A DNA stretch of 64,000 nucleotides from an uncultured Fibrobacterota bacterium (GCA_963753345.1 CAVWBU010000018.1:32001-96000); one strand, 5' to 3'; counted from the stretch's first letter, positions 1 to 64,000 are shown. Made by a program: numbers and translations. The notes: generated by a model not told the origin, from the sequence alone.

Positions 1-59
1 TGCCGGTTCCGAGTCCGGCTGATGCTTAGAGAAAATTTCAAATATTAATACCCATTTAT

Positions 60-465
60 GGGGGGAGGTATCCCCCTCGCTCCGGTCCGGCCCGCTCCCT
101 CAAATAATTACATAATTTCAAACGCGTGCCGGTCCTCCGCTACCCCCTCCTGGGTGCACCCCTTGACAGAGCGGTTGCAAAACCAAACACCTGTGCGGGG
201 GCACCCACGAGCAGCGGTTGAAAAAAAGCCGAACAAGTTGACGGTTGCCAGTTGACAGATAAATGCCAAGCGTATGCTGATCGGCGCAAGAAGATCAATT
301 GACAAAAGCAATTCCTGTTGCCGCGCGTTAGGGGCGACCGGAGGTCCCGCCGAAGCGGGATGCCGCCCGGACCCGGCCGCGTACCCGCGGCATAGGGCTG
401 TGGCGGCCCGAGGGCGAGCCCGAGACCGGAGGGAGAACCGACCCCGCGTAGCGGGGGAACGCCCA
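60..465 (-). repeat. Bipartite structured intergenic element, copy 1 (full)
   Basis: Reverse strand begins TGGGCGTTCCCC, contains CCCTAACGCGCGGCAACAGGAAT and GGGTGCCCCC...GGGGTGCACCCAGGAGGGGGTAGCGGAGGACC, and ends in hairpin GGGGGA-N4-TCCCCC. The same blocks recur in the other copies. Confidence 0.9.
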
Positions 466-573
466 TTTTTAATTAATTTTTATCTTCATAGTTTTGTTTG
501 CTGATTCACCCCTGTTTCTTTATATTTTGATCGTACGATGCAAGAATAACAAACTATTGAAAAGGAGACCATC

Positions 574-1719
574 ATGATTTTCAGACGATCCGGCATCGTA
601 ATTGTCGCGGCGGTCCTCGCTCTGGCGTCCGGCGCATACACGGTTAGTGCCCAGACATGGGACACGCTTCACAAATCGGAATATTCGGTGTGGGTGACGC
701 CGGATTACAACCTGGCCGCCTGCACCGCCTACGCAAACAACCTTGACTCGGTGGCAACCGAGCTCGACAAGGCGATCCCGCTCATCGTGCAGTATCTGGG
801 AATTGCGCCGCCGGAAAAGCCGCAGAGGGTCGAGATCGATTCGAACACAGCCGGCATGGGCGGTTGGTCCTCCGGCGGGGATGTCGGGTATTTTATCTCC
901 GATTTCTACGGTCGCCCGACTTTCAGCGACGGCCTCCGGTGGAAACGGGGCGTGATCATCGGCGAGGTGATCAACTCGACCACGGGCGCGGTGAGCGGCG
1001 ACTGGCCCCGCGACTGGTGGTGCGACGACGTATGGTATTTTCCGGGTTTCGTGGCCGGCGAGCTGCTCAAGCAGACCGTCGACACCGCATTCGGAAACTA
1101 CTGGCTTGCAAGCGAGAAATACCCGACGTATCCGGTATACAATATCTTCAAGGGCCTGCTCACGGAATTCGGCTGGACGTTTTACAAGAATTTTTTCGCG
1201 TCCGTTCTCGCCGACACCGTGCATTGGAACAACATCGGCGCGAACCCTTCACAGATAAAGACCGACTATGTGATCGCCTATATGAGCCTTGCCGCGGGCC
1301 GGAACCTCGGCGCGACATTCGACAGCGCAAACGTCGCTGGCGCGGATTCTGTGGAGATCGGCGCGATCATGAGCGTCGAAGAGCGGCTCCGCGTGGCGAC
1401 ATCGCAGAAACTCAAGGTCGCCACGGCATGGGCCGATTACCGCAGCGGCAACTACGCTGCGGCGAAACACATTCTGGACAGCCTGGGTGTGGCGGGAGTC
1501 CTCCATGATGGTTTTGTCAAGGACAGGGGAATATCCGGCAGAGTGCCGGTAAGCGTTATAGTGTATTCGCTGAAAGGACAGGTCCTGTATTCCGCGTCGG
1601 AAAGCAAATTCGATGGCGCGATGTTGAACAGGTTATGCGGCGGAAAGATGGTCGTCGTCAGGTATGTGTTTGATGACGGATTGACGTATAGTTCAAAGCG
1701 GTTTATCTCTAGAAATTAA
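574..1719 (+). CDS. Secreted hypothetical protein with T9SS-CTD-like C-terminus
   Basis: RBS AAGGAG, signal peptide ending VSA-Q, C-terminal VIVYSLKGQVL...SSKRFISRN. Confidence 0.8.
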   Translation: MIFRRSGIVIVAAVLALASGAYTVSAQTWDTLHKSEYSVWVTPDYNLAACTAYANNLDSVATELDKAIPLIVQYLGIAPPEKPQRVEIDSNTAGMGGWSSGGDVGYFISDFYGRPTFSDGLRWKRGVIIGEVINSTTGAVSGDWPRDWWCDDVWYFPGFVAGELLKQTVDTAFGNYWLASEKYPTYPVYNIFKGLLTEFGWTFYKNFFASVLADTVHWNNIGANPSQIKTDYVIAYMSLAAGRNLGATFDSANVAGADSVEIGAIMSVEERLRVATSQKLKVATAWADYRSGNYAAAKHILDSLGVAGVLHDGFVKDRGISGRVPVSVIVYSLKGQVLYSASESKFDGAMLNRLCGGKMVVVRYVFDDGLTYSSKRFISRN

Positions 1720-1739
1720 TGTTACAGTTATAAGAAGAA

Positions 1740-2180
1740 TTGGGCGTTCCCCTCGCTGCGTTCGGGTCGGTTCTCCTTCCGGTCTCGGCCTCCGGCCTCG
1801 GGCTGCCTGCCACGAGGGCCCTGCGGGCCGTAGTCAGGCAGCACCGCGCTTTGGCGCGGCCTCCAGTCGCCCCTAACGCGCGGCAGAGGGAATCTATTCT
1901 GTCAATTTACTGTTCTTACGCCAATCGGCATACGCTTGGAATTTACTGTCAACTGTCAACCGTCAACTTGTTCATGGTTTTCTTCTCAACTATTCAACGT
2001 TTCAACGCTTTTTCTTCTCAACCGCTCTCCCTGGGTGCCGCCACAACAATGCAGGGTCTCGCAGCTGCTTTGTCAAGGCGGCTACCCGAGAGGGGGGTAG
2101 CGGAGGACCGGTCGCGCATAATCACAAAGCCGGTTTGTAAAGTTGCGCGACCGGGCCGCAGCGAGGGGGAAACTTCCCCC
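1740..2180 (+). repeat. Bipartite structured intergenic element, copy 2 (full)
   Basis: Module X 1740-1880 (TTGGGCGTTCCCC...CCCTAACGCG), linker GGAATCTATTCTGTCAA, TCAAC-rich spacer, module Y 2033-2180 ending GCGAGGGGGAAACTTCCCCC. Confidence 0.9.
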
Positions 2181-2212
2181 ACTTTGAAGTATTTAAATTC
2201 TTTTTCGATACT

Positions 2213-3397
2213 TTATTTCGGAATTGCATTCTTAATATCCTCGATCAGGTCCTCCGTGTTCTCCACGCCGAGCGCGAGCCGGATAAGCCCGTCTTTTATG
2301 CCCACGGCCAGGCGCTCCTTGCGCGTGTAGTCGTAGTAGCTTATCGAGGCCGGATGGGTGATGAGCGATTCGACCCCGCCGAGGCTTGGGCCGATGTTGA
2401 TGATCTGCAGCGCGGACAGAAATTTGTGCACGTACTGCACGTTGTCCCTGACTTCAAAGGTGACCACGCCGCCAAAGCCCTTCATCTGGCGCATTGCCAC
2501 GTCGTGGTGCGGATGGCTTGCAAGGCCGGGATAATACACGCGCCGGATTGCCGGGTGGGCTTCGAGGAATTCGGCGACCGCCTGGCCGTTTTCGTTGTGG
2601 CGCTTCATGCGCAGCTCAAAGGTCTTGAGCCCGCGGATGAGGAGGTACGAGGAATGCGGATCGATCACGCCGCCGGTCACCTTGAGGTAATCCCGAATGG
2701 GCGAGGTGAGTTCCTTTTTGCCAAGCACCACGCCGGCAAGAAGGTCGTTGTGCCCGCCCAGGTACTTGGTGGCGCTGTGGATCACGAGGTGCACGCCGAA
2801 ATCGAGCGGCCGCTGGTTGTAGGGCGTTGCGAACGTGCTGTCCGAAATCACCATGATGTCCGGCCGCGACGAAAAAATGGTCATGAGCCGTTCGAGGTCC
2901 ATGATGTTGAGATACGGATTGGTGGGCGACTCGGACAGAAAAATGCGGGTGTTCTTCCGTATCGCGCGCTTGATCGCGTCGTAATCGCACATTTTGACCA
3001 CGGTGCAGGCGATGTCGAACTTGATAAGCCTGGTCTTGCAGAAATCGAACGTCCGCTTGTAGGCGTCGTCGGTGACGATCATATGATCGCCGGCGTTGAG
3101 CAGCGCGAACAGCGACGTGGTGAGAGCGCTCATGCCCGAGGAGAAAAGGACCGCGTCCTCCGCGGCTTCGAGCGCAGCCAGCTTTCCTTCCGCGGCATAT
3201 TGCGTGGGATGGCCGTACCGGCCGTATTCGTAGCGGGTCTTCGCGCCTTGGGCAAGCTCCCGGATTTCCTTGGTGTTCTTGAAAATAAACGTGGAGCTCT
3301 GCACGATGGGCGTGGTGATGGCGCCGTACTCGTTGTACCGGACCTCTCCGGCATGCACGGCAAGCGTCGAAAGACCCATGCTTTTCTTCTTGGACAT
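2213..3397 (-). CDS. PLP-dependent trans-sulfuration enzyme (cystathionine gamma-synthase/lyase family)
   Basis: YGRYGHPT, SSGMSA, ESPTNP, DSTFATP, PLP-lysine motif HSATKYLGGHND, SLGGVESL. Confidence 0.93.
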   Translation of the reverse strand: MSKKKSMGLSTLAVHAGEVRYNEYGAITTPIVQSSTFIFKNTKEIRELAQGAKTRYEYGRYGHPTQYAAEGKLAALEAAEDAVLFSSGMSALTTSLFALLNAGDHMIVTDDAYKRTFDFCKTRLIKFDIACTVVKMCDYDAIKRAIRKNTRIFLSESPTNPYLNIMDLERLMTIFSSRPDIMVISDSTFATPYNQRPLDFGVHLVIHSATKYLGGHNDLLAGVVLGKKELTSPIRDYLKVTGGVIDPHSSYLLIRGLKTFELRMKRHNENGQAVAEFLEAHPAIRRVYYPGLASHPHHDVAMRQMKGFGGVVTFEVRDNVQYVHKFLSALQIINIGPSLGGVESLITHPASISYYDYTRKERLAVGIKDGLIRLALGVENTEDLIEDIKNAIPK

Positions 3398-3475
3398 ACT
3401 GTTGCTCCGATGATGAGAAAGGTTTTCGCGATTATTGACAAAAGCGATGCTGATTGTCGGCCATTTGCAAACCCG

Positions 3476-3820
3476 CTATCCCGGCGGCCATCCCAGTTCG
3501 CGTCCCGCAAGGATATGCGCGTGCAGGTGCGGCACGAGCTGGCCCGCGTGCTCGCCCGCATTGATCACAAGGCGGTAGCCGTTTTTCGCCAGTCCCTGGC
3601 CCGAAACCGTCTTCGCGATTGCTTCAAAAAAGTTCTTCATAACGTCCATCTTCTGCGCCGGAATGTCCTGCACGGTCGGGAAATGCTCCTTTGGTATCGC
3701 CACGAGGTGCACCGGCGCCGCGGGGTTGATGTCCTTAAAGACAAGCGTGCTTTCGTCTTCGTACACTTTTGATGATGGGATTTGTCCGGATACTATTTTA
3801 CAAAAAATGCAATCTGACAT
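3476..3820 (-). CDS. hinT: Histidine triad (HIT) nucleotide-binding protein
   Basis: CIFCKI N-terminus, FKDINP, GQLVPHLHAHIL triad; start moved to ATG 3820 downstream of a GGAG RBS. Confidence 0.92.
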   Translation of the reverse strand: MSDCIFCKIVSGQIPSSKVYEDESTLVFKDINPAAPVHLVAIPKEHFPTVQDIPAQKMDVMKNFFEAIAKTVSGQGLAKNGYRLVINAGEHAGQLVPHLHAHILAGRELGWPPG

Positions 3821-3853
3821 TTTCAATTCTCCTTTTTAAATAATCAAAAAAGA

Positions 3854-4510
3854 TTGGGCGTTCCCCTCGCTCCGCTCGGGTCGGTCTCCCTGCGGGCTCG
3901 GCTGTTCGCCTCGTTGCCGGACCGCCCTATGCCTGTCGGCCGGGTCGGCCGGCAATTCGCTCCTGCTCACCCTCCGGTCCACCTAACGCGCGGCAACAGG
4001 AATCTATTCTGTCAACCTCATCTTTACGCCAATTGGCATTCGCAGAACTGTCGCCTCACCCCGGCCGCTGTTGCGGCCACCCCTCTCCCTACAAAATAAG
4101 ATTCTATATTTTCTCCCTCTCCCCGTGGGAGAGGGCGGGGTGAGGTTGGAGAGGGGTAACGTGCATTGTTCTCTTCATATTCCCGGGGCGTTGCCCCGGG
4201 CTATAAATATTGCGCCACGATGTGGCTGAAAAACAAGAATGATACATGAAAGATGGAATACAGAATTCCACCGTTGCCGATTGTCTACTGCGCTTTGCTG
4301 GTTTTCAACTTCTCAACTACTCAACTTTCTCAACTATTCTCCGTGGGTGCCCCCACACAGGTGCTTGGTTTTGCAACCGCTCCCTCAAGGGGTGCACCCA
4401 GGAGGGGGTGTGGGCCCGGACAACCGGCGTGCTTTCTGTTCTCAGGACGAATGACTATTCGCCAAAATCAACACGCCGGTTGGCTGGGCCCCAGGGGGAT
4501 ACCTCCCCCC
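3854..4510 (+). repeat. Bipartite structured intergenic element, copy 3 (full, with nested REP-like palindromes)
   Basis: TTGGGCGTTCCCCTCGCTCCG...CACCTAACGCG at the start, GGGGGATACCTCCCCC at the end; nested CCCTCTCCCCGTGGGAGAGGG and CCCGGGGCGTTGCCCCGGG palindromes. Confidence 0.9.
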
Positions 4511-4557
4511 ATATATAATGTCTTAATTATATAATATAAATTGTATTTTCTAACCAA

Positions 4558-5037
4558 ATGAAAACCCCTTCAGACCCGAAGCCCATAAAGGTCCTTGCCC
4601 AGAACCGCAAGGCGTTTCACGACTTCGAAATCCTTGAAAAAGTCGAGGCAGGCATTGCGCTGCTCGGCGCCGAGGTGAAGTCGCTGCGCGAGGGCGGGAT
4701 CTCGCTTGCCGACTGCTTTGCCACGTGCGAAAACGGCGAGCTGTTCGTGCATCACCTGCACATAAGCCCCTATCAGCAGAAGGGGTTCAGCGTCGCCGAA
4801 CCGTACCGGAAACGCAAGCTGCTGCTTCACAAGAGCCAGATCGTGCGGCTGGCCCTGGACGTGGAAAGAAAACATCTTACGATAATACCGCTTAAGGTAT
4901 ATTTTGATAAACAATGGGTCAAAATGGAACTCGGGCTGTGCCGCGGCATGAAAAAGTTTGACAAACGTGAAAAAATCGCAGCCGAGGAATCCAAGAGGCG
5001 TCTTGCCCAGCTCATGAGGACCCGCGGAAAACGGTGA
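4558..5037 (+). CDS. smpB: SsrA-binding protein SmpB
   Basis: NRKAFHDF, EAGIALLGAEVKSLR, RKRKLLLHK, GMKKFDKRE. Confidence 0.97.
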   Translation: MKTPSDPKPIKVLAQNRKAFHDFEILEKVEAGIALLGAEVKSLREGGISLADCFATCENGELFVHHLHISPYQQKGFSVAEPYRKRKLLLHKSQIVRLALDVERKHLTIIPLKVYFDKQWVKMELGLCRGMKKFDKREKIAAEESKRRLAQLMRTRGKR

Positions 5038-6311
5038 TCTTGGCTCCACACAAGCATAAACGCTTTGCCGCCGGCTCCCTTGCGGGAGCAGGCGTTTTTG
5101 TCATCATCATGGCATTCTGCGCAATTGCGGCCGGCCCGCGGCTTGTCAACGAACTGTCCGGCAAGGAGCGGCCCCTCGCCGTTGTCGCCCGCAACGGGAC
5201 CGCGTGCGTGTCGCTCACCGACGTCTGCGACGGTCTCGGGCTCGCCTGGAAATGGGACTTTAGCGCGGAAAAGCTCACGTGCTCGGCAAAGGGGCTGCGG
5301 CTCGCCTTTGTCCAGGGCATGCCGTTCTATCTTGTCAACGATACGCTCCGCCAGATGCCCGCCGAACCCGTCCGCGTCGGCGGCCTGCTCTATGCGCCCG
5401 CCGTGATGCTGGCCTCGGTCTTTTCCCGTGCAACCGGCGATTCCCTGCTCTGGCGCGAGGAGGATTCGGCCATGGTCGTGTCGGCCCGCGTCGCGGGCCC
5501 GGCCGCGGAAAAGCCTCCTGCCGATACCGCCAAGGTCGCAAAGGCCCGCGACACTTTGGCGCGGCCGCATGACACGGTCACCCGGTCGAAACAGCCGCAG
5601 CAGGAGGTGGTGAGGACCATCGTGATCGATCCGGGGCATGGCGGCATGGACCCGGGCGCGATAGGCCAGAATGGCATCGAAGAAAAGAAAGTGGTGCTCG
5701 ACATCGCGCTTGCGCTGCGCGATCTGTTCAAAAAGAAGACAAAGCTTACCGTGTATCTCACCCGCGATGCCGACCGGTTTGTTCCCCTGGTGGACCGCAC
5801 GAAGTTTGCAAACGAGAAGAAGGCCGACATCTTCGTGAGCATACACGCGAACAGCATCGAGGGGAACAAGAAGAAGAAGGACGGAACGCGCGGCTACAAG
5901 GTGTATTTTCTTTCCGAGGCGAAAAACGAGGAAGACAAACTGGCGGCCATGCGGGAAAACGCGGTGATCGAGCTGGAAGACAAGACGCATAAGTACGACA
6001 ACCTGCAGGATATCCTGATTCAAATGGCGGGAAACGAGTTTCTTCGCGAGAGCCAGGATTTTTCAATCATGCTCACCGAGACGTTCTCCTCATGCCTCAA
6101 GAGCATTCCGCGTCTGCACCTGGGGATCGGGCAAGCGAACTTCTGGGTGCTCAACGGAACCTACATGCCGTCGGTGCTCGTGGAAGTCGGATTCATCTCC
6201 AACCCGCAGGAAGAAAAGGACCTTAACGATCCTCCGGTGCAGAAATCCATTGCGTCGGGCATTTTCGAGGCGGTGATGAACTTCAAGAAGAAATACGAGG
6301 AAGGCCAATGA
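5034..6311 (+). CDS. N-acetylmuramoyl-L-alanine amidase (Amidase_3)
   Basis: IVIDPGHGGMDPGA, FVSIHANS, PSVLVEVGFISN; GTG start overlaps the smpB stop. Confidence 0.93.
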   Translation: MILAPHKHKRFAAGSLAGAGVFVIIMAFCAIAAGPRLVNELSGKERPLAVVARNGTACVSLTDVCDGLGLAWKWDFSAEKLTCSAKGLRLAFVQGMPFYLVNDTLRQMPAEPVRVGGLLYAPAVMLASVFSRATGDSLLWREEDSAMVVSARVAGPAAEKPPADTAKVAKARDTLARPHDTVTRSKQPQQEVVRTIVIDPGHGGMDPGAIGQNGIEEKKVVLDIALALRDLFKKKTKLTVYLTRDADRFVPLVDRTKFANEKKADIFVSIHANSIEGNKKKKDGTRGYKVYFLSEAKNEEDKLAAMRENAVIELEDKTHKYDNLQDILIQMAGNEFLRESQDFSIMLTETFSSCLKSIPRLHLGIGQANFWVLNGTYMPSVLVEVGFISNPQEEKDLNDPPVQKSIASGIFEAVMNFKKKYEEGQ

Positions 6312-7138
6312 GCGACCCGAGGCCCATCGGCATGTTCGATTCCGGGCTCGGCGGGCTTACGGTGGCACGCGAGGTGTTCCGGTGCATGCCCGGCGAATCG
6401 GTGCTGTACCTCGGCGATACCGCGCGCTGCCCGTACGGCGGCCGCTCCGAAGAAACCATACGCACCTTCGGCATCCAGGATGCCCGTTTCCTCATGGAGC
6501 AGGATATCAAGATGCTCATTGTCGCGTGCAACACCGTGTCGTCGGTGGCGCTCGATTATATACGCGAGGAGATCAACGAGATCCCCGTGGTGGGCGTGGT
6601 GCTTCCGGGAGCGCGCGCGGCCGTCAAGCGCACCACGCGCAGGAAAATAGGAGTCGTGGGAACGGCGGCCACCATCGGAACCGGATCGTACGAGAAGGCG
6701 ATCCATGCCATAGACCCGGATATCAAGACCTATGCCAAGGCCTGTCCGCTGTTCGTGCCGCTGGTCGAGGAAGGATTGCTCGACGCGGACATCACGAAAC
6801 TGGCGGCGCAGCGCTATCTTGCCGATCTTGTCGCAATGGGAATCGACTGCCTGATCCTCGGCTGCACGCATTACCCGCTGCTCCTCGAAACCATCCAGAG
6901 CGCGGTGGGCGGGAGCATCCAGCTGCTCGACAGCGCGCTGTGGGCGGCGCGCGAGGCGCGCGACATCCTGTTCGCCATGCAGGGGCTTAGCGACGGGCGT
7001 GAGGGCGGCATGGCGCATAGCCGCTTTTTTGTGACCGACGTAACGCCGCAGTTCGCGCAGAGCGCGGCGAGGTTTCTGGGTGCGCCGCTGCCGGCCATGG
7101 AAAAAATAGAGCTCGAACAGTTGACAAAAACGATATAA
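6308..7138 (+). CDS. murI: Glutamate racemase
   Basis: FDSGLGGLTV, PYGGRS, VACNT, LGCTHYP. Confidence 0.97.
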   Translation: MSDPRPIGMFDSGLGGLTVAREVFRCMPGESVLYLGDTARCPYGGRSEETIRTFGIQDARFLMEQDIKMLIVACNTVSSVALDYIREEINEIPVVGVVLPGARAAVKRTTRRKIGVVGTAATIGTGSYEKAIHAIDPDIKTYAKACPLFVPLVEEGLLDADITKLAAQRYLADLVAMGIDCLILGCTHYPLLLETIQSAVGGSIQLLDSALWAAREARDILFAMQGLSDGREGGMAHSRFFVTDVTPQFAQSAARFLGAPLPAMEKIELEQLTKTI

Positions 7139-7156
7139 CATCCGCAAGGAGGAACC

Positions 7157-7909
7157 ATGTCTGGTCATTCCAAATGGGCCAAAATCAAAAGGTCCAAGGG
7201 AAACGCGGACGCTGCAAGAGGCAAGATCTTCAGCCGTCTGATCCGTGAAATCACCATTGCCGCGCGCATGGGCGGCGGCAACCCGGACGGAAACCCGCGT
7301 CTCCGCTCCGCAATCGCCTCGGCCCGCACGGCGAACATGCCCAACAAGAACGTGGAAAACGCGATCGCCAAGGGCACGGGAACGCTCGACGGCGTCATGT
7401 ATGAAGAGTTCACCCTCGAAGGGTACGCGCCGGGCGGCGTCGCCGTGCTTGTCGAATGCATGTCGGACAACCGCAACCGTACCGTTTCCGAAGTCCGCCA
7501 CGCCATGACCATGGGCGGCGGCAACCTGGCGGCGGTGAACTCCGTTTCGTGGATGTTCAAACCCCAGGGCGTCATCCTGATTGACACAAAGGCCAAGGAC
7601 GAGGACACCCTCATGGAAGTGGTGCTCAATGCCGGCGCCGACGACATGGCGCTTGACGGCGACGAATACGAGATCACCACGCGGATCGAGGCGTTCGAAA
7701 ACGTGCGCGCGGCGCTGGAAAAGGCCGGCATCACGCCCATCAGCGCGGAACTCACCAAGGTGCCGGACAACATGGTGAAGCTCGACGAGGACAAGGCGAT
7801 CAAGGTGCTCCGCCTCATCGACGAGCTCGACGAGCTCGACGACGCCCAGCACGTCTACAGCAATCTTGACGTGAGTGAAGAAGTGCTCGAAAAATATGCT
7901 AAGGCGTAA
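7157..7909 (+). CDS. yebC: YebC/PmpR family protein
   Basis: MSGHSKWAKIK, NPRLR, EGYAPGGVA, DNRNRT; upstream of ruvC as usual. Confidence 0.96.
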   Translation: MSGHSKWAKIKRSKGNADAARGKIFSRLIREITIAARMGGGNPDGNPRLRSAIASARTANMPNKNVENAIAKGTGTLDGVMYEEFTLEGYAPGGVAVLVECMSDNRNRTVSEVRHAMTMGGGNLAAVNSVSWMFKPQGVILIDTKAKDEDTLMEVVLNAGADDMALDGDEYEITTRIEAFENVRAALEKAGITPISAELTKVPDNMVKLDEDKAIKVLRLIDELDELDDAQHVYSNLDVSEEVLEKYAKA

Positions 7910-7924
7910 TTGAAAAATAATGGT

Positions 7925-8406
7925 GGGGGAGGTTTCCCCCTCGCTCCGGCCCGACACGCACCTTTATATTTCGATGAATTGTCTTATGCGTGTCGGTCCT
8001 CCGCTACCCCCTCCTGGGTGCACCCCTTGAGGGAGTAGTTGCAAAACCAAACACCTATGTGGGGGCACCCGAGGAGAGCGGCTGTACCGAGCACTTTCTT
8101 TACTTTGTGTCTTTGTCACTTCTTGCTATGCGGCGGCACCCACGAGCGATAGTTGGAGGGGGCAGTAGTATGTCCATGCCCCTCTCCAATAGGAGAGGGG
8201 ACGGGGGTGAGGTTGGTCGGACTTGGCGCGAGAAGATTAAATTGACAGAATAGATTCCCTATGCCGCGCGCCAGGCCGGACTGGAAGGTGAGCCATAGCG
8301 AATTGCCGCCTGATCCTTCGCCGTAGGCGACTAGGGACAGGCGGCAACGAGGCCATAGGCCGAGCCTGGAAGGAGGGCCGCCGCCGCGAAGCGGCGGGGC
8401 GCCCAA
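7925..8406 (-). repeat. Bipartite structured intergenic element, copy 4 (full)
   Basis: Plus strand GGGGGAGGTTTCCCCCTCGCTCCG...GGTCCTCCGCTACCCCCTCCTGGGTGCACCCC...TTGACAGAATAGATTCC...GGGGCGCCCAA. Confidence 0.88.
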
Positions 8407-8462
8407 CTCTTATTTTATCTTGTCAAGATGGGAAACGCCCAGCTTTCTTTCCAAATTTTATT

Positions 8463-8960
8463 ATGATAATCATTGGAATCGACCCCGGAACAGCATACAC
8501 CGGTTACGGCGTGATCGAGGCCGAGGCCAACGCAGTGTCCTATGTCGACTGCGGGGTGATCCACATGAGCGCCAAGCTTGACATGCCGGAAAAGCTGGCC
8601 GGGATCTATAGCGGGCTCACCGCCATCATGAAGCGGTACGCGCCGGCGCGCGCGGCGGTCGAGGAGGCGTTCTACGCCAAGAACGTGCACACCACGCTCG
8701 TGCTCGGCCAAGCCCGCGGCGTGGCGCTCCTTGCGGCGCAGCAGTCGGGCGCCGAGGTCGCCGAGTATTCGCCGAGGGAGATAAAGAAACTGGTGACAGG
8801 CAACGGCAACGCCGCGAAAAACCAGGTGGAATACATGGTAAAGATGCTTCTGCGCGTGCCGCAAACGCAGTGCCACGCCGACGCGTTCGACGCGCTGGCC
8901 GCCGCGCTGTGCGATTTCCGCAGCCGGGCCGCCAGGACGCTTGCTGCATTGAGGCGGTGA
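8463..8960 (+). CDS. ruvC: Holliday junction resolvase RuvC
   Basis: IIGIDPGTAYTGYG, VEEAF, LGQARGV, GNGNAAKNQV, DAFDALA. Confidence 0.96.
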   Translation: MIIIGIDPGTAYTGYGVIEAEANAVSYVDCGVIHMSAKLDMPEKLAGIYSGLTAIMKRYAPARAAVEEAFYAKNVHTTLVLGQARGVALLAAQQSGAEVAEYSPREIKKLVTGNGNAAKNQVEYMVKMLLRVPQTQCHADAFDALAAALCDFRSRAARTLAALRR

Positions 8961-8963
8961 CGC

Positions 8964-9569
8964 ATGTTCGATTATGTCAAGGGCATTCTGGCCGAGAAGT
9001 CCGTGGCCGGCGCCGTGGTGGAGACCGCGGGCGTGGGCTACGAACTGTCAATTCCCCTGTCGACGTTCGAGGCGCTCGGCGCGGAAGGCTCGCCGGTTAA
9101 GCTCTTTACGCACCACTATGTGCGCGAAGACGCGGAGAAGCTGTATGGGTTCTCGTCGAAGGCAGAGCGGGAAATCTTCCGCCAGCTCATCGCCATAAGC
9201 AACATAGGTCCCAAGACCGCCATAAGCATTTTATCCGGCGTCTCGCCGCAGGAGCTTGTCTCATGCGTCAACAGGGGCGACACGACACGGCTCCGCAAGA
9301 TCCCGGGCGTTGGCGACAAGACCGCGTCGCGGCTCATTATGGAGCTCAAGGGCAGGCTCGGAGCGGCCGCCGTAGCAGCGCCGCAGGCCGGCCCTCACGG
9401 CGAGGCGGTTGACAAAGGGGCAGGCGAACGGGGCCAGGCGTTCGACGCCATGGTGTCGCTGGGCTACACCGACAAGCAGGTGCAGGCTGCCCTGGCAAGA
9501 GTGGAATCCGTGATCGAGGCGGGCGCGCCGGTTGAGGAATGGATCAAGAAGGCGCTGCAGGTGATATGA
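8964..9569 (+). CDS. ruvA: Holliday junction branch migration protein RuvA
   Basis: GVGYEL, VREDAEKLYGF, two HhH motifs (IGPKTA, PGVGDKTA). Confidence 0.96.
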   Translation: MFDYVKGILAEKSVAGAVVETAGVGYELSIPLSTFEALGAEGSPVKLFTHHYVREDAEKLYGFSSKAEREIFRQLIAISNIGPKTAISILSGVSPQELVSCVNRGDTTRLRKIPGVGDKTASRLIMELKGRLGAAAVAAPQAGPHGEAVDKGAGERGQAFDAMVSLGYTDKQVQAALARVESVIEAGAPVEEWIKKALQVI

Positions 9570-9575
9570 CAAGAG

Positions 9576-9604
9576 GTTGACAGTTTGCAGTTGACGGTTG
9601 ACAG
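9576..9604 (+). repeat. Degenerate heptamer tandem repeat (GTTGACA-like)
   Basis: GTTGACA GTTTGCA GTTGACG GTTGACA between ruvA and ruvB. Confidence 0.7.
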
Positions 9605-9615
9605 TGGAACATAGC

Positions 9616-10671
9616 ATGGACCCAGTCGAAAAAAACAACGGCAGCCGTATTGTGAGCGCCACAACCCGCGACGACGACGAATCGGGCGATGCAACACTCC
9701 GTCCCCAGCGGTTTGCCGACTTTGTCGGCCAGGAAAAGGAGAAGGAGAACATCGCGCTGTTCGTGGAGGCGGCAAAGAAGCGCAACGAAGCGCTCGATCA
9801 TATCCTGTTCACCGGGCCGCCGGGCCTTGGCAAGACCACCCTGTCCCGCATTCTTGCCAACGAGCTCGGCGTAAAGATCACCACTACCTCCGGACCGGTG
9901 CTCGAAAAACCCGGCGACCTGGCCGGGCACCTCACCAATCTTGCCGACCGCGACCTCCTGTTCATTGACGAAGTCCACAGGCTGCCGCACGTGGTCGAGG
10001 AATTCCTGTATCCGGCAATGGAAGATTTTGTGTTCGACATCATGCTCGGCGAGGGGCCGTCGGCGCAGTCGGTGCGGCTCAACCTCAAGCATTTCACGCT
10101 CGTGGGCGCCACCACGAGGCAGGGCATGCTCACCGCGCCCATGCTCGGCCGCTTCGGCTACGTGTGCCACCTCGGGTATTACAGCGCAAAGGAACTGCAG
10201 ACCATCGCCCTGCGGTCGGCGGGGATTCTCGGCGTAAAGTGCGACCAGGACGCGGCCCTGGAGCTGGGCCGCCGCGCCCGCGGCACGCCCCGCGTGGTGA
10301 ACCGGCTCCTGCGCCGCTGCCGCGATGTCGCGGAAGTAAAGGGCGCGGGCCGGGTGAATACGGAGGTGGTGAAGAAAACGCTTGCCATGCTCGGCATAGA
10401 CCCGGAAGGCCTTGACGAAATCGACAGGAAGATCCTGCTTTCCATTGTGGAACATTACGGCGGCGGCCCCGTGGGTCTCAACACCATCGCGGTGGTGGTG
10501 GGCGAGGAGCCGGAGACCATCGAGGAAGTGTACGAGCCGTTCCTCATCCAGAACGGGTTCCTCAAGCGCACGTCGCGCGGCAGGGAAGTGACGCCGCGGG
10601 TGTACTCGTATTTCAACCTTGATCCGAAAAAGTACGCGGGCCCGCAGGGGAATTTGTTTCAGGGGGAGTGA
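9616..10671 (+). CDS. ruvB: Holliday junction branch migration helicase RuvB
   Basis: LRPQRFADFVGQ, Walker A GPPGLGKTT, FIDEVHRL, VGATTR, RGTPR, EPFLIQ. Confidence 0.97.
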   Translation: MDPVEKNNGSRIVSATTRDDDESGDATLRPQRFADFVGQEKEKENIALFVEAAKKRNEALDHILFTGPPGLGKTTLSRILANELGVKITTTSGPVLEKPGDLAGHLTNLADRDLLFIDEVHRLPHVVEEFLYPAMEDFVFDIMLGEGPSAQSVRLNLKHFTLVGATTRQGMLTAPMLGRFGYVCHLGYYSAKELQTIALRSAGILGVKCDQDAALELGRRARGTPRVVNRLLRRCRDVAEVKGAGRVNTEVVKKTLAMLGIDPEGLDEIDRKILLSIVEHYGGGPVGLNTIAVVVGEEPETIEEVYEPFLIQNGFLKRTSRGREVTPRVYSYFNLDPKKYAGPQGNLFQGE

Positions 10672-10714
10672 AGAGTGAAAAGTTGAGAGTTTAGAGTTAA
10701 GAGTTGAGAGTGAA
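10666..10714 (+). repeat. Degenerate heptamer tandem repeat (GAGTTGA-like)
   Basis: GAGTGAA GAGTGAA AAGTTGA GAGTTTA GAGTTAA GAGTTGA GAGTGAA at the ruvB stop. Confidence 0.7.
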
Positions 10715-10803
10715 AGGAAAAGAGTAGGGCTGGCCGACTGTCCGCCTTTCGCGGCTGCGGCAGGAGCGTGGATGATTCCAGAAAATCAACCGGGAGTAGT
10801 ACC

Positions 10804-11022
10804 GTGAACTGGATGGACGTCGGCAGGTTTCTCATCATCGCGGGTACGGTCGTGATCGTGGTGGGCGTGCTGTTCCTCATGGCCGACAAATTCCCCATCG
10901 GCAGGCTGCCGGGCGACCTGCACTTCGGGGCGGGCCGCATAAGGATCTACATCCCCATCGCGACGTGCATTCTCCTCAGCGTCATCATCACCCTCATTGT
11001 CAATTTCTTTTCCAGAAAGTAA
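10804..11022 (+). CDS. DUF2905 family small membrane protein
   Basis: Two hydrophobic helices around GRLPGD and IYIPIATCILLS; GTG start after GGGAG. Confidence 0.85.
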   Translation: MNWMDVGRFLIIAGTVVIVVGVLFLMADKFPIGRLPGDLHFGAGRIRIYIPIATCILLSVIITLIVNFFSRK

Positions 11023-11028
11023 ACCTGC

Positions 11029-11310
11029 GTGGCCGTCAAGCGGATAGCCGTCACCGTTTCCGGACGCGTGCAGGGCGTTGGGTTCCGCTATTTTGCCAAG
11101 GACGCGGCGGATTCGCTGGGCCTTGCGGGCTGGGTGAGGAACAGTTTCGACAGGTCGGTGGAATGCGAGGCGCAGGGCGAGGACACGGACCTCGATGCGT
11201 TTTGCAACCGGCTCCGCGAAGGGCCGCCTTTGTCAAGGGTACAGGAGGTGACGGTGAACGAGATTCCGGTTGAGCAGGGCACGGGACCGGAATTTGAGAT
11301 TACGTTTTAG
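11029..11310 (+). CDS. acyP: Acylphosphatase
   Basis: VSGRVQGVGFRY, GWVRN, GPPLSRV. Confidence 0.95.
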   Translation: MAVKRIAVTVSGRVQGVGFRYFAKDAADSLGLAGWVRNSFDRSVECEAQGEDTDLDAFCNRLREGPPLSRVQEVTVNEIPVEQGTGPEFEITF

Positions 11311-11394
11311 CAATACATTCATTCTAACGCTCATGATGTTTCCATTCACCCACCTGCCGCAGGCCTTGGCCGCCCCGCTTCTATTTTGTATCCG

Positions 11395-14300
11395 TCAATG
11401 GCTACGCAATGTTTCCCCTCGCTGTTTCGATGACGACTTGACCGATGAGATCACCGGTGCTGTCAGGGCTCTTGAAAAACGGCGGTACATCGACGTCCAA
11501 TAGTTTGGCCTTGTGCCGTCTGAAATGCTCTTTGCGGAAGAAAGTTTTTTGTGCAGGCGTTCCACCTGCAGACAGAACGCCTCGATACGCGCCTCAATGA
11601 TCTGGGGAAACGGATTTCCGTCCGACTCAACGGACAAGAACGGCAGGGTTTCCGTGGCGCTCAATCCGAGTTTGGCGCTGCTTGCCGCGCCATCAAAGGC
11701 CACCTTGTTCTCCATGGTGGATTCGGCCGACAGCACGGCCTCGATGACCCTTGTCGCCATGCATGCAAAGGGCCCGATGGAAATGACACCCTGGACATGG
11801 CGTAAAATGTCCTTGAAAAAACAACCGACCACCAAAATCGCCTCCCCGGTGAACCGGACGTCGAAGAATTTCTTCCCGTAATCCATTATCGCGTCCATTT
11901 CAACGAGTTCGTATTCGTAAAGACCCGATGCTGCGAGTATCCGCTTGATTCTTCTTTCATAGCGGTTCTGCAGCAGGCGCTTGGCCTCAAATTCCATTTT
12001 CCCTTTTATGCCGAAGGACGCTTCGTAGATATTGTTCCCCACATTGTAATCACAATAGGTCAGCCATTCGAGCACATGCGCCCTTTTTGCGATGATGTCG
12101 CGTTTGGCAAGACGCTCCACAAGGTCCTGGCATGAGAAATACTCCCTGCGGACGAATATTTCCCCAAGCAGCGACACGACCTTGGCTTCGTGCAGCGGAT
12201 ACCGCAGGGGAATTGCCGCAAGCTCCGCGGCAACGCTCTCCAGGAGAGGATACAGGCCCTTGCCGCGTTTTTCGGAAAACAGGGTAAGGATTCTTTGCCA
12301 CTGTCCCTCAAAGACGCGGGATGCTTCCTCCTTGTCAACAGCCAGAACCGTCAGGGCGTTCTTAATGTCTTCCATGATGTCGGAAATAATGATGGATTTC
12401 AAGATGTTGAGCACGTCGGACATGGCCAGTCCCGCATAGCCGTTTTCGTTGGTCAGGCTAAGCAGCGCGACATTGTTGATCCCGTTTTTCCGGATGAGCT
12501 TGTTGAGAAAGACCTGGTACTGGGTAAACCTGCAATTGCCGGGGCATGTCGGCATGAAATAGACAAGATACTCGTCCGGGTCTCTGGGTCTGCGCAGGTA
12601 CTCGAGAAGGCCCCCGGCGGTAAGCAGGAGCGGCAGACATTCCTTGCACGATGCGTGCCCACGGCCCAGCTTGAGCGCCTCAAAATCATATACAGGAATT
12701 TCAGAGGACCGGATACCGCTTCCGTTAAAAATCGCCGACACGGTCTCGCTGCCCAATCGCCCCATGGAGGGAAGGAGAAGATGCACTTTCTTGTCATAGA
12801 GACTGACTTTTTCCCCCGAGGAGGCAATGAATAATGGCTTGCCGTTTTCGAAGCTGATGGCCGCCGGCGAAAACTCTGTTTGCGCCCGGGCGTCCAGGCT
12901 GATGCCGCGGTATTTATTTACAATGTCAAGAAACGCCTCGATCCGCGTATTGACACCTGCGTCGGCGGTATGGCTGTCCAATTCCAGCGTCAGCGACGGT
13001 TTTGTCTTCATGATATCGCGGAAATAGCCCACCAAGAACGAATCAGGGCCGCAACTGAAATTGGTGATATAGGTGCCGAACAACTGGGGATGTCTTTCAA
13101 CGACCTGGGAGACTTTCATCAAATTTTGCCCGAGCGCCCAGCACATGTCCATGGAACAGGATTCCTGCTCGAATTGCAGGAAATCCCACGGAATGATATG
13201 CACCCCGCGCGAGGCGAATTTTGCCGGTATCCCGAGATTGGCCTCTTTTGCAAAAGCATTGTACGGCCTGCCGAAAAGGACTATGGCCGACTCATCGGGG
13301 TTCTTTTCCAGTTCCCGCAGCCAGGCGGCGCCGATTTCCTTGAGTTTTGCAAAGAATTCCCTTTGCTTTACAACGGCAAATGCGTAGGCTTCCTCGCCTT
13401 CCGACGCCGATTTTCCCAACGCCGTTGCAAGCCCTGCAAAGATTTCCTTTTGCGTGTCCCAGCCCTGCGCGAAATCGATGGTAGGTGAAAGGATACGGGC
13501 CTTATTGGCAACGTCCTTGAATGCGCTCTTCAGGCAATACGGTTCGCTCTGAAGCAGCAGGCAGGTGGTCTGGTGTTCGCGTTTCCTGCTCATTGCATTT
13601 TCGACATACAGTTCGAGTATCTTGGGCAGAAAAATATAATCGAGGTCCTTTTTGACAAGATTGTAGTAACTGCCGTGTGAAATCTCGCCGGGGTAGCACA
13701 GCGTGGTCCGCTTGCGTTTGATACCTGCGGGGTCAACGTTGTCGGACAGCTCGACGCGCGCGCCGAGCCGGGCAAAGAAGTGGGAAAACATCGGGAACAG
13801 CATATTGGTCAAGAACGATCTGCTTATTCCCACGCGCGGGCCGCTGCCTTCACTATTCTTGCCTGCGAACGTTTCGAAGGCAAGCTCCTGTCGGATCTTG
13901 ACGTAATCGAACTTTGACGCGTCAAAGCTCACATGGTGGATTAGGTTGTAGTATTTATTGCACGCGCCGCCGAAGGGATACTTTTCGCCGTCGATGATCA
14001 TCATGTTGATTTCGCAACCGCGGTCGCATTTTTCCGCCCCGCCTGCGCAGGTGAACGTCCGTCCGTATTCGATTTCCCGGTGGAACAGTTTTTTCAAATC
14101 AAACGTCTTTTTCGGGCATTGTCCGCGCGCGATCCGGTTCTTTACCTCAAGCGCCACACCGAACGCGCCCATGAGTCCCGGCTCCGGCGGCACAACGATT
14201 TCCTTGCCCACGAGGTTGGCCATGGCAAGGGGCACCGCCTTATTGTAGCACACGCCGCCCTGCATGAATATCTTTTTGCCCGATGAGCGCTGTCCCTTGA

Positions 14301-15822
14301 CACGGTTGACATAGTTCATGCAAATGGAATACACGAGCCCCGCGACAATATCTTCCCTGTCAATGCCCTCGTTGGACGCCGTTTTGATGTCGGAACTGAT
14401 GAACGCCGCGCATTGGTCGTTAAAGTTAGGGGGGCGCTGCCCCGCCAGGGCGATTTTTTCGATATCGCGATAATCGATCCCGCAGCTCTCGTGCGCCGAT
14501 TCCTCCAAAAAGGAACCCGTTCCCGCGGAACAGGCCTCGTTCATGGCATAGTCGGACGGCACGCCGTTGGTGAGGTACGTATATTTGGCGTCCTGCCCGC
14601 CGATTTCAAAAATGGTGTCCACGTCCCGGTCGTAGTAGGCGGCCGCCGTAGCATGGGCGATGATCTCGTTGATCACCGAGTCGGTTGACGCATGCAATGC
14701 CGCGATCTGCCTTCCGGAACCGGTGGTGCCGAGTCCGACAATCGAAAGAGGGACGTTGATGTGCCGGTCGAGCTCCCAATAACATTCCCGGGAGGCCTTG
14801 ACCGGATTGCCGTTCGTGCGCAGATAAATGGAGCCGACTATGGCGTTGTCGCCGGTCCGCAACAGCACTGCTTTGGTCGTGGTCGAGCCGACATCCAGTC
14901 CGACAACGCATTCATCCCCGGCCTGCGCAACCGCTTCATGGGATTCTTCAAACCGCACGAGGCTGCTTGCATTTTTTAGAGGAGAGTGAATGTCAAAGGA
15001 AATTCTATCGGCCTTGAAGATATTGTGGGCATCGACGTTCCAGGTCACTTTGTTCTTCAAGGCGTAGTAGGCGACGCCCAGCGCCTCAAAAACATCGGCA
15101 TGTTCGGGAATAATAAGGTTTTCAATTTTTCCCCGCAAAAGGTCCATGACCACGGCATTGTTGGTGACGCCGCCGACAACAACAATGTTCTTCTTCTCGA
15201 CTTTTTCCAGGAGGTCGAGGATTTTGTCGGCCATCATGCCGCACAGTCCCGCGGTGACCCTTCCGATGGGGATCCCCTTGTTGAGCGCGTGGGTGCAATC
15301 GCTTTTGCAGAAAACCGAGCAGCGGCCGGAAACTTTGAACGGTTCGCAGCCGTGCGCCAGCTGAACCGCTTCATCGGCCGAAATGTTCATCCTGCGGATC
15401 TGCTGCAGGAAAAACTCTCCGGTCCCCGAGGCGCACTTGTTCCCGGTTTCCACGGTCGCGATGGCGCCGTTGTTGTCCAATAGGTAAACAATGAAACTTT
15501 CCGCGCCAAGGCTGGCGACGGCGGGATAGCGGGGAGCGTGGGGGTCGTTGGCTTTGACAAAAGAGATTCCGTATTCCAATGCCTCTGGTTCGGTGATCGA
15601 GGGCGCGTTGATGATGTCCCGGAATTTCCTTCCCGTGAGCATACCGTACGCAAAGTTCTCGATGTCCAGTTCGCGCAGAAGCCCGGTAAACACCTCGCGC
15701 GGGTTGCTTTCGTGGTTTCTAATGATGGTCTGGGCAACCCTGACAACGCCGTCCTCTTCGACGAGTTCCACGATTTTTATGTTCGTGGCCCCCAGACAAA
15801 TTCCGAGTGAGTTTGATTTCAA
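11395..15822 (-). CDS. Multidomain 2-hydroxyacyl-CoA dehydratase activase-like protein (two BadF/BcrAD ATPase domains + DUF2229-like)
   Basis: KCASGTGEF, SGRCSVFCKSD, GLDVGSTTTK, EIGGQDAK, NEACSAGTGSFLEE, QCAAF, NFSCGPDS; TTG start. Confidence 0.88.
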   Translation of the reverse strand: MKSNSLGICLGATNIKIVELVEEDGVVRVAQTIIRNHESNPREVFTGLLRELDIENFAYGMLTGRKFRDIINAPSITEPEALEYGISFVKANDPHAPRYPAVASLGAESFIVYLLDNNGAIATVETGNKCASGTGEFFLQQIRRMNISADEAVQLAHGCEPFKVSGRCSVFCKSDCTHALNKGIPIGRVTAGLCGMMADKILDLLEKVEKKNIVVVGGVTNNAVVMDLLRGKIENLIIPEHADVFEALGVAYYALKNKVTWNVDAHNIFKADRISFDIHSPLKNASSLVRFEESHEAVAQAGDECVVGLDVGSTTTKAVLLRTGDNAIVGSIYLRTNGNPVKASRECYWELDRHINVPLSIVGLGTTGSGRQIAALHASTDSVINEIIAHATAAAYYDRDVDTIFEIGGQDAKYTYLTNGVPSDYAMNEACSAGTGSFLEESAHESCGIDYRDIEKIALAGQRPPNFNDQCAAFISSDIKTASNEGIDREDIVAGLVYSICMNYVNRVKGQRSSGKKIFMQGGVCYNKAVPLAMANLVGKEIVVPPEPGLMGAFGVALEVKNRIARGQCPKKTFDLKKLFHREIEYGRTFTCAGGAEKCDRGCEINMMIIDGEKYPFGGACNKYYNLIHHVSFDASKFDYVKIRQELAFETFAGKNSEGSGPRVGISRSFLTNMLFPMFSHFFARLGARVELSDNVDPAGIKRKRTTLCYPGEISHGSYYNLVKKDLDYIFLPKILELYVENAMSRKREHQTTCLLLQSEPYCLKSAFKDVANKARILSPTIDFAQGWDTQKEIFAGLATALGKSASEGEEAYAFAVVKQREFFAKLKEIGAAWLRELEKNPDESAIVLFGRPYNAFAKEANLGIPAKFASRGVHIIPWDFLQFEQESCSMDMCWALGQNLMKVSQVVERHPQLFGTYITNFSCGPDSFLVGYFRDIMKTKPSLTLELDSHTADAGVNTRIEAFLDIVNKYRGISLDARAQTEFSPAAISFENGKPLFIASSGEKVSLYDKKVHLLLPSMGRLGSETVSAIFNGSGIRSSEIPVYDFEALKLGRGHASCKECLPLLLTAGGLLEYLRRPRDPDEYLVYFMPTCPGNCRFTQYQVFLNKLIRKNGINNVALLSLTNENGYAGLAMSDVLNILKSIIISDIMEDIKNALTVLAVDKEEASRVFEGQWQRILTLFSEKRGKGLYPLLESVAAELAAIPLRYPLHEAKVVSLLGEIFVRREYFSCQDLVERLAKRDIIAKRAHVLEWLTYCDYNVGNNIYEASFGIKGKMEFEAKRLLQNRYERRIKRILAASGLYEYELVEMDAIMDYGKKFFDVRFTGEAILVVGCFFKDILRHVQGVISIGPFACMATRVIEAVLSAESTMENKVAFDGAASSAKLGLSATETLPFLSVESDGNPFPQIIEARIEAFCLQVERLHKKLSSAKSISDGTRPNYWTSMYRRFSRALTAPVISSVKSSSKQRGETLRSH

Positions 15823-16499
15823 AGTAGAAAGCCCTCTGAAAAAGTGAAGGGTGCTGTCTCGGTTTGAAAGGATTTCGCTTCTTCAACAGGGCAACACTGC
15901 ATTCATGTTCTGAGTGAGAAACCGATTAACCCAAGTGTGGAGTGTCACCTATATCAGAATCTTCACGAAGTTGCTATCCGGTTTATAGCTCAGCTTTTCC
16001 CTTGCGCATGATGTGAAATGAATAACCGGCGATAAAGAACAATTTTTTTTGGGGCTGATTTGGTTGGGTGTCTCCCTGCGAGAATGTAATATACAATCGG
16101 CATGCCACAACGAATTGGCGAATTTAGGGGCTTTGTCTTCCGCAAGGAACCGGTCATCGGGCTGTCGCACCTGCCGCAGCAGTTCCGCGGCGGCGCGGCC
16201 GCCGGCCCGCGATCAATCTCTCATGTCAAGGTTTTCCACTTTTTTCGCTTCCTACCAAACGCAACCATGGTTTCATTTAGTTCTACCAAACGAAATTAGA
16301 CTTGCGTTTAGTATGGCAAAATGGGAAGTCATAAGCGGTGCGTTGAGTTTATGGGTCTATTTTGACACAACAGCACCTTGTTCAGGAAGTGCAAGCGGCT
16401 GGGGATCTATGCCAGGAAAGACGGGGGGGGGGGTAATCCATTTTCCTTTTTTAGCTGATCTGACGCTCTTCGTCGCTGATCAGTAATTTTTGCCTCGCT

Positions 16500-16673
16500 T
16501 TATTTCTTTCCGCCCTCCGCCATCTCATATCTCCGGTGCCATTTTGCAATCACCTCTTTTTCGTGCTCAATGGCGTAAGGATCGTCCGGATTTTTTCTCT
16601 GATTCTCAGGAAGAGAAAAGGAATCTTCCAGACGGCATCTTCGCTCTTTTTCATCATGCATGGTTTGGTTCAT
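16500..16673 (-). CDS. Small hydrophilic hypothetical protein (57 aa)
   Basis: Strong RBS AAGGGAGGT before ATG 16673; hairpin downstream near 16447-16484. Confidence 0.55.
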   Translation of the reverse strand: MNQTMHDEKERRCRLEDSFSLPENQRKNPDDPYAIEHEKEVIAKWHRRYEMAEGGKK

Positions 16674-16930
16674 AAGACCTCCCTTGTTAAGCGGTTGAAT
16701 AGGGAGTTTCCACAACTCATCTTTCTTTTATAGAGATTACGTTTAGCCAGGAGGGAATATGGCAGGAAGAATGCTGGAAACAGGGATCAGGATAGTCTGA
16801 TTGACTGCCGATTGCCGATGACGGTGTGGCGCAGAAGAGCAAGGCGTTTTCCCGGTTTTTGCGTTGTGGGAATAACGTTATTTGTCGGAAGGGGGGCGGC
16901 AAAAATTGAAAGCGGCGGAATTTAATACCC

Positions 16931-16960
16931 TTGACATCCGCTCCTACGGCTTTCTATATT
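16931..16960 (+). promoter_or_regulatory. Sigma70-type promoter TTGACA-N18-TATATT
   Basis: Direct sequence match upstream of the 17078 CDS; the same pattern recurs elsewhere in the window. Confidence 0.6.
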
Positions 16961-17077
16961 CCAATAAGGCAAACCGATGCCGGAGCAAGACCGGACGGTC
17001 TGGCCGCAATTCCGCAAGAGTCAACCGCAGTGTAGGTTTTCGGGCCTCTTCCTGTTCATTCAACAAGGGAGGTTGTA

Positions 17078-18109
17078 ATGCGTTTAACCGGCGTGTTACT
17101 CTTTCTTTTGGCGACAGGAAACGTTGCTTTTGGCCAGGTTGCTTCCGATTACTACAATAAACCGAGTCAGGAGGTGTTCGAGAGCGTTTCTCAGGAGAGC
17201 ACGTTTGTTCATCACGGTGGTTTCTTGCCGTGTTTCAAGTCCGTCCTGCAATGGGCTCAAAAGAACAGGGAGAAGTACAATTTTCTTTCCGTGACCTCCG
17301 TCGATTCTTTGGGCATCGTCCGGGTGACCTCATCGTTCGATTGTCAACATCTTCACAGCGCCGACCGGCCGGGGTTGCTCACGCCGTGCAATTTGATCCT
17401 GACATCACGTTCGAATTCGCTGGCAATCGGATTCGCTGATCTCAAGTCAAGAGATTGCGGGGTATTGTGGCGGGTGTCCATTGAAAAGGAACTGGTCCGT
17501 CTCATCTCACTTCTTCCGGATTCCGTTCCGTCACCAAGTGTTCCCGTCGCGAGGCACCTGTATCGAGGATTGGGGTATCCCGGGAGCGTCGATTCCATTT
17601 TTGACGCGATTCGCGCCGACAGCATGGCCCACGCCGACAGCGTTTTTCAGGCCCGCATTTCGGATTCCATTGCCGCTCTGGCGCAGGCCGCGGCCGCGGT
17701 CGATGTTGACACCGCGGCACGCAGAGAAACCGACAGTATCGGCATTGTCGTTCGCAAAGACTCTGTTGAGGAGCAGAAACAGGCGGCGGAAATTTTCAAA
17801 AATAGTCCTGTTCTCAAGGGGAAGGAAGTTACCACTGATGCAAAACTAGACTGTCTTGTCTTTTTTCTTTCCAACAAGCTTCGAACCGTGGAACAGATGA
17901 GAACCTATCTCGTGTGCCTTGAGAAGCTTTGCAACGATGGGATGTCGTTTTATTACGCTGTGAGGAAAATGGTGTCACCCGACCAAAAACATTTGTGTCT
18001 GCTTTCATACAAGAAACTGCAGGGCGATTACGGCAAAGTGCAGGCTATGCTCTATAGAGTGGAAGGTGGCGACAGAGAAATGCCTCGCCCGGCCGGAAGA
18101 GAGCGTTGA
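17078..18109 (+). CDS. Secreted hypothetical protein
   Basis: RBS AAGGGAGGT, signal peptide MRLTGVLLFLLATGNVAFG-Q; no recognised domain. Confidence 0.7.
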   Translation: MRLTGVLLFLLATGNVAFGQVASDYYNKPSQEVFESVSQESTFVHHGGFLPCFKSVLQWAQKNREKYNFLSVTSVDSLGIVRVTSSFDCQHLHSADRPGLLTPCNLILTSRSNSLAIGFADLKSRDCGVLWRVSIEKELVRLISLLPDSVPSPSVPVARHLYRGLGYPGSVDSIFDAIRADSMAHADSVFQARISDSIAALAQAAAAVDVDTAARRETDSIGIVVRKDSVEEQKQAAEIFKNSPVLKGKEVTTDAKLDCLVFFLSNKLRTVEQMRTYLVCLEKLCNDGMSFYYAVRKMVSPDQKHLCLLSYKKLQGDYGKVQAMLYRVEGGDREMPRPAGRER

Positions 18110-18242
18110 GTGGCACGCCCCCTCGCAACTGTCAAGTTTAAGACCGCTGCAAAACCGCCACGGAAATACACCGGATACTGTTTTTGGGGTCGGAATTCAG
18201 CGTGATGTATTTTAATACGTCGAAATTCGCTGAAATTTCAAT

Positions 18243-18316
18243 GCCCCAGTAGCTCAGTTGGATAGAGCACCGGTTTCCTAAACCGGTTGTCACTGGTTCA
18301 ATTCCGGTCTGGGGTA
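18243..18316 (+). tRNA. tRNA-Arg (anticodon CCT), CCA not encoded
   Basis: Acceptor GCCCCAG/CTGGGGT, D-arm GCTC...GAGC, anticodon arm CCGGT-TTCCTAA-ACCGG, T-loop GGTTCAATT. Confidence 0.95.
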
Positions 18317-18505
18317 CTCTTTTTTCCCCGTAAAAGCAGGCTGTTCTTGGAAGTTTGTCCCAAGAATGGCCTGTCTTCCATGGTTCCTTTTCCTCGTTGC
18401 TTTTGGGCCCGGAAATATCAGGAAAAGCGTCCATCTTTTCCATCATCCCGGGCCATGACCGATTGCGATCCACCCTGTGATATTTTGCAGGACTTCACAC
18501 GTTTC

Positions 18506-21112
18506 CTACCGTACCAATGCAAAAGCTGCCGTCCGGCAGCTGTCGCCGATCTTGACTATTGCGCAATAGACCCCCGGCGGCGATTCGAGGCCGCTTTTTC
18601 CCGTCGCGGGCCAGAGTATCCGCTTTTCCGCGCTGCACCCTTTGCCGTCCCATTTCCAGATGAGCCGTCCCTGCTGGCTGTAAATCGCGATCGACAAGCC
18701 CGTGGTTCCGGTCGCCGGAATAACAAAGGTGACACCGGTTCCAGAGGGCCTCATCGAGAACCGCTGCAGCGCTTTCGTATAATCGCCGGCACCGACGCCG
18801 GCGCCTTTTGTCAAGGTAATGACCAGGCGTTTTACCAGATTTACGGGCACGCGGACCGTGCCGTCGGCCGCGGCGGTTTCTACAATCGGCGCCGCGCTGT
18901 CGACCGTGGCCGTGTATTGGCTCCCGGCAATCAATCCACCCGCGACAATCGTGTCGGCCCCGCCGCCGGTGTTGTACGACGGCTCAGCTTCGATCGTCAC
19001 CGCTTGCGCGCCGTTACGCCATGACAGATTCGCGCTGATGGCCGACCGGACCAGCGCGGTTCCCGCGATTGACACAACCGTGCCGCGCGTTATCATGGCA
19101 AACGACGTCGATGCATTCTGGGTGCGCACCAGCAGATTGGTCGCGTCGGATTGGATATTCCCTACAGTCAAGGTTCCAGAATCGGAACGCATGGCGAACA
19201 TGTCGGTGGTGGCGCCGTTCTGCACCTGCACCGCGGTTCCGCCGGTGGCGGCAAGCAGGCTGCTGGCAAGCGCCGGCTGATTGTTGTGCTGCGGCACCAC
19301 CACCGCAGTGAAATGCGTCGACGAAGCGCGGGTCGTGACGGAAAGGCACGGGTGTGACGTGGCCACCAAAGGATCGACGGGAAGGAACGCGCTTTGCAGG
19401 CTGGATGCGGGCGGTTCAAGGAAACGGATGTCAAGACGCATGTTCGATGAATCGGTCACGATAAATTCACCGGCCTGGCCGTTGGACCACGTGCCGGTTT
19501 TGTGGAGCCGCCAGTTGAAAGCGTGCGCGGCAGTGCCCGTGCCTTTCAGATCGTCAATTGATATCACATATCCCCCTTCGACAAAAGCGATATGCCGCAC
19601 GAATTTGCTTGCGTTGACATAGAGTTTTGACGCATCCCCGGCCGCGCATGCGCTTGAGCCCGACAGCATAACGTCGGCCAGATGGCCGCACAAACTGTAA
19701 TCGAACGGCTGATACCATTCGCCGCCCTCATTGGTCTGGCCGAGCGTGTCTATCACGATAGTATTATGGCTTCGCGTAAGCTTGTTGTCGGTCGGGTACC
19801 CGTCGTCCTGCGCAAGCATCCTGCCGCCGGAAAACAGCAGGAAATGGTTCTGATCCGGATGATCGTGCGCAACATTGACGTAATTGCCGTTGCGCAACTG
19901 CTGCATATGATTTCCGCCCGGAGGCCCGCATTTGAACACGAATGCGGTCGCCGTATCGGCCCATGAACCGCGGATTGAGAACATTTCCAGATCCGGCCAG
20001 AACCGGTATAAGGGCAACGTTGCATACGATTGCGGCTGCAGCGTATCGGGATACCAGAGCATGCCCCACATGGTCTGCTGGTAAAAACCGCCGGACTGCT
20101 CTTTCATCAAACGCCGAATCACCGAATCCGCCTGGGCATCTTGGGTGCGGCCGATCCCCGGCAGCCACGCTTCCGCATTGCTGGGCTGACCCTCGTCGGC
20201 GTCGCCGATGTTGAACATGTTGCTCCACCCGGGCGTGTTCATATACAAACGATAAAGATAATCGTTTGTAAAGTGCGGTTTACCGAGTGTCGGGTCGTTC
20301 CCGGTCACGTGTTCGATGAGCAGGGCGGTGCGCGCCACCCACGGGTAGCCGTAATCCCAGTACCCCGCTCCCTCATGCGTGCTCCCGTCATCGGGCAGCC
20401 ATTGGGTGACCTTGGTGAAACACCCGACCGCCAGATCGGCCGCGGTCTGCACGTTGATCGCCGGATCGTCACCGTACATCGCAAATGACGCATGGGCAAG
20501 TCCGTGAATGCGGTTGTGCATGTGGTTATTCTGAAAGTCCTCGGTCCAGTATTGACCCACCGCGAATCGCGGCTGAATGGTGTCAATCGAGCGCTTGAGG
20601 GCGGTCCGCAATGTGGCACGGTCCGTCGGCGACAGATAACCGTAGAGAATATCATATGTCAATGCCATGCCGGAGGTTATATCCATGGGAATCAGATCGT
20701 CGGCGAGCCAATCGGACCGCCCGGCGTAAAACAGCGCCCACGATCGCGCCGCGTTGGCGTAGGCGGTATCGCCTTCGACAAGGTAGAACATGCACATGGA
20801 GAATTGTCCCCAGAAGCCGAAGAGATAATCTTTCCACGTGCCCGGCGGATCGGGTGTGCGCTGCGATACGTAGCCGCCGAAGTCGCTCTTTGCCTTTTTG
20901 TAAAACCAGCTGCACGGTCCCAGCGCGCGCTGCTTGATGGTGGGGATGTCGGCCTGGGTGAAGTAAAGGCGTGGATGCGTGCCTGCCAGATCGGAGCGCA
21001 TCACGAAGGTGTTGAGCGGGGGCTGGACAACAATGGACTGGCCCGCCGCGAAGGCGAGCAATGCCAGCGTGATCATCATGCCGCGAATTGAGAGAGCCTT
21101 AATGTTCTTCAT
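18506..21112 (-). CDS. Heparinase II/III-like polysaccharide lyase (DUF4962-like N-terminus) with T9SS-CTD-like C-terminus
   Basis: HPRLYF, NNHMHN, EGAGYWDYG, HDHPDQNHF, HNTIVID; signal peptide; C-terminal IAIYSQQGRLI...PPGVYCA. Confidence 0.8.
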   Translation of the reverse strand: MKNIKALSIRGMMITLALLAFAAGQSIVVQPPLNTFVMRSDLAGTHPRLYFTQADIPTIKQRALGPCSWFYKKAKSDFGGYVSQRTPDPPGTWKDYLFGFWGQFSMCMFYLVEGDTAYANAARSWALFYAGRSDWLADDLIPMDITSGMALTYDILYGYLSPTDRATLRTALKRSIDTIQPRFAVGQYWTEDFQNNHMHNRIHGLAHASFAMYGDDPAINVQTAADLAVGCFTKVTQWLPDDGSTHEGAGYWDYGYPWVARTALLIEHVTGNDPTLGKPHFTNDYLYRLYMNTPGWSNMFNIGDADEGQPSNAEAWLPGIGRTQDAQADSVIRRLMKEQSGGFYQQTMWGMLWYPDTLQPQSYATLPLYRFWPDLEMFSIRGSWADTATAFVFKCGPPGGNHMQQLRNGNYVNVAHDHPDQNHFLLFSGGRMLAQDDGYPTDNKLTRSHNTIVIDTLGQTNEGGEWYQPFDYSLCGHLADVMLSGSSACAAGDASKLYVNASKFVRHIAFVEGGYVISIDDLKGTGTAAHAFNWRLHKTGTWSNGQAGEFIVTDSSNMRLDIRFLEPPASSLQSAFLPVDPLVATSHPCLSVTTRASSTHFTAVVVPQHNNQPALASSLLAATGGTAVQVQNGATTDMFAMRSDSGTLTVGNIQSDATNLLVRTQNASTSFAMITRGTVVSIAGTALVRSAISANLSWRNGAQAVTIEAEPSYNTGGGADTIVAGGLIAGSQYTATVDSAAPIVETAAADGTVRVPVNLVKRLVITLTKGAGVGAGDYTKALQRFSMRPSGTGVTFVIPATGTTGLSIAIYSQQGRLIWKWDGKGCSAEKRILWPATGKSGLESPPGVYCAIVKIGDSCRTAAFALVR

Positions 21113-21182
21113 GCGATAACCTCCTGCTGATGAGGTTGATTTTTCGAGAGGCGGTGGTTGATTTTAGAGCGTTCTTATCCGG

Positions 21183-22400
21183 TCATTTCGTTACGACAAA
21201 TGACGAGGATAGCGAAGTATTCCTACCTGTAACAGACACCAGATATGTGCCATTTGACAACCCCCCAACCGGCATATACAGGATTCCATTACAAGCCTGA
21301 TGCGTGGCCGAATAGATCTTTTTTCCTGCAAGATTGAACAAACCAATGGCGACTGAGCCGTTATTCGAAGTCTCCGGAAATAACACTGCGATACTATTTT
21401 TATTGATAGTTATTTTTAATTCATTGGTATATGGCTTTAATATTTCCTGGTGCGGGTTAGGATTAATTGCCGATAGCATTTCTGAAAGTGGCCTATACCA
21501 TACCCCGTTTTCACCCGTCGCAACAAAGATCGTGTTACCATTTGTGGCAAGGAAGTACAGAACAATATTCATTGGGAGACCCAAACTAACTTCAGTCCAG
21601 CTTGTGCCATCATTGCCTGAAAGGAAAACGCGGCCATTATAGGTAGCGGCAAAGATATTGCTACCGCTTGCTGCAAGAGTCCAGATATAAGTTCTCGCGG
21701 GGAGACCGGAATTGACCGGAGCCCAGCTTGTGCCGTTATTAGTGGATAAGAAGACACCGCCACAAGTCGAAGAAAAAATATTGCTCCCACTGACTGCAAG
21801 GGAAAAGACACAAGTATTCATCGGAAGACCAGAATCGACTGCAGTCCAGCTTGTGCCGTTATTATCTGAAAGGAATACTCCGCTGGTATTAGTTCCGTCG
21901 AAGATATTGTTGCCGCTCACGGCCAGAGAGTACGTATAAGGATTCGTTAGTCCGGAATTGACCGCAGTCCAACTTGTGCCGTTGTTGTTGGATAGAAAAA
22001 TACCGGTGCCATAAGTCCCGGCAAAAATATTGCTGCCGCTCACGGCAAGGGCGTAGACATAAGCACTGTCCGGAAGGCCGGAGTTGACAGCAGTCCAGCT
22101 TGCACCGTTATTTGTTGACAAGAAAACACCGTTGCTGTAGGTGCCGGCAAAAATATTGCTGCCGCTCACGGCAAGAGAAATAACAGAGATACCACCTGGG
22201 GGGAAGCCAGAATCGACGCTAGTCCAGTTTTTTCCGTTGTTGGTGGATCGATAAGCGCCCATATATCCAGCGAAAACATTGCTATCCCTCACAGCAAGTG
22301 CAAGAACGGAGCTCGCCAGACCTTGGCCCTGCACCCATTGAGCATTTGTCGTATTCGCAACCGTAGCTAGTAGCACGAATAGACAAATGGCTTTTTTCAT
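21183..22400 (-). CDS. Secreted BNR/Asp-box repeat beta-propeller protein with T9SS-CTD-like C-terminus
   Basis: About six repeats of roughly 41-43 aa, LAVSGSNIFAGT..GVFLSxNNGTSWTAVNSGL; C-terminal LFNLAGKKI...LSNGTYLV; visibly AT-richer. Confidence 0.82.
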   Translation of the reverse strand: MKKAICLFVLLATVANTTNAQWVQGQGLASSVLALAVRDSNVFAGYMGAYRSTNNGKNWTSVDSGFPPGGISVISLAVSGSNIFAGTYSNGVFLSTNNGASWTAVNSGLPDSAYVYALAVSGSNIFAGTYGTGIFLSNNNGTSWTAVNSGLTNPYTYSLAVSGNNIFDGTNTSGVFLSDNNGTSWTAVDSGLPMNTCVFSLAVSGSNIFSSTCGGVFLSTNNGTSWAPVNSGLPARTYIWTLAASGSNIFAATYNGRVFLSGNDGTSWTEVSLGLPMNIVLYFLATNGNTIFVATGENGVWYRPLSEMLSAINPNPHQEILKPYTNELKITINKNSIAVLFPETSNNGSVAIGLFNLAGKKIYSATHQACNGILYMPVGGLSNGTYLVSVTGRNTSLSSSFVVTK

Positions 22401-22548
22401 TTGCTTCTCCTTGCATGAAACAAACGGCTGACTCGACCAGGTGCGAACTATGAAGATCCAGCAGGTGAAAAAAAATAGCCCGGACGTGCCTAATTATACC
22501 ACCAGAGTATGTGCAGGTGCAAGAAGAAGTGGGTGAGCCTGAGACGGC

Positions 22549-22594
22549 TTTCCTAAACCGGTTGTCACCGGTTCAACGCCGGTCCCGGGTACCA
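22549..22594 (+). pseudogene. Displaced 3' half of tRNA-Arg(CCT), att-like
   Basis: 20 bp identical to tRNA 18274-18293, then T-arm ACCGG-TTCAACG-CCGGT and CCCGGGT-A-CCA; no 5' half upstream. Confidence 0.85.
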
Positions 22595-22598
22595 TCTT

Positions 22599-22646
22599 GA
22601 AGGCTCCGGAATTCCCTCCAAAAGGTTCCGGGGCTTTTCGTTTTTC
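22599..22646 (+). terminator. Intrinsic terminator-like hairpin after the tRNA fragment
   Basis: GAAGGCTCCGGAA...TTCCGGGGCTTTTC followed by a T-run. Confidence 0.55.
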
Positions 22647-22838
22647 CGTGAGGCGGGCACGGCCTCCTCAAACCTCACCTCCGTCATAGGTTGTTACCTG
22701 AAATGTAATAAAATTCACATTCTTGTTTAAACAAATCACCATATAAATCAATAAGTTATCATACATAAAGCTGTTACACAAAAATATCACATTTTCTGCT
22801 TGATTTACTGCAAAAAAGCGGTTATAATTACTGGTATC

Positions 22839-23696
22839 ATGAACACCCTGCCCGACCTCTACGAATACCTCGACTACCGCAAGTTTCTATCCGATTTTTA
22901 CGACGCGAAGAAGCGCGCGAATCCATTGTACTCGTACCGGGTGTTTGCGCGCAAGGCGGGATTCAACAACCAGGGGTTCTTCATCGACGTCGTGAAACGG
23001 CGCAAGAAGCTTTCCGACAACGCAACAAAGAAAATGACCAGGGGCATGGACCTTGCCGAAGATCGGGCAAGGTACTTCAAGTATCTTGTCAAATACGACC
23101 AGGCCAAAGACGGCGAGGAAAAGGAATTGCTCCTCAAGAAACTCCTGGAATTCAAGTCGAGAACCCTTTTCAACAATGTGTCTTTGCAGTACGCGAACTA
23201 TTATCTGAAATGGTATAATCCCGTTATACGCGAGATCATCGCCGTTGAAGGGTTCGACGGCGATTTCAAGAAGCTTGCCGACAAGATATTTCCCCGCGTG
23301 AACGTGGCCCAGGTGAAGGAATCGGTGAGCGTGCTTGAGGCGCTGGGGATAATCGAGAAAGACGCGAAGAAGGGATACAAGGCAACCCTGATGAAGCTGC
23401 GTCCCAACGTCGTGGAATTGCGCGAGGTGATAAAAAACCTGCACCGCAGATGGATAGAACACAGTGTAAAGGCCATTGATGCAATAGAACCGGAACAGCG
23501 GTACATCAGCTCGCTCATGGTGGGCCTGCCCGCCGCCATTGTTCCCGAGCTCACCAGGAAATTCGAAGAGCTCAAGGAATACGTGCTCGCCGCCGCGGAG
23601 GATCGCGAAAAGGACCAGAAGAAGGACATGCAGATATTTCAGTTCAATTTTCAGTTGTTTCCGCGGAGCGCCGTGCTCGGGAACGGCCATGAGTAG
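22839..23696 (+). CDS. TIGR02147 family protein (putative HTH + DUF4423)
   Basis: LYEYLDYRKFLSDFY, YSYRVFARKAG, LVKYDQAK, WYNPVIRE, FQFNFQLFP. Confidence 0.88.
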   Translation: MNTLPDLYEYLDYRKFLSDFYDAKKRANPLYSYRVFARKAGFNNQGFFIDVVKRRKKLSDNATKKMTRGMDLAEDRARYFKYLVKYDQAKDGEEKELLLKKLLEFKSRTLFNNVSLQYANYYLKWYNPVIREIIAVEGFDGDFKKLADKIFPRVNVAQVKESVSVLEALGIIEKDAKKGYKATLMKLRPNVVELREVIKNLHRRWIEHSVKAIDAIEPEQRYISSLMVGLPAAIVPELTRKFEELKEYVLAAAEDREKDQKKDMQIFQFNFQLFPRSAVLGNGHE

Positions 23697-25335
23697 GTCG
23701 CTGGTCGCCACCCTTGCGCTCGGCGCGATGGCCGCTGCCTTCGGCCTGTACTGCTCGTCTGCGCCCCGCCTCACCGAGTCCACGCCGGCCGATGATTTTC
23801 CCAACGCGGTGGCCGGCATAGTACGGAATGCCGGCGGCAATCCGATTGTGGGCGCCGAGGTGTTCGTCCGGCCCAGCGATTTCCTGGGGGACACGGCCGG
23901 AGCACCGCCGGCGCCCGACGCCGTAACCGATTCGAGCGGCGCATTTCGTCTCGATTCGCTCGCCAACGGCAGATATATCATTGAGATCAGCCATGACACC
24001 CTTGGAGCCGCGGTAGCCTGCTCGCTTTACTCACGCGAACGACGGCTGGTCACCATCCCCGGGCTGCAGCTTGTGCCTTTCGGCGCCGTCACGGGCAAGG
24101 TTACGTACGCGGGTCTTGGCCCGGTGTATGTGCGCACCTACGGACTTGTGCGCTCGGTGCGCATGGATTCGCTGACGGGCGGTTACAGCATCGGCCGCGT
24201 GCCGGCGGGAACATTTTCCCTGCAGGTTTCCGCATTTGTTGCGACAGTGCCGCCGGTGACGGTTGCAAACGTCACGGTGGAGTCGGGTTTCCCGACCGCG
24301 GTTGATCCTGTGACGCTTCAGACATTCGATGAGGAAGACTACACCCAGTGGTCGTATTCGCGCACCATCCACCTGGTGACGACGCCGCTCGGCGCGAACG
24401 TGGGCGACACGGTCGTCCATTTTCCCGTCCTCGTTCGTCTTGATCAATCAACCATTGCATTCAGTCAGGCAAGCGCGGACGGCCGCGACATACGGTTCGC
24501 AAGGCCAAGCGGCATTCATTTGCATTACGAAATAGAACGGTGGGACGCTGTGGGCCGCAGTGCCGCAGTGTGGGTGAGAGTGGATACCCTGTACGGAAAC
24601 GCCACCACCGACATCATAATGTACTGGGGCCGCAAGAACGCGGCGGATTTTTCGCAGGGAAGCTCCGTGTTCGGCAGCACCGACGGGTACCTTGGCGTGT
24701 GGCACATGAACGACGAGTCGGACGCCACGGGTCAGGGACATACGCTCGTGTCCTTGTCGAATGCCACCACTCCGGCGTCGGACACGGGGCTCGCCGGCGG
24801 CGCAATGCGATTCGACGGCGTGGACGATTTCTGGTCTGTTCCCTATGCCTCGAACCTCGACGGCAACAACCGGTTCTCAGTTTCGGTATGGGCGCAGTGG
24901 CTGGGAAGTCAGGTGCCCGGGTACAACCGGATCATATCGAACAAGCGGGCATGGAACGATTCGGCCGGCTTCGAGCTCCTCACCATCAGCGGCAACGACA
25001 GCGCCATTGACGTCCGCTCGGAAGACTCCATCGGCAACGGGCCGCTCAACGTTATTGCCGGAGGATGGAAAGCTCACGGCTGGCACTACATCACCCTGGT
25101 CTGGAACAACGGCGTGTGCGCGATTTACGTTGACGGAAACCTTGCGGATGCGCCGCTTATCAACGCATTCTCCACCACAAACGATCTCGTGTTCGGCTCG
25201 AATGTGGGCAACACCGAGCAGAAATGGAACGGCCGGCTGGATGAAATACGTCTGTCGAACGGTCCGCTGTCCGCGGGGTGGATAAAGTTGTGTTATATGA
25301 ACCAGAAGCCGCAGGATGCGCTGTGCAAGTATTAA
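23689..25335 (+). CDS. Lipoprotein with carboxypeptidase-regulatory-like, DUF2341 and LamG-like domains
   Basis: ATG overlaps the TIGR02147 stop; hydrophobic leader then Cys; FPVLVRL, DGRDIRF, YEIERWD, VWVRVD, GVWHMN, GRLDEIRLSN. Confidence 0.82.
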   Translation: MSRSLVATLALGAMAAAFGLYCSSAPRLTESTPADDFPNAVAGIVRNAGGNPIVGAEVFVRPSDFLGDTAGAPPAPDAVTDSSGAFRLDSLANGRYIIEISHDTLGAAVACSLYSRERRLVTIPGLQLVPFGAVTGKVTYAGLGPVYVRTYGLVRSVRMDSLTGGYSIGRVPAGTFSLQVSAFVATVPPVTVANVTVESGFPTAVDPVTLQTFDEEDYTQWSYSRTIHLVTTPLGANVGDTVVHFPVLVRLDQSTIAFSQASADGRDIRFARPSGIHLHYEIERWDAVGRSAAVWVRVDTLYGNATTDIIMYWGRKNAADFSQGSSVFGSTDGYLGVWHMNDESDATGQGHTLVSLSNATTPASDTGLAGGAMRFDGVDDFWSVPYASNLDGNNRFSVSVWAQWLGSQVPGYNRIISNKRAWNDSAGFELLTISGNDSAIDVRSEDSIGNGPLNVIAGGWKAHGWHYITLVWNNGVCAIYVDGNLADAPLINAFSTTNDLVFGSNVGNTEQKWNGRLDEIRLSNGPLSAGWIKLCYMNQKPQDALCKY

Positions 25336-25364
25336 GTTTAGGTCCCGGAAGTTCAGATTGTTTT

Positions 25365-25888
25365 GCGGGGGAAGGTTCCCCCTCGCTGCGGCCCTGCGGT
25401 CCTCCGCTACCCCCTCGTGGGTAGCCCCCTAGAGAGTTGATTTGCGAGAAAGCAACTTCAGCTGCGGGGGCACCAAGAAAAATTGTAGAGATTGCGAAGA
25501 ATGAGCGGATAAGTTCGGATTGAAAAAAGCAGAAAAGAATGGCATTGCGAGCGGATCTCCCGAAGTCGCACGTGGAATATTTTGCAGTTCAGCCACGTAG
25601 TAGCGCAATATTTATAGCCCGGGGCAACGCCGCGGGAATACGAAGAGAACTATATGCATCTCCCCTCTCCACGGGTGGAGAGGGGGGCCGCGACAGCGGC
25701 CGGGGTGAGGCGACGGTCCTGCGTAAGCGAATCGGCGCAAGAAAAAGTAGTTGACAGAATAGAATCCTGTTGCCGCCGCGTTAAGGCGGGACTGGAAAAA
25801 TGGTCCCGCTGATGCGGGATGCCGCCCGGACCCGCCTTTTGTAGAGACGCAGCGGCGCTGCGCCTCTACATATCCGGGGGAACGCCCA
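25365..25888 (-). repeat. Bipartite structured intergenic element, copy 5 (module X partly replaced by a GTAG-type palindrome)
   Basis: Plus strand GGGGGAAGGTTCCCCCTCGCTGCG...TTGACAGAATAGAATCCTGTTGCC...GTAGAGACGCAGCGGCGCTGCGCCTCTAC...GGGGGAACGCCCA. Confidence 0.85.
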
Positions 25889-25941
25889 GATTACTATTTT
25901 GCCATGACAACCTCAAACAGGTGCGCCCTGACAGATGCACG

Positions 25942-25974
25942 AAAAAAAAGGACTTGCCGAAGCAAGTCCCTTTT
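25942..25974. terminator. Bidirectional intrinsic terminator
   Basis: A8-GGACTTGC-CGAA-GCAAGTCC-CTTTT between convergent genes. Confidence 0.8.
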
Positions 25975-25998
25975 CGATTGTCAACGTACCGGAATTGA

Positions 25999-26952
25999 TC
26001 AGCGGGTGATGGTGAACGATTTTGTTTCCCTCAAGCCGTTTTGCTCCACGGTCACAAAATAAACTCCCCGGCCGATGTTCCCGAGGCTGATAATCTCCGT
26101 GCGGCCGCCTGCATTCAGGTTCCTCACGACGGAAACCATTACCCTGCCCGCGCAATCAAAGACGGATATTGCTGCGGGACCGGCCTGTGCGGGCGAACAG
26201 GAAACAGACAGGTTGGTTCCATTGACAACAGGCATAACCGCATGCCCTTTCTGCACAAGGCCCCGGTTTGTTTCCGGCAGGGCAGACGTGCCATCCAGCA
26301 TGAATTTCATGCCGTGGAAGTTTAACCCCTCGTGGAAAAATGAGACCTTTATTAGAAAGAGGCCGGTATCAAGCGCAAGCCTGGTTTTCGTGGTGTCCCA
26401 TCTCCAGTCGTGATTAATTTCAACGTCGCCCGGCGGCCTGATGCTTATCGGCAATCCACCTACCGAATCGGCCGGGAGGTCGCCGATATTGAAGATGATT
26501 AGGTTGCTGGTATCGACAACGGTGTGATGCAATATCATTTTATAGTTGCCGGCAATGTTCACATGCACTGTGTATTTAAGCCACTCTCCGCTCTGCACCC
26601 ATCCGATATGGGCATTTTTGCCCGGCGGATAGGCGGCGGAGTCAACGATACCTCCAACGGTTCCCGCAACAAAATCATTCCACGTTCCGAAAAGCTGCAA
26701 TGACACCTTTTTGCCCGGGTCGCCATCGCGCCAGTGACAATCACCCATATTGCTCCACGTATAGTTGAACACCACGCCTGAGTCACCCTTGTCGAAATAC
26801 GGGGCATTTACGAAGCCGGGGATCTGTGCCGGTATTCCCTTGAGCGAGTCAAAAACCGTGCCGGCGTACCCTGAGGGCATCGCGGCGCTTACAAGCGATG
26901 CCAGCAGAAAAACCGATGCCGCCGTTCCGGCGGTCTTTTGTTTAGGATGCAT
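25999..26952 (-). CDS. Secreted CBM6-like carbohydrate-binding protein with T9SS-CTD-like C-terminus
   Basis: PAQIPG..FDKG, HIGWVQSGEWLKYTVHV; C-terminal VFDCAGR...GRGVYFV..ETKSFTITR; paralog of 42528 and 43514. Confidence 0.75.
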   Translation of the reverse strand: MHPKQKTAGTAASVFLLASLVSAAMPSGYAGTVFDSLKGIPAQIPGFVNAPYFDKGDSGVVFNYTWSNMGDCHWRDGDPGKKVSLQLFGTWNDFVAGTVGGIVDSAAYPPGKNAHIGWVQSGEWLKYTVHVNIAGNYKMILHHTVVDTSNLIIFNIGDLPADSVGGLPISIRPPGDVEINHDWRWDTTKTRLALDTGLFLIKVSFFHEGLNFHGMKFMLDGTSALPETNRGLVQKGHAVMPVVNGTNLSVSCSPAQAGPAAISVFDCAGRVMVSVVRNLNAGGRTEIISLGNIGRGVYFVTVEQNGLRETKSFTITR

Positions 26953-27034
26953 ACGAAGCCCTCCTCCGATTGGTTATATGGTCCTTTTCCCGTAACCCAC
27001 GCCGCCTGTTCCGCGGCCCTGCCGTATATAGGAG

Positions 27035-27063
27035 AATATAGACTTTCCTGGAGTTTCTGTCAA
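27035..27063 (-). promoter_or_regulatory. Sigma70-type promoter TTGACA-N17-TATATT
   Basis: Reverse strand TTGACAGAAACTCCAGGAAAGTCTATATT upstream of 26952. Confidence 0.6.
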
Positions 27064-27219
27064 CTTTTGAAAAACCAATCGTGCGTCTTGCTGCTTTTGG
27101 CTGTTCTCTTCACAGACGGCGCGCGATCAAGGCCTGCGCTGAGTAATGTCGAAATGATGGCCGTGGCGTATGGTTTTTCGGATTATTATCTGACAAGAGA
27201 CCGGGACACCCGCGCGTTC

Positions 27220-27875
27220 TCAGTCTTTCTTCATGAATGGCGAGGTGTCAATTATTTTGTCAATTAAATCTATTGCTTTCTGTTCAGCATCGTAGGTTGG
27301 ATTGCGGAATATTCCAACTGCAATCGTGCCCTCTATTCGACCATATGACAAGATAACTCTTTGACTGCAATCCCATACGGCAAATTCCAATGAGCAATCG
27401 ACTACATTCGATTGAAACGGAACTAAAGCAACCAACAATCCGGCTCCTGGAACTGGCATTGGCGGGGTTGGTGTTTTTACCTTGAATGATTTTGTTTCGA
27501 ATTTAAAGTCTTTGATGGCAAGCAAATAATCGACTGTATCGCCGTTAGTGTTTTTCGAAATGGGAAAGTTGAATTCCAGGGAATCATTCCTTTTGTATTT
27601 AACCGTCATTGAAATGATTGAATCTTGTCGTGTCCGTGAATCGCTGAAAAATGGAATAACCTTCTCAAAACAAGTTCGGTTCAAAAATACCTTGGCAGCT
27701 TTCTGTCCAGATTGTTAAGCACGCTATCTTCCCCAATATAAAGACCAGTCTCAATTGGTAAAATGCCAAGAACGGCCGTCGAACAGGCCTTGCTTGGTTT
27801 GGATTGCTTTGTGATTACTTTTGGAGCACAGCCAAGTGCCAAGAGTGACAAGAGAACAAAAATTGATGCTTTCAT
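27220..27875 (-). pseudogene. AT-rich hypothetical lipoprotein split by a frameshift near 27700
   Basis: Lipobox LALGC in ORF 27681-27875; one added base joins it to ORF 27220-27684 (DRKAAKVFLNRTCF). Confidence 0.55.
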
Positions 27876-28209
27876 TACATCGACTTCGACGCTCAATGAG
27901 GTTGACCTATGCCAAGTAGAGCCGTCACCTGCTTAACTGCTTTGCAAAAACTACGTATTTCAGGTTCAAAAAGCAAGTCTTACCTCCTGCGAGTCAAGTT
28001 ACGTTGAGTATTGCATTGTATTCCCTCTTTCCAAGGGGGTGCGGCGCCTACGGTCGCCGCGGGGGTTGTTATAATAAGCATTTTCCTTGGCAGGTCTTAG
28101 GGGCGGCCAGCCCCTACCAACTCTTTGTTATTATTTTCGACCTGCATCATTCCTTATGAACAAAACATTTACCTTCTCGCGCACGAAGTGATTTAGTTTT
28201 CATTAATCC

Positions 28210-29667
28210 ATGAAACCTTCACGCCGCACCATTCACCAATCCGGATTTCCGCTTATCCTCATCCTGCTCTGCGCCGCAGCCGCGTCCGCCCAACAGTATA
28301 TCAGCCAGACCTACATCGACACGTCGATCCAGCGCGCATACTACAATCTCAACGCCGCGACCGACGTTTCGGGCATGGGCATGAAGCTCGAAGACGCCAT
28401 TGCGTCGGCGAAACAGATAGCGGTCCGGCTCAAGAACGTCGCGGCGGGCAACCCCAACGAGAAGTACATCCTGTCGAAGGTGAACGAGCTCGAAGGCCAG
28501 ATCTACCTTGAGGAAAGCGGCATGCTGCTCGAGAAAAACCGGAAGCGCCAGAAGCAGATCAACGACTTTGTCGGCCGGTTCAACGACGAGCTCGGAAAGC
28601 CGCGGCCGGATTTCTCGGTGCTCTCATCACTCTACAACCAGGCCATGTCCATCGACCGCGCAAAGGCGTACGATTTCGGCGTGTCGCTTGACAACAGGAA
28701 AACGAACATAACGCGCGAGGCGGCAGCGTCCTTCGACAAGGCGCTGTCCGCGGGCGATTTCGACAATGCGTGGCGGGAACTGGTCTACCTCAAGAACAAC
28801 AAGGACTACCTCGGCATCTCCATCAACCAGTACAGCCAGCTCGCGGCGAAGATACAGGCGAAGATAACGCTCGGCAACGAGCGGGAGTTCATCGTGCGCG
28901 ACGCGGACATCGTGGAACTGCTCACCAACAACCACTGCTTCATGGAGGCGCGCAACGCGCTCGAGGTGGTGGAAGACCGCGTCGCCTGCATCAAGAGCAT
29001 GGCGCGCAAGGTTGAATGGGACAAATTCTATTTCCGCAACAAGCGCCTGCGCGAGGCGCTGGAGCGCAAGGAAGACTCGCTGGTCCGGGTGAACCTCGTG
29101 ATGCTCAACGACCAGGGCGTCATTGCCGCGAGCGATTTTCTCGAACAGAGGCTCAAGAAATGCGGCGTGCGGCCGGAAAAAACCGCGAAGATCGAATTCG
29201 CAATCCTCGAGAAGGCCATGGGCGGCCGCAAGCTGCAGGACACGTCGGTGGGCAAGGAGCTTACTTCCGCCTCGACGGTGGCGGCGGCCGATACGTCGTC
29301 GCTGGTGAGCGACCTGATGAGCGCGGCGAAGAAGAAGGCACAGGCAAAGGCCGACAGCGCCAAGGCGGCGCAGGCAAGCGGCGTGCGGCTCACCTCAGCG
29401 GAGGAGCTGCGGCTCGCCAATATGCGCGTTTCCCAGGAGCAGAGGAAAAAACGCGACGAGGAAATGTTCAAGGAGAACAAGATCAAGGCCAACGACATCA
29501 TCATCAAGATTTACATATGGCTCGATCAGAAAGAAACCCAGAAGGCATACGACGAGTACACCGACCGCCAGGCATTTCTGGCGAGGAACGTGGCCACCAC
29601 GTCGTTCGCCGCGCTTGACTCGGCGGTAAACGCGGAATACGCAAAATTTAAGAAGAAGAAAAAGTAA
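28210..29667 (+). CDS. Secreted, predicted helical hypothetical protein
   Basis: Signal peptide ending ASA-Q, strong GC3 bias, Lys-rich C-terminus; no recognised domain. Confidence 0.8.
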   Translation: MKPSRRTIHQSGFPLILILLCAAAASAQQYISQTYIDTSIQRAYYNLNAATDVSGMGMKLEDAIASAKQIAVRLKNVAAGNPNEKYILSKVNELEGQIYLEESGMLLEKNRKRQKQINDFVGRFNDELGKPRPDFSVLSSLYNQAMSIDRAKAYDFGVSLDNRKTNITREAAASFDKALSAGDFDNAWRELVYLKNNKDYLGISINQYSQLAAKIQAKITLGNEREFIVRDADIVELLTNNHCFMEARNALEVVEDRVACIKSMARKVEWDKFYFRNKRLREALERKEDSLVRVNLVMLNDQGVIAASDFLEQRLKKCGVRPEKTAKIEFAILEKAMGGRKLQDTSVGKELTSASTVAAADTSSLVSDLMSAAKKKAQAKADSAKAAQASGVRLTSAEELRLANMRVSQEQRKKRDEEMFKENKIKANDIIIKIYIWLDQKETQKAYDEYTDRQAFLARNVATTSFAALDSAVNAEYAKFKKKKK

Positions 29668-29904
29668 GGACCGCGGGCGGCCTGTGTATTGATATAGTAT
29701 TTCCTGCCAATTGACTTCCACAATTAATACATGAAATAATTAAAATGCCTTTGGGAGCTTCGCGGGGTGCAGCGTTGTTGGGCCTGTGGCGAGACCGGAA
29801 CAACAGTTGCGCGCACCCTTGGAGCCGCAGTTGTGAAGCAAAAACATTATGTTCGTTCATGCCCGGAGTATTTTCGGATTGCTGATTGAAATAAACTGTC
29901 GCTT

Positions 29905-30048
29905 CTTGGTGCCCCCGCAGCAATGCTACTGGCTTGCCACTGCACTACCAAGGGGGCTACCCAAGAGGGGGCAGCGCAGGACCGGCGCGGAATAAGCTGT
30001 ACTTTGATAATATGAGCGCCGGGCCGGAGCGAGGGGGAAACTTCCCCC
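29905..30048 (+). repeat. Intergenic element copy 6 (module Y only)
   Basis: GGTGCCCCC...GGGGGCTACCCAAGAGGGGGCAGCGCAGGACC...GCGAGGGGGAAACTTCCCCC. Confidence 0.85.
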
Positions 30049-30075
30049 TTTAAATACTTGTATATTGTATTGTCT

Positions 30076-32883
30076 TTATTTTATCACCACCGCCCGTTTC
30101 ACCACGGCATTTTCTCCCGCCGCCGCGCATCGTACAAAGTAAACCCCGCTGGTTTTTACGTTGTTTGACCCGAAGAGGCCGAATGCGGCGTGCCATCCGG
30201 CAGATTGCCGCGACAACAAAACGCGTCCGACCGTTTTGCCGGTCGCGTTGATTGCCTCGAGTGACACGTCGCAAAGGCGGTCAATGTAGTATCGTACAAT
30301 TCCTCCGACGCATTCAACCTTGAGCCCGGACGGTTGCGCACTTGTCATGGCAGACGTCGCCGGGTGCGCCCGTGTCGTTCCGTCAAGCGAATACACCGCG
30401 AACGACGTGCTTCCGCTGCCGAGCCCCGGCGATGTTGCGGTGACCGTGACCGTTCCCGGGGTGAACATGGACCTCACCGCCACCTTGCACATGCCGCCTT
30501 CTGCGCGCAGCTCCGGGTCGAGCGGCGAGTGGTAGGAGAGCGGCTGGCCGACCGTGACATAGTTGTCCGAGCCGCCGCGGTAATTGCCCGGGCCCGAAAC
30601 CGAGAACGTGATGTTGTGGCTGTCAAGCGGGCACCAGACGCCGTGCGAATCGACCACCGTTGCCAGGATGAAGGCCGCGTCGGACCCGTTGGCCACGATC
30701 CTGAACGTGTCGCCGTCGGGTTTCACCAGCGCGGGCTCCACGCTCAGTGCAATGTGGTCGGCGATGCCCGCCGTTGTCCTCTGGTCCGTGCAGACCACGG
30801 TTCCGTTTGCGTCAAGTCCCTGGGCCACAAGCGTGCCGGCCGCCCAGGTGACGTCCCAGGAGCATTGGAACGGCAGCTGCGTGGTGGTTTCGGTGGCATC
30901 GGTGCCGGTCCCGGTCCAGGGGTTGGGCGTCTTTGTCCCCGCACTCACGCCGTTGATCAGCAGCTTTACACTCGGGCAATTGCTGAATGCGTTCACCCGC
31001 ACCGCGCCCGACCGGTTCCAATGGTGGGCGAGCGCGACCACCGGCTTTGTGGAAAGCGGCACCCAGGCCGCCTGGTAAGCGTAGTACAGAAGTTTGGGAA
31101 TGCGGTTGAAATCAACCATGGAACAGCCGAACGACCGGACATTGAAGGTGCCGGGGGGCATTTCGAGATACGTCCCCGATTCCCCCACGGTCTCGGCGAA
31201 ATACCATTGACAAAGTCCAAAACAGTTGTCCTGCCTGCTTTTCACCCAGTTGGGGAGGTATGCCGCCACATAGGCGATCTGGTAGTCGTAGGCGAAGCGG
31301 GCGGACATGCCGGTGGCGTTCCACGCCTCCGCGCCGAAGGCGGGCATGGTGGGACAGGCGCTCTTGATTCCCATTTCGCAGCCGCTTGCGGTGCAGGAAT
31401 GGATATCGCCGTTTGCGCAGGTGGACGTCCGGTCGGCCTGCGCCCTGGTGTGGACCGGGTCCCATTGCGCCGAAAGCGCCTTGAGCGTCTGGGCGAGGCC
31501 CGCGCTGATGCCGCCGTTGTCCACCTCGTAGGCGAGTATCGAGGGATCATTTCTGTCCCTGATGACCATGTCGCGGTGTATTTCAGCCTTCAGAATCCCT
31601 TTCGGGTCTGTCGGGGCCACGCCGGTAAAGGCGCCCTCGGCGTCGCCGGTCGGCTGGACGATCATGATGCCGTAAGCGTCGCACGCATGAACGAATTCGC
31701 TGCTGCACGTGGAATGGCCGGGACGCCACAGGTTGCACCCCACAGCGGCGGCCAGTTTCGCGTCGCGCCACTGCTGTTCCTCGGGGACTGCGGTCCCGAG
31801 AGCGGGATAATCGTACCGTGAACTGGCGCCCCACAGAAAGTGCTGGTGGCTGTTGAAATAGGGGAAATTATTGTCCCAGGTGAGCACGCGGATGCCCAGC
31901 GGGCTGGTAAAAACATCGACCGTTGTTCCGCCCACCTTTACAATATGGTATACCTTGTACAGGTACGGCGTGCCGAAGGCGCTGTTGTTCGGGTACCACA
32001 GGTGCGGGTTGGCGATGTCGCCGGTCTGATTGAACACATACGCCTGGCCGGCCGCAATGGTTTGCTGCGTTCCCGGCAGATCGAGCGCCACGTTGCCGGC
32101 GGCGTCCACCACCTTGACGTCAAGCGACACATTTTGTGAAGATGCGCCGTCGTTGCGGACGTTCGTCTGGATGTTGACTGTTGCCGAGGCGTCGGTGGCG
32201 GTCACCGCCGCGGTATAGGTGCCCCACTGGTTGAGCACCGAATACACGTTGAGCGGCACATGGACATTGTCGGTGATGTGCATCCACACGGGGCGAAACA
32301 GTCCGCCGTCGGACTGGCCGAACCGGAAGCCCTCGGCAAACCCGGGGTCGTTGTAAAAGCCGCCGCTCTTGCCCACACGCACGGCAAGGACATTGTCCGT
32401 TCCTCCGAAATTCACGTACGGGGTGAGATCGACCACAAACCCGATAAACCCGATCACATGGGTGGCATTCGGGTTGACCGCGCTGTTTCCGGGAATGAGC
32501 GTGCCGTTGATATACACCTGACAGCCCACGTGCGCGCCTTCGAATTCAACAAAGACCTTTCTCGCGGCGTAGGCCGCATCGAGCGTGAAATGCTTTCTGT
32601 ACCAGACCGTGCCGGGCATCACCGTGCCGTCGTTGCCGCCCATTGACATGTTGAGAAACGTGCCGGTGTCGTCGTAGGTGTGGGGGATGCCCACGTCTTT
32701 CCACGAGGCGTCGCCGAGCGTGGTGCTCTGGCCGCCGATCACGTCGGTTTTTGTGAATTTCCAGGGCGTCTGGCCGAGGTTGATGGTTACTCTATTGCTC
32801 GGCTCGCCGGTGTAGGTTTGGGCAAGGCATGATGCCGCCGATAGGAGAGCTGCAAGGATGAGGATGAAGGTTTTGTTTGGCAT
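30076..32883 (-). CDS. Glycoside hydrolase family 2 (DUF4982-type) with T9SS-CTD-like C-terminus, paralog 1
   Basis: WYRKHF, VEFEGA, GGLFRPVW, RDRNDPSI, HHWN, FSNCPSVKL; signal peptide. Confidence 0.88.
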   Translation of the reverse strand: MPNKTFILILAALLSAASCLAQTYTGEPSNRVTINLGQTPWKFTKTDVIGGQSTTLGDASWKDVGIPHTYDDTGTFLNMSMGGNDGTVMPGTVWYRKHFTLDAAYAARKVFVEFEGAHVGCQVYINGTLIPGNSAVNPNATHVIGFIGFVVDLTPYVNFGGTDNVLAVRVGKSGGFYNDPGFAEGFRFGQSDGGLFRPVWMHITDNVHVPLNVYSVLNQWGTYTAAVTATDASATVNIQTNVRNDGASSQNVSLDVKVVDAAGNVALDLPGTQQTIAAGQAYVFNQTGDIANPHLWYPNNSAFGTPYLYKVYHIVKVGGTTVDVFTSPLGIRVLTWDNNFPYFNSHQHFLWGASSRYDYPALGTAVPEEQQWRDAKLAAAVGCNLWRPGHSTCSSEFVHACDAYGIMIVQPTGDAEGAFTGVAPTDPKGILKAEIHRDMVIRDRNDPSILAYEVDNGGISAGLAQTLKALSAQWDPVHTRAQADRTSTCANGDIHSCTASGCEMGIKSACPTMPAFGAEAWNATGMSARFAYDYQIAYVAAYLPNWVKSRQDNCFGLCQWYFAETVGESGTYLEMPPGTFNVRSFGCSMVDFNRIPKLLYYAYQAAWVPLSTKPVVALAHHWNRSGAVRVNAFSNCPSVKLLINGVSAGTKTPNPWTGTGTDATETTTQLPFQCSWDVTWAAGTLVAQGLDANGTVVCTDQRTTAGIADHIALSVEPALVKPDGDTFRIVANGSDAAFILATVVDSHGVWCPLDSHNITFSVSGPGNYRGGSDNYVTVGQPLSYHSPLDPELRAEGGMCKVAVRSMFTPGTVTVTATSPGLGSGSTSFAVYSLDGTTRAHPATSAMTSAQPSGLKVECVGGIVRYYIDRLCDVSLEAINATGKTVGRVLLSRQSAGWHAAFGLFGSNNVKTSGVYFVRCAAAGENAVVKRAVVIK

Positions 32884-32939
32884 GTGGGGTCCTTGAATTA
32901 AGGTTATCTGAAACAGTAATTGATTAACGATAAGAGAAA

Positions 32940-33489
32940 TTGGGCGTTCCCCTCGTCTTCGTCAAGACTCAGGCTCGGGTCGGCCGTCCTTCCGGTCTCG
33001 GCCGCAGGCCTCGGGCCGCCTCGGCCCTATGGCCCACAGGGCCGGGTCCGGGCGGCATCCCGCTCTGGCGCGGACCTCCAGTCCGGCCTAACGCGCGCAA
33101 ACCGTTATTGTCATCAGTCAATTTATTCTCGCGCCAATCGGAATGCTCAAGACCGTCGCCTCACCCCGGCCGCCATGGCGGCCACCCCTCTCCACAAGTG
33201 GAGAGGGGAATACAATCAGCATTTTGGACTCCCTTCTCCACGCTGTGGAGAAGGGCTGGGGATGAGGCGAAACGATTGCGCGACCAATCGGCTCCTCAAC
33301 TTTTCAACTATTCAACTTCTTCTTCTCAACTCCTTGGCGTTTCAACTATTCAACGTTTCAACTTTTCAACTATACTCCTTGGGTGCCCCCGCACAGGTGT
33401 CTGGTTCTGCCACTGCTTCCACTTGGGGTGCACCCAGGAGGGGGTAGCGGAGGACCGCAGGGCCGCAGCGAGGGGGATGCTTCCCCCGC
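32940..33489 (+). repeat. Bipartite structured intergenic element, copy 7 (full)
   Basis: TTGGGCGTTCCCC...GGCCTAACGCG, nested CCCTCTCC palindromes, TTCAAC repeats 33295-33371, end GGGGGATGCTTCCCCC. Confidence 0.9.
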
Positions 33490-33503
33490 ACAAATATTAT
33501 TAT

Positions 33504-36290
33504 TATCTAGCAATCACCACCCTTTTCACCATCTCCTGTCCGTCAACTAACGCATCTGACAACATATACGCCGTTGGCAAGCAATGACCTCAGGCCAACA
33601 ATAGGATGCCATCCTTCCGCCTGCAAGGACCTCGGAACACGCGCAACAATTCTTCCGCCCGCATCCACAACGTCAACCGACACTTTTGCCGCTCCGCTCA
33701 GATAATATTGTACCATCGCTCCAGTCTGTCTGATCCTGAAATCGAGTGCGGCGCGATGTGCGCCTTGTGGGGCAGGTAACAATACAGACACGGTGGGCGG
33801 CGGCGGCACGGGATACACGGTAAACGAGGTTGTTCCCTGGCCCAGCCCTGCCGAGGTCGCGGTGACGTTTACCGTGCCGGCGGTGAATGTGGAGCGGACG
33901 GCCACCTTGCACATGCCGCCTTCGGCCGAAAGGTTCGGGTCGCCGGGCGCATGATAATTCGCGCCGCCGGGGCCGATCATCTGATCGGCGCCTCCCCGGT
34001 AATTTCCCGGACCGCTAACGCTGAAAGTAATTACGTGGCTGTCCGTGGGGCACCAGGTGCCGTTTGCGTCCACCACCGTTGCGAGAATGAATGCCGCGTC
34101 CGTTGCATTGGCCGTGATCTTGAAGGTGTCGCCGGTGGCCGGATTCACGACCGGCGCGGCGACGGAAAGGGCAATGTGGTCAGGGGCGCCGGCGGTGACT
34201 TTCTGGTCGGAACACACGACGTTTCCATTGGCGTCCAAACCCTGGGCCGTAACTGTGCCTGTCTGCCAGGTTACGTTCCATGTACATTGATGCGCAAAAA
34301 GCGCGTTGGCGTTGCCCGTGTCCGGATACGGCGCTTGATCGTTGCCCTGTTTGACCCCGTTGACAAGCAGTCGCACCGTGGGGCAGTTGGAAAACGCGTT
34401 GACCGTGATCGCACCCGTTCGGTTCCAGTGGTGCGCGAGCGACACCACCGGCCGCACCGAATACGGCAGCCAGCACGCCTGGTATATTTTGTAAAGCATT
34501 TTCGGGATGCGGTTCCAGTCCATCATCGAACAGGCGAAATTCCTGCCCGTGCCGCTTTCGCCGGGCGATTCGGCCATGTACCACTGGCACATGCCGAAGG
34601 CCTTCACATACTTGCCGTATTTCCAGTTCTGCATGTAGACCTGGGCGAAATTGAGCTCGCCGTCGTAATCGAACCGGACTCCTTTGGTGTAGAACCCTTC
34701 GGCCCCGAAGGCGGGTTTGGTGGGCGCGATGCAGCAATGGAGGCCTCCCTCGCATCCGTCAAGAGAACAGGCTATCACCTGGTCCACCGCCATGTCGGAC
34801 TGGTCGTTGCCGCGGTCCTCCTGCGCGCGGGGCATGAGCGAGTCCCATTTGACCACCGTATCCCTGAGCGTCACATCGAACGCATGGTCGATGGGCGCGT
34901 TGCTGCATTCCCAGAGAAGGATGCTTGGATCGTTCCGGTCCCGCACGATCATGTCGCGATGGCATTCGCTCTTGAGCGCCTCGTTGAGCGAATCGGCGTG
35001 CGGCGTGCCGAGCGCCAGGTTTGCGGTCATGAACGAGCCTTCGTCGTCGCCGCTCGGCTGGGCGATCATGACGCCGAATGCGTCGCATGCTTCCACGAAT
35101 TCGTGCGAGCAGGTGGAATGGCCGGGCCGCCACAATCGTCCGCCGCAATCGGCGAGTGTCTTGACATCGCGCCACTGCTGTTCCTCCGGAACCGCGGTCC
35201 CCAGCGCGGGGTAGTCGTATCGGCCGGCCGCGCCCCAGAGATAATGGGGATGACCGTTAACAATGGGAAAATCGGTGTCCCACGTGAGGGTCCGGATGCC
35301 GAGCGGGCTGGTGAAAACGTCGACCGTCTTCCCGCCCACCTTTACAATGTGATACACTTTGTAGAGATACGGCCTGCCGTAGATGCTCGCATTGGGATAC
35401 CACAGGTGCGGGGTGTTTATGGTTGCCGTCTGGTCGAACACGTAGCACGCGCCTGCGTTGACGACATGGGAATCATCGGCGGACCACACCACGGTGCCGG
35501 CCGAATCCACCACCTTGGTGGTGAGGGCAACGGTGACGCCGCCGGCGTTTTCGTTCTGGACGTTGGTAAGGACCCGCACCGTGGCCGACGCATCCGAGGC
35601 CGCCGTCGTCGCCACGCACGTGCCCCAGTTATTGACAACGGAGAACACGTTGAGGGGAATGTGCACCTTGTCGGTCACGTGCATCCACACGGGCCTAAAC
35701 AGTCCGCCGTCGCCCTGGCCGAACCGGAAGTCGTTCGAAAAACTCGGATAGGTGAACCAGGCCGAGCTGGTGGCCACGCGGACCGCCAGAACATTGTCGC
35801 TGCCGTCGAGCTTGACATACTGGGTGATGTCCACCACGAACGGCAAAAAACCGATCACGTGCGTGGCCTGCGGGTTTACCGTGCTGTTGCCCGGAATAAA
35901 CGTTCCGTTGATGTACACCTGCGCGCCGACGTGCGCGCCTTCGAACTCGATAAAGATCTTCTTCCCCGAGTACCCGTTGTCCAAGGTGAAATGCTTACGG
36001 TACCAGCCGGTTATCCCCAAAAGCGCGCCTGCGTTCCCGCCTGCGTCCATGTTGAGGAAGGTGTTCATGTCGTTCCAGGTGTGCGGGATTCCGACCGTGC
36101 TCCACGCTGCGTCGCTGAAGGTCGTTCCCTGTGCGCCGATCGGATCGGACTGGATGAATTTCCACGGGGTGGCGCCGAGGTTGATTTTTGCGCGGTTGCT
36201 CGGTTCACCGTTGTAGTTTTGCGCAAGCGTTGCTGCGGAGAAAACGGTCAGGGTTATGATAAGTGAAATGACAGAGGTCGTTGATCGCAT
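33504..36290 (-). CDS. Glycoside hydrolase family 2, paralog 2; C-terminal tail frameshifted near 33548
   Basis: Same motifs as paralog 1. The ORF stops at 33543, but the adjacent frame reads VDGQEMVKRVVIAR-stop, matching the paralog tails. Confidence 0.87.
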
Positions 36291-36363
36291 GGTTCCCCCC
36301 TTTTTTACTGATTAAAAACTATGCGTGCTGCGCACTGAGATGTGTCGATGGTTGCTCTGCTCC

Positions 36364-36474
36364 AACCTCATCCCCCGGCCCCTTCTCCCGCAGGAGAAGG
36401 GGAGTAAGACGACCAAACTGAAATTCCCCTCTCCCTGTGGGAGAGGGGTGGCCGCGTCAGCGGCCGGGGTGAGG
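36364..36474. repeat. Paired CCCTCTCCC-type REP-like palindromes
   Basis: CCTCATCCCCCGGCCCTTCTCCCGCAGGAGAAGGG and CCCTCTCCCTGTGGGAGAGGGG...GGGGTGAGG; relatives are nested in element copies 3, 4, 5 and 7. Confidence 0.75.
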
Positions 36475-36508
36475 TTACACGAAATCGAAGGTCACTCCCT
36501 TTGCCGCA

Positions 36509-39316
36509 TCATCTCATCATCATAACCCGCTTCACATACCAGTCCTGCCCATTCACCGTGCAGCGGATAAGGTACACGCCGTTGCTCATCGCGTTGCCAC
36601 CCGCCGCACCAGCCCTGAGAGGAATCGCATGCCACCCGCTTTGTTGCTGGGCGTTCGGAACCCGGCACACGACCCTTCCGCTTGCGTCAAGAATGTCAAC
36701 GCTGACAAACGCTTTTTCAGTCATATAATATCTCACCATACCTCCTGTCATGGAGATGGCAAGCTTCGGCATTGACAAAGGCGCAACGGCGCGGACCGGC
36801 GCGTACGTTGCAACAGTGTCGCTGAAAGGATACACGGTGAACGACGTTGCCGCGGCCGCCCCCAGTCCCGGCGATGTCGCGCTCACGGTCACAACACCGG
36901 GAGTAAACGTTGCGCGCACCGCCACCTTGCACTTGCCGCCTTCGGCGGCAAGCTCGGGATCCATTGGGGAATGATAATAAAGCGGCATTCCGGTGGTGAC
37001 AAACTGGTCGCTGCCGCCGCGATAGCTGCCTGCCGCGCCGGAAACGCTGAAGGTGACAAAATGGCTGTCGGTCGGGCACCAGTTGCCGTTGGCATCAACC
37101 ACGGTCGCAAGAATAAAGGCGGCGTCCGAGCCATCGGCCATGATCTTGAACGTTTCGCCGTCCGGCTTCACCAGCGGCGGTTCAACGCTCAGAACAATGT
37201 GATCCGGAGCTCCGGCGGTGACTTTCTGGTCGGAGCACACCACGTTTCCGTTTGCGTCAAGGCCCTGGGCCGTCACCGTGCCGGCCGCCCAGGTAACGTC
37301 CCAGTAACACTCGAACGGAAGCTGCGTGGATGCGGCGTCGTTGGCGTCGCCGGTGCCGGTCCACGGGTTGGGCGTCTTGACACCCTGGCTGACGCCATTC
37401 ACCAGCAGCTTGACGCTCGGGCAGTTGCTGAACGCAAACTCCCGCACCGAACCCGAGCGGTTCCAGTGATGGGAAAGCGCGACAACCGGTTCGAGCGAAT
37501 AGGGCCTCCAGCAGGCCTTGTAGGCGTAGTACAGGAATTTCGGGATCCGGCTGAAATCGACCATGGACGATCCGAATGAGCGGCAGGGCGACTTGCCGTC
37601 TGCAAACGCCCTGTCCTCTCCCGGCGTTTCGGAGAAATACCATTGACAAAGGCCGAAGCAGTTCGCCTGGATGCTCTTGCGCCAGTTCTGGAGGAATTCC
37701 GCGGCATGATAGATTTCCCAGTCGTAGGCCGCCCGCTCCGAAGCACGGCCCCACGCCTCGGCGCCAAAAGCCGGGAGTTGCGGCTGTTGGCTATGCACTC
37801 CTATTTCACATCCGGTAAGGGTGCACGAGGCAATGTCGAGCGGCGACCACGGGGACCCGCGCACATTCTGCCTGCGGGGAGCAAGAGAGTCCCATGTTGT
37901 GCCGATGGCCCGTAACTGGTCGCACAACGTCGGATCGCAGGCGCCGTTGGACGTCTCCCAGGCAAGGATCGACGGATTGTTCCTGTCGCGAATCACCATG
38001 TCCCTGTGGACTTCCTGCTTGAGTCCCGCTTGATACGCAGAATAGTTGCCGGTGGCCCAGTTGTTTTCGCCGTCGCCGCTCGGCTGAATTATCATGACGC
38101 CGTACGCGTCGCATGCCGCAACAAAAACAGGGCCTTCCGCGGAATGTCCCGGCCGCCACAGGTTGCCGCCGCACCCGGCGGTCAGCTTGATGTCGCGCCA
38201 CACCTGTTCGGCGGGTATGGCGGTGCCGAGGGCCGGATAATCGTATCTGCCGGAAGCGCCCCAGAGAAGGTGCTTGTGGCCGTTGATATAGGGGAAATTC
38301 TGGTCCCAGGTGATGGTGCGGATCCCCAGCGGCGTTTCAAAAACGTCAAGCGTGGTCGCCCCGGCTTTCACAATATGATACACCTTGTACATCTTCGGCG
38401 TGCCGAACGTGCTGTTGTTGGGATACCACAGTTGCACCGGCGACGCGTCGCCCTTCTGGTCGAACACGAAGTTCGCGCCAGCGGCCACGGTCTGCGCCTG
38501 GTCCATGGACAACACCACGCTGTTGTTCGACGGATCAACCACTTTTGTGGTGAGAGAAACGGTCTGGCTTGCAGCGCTTTCGTTCTGAACGTTGGTCAGG
38601 ATCCGCAACGTGGCCGAGGTGCCGTTTGTCGCAAGGGTGGCCGCATAGGTTCCCCATTGGTTGACAACTGAAAAGACATTGGCCGGCACATGAACCTTGT
38701 CGGTGATATGCATCCACACCGGCCGGTAAATGCCCTGATCGGCCGAGCCGAACCGGAACACCAGAGAGAAGCCCGGCCAGGTGAGGAATGCGCTCTGGCC
38801 CACCCGGACGGCAAGGACATTGTCTGCGCCGCCGAAATTCAAATTGTAACCGGTGAGGTCCACAATAAAGCCGATAAATCCCAGCACATGCGTTGCCTGG
38901 GGATTGTAGGCGCTGTTTCCCGGAATGAGCGTGCCGTTGCAGTACACCTGACATCCCACGTGCACGCCTTCGAATTCGACGAAAATTTTTCTCCCCGAAT
39001 AGTTGTTGTCCAGCGTAAAGTGCTTCCGGTACCAGCAGGTGCCTTCGAACATCGAGCCGTCGCCGCCGCCGCTGATCTGGTTTTCGAAGGTGTCGGTGTC
39101 GTTCCACGTGTGGGGAATCCCGACGTTTTTCCATCCGGCGTCGTTAAACGCGACGGCCTGGGCGCCCGCGGGGTCGGACCGCTGGAATTTCCACGGCGTG
39201 GCGCCGAAATTGATTTTGACGCGGTTGCTTTGCTCAGGAACGTAGGTTTCGGCAAAACACACCGCCGTCACCAGGATCGCCATCAAAAGCGGGGTTGTAA
39301 AAAGTTGTGTGCGCAC
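36509..39316 (-). CDS. Glycoside hydrolase family 2 with T9SS-CTD-like C-terminus, paralog 3
   Basis: Same motifs; GTG start after AAGGAGGG. Confidence 0.88.
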   Translation of the reverse strand: MRTQLFTTPLLMAILVTAVCFAETYVPEQSNRVKINFGATPWKFQRSDPAGAQAVAFNDAGWKNVGIPHTWNDTDTFENQISGGGDGSMFEGTCWYRKHFTLDNNYSGRKIFVEFEGVHVGCQVYCNGTLIPGNSAYNPQATHVLGFIGFIVDLTGYNLNFGGADNVLAVRVGQSAFLTWPGFSLVFRFGSADQGIYRPVWMHITDKVHVPANVFSVVNQWGTYAATLATNGTSATLRILTNVQNESAASQTVSLTTKVVDPSNNSVVLSMDQAQTVAAGANFVFDQKGDASPVQLWYPNNSTFGTPKMYKVYHIVKAGATTLDVFETPLGIRTITWDQNFPYINGHKHLLWGASGRYDYPALGTAIPAEQVWRDIKLTAGCGGNLWRPGHSAEGPVFVAACDAYGVMIIQPSGDGENNWATGNYSAYQAGLKQEVHRDMVIRDRNNPSILAWETSNGACDPTLCDQLRAIGTTWDSLAPRRQNVRGSPWSPLDIASCTLTGCEIGVHSQQPQLPAFGAEAWGRASERAAYDWEIYHAAEFLQNWRKSIQANCFGLCQWYFSETPGEDRAFADGKSPCRSFGSSMVDFSRIPKFLYYAYKACWRPYSLEPVVALSHHWNRSGSVREFAFSNCPSVKLLVNGVSQGVKTPNPWTGTGDANDAASTQLPFECYWDVTWAAGTVTAQGLDANGNVVCSDQKVTAGAPDHIVLSVEPPLVKPDGETFKIMADGSDAAFILATVVDANGNWCPTDSHFVTFSVSGAAGSYRGGSDQFVTTGMPLYYHSPMDPELAAEGGKCKVAVRATFTPGVVTVSATSPGLGAAAATSFTVYPFSDTVATYAPVRAVAPLSMPKLAISMTGGMVRYYMTEKAFVSVDILDASGRVVCRVPNAQQQSGWHAIPLRAGAAGGNAMSNGVYLIRCTVNGQDWYVKRVMMMR

Positions 39317-39650
39317 GCGAAGTCCCTCCTTGTTTTTGTTGACAGCCGCAATTCATTTTTTCGCCGTATGATAATATAACGGCACGGGCTTCCCTGCGAC
39401 TCGGAATTGTGCGAGCCGGTGCATTGTTCGTTACATGTTTGTGTAACGGATAATACGGTATCTGCCATCATTTTCCGCCGGGAAAGACCCTGCATGTTTA
39501 TATTATTGAACATCGATGATTGATTTCGCCAAAGTCAATCAAGCCCGGTTGCGCATGGCCTTACTCGCTTGCCGACGAGATCATCAACCTTGACGGAAAG
39601 GTTTATTTGCTGATCGACACGGGTGTGCCGGTCGGAACGATTGAGGACCT

Positions 39651-40823
39651 ATGAGAATATCACATCAACCTGTATTGTTCGCTTTCGCGGGAATGGTACT
39701 GTTGGCACTCGCGGCCGGAAGCTTTGCAGCAGGCGGAACGGAGAAAATCGTGGTAACCAACAACTGTCCCATTACGCTGTGGATGCATTTCACCGAAATG
39801 CCGTATACCGCGGATATCAACGGCGGCAAGCCCCAGAAGATGCTTCCCAACACCACCGTGATATACGATTCGCTGCCGGATTTCGGCGCCGGAAGGTGCT
39901 GGGCCTATTACAAAGACCCCGGCGATGTGGTCAACAAATACGCACCCATTTCATCCTACAACGGTTTCGTGGAAATGACTGTGAGCGGCGGGCCCACCGG
40001 TGTGCAGAACTACAACATTTCCTTTGTCGACTATGCCACGCTGCCGGTCAAGGTGACGGGAGCCGGAAAAAACTGCATCCCGACCATCGTGCCCGTCAGC
40101 TTTGCCGAAATGCAGAACCAGCTCACAAACGGGTGCCCCACGCAGCTCGCCGATTACATTGACAGCCTGGGAATAGGCAGGTGTCTTTCTTCCTATTTCT
40201 ACTGCGTTCAGCCGGGCTTCGACACAGGGAATATTTACTGCAACAAGATGAAACTGGCCTACGGTTACGACGGCCTGGCCATCTACGGCGGTTCGTTCGG
40301 CGGCGCGTCGCAGTCGTTTTACGACTCGGTTGCCGGATGGAACCGGGGAACATTTGCCGGAGACGCGGATTCTGCCGATTACTACCTTGGCCCGGAACAG
40401 GATGCCAACGGCAAATGGGTGAAACCGTACAACCACTTTGCCAAGTGGGTTCACAAAGACCTCGACGCCGAAGTGTACGCCTTTGCCAACGACGACCATC
40501 AGAACCAAAGCGGGTTCCAGGCGTGCCCGAACTGCGGTGAGCTGGACATCACATGGTGCCCGTGCGAGGGATCATCCGTGTCGCAGGGCAAGTTCACGCC
40601 GATACTGCGCTTGCAGAATGAGAAGTTCATGCGGTATGCGCTCATCGCGCCCAGCGGGAAAACCGTGCGAACGGGCAACGCGACTTCGGTTGAAGAAGTT
40701 GGCCGGGCGCTTTCGTCCGGGCTTTCGCAGGGCGTGTATTATCTGGCGCTCTACGGCAGGGATGGAGCTTTGGCGGCAACAAAAAGGATCCTGGTTTCGG
40801 ATAGAATATCTCAAACAAGGTAG
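39651..40823 (+). CDS. Thaumatin-like (GH64/TLP superfamily) secreted protein with CTD-like tail, paralog 1
   Basis: VVTNNCPITLW, YNISFVDYATLPV, YAFANDD, ITWCP; Cys-rich. Confidence 0.75.
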   Translation: MRISHQPVLFAFAGMVLLALAAGSFAAGGTEKIVVTNNCPITLWMHFTEMPYTADINGGKPQKMLPNTTVIYDSLPDFGAGRCWAYYKDPGDVVNKYAPISSYNGFVEMTVSGGPTGVQNYNISFVDYATLPVKVTGAGKNCIPTIVPVSFAEMQNQLTNGCPTQLADYIDSLGIGRCLSSYFYCVQPGFDTGNIYCNKMKLAYGYDGLAIYGGSFGGASQSFYDSVAGWNRGTFAGDADSADYYLGPEQDANGKWVKPYNHFAKWVHKDLDAEVYAFANDDHQNQSGFQACPNCGELDITWCPCEGSSVSQGKFTPILRLQNEKFMRYALIAPSGKTVRTGNATSVEEVGRALSSGLSQGVYYLALYGRDGALAATKRILVSDRISQTR

Positions 40824-40835
40824 AGAGAGGGGAAC

Positions 40836-41987
40836 ATGAAGAAAATCGTCGCGGGAATGTTTTTCGTCGCGGTCCTTGCGGTCGCAATCTTTGGCGGGAC
40901 GCAGAAGGTGGTGGTGGCCAATGACTGCCCCATTACGCTATGGATCCATTTTACCGGTAATCCTGCTCCTGATGGCGGGATAACCCATAAAATGGCCCCT
41001 AACGATACCTTGACTTTCACTAACTGGCCGGATTTCGGCGCCGGAAGGTGCTGGGCCTATTATCATGATCCCGGCACAAAGACCAATACGAGTGCACCGA
41101 TCATGCCGGAAAATGGGTTTGTGGAAATGACCGTAAGCGGCGGGCCCACCGGTGTTCAGAACTACAACATTTCCTATGTCGACTATGCCACGCTGCCGGT
41201 GAAGGTTGTGGGAGGTTCACCTAATTGCATTCCGACAATTGTGCCGGTCACCTTTAATGAGATGAAGTACCAACTCTTGCACGGGTGTCCAACACAACTC
41301 AATTTTTTCGATACCGCTTTGGGAATAGGCATATGCCTTGGTTCTTACGACTACTGCGTCCAGCCGGGATACGATACCGGAAACATATACTGCAACAAGA
41401 TGTGGCTGGGCCACCACCACCACGGTACTGAAGTATACGGCGGTTCGCTTAATCCCGGTTCGAGCGACAAACTGTTTGATTCGATTGCCGCCTGGCAAAG
41501 GGGAACATTTTACCAGGATGCGGATTCTGCCGATTACTGGAAAAAGCCGGAACAAGATTCCATCGGCAATTGGGTAAATCCCTACAACCGCTATGCTAAA
41601 TGGATCCACAAAACCATGAACGCCCAGGTGTACGCATTTGCCAACGACGACCACCAGAACCAGAGCGGTTTCCAGGCGTGCCCGAACTGCGGTGAACTCG
41701 ACATCACGTGGTGCCCGTGCGAGAACGGGTGCGCGGACGATGTGTTGGCGCAGACGGCCGCGTCGCAGTTCACGCCGGTGATGCGCTTGCAGAATGAGAA
41801 GTTTATACGATACACTCTTTTCTCGCCTAACGGAAGAACCGTACGCACCGGGTTTGCCACCTCAATGGAAGAGGTGAGCCGGGCGCTCTCGGACAGGCTC
41901 ACGCTTTCGCGGGGTGTTTATTTTGTCGCGCTGTACGGGAAAGATGGGGCGTTGGCTGCAAGTAAAAGAATTTTTGCGACGTGGTAG
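40836..41987 (+). CDS. Thaumatin-like secreted protein with CTD-like tail, paralog 2
   Basis: VVANDCPITLW, YNISYVDYATLPV, YAFANDD; long DNA stretches near-identical to paralog 1. Confidence 0.75.
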   Translation: MKKIVAGMFFVAVLAVAIFGGTQKVVVANDCPITLWIHFTGNPAPDGGITHKMAPNDTLTFTNWPDFGAGRCWAYYHDPGTKTNTSAPIMPENGFVEMTVSGGPTGVQNYNISYVDYATLPVKVVGGSPNCIPTIVPVTFNEMKYQLLHGCPTQLNFFDTALGIGICLGSYDYCVQPGYDTGNIYCNKMWLGHHHHGTEVYGGSLNPGSSDKLFDSIAAWQRGTFYQDADSADYWKKPEQDSIGNWVNPYNRYAKWIHKTMNAQVYAFANDDHQNQSGFQACPNCGELDITWCPCENGCADDVLAQTAASQFTPVMRLQNEKFIRYTLFSPNGRTVRTGFATSMEEVSRALSDRLTLSRGVYFVALYGKDGALAASKRIFATW

Positions 41988-42016
41988 GATTTTTGCAACT
42001 GGAAGAAGAAATTAAA

Positions 42017-42165
42017 TTGGGCGTTCCCCTCCCCCTCGACTTCGCTCGGGGTCGGGTCGGTTCTCCTTCCAGCTCGGCCTTTGGCCTCGTTGCCGGACCA
42101 CCCTATGCCTGTCGGCCGGGTCGTCCGGCAATGCGCTCTCGCGCACTTCCAGTCGCCCCTAACGC
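42017..42165 (+). repeat. Intergenic element copy 8 (module X only)
   Basis: TTGGGCGTTCCCC...GGGTCGGTTCTCCTTCC...CCAGTCGCCCCTAACGC. Confidence 0.85.
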
Positions 42166-42199
42166 AAAGAGCAAATACGCAATCGCTGTTTCCTGCATT

Positions 42200-42479
42200 T
42201 CACCCATCAGTGGCGCAGCTGCGGCCGGCCATAACCGTCGCGCGGTCGTCGTTTGACAAAGTATTAAAAACAAACATGCTGTGGTACTCAATTAAGGGCG
42301 CATGCGGAACCAATCCCATACTGGGTTTGTATACGAGTACGGGAAAACGCGTGATGGAGCGCAGGATCGCAAATTCTTCGGGAAACATCCCGTTGTTCGG
42401 ATTGTCAAGAGGGATCTACTTCGTTGTTCTGAAGTCGGGACAATCGGTGCTTGCGCAGCGGGCAATGGTGGTCAGATAG
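42200..42479 (+). pseudogene. Orphan T9SS-CTD-like gene remnant
   Basis: Frame reads LGLYTSTGKRV...LSRGIYFVVLKSGQSVLAQRAMVVR-stop with no signal peptide or passenger domain; 5' boundary approximate. Confidence 0.6.
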
Positions 42480-42527
42480 GGGAGTGCGCCGGCATTGTCG
42501 CAAACGTAAACCAAAGGAGTCTGTCCT

Positions 42528-43487
42528 ATGCGCCGCAACCTTACAATTGCCGTTACGGTAATTTCCTGGTTGGTGTCGGCGTCCCTGGTGAACGCCGCTC
42601 TTCCACCGGGGTACACGGCCCAACCGTTTGCCGGCGACACCCTGCTCGGCAAGCCCCAGCAAATCCCGGGTGTTGTAAAGGCCATGTTCTGGGATAATGG
42701 CGGCGAAGGTGTGTCACAGCACATGAGCGGGGGTATACAGGGCTATAGCGGCAACGATTATGATGTAATAGGCTATGGTACTTCCGGTCACTTTGATTCG
42801 TCCGTTAATGCAACGCATCCCACTTCGCATCTTGCCTATATAGGCTGTGACAATCCTACTGCCAACCCGCCGTTTGTCGGAACATGGTTCAAATACACGG
42901 TCCATGTCAATACGGCCGGCACCTATTATGTCGACTTTAAACAAGCCACCGCCATTGCTCCTCCCAACCTTCAGGCGATCACCTACTACGACGGCACGTC
43001 GGTAACGTTGGATTCGGTCGCGAATTTACCCATGTGTATAACTCCTCCCGGATGTCCGGAAGTCTGGCACGCGTGGACCGTTAACATGAACGTCGACTCG
43101 GTAGCGCTCGATACCGGGCTGCAGGTCGTCCAGATCAATTTTCATGTGGGAAGCTGGAATTTCGATTGGATGAGGTTTAGACTGAAGAGCGAGACGGGAA
43201 CGCAGGTACCTGTCCTTCTCCGGTGTCAAGCCGGCCCCATGGGCCTCAGGACCACGTTGTCCGGTGCCCGGCTTACGCTCACCTACAAAGCCATGACGGC
43301 CACTTCGACAAGAATTTCCATCACGGATTGCGCGGGCAAAACTGTAGTTTCGTCCTTTGACGAAAAGAACGCGGCGGGAAGCCGCACCGTCGGCCTTGAC
43401 GTGCGCAACCTGCGCCAGGGTGTATATTTTGTCAATGTCGAACGCGGCGGAATCAGGGAAACAAAATCGTTTACGATCGCTCACTGA
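42528..43487 (+). CDS. Secreted CBM6-like protein with T9SS-CTD-like C-terminus
   Basis: PQQIPGVVKAMFWDNGGEG, WFKYTVHVNTAGTY, WNFDWM; tail QGVYFV..ETKSFTIAH. Confidence 0.75.
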   Translation: MRRNLTIAVTVISWLVSASLVNAALPPGYTAQPFAGDTLLGKPQQIPGVVKAMFWDNGGEGVSQHMSGGIQGYSGNDYDVIGYGTSGHFDSSVNATHPTSHLAYIGCDNPTANPPFVGTWFKYTVHVNTAGTYYVDFKQATAIAPPNLQAITYYDGTSVTLDSVANLPMCITPPGCPEVWHAWTVNMNVDSVALDTGLQVVQINFHVGSWNFDWMRFRLKSETGTQVPVLLRCQAGPMGLRTTLSGARLTLTYKAMTATSTRISITDCAGKTVVSSFDEKNAAGSRTVGLDVRNLRQGVYFVNVERGGIRETKSFTIAH

Positions 43488-43513
43488 TTTTTATTTGGTA
43501 CGGAGTCTTTCCT

Positions 43514-44446
43514 ATGGGTGTGCCGAATCGGATTGCCCTCGCGGCAGCAGCCTGCCTTTTCTGTGTCTCTCTTCTCAATGCCGCGGTTCCGGCCGGCTAC
43601 ACGGGAACGGTTTTTACCGGCGACACGCTTGACGGCCATCCCCAGGCTATCCCGGGCGTGGTTAAGGCAGTGTTCTTCGACGAAGGCGGGCCGGAAGTCG
43701 GGTTCCACGACACATGGTCTGTTAATTTCGGCACGATACGGCTGGACTCGGCCGATATGCATGTCGGCATGCAGCCGTTTGGCAGCGGCGATCGAAACGC
43801 TGATGGGTCTGTTCCGCCGCAGGGTTCTTACCATCTTTCCTGGATAGACGTGGGCGAATGGATCAGATGCACCGTTCATGTAATGACCGCCGGCCAGTAC
43901 AACATAAGCAGCTATGAAGCTGTTTCGGCAACGCCGAATTCCCAGTCGGTCTCCTTCAACGACGGTACGCCGATACCAATCTCCAATCTTGCACCAACCA
44001 CGGCCCCGGCAGGCAACGAAATCTGGCACAATTGGAACACCTTCAACAATGTCGCAACGGTAAATCTTGATACCGGTCTGTTTGTGTTGAAACTTACGTT
44101 TGTCACCAATTCATTCAATTGCGACAAGCTCATGTTCACCCTCAAAAACGAAACCGGTTCCTTGCCGATGCATACCGTCGGGAATGCGGGCTTGTCATAC
44201 GCGCTCCGCACGCAGTCCGAAAATAAAAGGCTTGCGGTTTCTTATGACCTTCCCCAAGCAGGGAGATCACGTTTGTCTATTGTCAATTGTCACGGCAGAA
44301 CCGTTTTGCTGCAGTCGGAACGTCTGCTCTCCGCCGGCGCGCATGCTGAAACCGTGCCGCTCACCGGATTATGCCCCGGCGTTTATTTCTTAAAATTGAA
44401 GCAGTGTGGTATCTCCGGGGAATCCCGGTTTATTATCGCCCGGTAA
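43514..44446 (+). CDS. Secreted CBM6-like protein with T9SS-CTD-like C-terminus
   Basis: PQAIPGVVKAVFFDEGG, WIDVGEWIRCTVHV; tail PGVYFLKL. Confidence 0.75.
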   Translation: MGVPNRIALAAAACLFCVSLLNAAVPAGYTGTVFTGDTLDGHPQAIPGVVKAVFFDEGGPEVGFHDTWSVNFGTIRLDSADMHVGMQPFGSGDRNADGSVPPQGSYHLSWIDVGEWIRCTVHVMTAGQYNISSYEAVSATPNSQSVSFNDGTPIPISNLAPTTAPAGNEIWHNWNTFNNVATVNLDTGLFVLKLTFVTNSFNCDKLMFTLKNETGSLPMHTVGNAGLSYALRTQSENKRLAVSYDLPQAGRSRLSIVNCHGRTVLLQSERLLSAGAHAETVPLTGLCPGVYFLKLKQCGISGESRFIIAR

Positions 44447-44531
44447 TGAAGAAAAGAATTTTCTCGCAAAGACTTGTGCCTGCCTGTCGAAGCATCGCTA
44501 AGGGCGCAACGAAGGGCGAATGGAGGACGTG

Positions 44532-46117
44532 ATGTTTTCAAAAAAGTCTCATTTTGATCCTGTTTGTGTCGGTGATATTGACCTTGACCATCACTGCCCC
44601 AGCCACGAGCCCAATCCATTCCCAAGCCCGGCGCGGACTTCACCTCAATCACCAATAACGGCGCCTGGACCTGGTATGGAAACCCGGTCGCGGTTTATTA
44701 TGAGGGTAAATACAAGAAAACCTATATGGGGTGGATATCCAATGGCGGCACTATTTCGGTGGGCTCCTACAACCACGTAACCGGCGATACTGCCACCAAA
44801 GTCATAAAAACGGGTTACCAGGTCGACGACCACTGCCATCCCAGCTTGCTCATGCGGCCCGACGGAAGGCTCATGGTGTTTTTTACCGGCCACGATGGCG
44901 GCACAATCAGCCTCTATATTTCCACCGATCCCGAAGACGTTTCCCAATTCAATCAGGAAACCGGCATCTCAGACGTCGGCCTTGTCTATTGTTATCCAAA
45001 CCCGATGTGGCTCAGCGCGGAGGGCGACAGCGGAAGGCTCTATGTTTTTTACCGTAGTATGCATACAAATCCGTGTTTTACCTACAGCGACGATTGGGGA
45101 AAGACTTGGAAACCCACAAGACAATACTATGCGAACTTTGACAACCCGGATCTGGATAAGGTATACGTAAACTATTGCTCAAACGGAAAAGACGAGATCC
45201 ATATGGCCATCGAAAAGGGCCATCGCGCCGGGTATTGCCCTCTTTATTATATGAAATACAAAAAAGGCGCATTTTACCAGGCGAGCGGCGCGCTGATAGC
45301 AACCGTTGACAGTCTGCCCATCCTTAACACGAAGATAGACACGCTGCAGGATCCCAAACTTTACGGCTGCCACGGCTCGTCATGGGACGTCGCGCTTGAC
45401 AACGCCGGAAATCCGGTCGTGGTCTACGACCAGTTCAAGGACGGGGCCAATCATCAGTATTACTATTTCCACTGGATGGGAACGTCGTGGTTAAAGAGCC
45501 TGCTGGTGAACAGCGGCGCCAACATGGGCGGCGAAGACGGATTTGCCGGCGGCATTACGCTCGACCACGAAAACACAAACAACGTCTACATGTCGCGGCA
45601 GATAGACGGGATGCATGAAATAGACAAATGGACTACTTCCGACGGCGGGACCACATGGGATTCCATGGCCATCACACGCGGCTCGGCGAAAAAGAACACC
45701 CGTCCCATCGTTCCGATCGGGCACAAGCCCTATGGCAAGCTCGATGTTATCTGGATGTACGGCGACTACACCGGGTGGGCCGGGGGATTCAACACGGCGG
45801 TCAAGATGTATCCGTTCAACGAGACCGTTGCGGCTATGGAATCCAACCGCGTGAAAGCTTCACATATGCAATCGGATATTTCCGCACATTCGCACGGCCT
45901 TTTTGTATCGCTGTCCGATCCGAAATCATCGTCGCTCAAAATCTTTGCTTTAAACGGCAGGATGGTGGTTGATTTGACAACTATGATAAGAGGCATGAGT
46001 GCGAACCGGGTATTCATCCCGTTTTCACGGATCAAGCTCGGGGTGGGGAGTTATCTGGTTTCGTTCAACAACGGGAAGACACAGTCGGTGAATAAAATGG
46101 TGTATTGTTTGAAGTAA
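44532..46117 (+). CDS. BNR-4 repeat protein with CTD-like tail; N-terminus broken by two apparent single-base insertions
   Basis: GGAGGA RBS + ATG 44532. Removing one base from A6 (44540-44545) and one from C4 (44597-44600) gives a signal peptide joined to NNGAWTW...DDHCHP, YCYPNP, YSDDWGKTW, TSDGGTTW. Confidence 0.75.
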
Positions 46118-46203
46118 AATTCGCGCTCAAAGAATGCAAGTTTCTTTAAATACAAAATATAAGGCTGGGCGCCCCGCAGCTTCACAAAACAGAAGAGACT
46201 CTT

Positions 46204-46694
46204 GCGGGGGAAGTATCCCCCTAGCTACGGCCTCCTCGGCCTTTGGCCTGCGGTGACGTTGTCATTTCATTCCTTAAGGGTATGGTAATGGTGCTTCGCA
46301 CCTTCTAGTATGTCGTTTGCCCTTTCGCTACCCCCTCGTGGGTAGCCGCCTTGACAAAGCGGTTGCGAGACCACGCATTGCTGTGGCGGCACCCGAGAAG
46401 AGTAGTTGATAAGTTGAGGAGTTGAGAAGAAAAGCGTTGAAAAATGCGAAGAAGAAGCCTGGCTGATTTATTGCAGATGCAGATTAGCGCTAGACAAGGT
46501 AATTGACTGAATAGAATTCTGTTGCCGCGCGTTAGGTGGACCGGAGGGTGAGCTGAAGCGAATTGCCGGCCGATCCCGGCCGCAGGCGATTGGGACGGTC
46601 CGGCAACGAGGCCGAACGGCCGAGCCCGCAGGGACGACGCCTCGAAGCACCCGAAGGGGTGGACCGACCCGAGTGGAGCGAGGGGAACGCCCAA
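46204..46694 (-). repeat. Bipartite structured intergenic element, copy 9 (full)
   Basis: Plus strand GGGGGAAGTATCCCCC...CGCTACCCCCTCGTGGGTAGCCGCC...GTTGCCGCGCGTTAGG...GCGAGGGGAACGCCCAA. Confidence 0.9.
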
Positions 46695-47012
46695 ATTCAT
46701 TCAATTATAATGCTCTCTTTCATCAGGCCCGTTACACAATCGTATAACGGAAAATGCTTTTGCCGTCATCATTCCCGACCCCAACGCACGGAGGGTGTTT
46801 ATATTATTCCAATACGGCCCGGGGTGTTTCGCGAAAGTAAAGCAGGTTTAACGCCGACTGGAATGAAGCGAGACTGCCATGAAAGAAACCTCACCTTTTG
46901 TCTCCCCCTTTTAGGGCTCTCCTTGTCAAGCCAGGGAGGGCCCGGGTGAGGTTTTTTCCATTGCGGATTGGACGGAATCGGCAATGATCAATCCGCAAAG
47001 AGAAATGCCCTG

Positions 47013-47040
47013 AAAAAAAACCACGGCCAAGGCCGTGGTT
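47013..47040 (-). terminator. Intrinsic terminator of the GH64 gene
   Basis: Reverse strand AACCACGGCCTTGGCCGTGG followed by T8. Confidence 0.75.
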
Positions 47041-47074
47041 CTCTACAAGTAAACGCTGCAGACTTCTCAGCCTG

Positions 47075-48667
47075 TTACCAGCCTATCGCGACCGCAATCC
47101 ACTGGACATTGCCTATGCCCATAAACGACTGATGTCCGCCGTCGTCGTCGTAGGGGAATCCGTAGCAATAATTGTTGATCGACCTGCGGTGGCACCATTT
47201 TGAAAAGTAGTTGCATGGCGCATCCTGGTAATAGGCAGCGGTGTCGTTGGTGCGCCAGTTTGCATATTCAACGCCTTGGGGAAGCGTTGCAACATGTCTG
47301 TTGATGGCGGCGGACCAATCGGGCGAGGCGCCCATTGACGGGTTCGGGCCCGCGCAGGCAAAAATATCCCACGCCGTCGGCACCGTAGGGTACGCGCCGG
47401 GGTCGGCGGCCCAGCCCGGATTTTTCACATAGTGGACGGAGGCCGAATCCTGATACCGGGTGAAGTAATCCACGTACGGGCCGCCCGTGTTGAAATAGTT
47501 GACGGGACATACATGGGGCGCCCATATGTTCGCAAAATCGTGCGTGGCAAGACCGGTAAATTCCTTCGGCACTTCGTTCTTGTATTCATCGAATTTCGAC
47601 TGGCGGGTCTGATAGAACAATTCGTAGTCGTCGCCCATCACCGTATCGATGCCGGTGGAGGTGTGGAGCCGGAAGGCAATGGGAAGCCTCCATCCGTCCA
47701 CGCGGGTGCTGTTGCCGTTCCAACTCCCGCCCCCTGCATTGACTTCCAGGAAATCAAAATATCTGCTGTTGGAGTCGGTGGGGTCGACGTAAAGGTAAAA
47801 TCTTTCGCTGACGATTGGCCTTACCGACTGCTGGGAAAGCTGGACCTTGGCTCCGCCCTGCTCGTGGCTCCAGTAAATCTTGGTGTCCGGGAACGCGCCG
47901 TTGGTCCTGTTCAGGATAATGTACTGAAACGTCTTCGGATAGGTGCTCGTGTCGCCCCAGAAGGCGGTTTTGTCGCCGGTCCAGGTGTTATTCTTTGTCA
48001 AGGTAAAATTGTATTGGCCCGTCAGCGCCGTTATCGGTGTGACGCCGATGGTGTACCCGGGCTCGGTGGCGTGCAGGGTGTCTGTTACCGCGGCGAGTTT
48101 TTCCAGCCGGGTCTCAAATCCGGGAGTGCTCTGGACAACCGTCCCTCCCAAAAGGTGCGACACAGGCTGCAATTTCAAAACCGATGCTGCCCCGTTGATG
48201 GTCACCCGCAGCAGATAGAACTGGGAAGAAATGCCGCGCGTGTCAATTGACATTGAATAGTTGCCTTTGGAAAGACTCTTGTTCAGTACATTGCGCACGC
48301 ACCGGCCGGTCAGGTCGTATATGCTCATCCTCACCAGCGCGTCGCTCTGAGTGAGGCTGAACAGCACTTTCCCGCCAACGTACACGGGCTGAGCAAAGGC
48401 GTCTCCCCGGACAAGCGGGCTTTTCGGGACCACGTTTACGTTGCAGTTCCCGCTCCCAAGCTGGTAATGACCGTTCTTGTCCGTGGTGACTAGATACGGG
48501 GCTTGCCCATACCCGTTGTCAAACGTTGTCTGGCCCAACCTGACAACCGTGTGGGTCAGGGGATTACCGCTTTGGTCCGTAACCAATCCGCAAATGTTTA
48601 CTGTCTGCGAAAAAACAGACCCAACGAAAAATGCCACCATCAGACACGTCACTGCTGCTCTTTTCAT
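47075..48667 (-). CDS. GH64-like beta-1,3-glucanase with N-terminal carboxypeptidase-regulatory/CTD-like module
   Basis: FDFLEVN, NSTRVDGWRLP, APCNYFSKWCH, YGFPYDD; start at ATG 48667 gives a signal peptide. Confidence 0.8.
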   Translation of the reverse strand: MKRAAVTCLMVAFFVGSVFSQTVNICGLVTDQSGNPLTHTVVRLGQTTFDNGYGQAPYLVTTDKNGHYQLGSGNCNVNVVPKSPLVRGDAFAQPVYVGGKVLFSLTQSDALVRMSIYDLTGRCVRNVLNKSLSKGNYSMSIDTRGISSQFYLLRVTINGAASVLKLQPVSHLLGGTVVQSTPGFETRLEKLAAVTDTLHATEPGYTIGVTPITALTGQYNFTLTKNNTWTGDKTAFWGDTSTYPKTFQYIILNRTNGAFPDTKIYWSHEQGGAKVQLSQQSVRPIVSERFYLYVDPTDSNSRYFDFLEVNAGGGSWNGNSTRVDGWRLPIAFRLHTSTGIDTVMGDDYELFYQTRQSKFDEYKNEVPKEFTGLATHDFANIWAPHVCPVNYFNTGGPYVDYFTRYQDSASVHYVKNPGWAADPGAYPTVPTAWDIFACAGPNPSMGASPDWSAAINRHVATLPQGVEYANWRTNDTAAYYQDAPCNYFSKWCHRRSINNYCYGFPYDDDGGHQSFMGIGNVQWIAVAIGW

Positions 48668-48852
48668 TTCACGCTCCCCCTTTTCTGGTGAAAAATAAGA
48701 CATAAGAAAGCGACCAGCCGTTGCCTCACTTTCCCGCATTTTTTGGGAAGGCAGGCTTACCCCCTTTTTCCTGTAATAAAGATACGCCTTGGAAGGTTTT
48801 TTTTCACATTTTTTTCGCGATCCCCTGCCATAGCGGAACTTATTTACCGGAT

Positions 48853-48882
48853 TTGACAATTGTGGGCATAAATACCTATATT
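48853..48882 (+). promoter_or_regulatory. Sigma70-type promoter TTGACA-N18-TATATT
   Basis: TTGACAATTGTGGGCATAAATACCTATATT upstream of 49038. Confidence 0.6.
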
Positions 48883-49037
48883 TTTTCGAAGAAGGTCAAA
48901 CCGATGTTTTCCGTGCTTCTCGTGAAAATTGTTGTAAATTCCAAGGTACGGCTAATCAGACTCCGCAGTGCAAGCTTGGCCTAAATTTTAACGCTTAATA
49001 CGGAAAATGTCTCCTAACCCAAAAAAGGGGGAATAAA

Positions 49038-64000: not shown

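Follow-up and report, generated by a model that had tools for sequence, protein, structure and literature searches.

An intergenic sequence recurs through a 64,000-nucleotide stretch of DNA from an uncultured Fibrobacterota bacterium (GCA_963753345.1, CAVWBU010000018.1:32001–96000; hereafter the window), which raises the question of what this repeat is and how it came to be so abundant. A sequence-only reading of the window described a bipartite element of two modules, X and Y, with seven full copies, one Y-only copy and one X-only copy in both orientations. A motif scan and profile coordinates place all nine as described (Table 1). The same reading proposed either a non-autonomous mobile element or a multicopy structured RNA. 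The explanation that we favour, at a probability of roughly 0.4 and judging from sequence comparison, is that X and Y may be paired priming signals resembling ssi/sso sites, which would spread by copy-over recombination.

Table 1. Copies of the X/Y element in the window, with positions counted from its first nucleotide.
Feature	Position	Strand	Evidence
3' end of integron integrase gene (context, probably incidental)	1–29	+	gene G000:C18:30734-32029, TIGR02249 454 bits (cut-off 265)
Copy 1, full X+Y	60–466	-	motif scan, profile coordinates
Copy 1, module Y	60–223	-	nhmmer 123.6 bits
Copy 1, module X with linker	289–466	-	115.4 bits
Copy 2, full X+Y	1740–2182	+	motif scan, profile coordinates
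Copy 2, module X with linker (linker 1890–1905); begins 21 nt past stop codon	1740–1918	+	141.1 bits
Copy 2, module Y, terminal hairpin 2165–2180	2017–2182	+	113.6 bits
Copy 3, full X+Y	3854–4510	+	motif scan, profile coordinates
Copy 3, module X, HIT-smpB intergenic region	3854–4027	+	136.1 bits
Copy 3, spacer: passenger palindromes and TCAAC-type short repeats	4028–4328		sequence
Copy 3, module Y, variant subtype	4329–4510	+	80.4 bits
Copy 4, full X+Y	7923–8441	-	motif scan, profile coordinates
Copy 4, module Y, 14–16 nt past yebC stop codon	7923–8085	-	119.8 bits
Copy 4, module X, CC/GG end type, before ruvC	8231–8441	-	128.6 bits
Copy 5, full X+Y	25365–25889	-	motif scan, profile coordinates
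Copy 5, module Y	25365–25489	-	97.9 bits
Copy 5, shortened module X	25739–25889	-	53.2 bits for 25739–25838; start motif 25877–25888
Y-only copy	29894–30049	+	111.5 bits
Copy 6, full X+Y	32940–33489	+	motif scan, profile coordinates
Copy 6, module X	32940–33129	+	118.6 bits
Copy 6, module Y	33364–33489	+	105.3 bits
X-only copy	42017–42170	+	86.7 bits
Copy 7, full X+Y	46204–46694	-	motif scan, profile coordinates
Copy 7, module Y, interrupted by inserted stretch	46204–46410	-	two matches, 25.7 and 74.7 bits
Copy 7, module X with linker	46491–46694	-	138.9 bits

Profile searches of the whole genome (G000) yielded 426 X and 292 Y matches at 452 loci, part of which are co-binned strain duplicates; 198 loci are X+Y pairs, and 128 X and 73 Y modules stand alone. 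The pattern of the Y end occurs seven times in the window compared with 0.00 expected from 100 dinucleotide shuffles. Summed contig depth over the elements was far above that of the flanking genes in four of four public DNA runs (window 1–9000); this comparison is built on contigs and thus gives no copy number, and, going by this depth, the repeat is not an assembly artefact. The full element is non-coding and 300–670 nt long, and the elements with their margins occupy approximately 3.8% of the genome. Adjacent modules are arranged back-to-back (X+Y or X+inverted X) in 240 of 266 pairs, with 25 tandem pairs and one face-to-face pair. The intergenic location seen in the window holds genome-wide, with just 6 of 718 module matches overlapping a gene by more than 40 nt according to our own hexamer-based gene calls. 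The absence of a conserved ORF is likewise borne out by the long X...Y intervals (9 of 15 inspected), which contain unrelated host genes.

Other parts of the described architecture require revision. The linker is exact in some copies and not in others. A sigma-70 promoter was considered for the linker, whose reverse strand contains a TTGACA-like word; visual inspection showed no suitably spaced -10 box. The TCAAC-rich spacer is passenger sequence and not a part of the element; 52 of the 77 TCAAC-type arrays in the genome fall inside elements. What was described as an imperfect inverted repeat at the termini amounts to a short word in common, and each end belongs to a different module. Modules X and Y are independent of each other and widespread, and each is found alone elsewhere, with Y multicopy in Treponema, Fibrobacterota and others; their pairing is typical of the lineage of this bacterium. 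A possible pairing between left and right flanks was seen in a few copies and dropped as an idea.

Both modules are structured, as had been proposed, and their covariation points to selection on the fold. The closing stem of X changes on both sides (TT/AA in 205 copies, CC/GG in 74, and each of the other ten listed combinations in 1–4), its ends match in 281 of 286 typed copies, and both end types occur with both interior subtypes. Further covarying pairs were observed in 228 X and 244 Y copies. In compact relatives of the modules, the covariation score was reached by 0 of 500 shuffles for X (29 sequences) and for Y (28 sequences), and both scores lie above all slid controls. The loops are strongly asymmetric between strands. 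C(GNA)G triloops number 321 on X-reverse versus 11 on X-forward (360 copies), 54 versus 0 in Y, where the forward strand is the carrier (253 copies), and 14 versus 0 in compact X (42 copies); other intergenic DNA has 62–65 among 3096, with 136–149 GNRA loops. GNA triloops are extra-stable in DNA. UNCG and GNRA tetraloops number 0–15 in the tested modules, and G-T and A-C occur equally in the tested helices (68/65 and 8/12), with no G-U excess on either strand. Triloops on one strand and equal G-T and A-C form a DNA signature rather than an RNA signature, which suggests that the folded form of X and Y is likely single-stranded DNA and leaves the structured RNA proposal without support. The same RNA/DNA loop argument is applied to the STAXI motif in a section of PMC2864571. 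STAXI resembles X/Y further in that the section considers an ssDNA role for this structured motif, whose location is close to integrase, ssb and antirestriction genes; it differs as a repeated pseudoknot with UUCG loops that is there judged to be RNA, and it gave no Rfam match in our scans of the window and 20 Y loci.

An RNA role is also suggested by gene context. The outer element ends lie a median of 27–30 nt from the stop codon when a gene points into the element, and genes point into the Y end in 122 of 190 chromosomal cases (p 6e-6) and in 53 of 69 lone Y modules, a bias that would suit a terminator or a 3'-untranslated RNA no less than a priming signal. The X strand bias relative to GC skew is weak (133 versus 86; genes 1359 versus 1036) and may follow gene orientation. 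A structured 3'-untranslated element (terminator, stability or read-through control) or a small RNA could have been amplified by drift and gene conversion. However, the strand read by such transcripts carries TNC loops and pyrimidine mismatches, with no RNA tetraloops and no G-U excess, and we consider this explanation improbable.

The resemblance of X to the Flavo-1 motif (RF01705; Weinberg et al., 2010, PMC2864571), which was first proposed as a structured RNA, is partly upheld. The reverse complement of X has the end motifs and the three-way outer junction of compact copies found in viruses and plasmids. The start and end words are common to window X and 50 of 110 viral loci, and the outer closing stem covaries. 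Two of 19 compact-relative loci scanned pass the RF01705 cut-off of 42 bits, at 54.6 and 52.1 bits. Y shares with Flavo-1 a twin GNAGCG(G)A internal-loop word. X is related to Flavo-1, but its membership of the family is not supported: window X is larger, has a different multi-stem interior and is paired with Y, and RF01705 gave no match in the window and none in the genome at E≤1 among the 150 of 456 candidates that were scored. Since the compact-X profile misses window X (one output line for the whole genome), the link rests on the shared end motifs and stem. Rfam scans found no family for X or Y (window at gathering thresholds, 1–4600 at E≤10, and 20 Y loci). Flavo-1 is catalogued as a Bacteroidetes RNA; by contrast, the relatives found here have DNA-type loops and are spread over plasmids and phages from several phyla. 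As far as the relevant section of PMC9723704 reports, Flavo-1 matches in Flavobacterium fall sense, antisense or outside transcribed regions without distinction, which also argues against the RNA explanation. In the open-access literature, no description was found of Y, the X/Y pair or Flavo-1 as a DNA signal.

Compact X and Y are present on conjugative plasmids beside ssb/ardC-type genes and in micro- and inoviruses, ssDNA phages with genomes of 4–7 kb in which they are single copies. Among 11 micro-/inovirus contigs, the X strand predicted by the loops coincides with the gene (virion) strand in 8, is opposite in 2 and mixed in 1; among 18 other viral contigs, the corresponding figures are 1, 12 and 5, with phage identity assigned by Pfam; the Fisher p is 0.0007 on unmixed contigs and approximately 0.006 on rough lineages, the phage counts not being independent. 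The predicted Y strand is the virion strand in both cases checked among seven microviruses. According to parts of PMC9865509 and PMC3606162, microviruses need such a hairpin for minus-strand priming. The flip of orientation in most ssDNA phages counts against a 3'-untranslated RNA. In three microvirus lineages (L198/L271, MG945248 and MZ089795), X is opposite to the genes, which counts against priming and is in keeping with an RNA, as the X strand there should never be single-stranded.

On plasmids, 12 compact-X matches (7 stretches) are found on the template strand of nearby genes, which are of ssb/ardC/ardA type or encode relaxases; the same holds for compact Y in three of three plasmids examined. 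Sections of PMC7690428 and PMC11541004 describe ssi/Frpo signals beside such plasmid genes. The plasmid orientation is confounded because X also trails genes of the same orientation in 12 of the 18 phage contigs presumed to be dsDNA, a placement that the RNA explanation shares. X/Y resemble the phiX174 primosome assembly site, ssi/Frpo and sso as folded intergenic sequences on the entering strand of ssDNA phages or beside plasmid ssb and antirestriction genes, and a stable fold of the kind expected of such sites was found computationally in the covariation and GNA triloop asymmetry. The phiX174 F-G region has a similar purine-rich internal-loop word, and a similar purine-rich GNAGCG word occurs downstream of the ColE1 origin in a stretch that we take to be the ColE1 pas. 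These are short shared words only; the compact X and Y profiles have no match on phiX174 2200–2500 (301 nt), ColE1 or pAMbeta1, and X/Y therefore do not belong by sequence to these characterised ssi. Known ssi are, moreover, single or few copies on mobile replicons, whereas X/Y form hundreds of back-to-back chromosomal pairs.

Copy number is patchy (0–160 across six genomes of the genus), and the comparison of relatives revealed filled and empty orthologous sites, the same sites holding different subtypes in genome G001. The HIT-smpB site of copy 3 is filled also in G001, G002 and G004 and empty in G003 and G005. Between duplicated near-identical contigs, which may include assembly errors, X cores differ at 11.3% and Y cores at 10.2% of sites compared with 2.4% in genes, through whole-module swaps. 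The element looks mobile, as the first reading suggested, but a non-autonomous element of the classical kind, ending in inverted repeats, is not supported. At the 140 of 210 full copies with clean ends, k-mers shared between flanks equal those of shuffled pairs, giving no target duplication. No near-identical full copies occur at different loci; the best matches have a median identity of 81%, and near-identical ones are duplicated contigs. An origin of the swapped flanks in donor copies was considered and rejected; no other locus shares an outer flank of at least 25 nt (261 X and 240 Y ends), by a filter that missed a short-type X subfamily of approximately 12 copies with a common 50-nt leader. 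A classical MITE with terminal inverted repeats and a DDE transposase would be non-coding, of this length, in both orientations and patchily distributed, with a short word common to the ends. It is already largely refuted and scarcely credible, given the missing target duplication, the level of identity, the halves that stand alone, the single copies on plasmids and phages, and an interior whose structure is conserved beyond the ends.

No recurring mobiliser gene emerged from neighbour clustering in the genome, around 119 Y loci of other genomes or around 50 viral X loci. The distributions of the candidates, namely IntI, an IntI-like recombinase and RAYT (REP-associated HUH) nucleases, do not track X/Y. 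Reverse transcriptase and AEP primase gave no match in the genome with the query used, and these blanks hold for those queries only, since a PF01797 search likewise missed the RAYT genes later caught by a motif screen (C27, C32, C35 and fragment C48; NF047646 50–59 bits, below the 80-bit cut-off).

These resident RAYT genes underlie the main rival, a BIME/REPIN-like mosaic in which the nucleases would cut and rejoin ssDNA at X/Y, yielding new copies, swapped modules and scrambled flanks, with X and Y as large substrates and not priming sites. X/Y contain each of the 24 strict GTAG-type palindromes found in the genome (30 of 34 with a looser pattern), as at 25841–25869 in the shortened X of copy 5; this nesting is not explained by priming. 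Two of the three full RAYT-like genes touch X or its remnants (C35 between X-end remnants, C32 followed by X), and the G002 locus L490 has X on both sides. On the folded strand, the outer flanks of the modules are rich in pyrimidines; cleavage of ssDNA at CT by TnpA-REP is described in part of PMC8266576. The DNA-type loops and the missing target duplication fit as well, and REP/BIME/REPIN systems are likewise found between genes, close to gene ends, in hundreds of copies, with an inverted pair of units, a variable linker, mosaicism and ssDNA hairpins. However, RAYT-like genes occur in 37 of 61 genomes, including G003 (four matches, no X or Y), and were not found in G013, G048 and G051, which have 10–17 Y copies, so X/Y copy number does not follow them. 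X or Y lies within approximately 1.5 kb of just 1 of 29 foreign RAYT loci, and compact X/Y are single-copy in the ssDNA phages. REP units are GTAG palindromes of 20–50 nt (PMC8266576, same part), whereas X/Y are multi-helix modules of 150–200 nt and of two unrelated kinds, in which the palindromes are passengers missing from most modules (approximately 80 of 330 X hairpins are long). We regard this rival as unlikely, yet serious.

Tyrosine recombinase sites were also considered, namely attC-like ssDNA hairpins for the adjacent integron integrase or two IntI-like recombinases. Copy 1 begins 31 nt past the stop of a true intI, the intI of G001 also adjoins X+Y, two further IntI-like genes lie near modules, and X closes with a GTT/AAC stem; attC sites, too, have conserved structure and variable sequence. 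The core words of attC stand in the opposite order to the 5' GTT and 3' AAC of X. X/Y occur in both orientations outside cassette arrays, among housekeeping genes of unchanged order (yebC-ruvC, HIT-smpB). IntI is present in G003, which has no X/Y, and was not found in G002, which has them; a module adjoins one of five intI loci of relatives, and the IntI-like family, in 23 of 61 genomes, carries a module at none of 19 foreign loci. As there are 452 loci, genes of any kind will commonly have one as a neighbour, and this explanation is very improbable.

In the priming explanation that we favour, the element would consist of two unlike folded modules set back-to-back, with one readable form per strand, namely the reverse complement of X and forward Y. 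Each would act as an ssDNA signal at which a host enzyme primes the complementary strand, like an ssi, sso or primosome assembly site; RNA polymerase, DnaG and PriA are candidates, and PriA and DnaA are both present in the genome. Priming at the two outer ends would send synthesis inward; either strand, when exposed, could then be made double-stranded, and everything between the ends could be copied as a unit. Chromosomal spread and turnover would then proceed by copying one module over another and not through an encoded transposase. Insertion at new sites is not explained by a priming signal by itself, and the resident RAYT nucleases may contribute to the creation of such sites. In a bolder and doubtful extension, the element would be a protein-free, self-priming replicative repeat formed from two unrelated plasmid or ssDNA-phage priming signals, with host enzymes copying the stretch between the ends in the manner of an amplicon. 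The copies would replace modules already in place or enter AT-rich ends of genes, and would leave fossil primers behind in the form of purine-rich leaders, unique to each copy, and abortive "restart" stubs; module X of copy 4 has an outer remnant of a second X start of this form. Flavo-1 and Y would be cross-phylum families of single-strand origins.

If correct, the priming explanation would supply a role for an Rfam motif that has been an orphan for 15 years, and would identify the molecule at work as DNA. The second, unlisted motif that it would add, Y, is conserved across chromosomes of Treponema and Fibrobacterota, alphaproteobacterial plasmids and microviruses. The explanation would also name candidates for the start of second-strand synthesis in ssDNA phages and conjugative plasmids outside E. 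coli. X/Y pairs are hot spots of strain-level change in this Fibrobacterota lineage. Together with their share of the genome, this suggests that the pairs may belong to a class of chromosomal repeat whose spread depends on the host priming machinery and not on a transposase, which would be a new kind of self-spreading genome repeat.

X and Y are two independently distributed, folded, DNA-like modules that are joined with strict polarity and turn over in place. The nine window copies described in the sequence-only reading were recovered at their positions by a motif scan and by profile coordinates, and the abundance in the window lies far above chance (7 matches versus 0.00 expected). Profiles seeded with 215 X and 169 Y copies collect 426 X and 292 Y matches from the source assembly (G000; 4.5 Mb, 56% GC), in which the window corresponds to C18:32001-96000, and 6 of these 718 overlap a called gene. 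The matches form 452 loci, part of which are duplicates from co-binned strains, seen as contig overlaps (contamination 4.8%): 198 X+Y, 128 X alone, 73 Y alone, 26 X with an inverted X and 27 others. Many small contigs among C2–C55 repeat stretches of larger ones at 93–100% identity, which reflects the co-binned strains, and elements are a frequent location of contig ends. The repeat is also seen, with a high summed depth, in public DNA runs from two studies.

Full copies span 302–671 nt and consist of the two modules and a free spacer, with one outer end per module. Among 266 adjacent modules, 240 are back-to-back, 25 tandem and one face-to-face, and an inverted X can take the place of Y at the same locus (contigs C16/C4 versus C5). 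A tract of 15–30 nt outside each outer end is pyrimidine-rich on the folded strand. According to genome-wide pattern counts, the spacer and the variable hairpins gather other repeats: the genome's 24 strict GTAG-type palindromes all lie there, and elements hold 52 of 77 TCAAC arrays and 15 of 53 CCCTCTCC palindromes. At eleven lone X starts, no X body follows the start words; several continue into other short tandem repeats, and two, on different contigs, are of opposite orientation types. Window proteins include Fib_succ_major and T9SS tails, which, along with X+Y pairs in a Chitinivibrionales record, make Fibrobacterota the probable affiliation.

The proposed structure is borne out by covariation in X, in Y and in their compact relatives. 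Mutual information, which also picks non-pairing columns linked to subtype, recovers complementary pairs in 228 X copies (including 28:45, 98:118, 92:125, 61:152 and 132:145) and in 244 Y copies (including 49:89, 117:150 and 163:172). Both sides of the long-range closing stem of X (~150 nt) switch together, TT/AA in 205 copies versus CC/GG in 74. The stem is matched in 281 of 286 copies, and each type occurs with both interior subtypes, so the pairing of X outlasts interior recombination. Compact X and Y are 94.7% and 90.0% paired, with covariation of 0.152 versus 0.042 shuffled and 0.180 versus 0.087 shuffled (0/500 each), above all slid controls; these values come from 29 of 33 X and 28 of 38 Y sequences that are kin, with structures taken from the same alignments.

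In DNA, GNA triloops form an extra-stable motif. Perfect hairpins with C(GNA)G triloops number 321 on X-reverse versus 11 on X-forward, and 54 on Y-forward versus none on the other strand. RNA tetraloops are scarce (0–15), whereas other intergenic DNA shows triloops without strand bias and 136–149 GNRA loops. In the helices, G-T is as frequent as A-C. A 3´-UTR RNA element is an improbable alternative: the outer end does lie a median of 27–30 nt from the stop codon where a gene points into the element, but the loop and wobble statistics are DNA-like and speak against the structured ncRNA proposed earlier. From the loop statistics, a working strand can be predicted for X and for Y; the two lie on opposite strands, with the 3´ ends outward.

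The earlier suggestion that X resembles Flavo-1 (RF01705) stands as kinship: X is a relative and not a member, and window X does not pass the cut-off in the Rfam scan. Two of 19 compact-relative loci scanned pass this cut-off. Compact X occurs in 99 plasmid records and in 50 of 110 viral loci with the start pattern. Rfam scans of the window and of Y loci return no family for Y, which is multicopy in Treponema, Fibrobacter, Chitinivibrionales/Chitinispirillales, one Prevotellaceae bin and others (at least 119 loci), and is also present on alphaproteobacterial plasmids and in seven microviruses. The middle motif is found in 112 of 119 Y loci from other genomes, with X upstream in one clear case among the matches listed. 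X+Y pairs are also present in a named Chitinivibrionales record (L349). Exact patterns are patchy among 61 related genomes (any Y in 16, any X in 12), and counts for G000–G005, the source genome and five of its genus, are 145/93/7/0/19/23 for Y and 160/103/37/0/33/51 for X. In six viral contigs (L153, L154, L167, L188, L191 and L193), Y edges a recurring small-gene cluster of spirochaete-like mobile elements, with DnaJ-like and antirestriction-type genes by eye and then another conserved stem-loop region. No description of Y, the X+Y pair or Flavo-1 as DNA was found in searches of the open-access literature, which included PMC2864571, PMC9723704, PMC4129139 and PMC8266576.

Orthologous sites across the genus are filled in some cases and empty in others, and in G001, whose genes are ~93% identical, the same sites hold different subtypes. 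Duplicated contigs that are near-identical (22 pairs) show in-place exchange of whole modules. Differences per site, which include misaligned blocks, reach 11.3% in X, 10.2% in Y, 10.8% in the spacer and 11.9% in the 40-nt flanks, versus 2.4% in genes and 6.0% in other intergenic DNA. Flank change is all-or-none (at least 5 differences in 40 nt at 10 of 24 ends, the pairs not being independent), with a divergence of 18–26% in the first 40 nt and no more than 4.4% past 60 nt. Within G000, no near-identical counterpart of a whole copy exists at a different locus; near-identical patches of 100–130 nt do recur between loci. At 14 loci, two of them duplicates, an X start with half a hairpin precedes a new A-rich tract, after which comes a further X start. 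A leader of 50 nt that opens with a Y-end word is common to about 12 short-type X copies. That the element is a MITE is very hard to sustain: no target duplication was found among the full copies whose ends are clean (140 of 210). In the HIT-smpB region of G002 (L002, contig C27), an IS with a transposase-like ORF interrupts Y immediately ahead of the terminal hairpin and is flanked by CTAG on either side.

No mobiliser of X/Y was found. It is quite unlikely that the modules are recombinase sites. The IntI stop lies 31 nt before copy 1, with cassette-like DNA upstream of intI, and homologues occur in four of five genus relatives; however, G003 has IntI but no X/Y, in G002 no IntI was found, and an IntI-like family occurs in 23 of 61 genomes unlinked to X/Y. 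A mosaic driven by RAYTs, REP-associated nucleases, is a doubtful but stronger candidate. G000 has RAYT-like genes that the PF01797 genome search does not match, and two touch X or X remnants; against this, 37 of 61 genomes have such genes, G003 among them, and X lies at one of 29 foreign RAYT loci. Family queries of G000 found no reverse transcriptase or AEP primase; PriA is present.

Coordinates of features in the window and in the source genome (G000)
Feature	Location	Observation
RAYT-like gene	C35:162288-162764	looks internally shortened; between X-end remnants
RAYT-like gene	C32:21864-22556	REP-like palindromes inside reading frame
RAYT-like gene	C27:259564-260427	REP-like palindromes inside reading frame
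Tandem ~100-nt units	C27:260430-260930	upstream of C27 RAYT-like gene, by small GIY-YIG-like ORF
Integron integrase locus (L007)	C18:28000-32029, ending at window 29	true integron integrase (TIGR02249, 454 bits); upstream, on other strand, cassette-like genes of low GC plus palindromic spacers
dnaA	C47:156799-158106	full-length, above TIGR00362 cut-off
dnaA	C15:146470-147792	full-length, above TIGR00362 cut-off
tRNA gene	window 18243-18316	anticodon CCU by eye; sole Rfam match of window
Coding repeats	window 21183-22400	BNR/Asp-box propeller protein with T9SS tail
GH2 glycoside hydrolase genes	window 30076-39316	three tandem paralogues, ~70% alike in DNA; elements at 29894 and 32940 sit among them
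Coding repeats	window 51207-51998	three fibronectin-III units in Fib_succ_major protein

Among micro-/inovirus contigs, whose phage families are confirmed in a subset, the predicted strand of X coincides with the gene (virion) strand in 8 of 11, versus 1 of 18 other viral contigs; that of Y does so in both microviruses checked. Three further annotated microviruses give one agreement and two opposites for X, and the tally including L198 and L271 is roughly seven lineages for and three against. In microviruses L198, L271, L505 and L506, compact X is reversed relative to other microviruses and occupies other gene junctions, as might result from an independent insertion or from packaging of the opposite strand. 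On plasmids, all 12 compact X matches in seven stretches and compact Y on 3 of 3 plasmids use the template strand of nearby leading-region-type/relaxase genes, and compact X/Y often adjoin ssb or ardC. This orientation fits the T-strand (PMC11541004, PMC7690428), with the same trend in dsDNA phages as a confounder. PMC3606162 and PMC9865509 place the phiX174 primosome site between F and G, a region with an internal-loop word similar to that of the modules; the compact profiles have no match on phiX174 (301 nt), ColE1 or pAMbeta1.

X and Y are alike to single-strand initiation signals in place and form and to BIMEs, two-REP mosaic repeats, in genomic behaviour; the tests run assign them to neither class. 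We tentatively favour, at a probability of about 0.4, that the X/Y pair would provide ssi/sso-like priming signals, one per strand, which may spread by copy-over recombination. A RAYT mosaic as the source of new insertions is compatible with this priming-signal reading.
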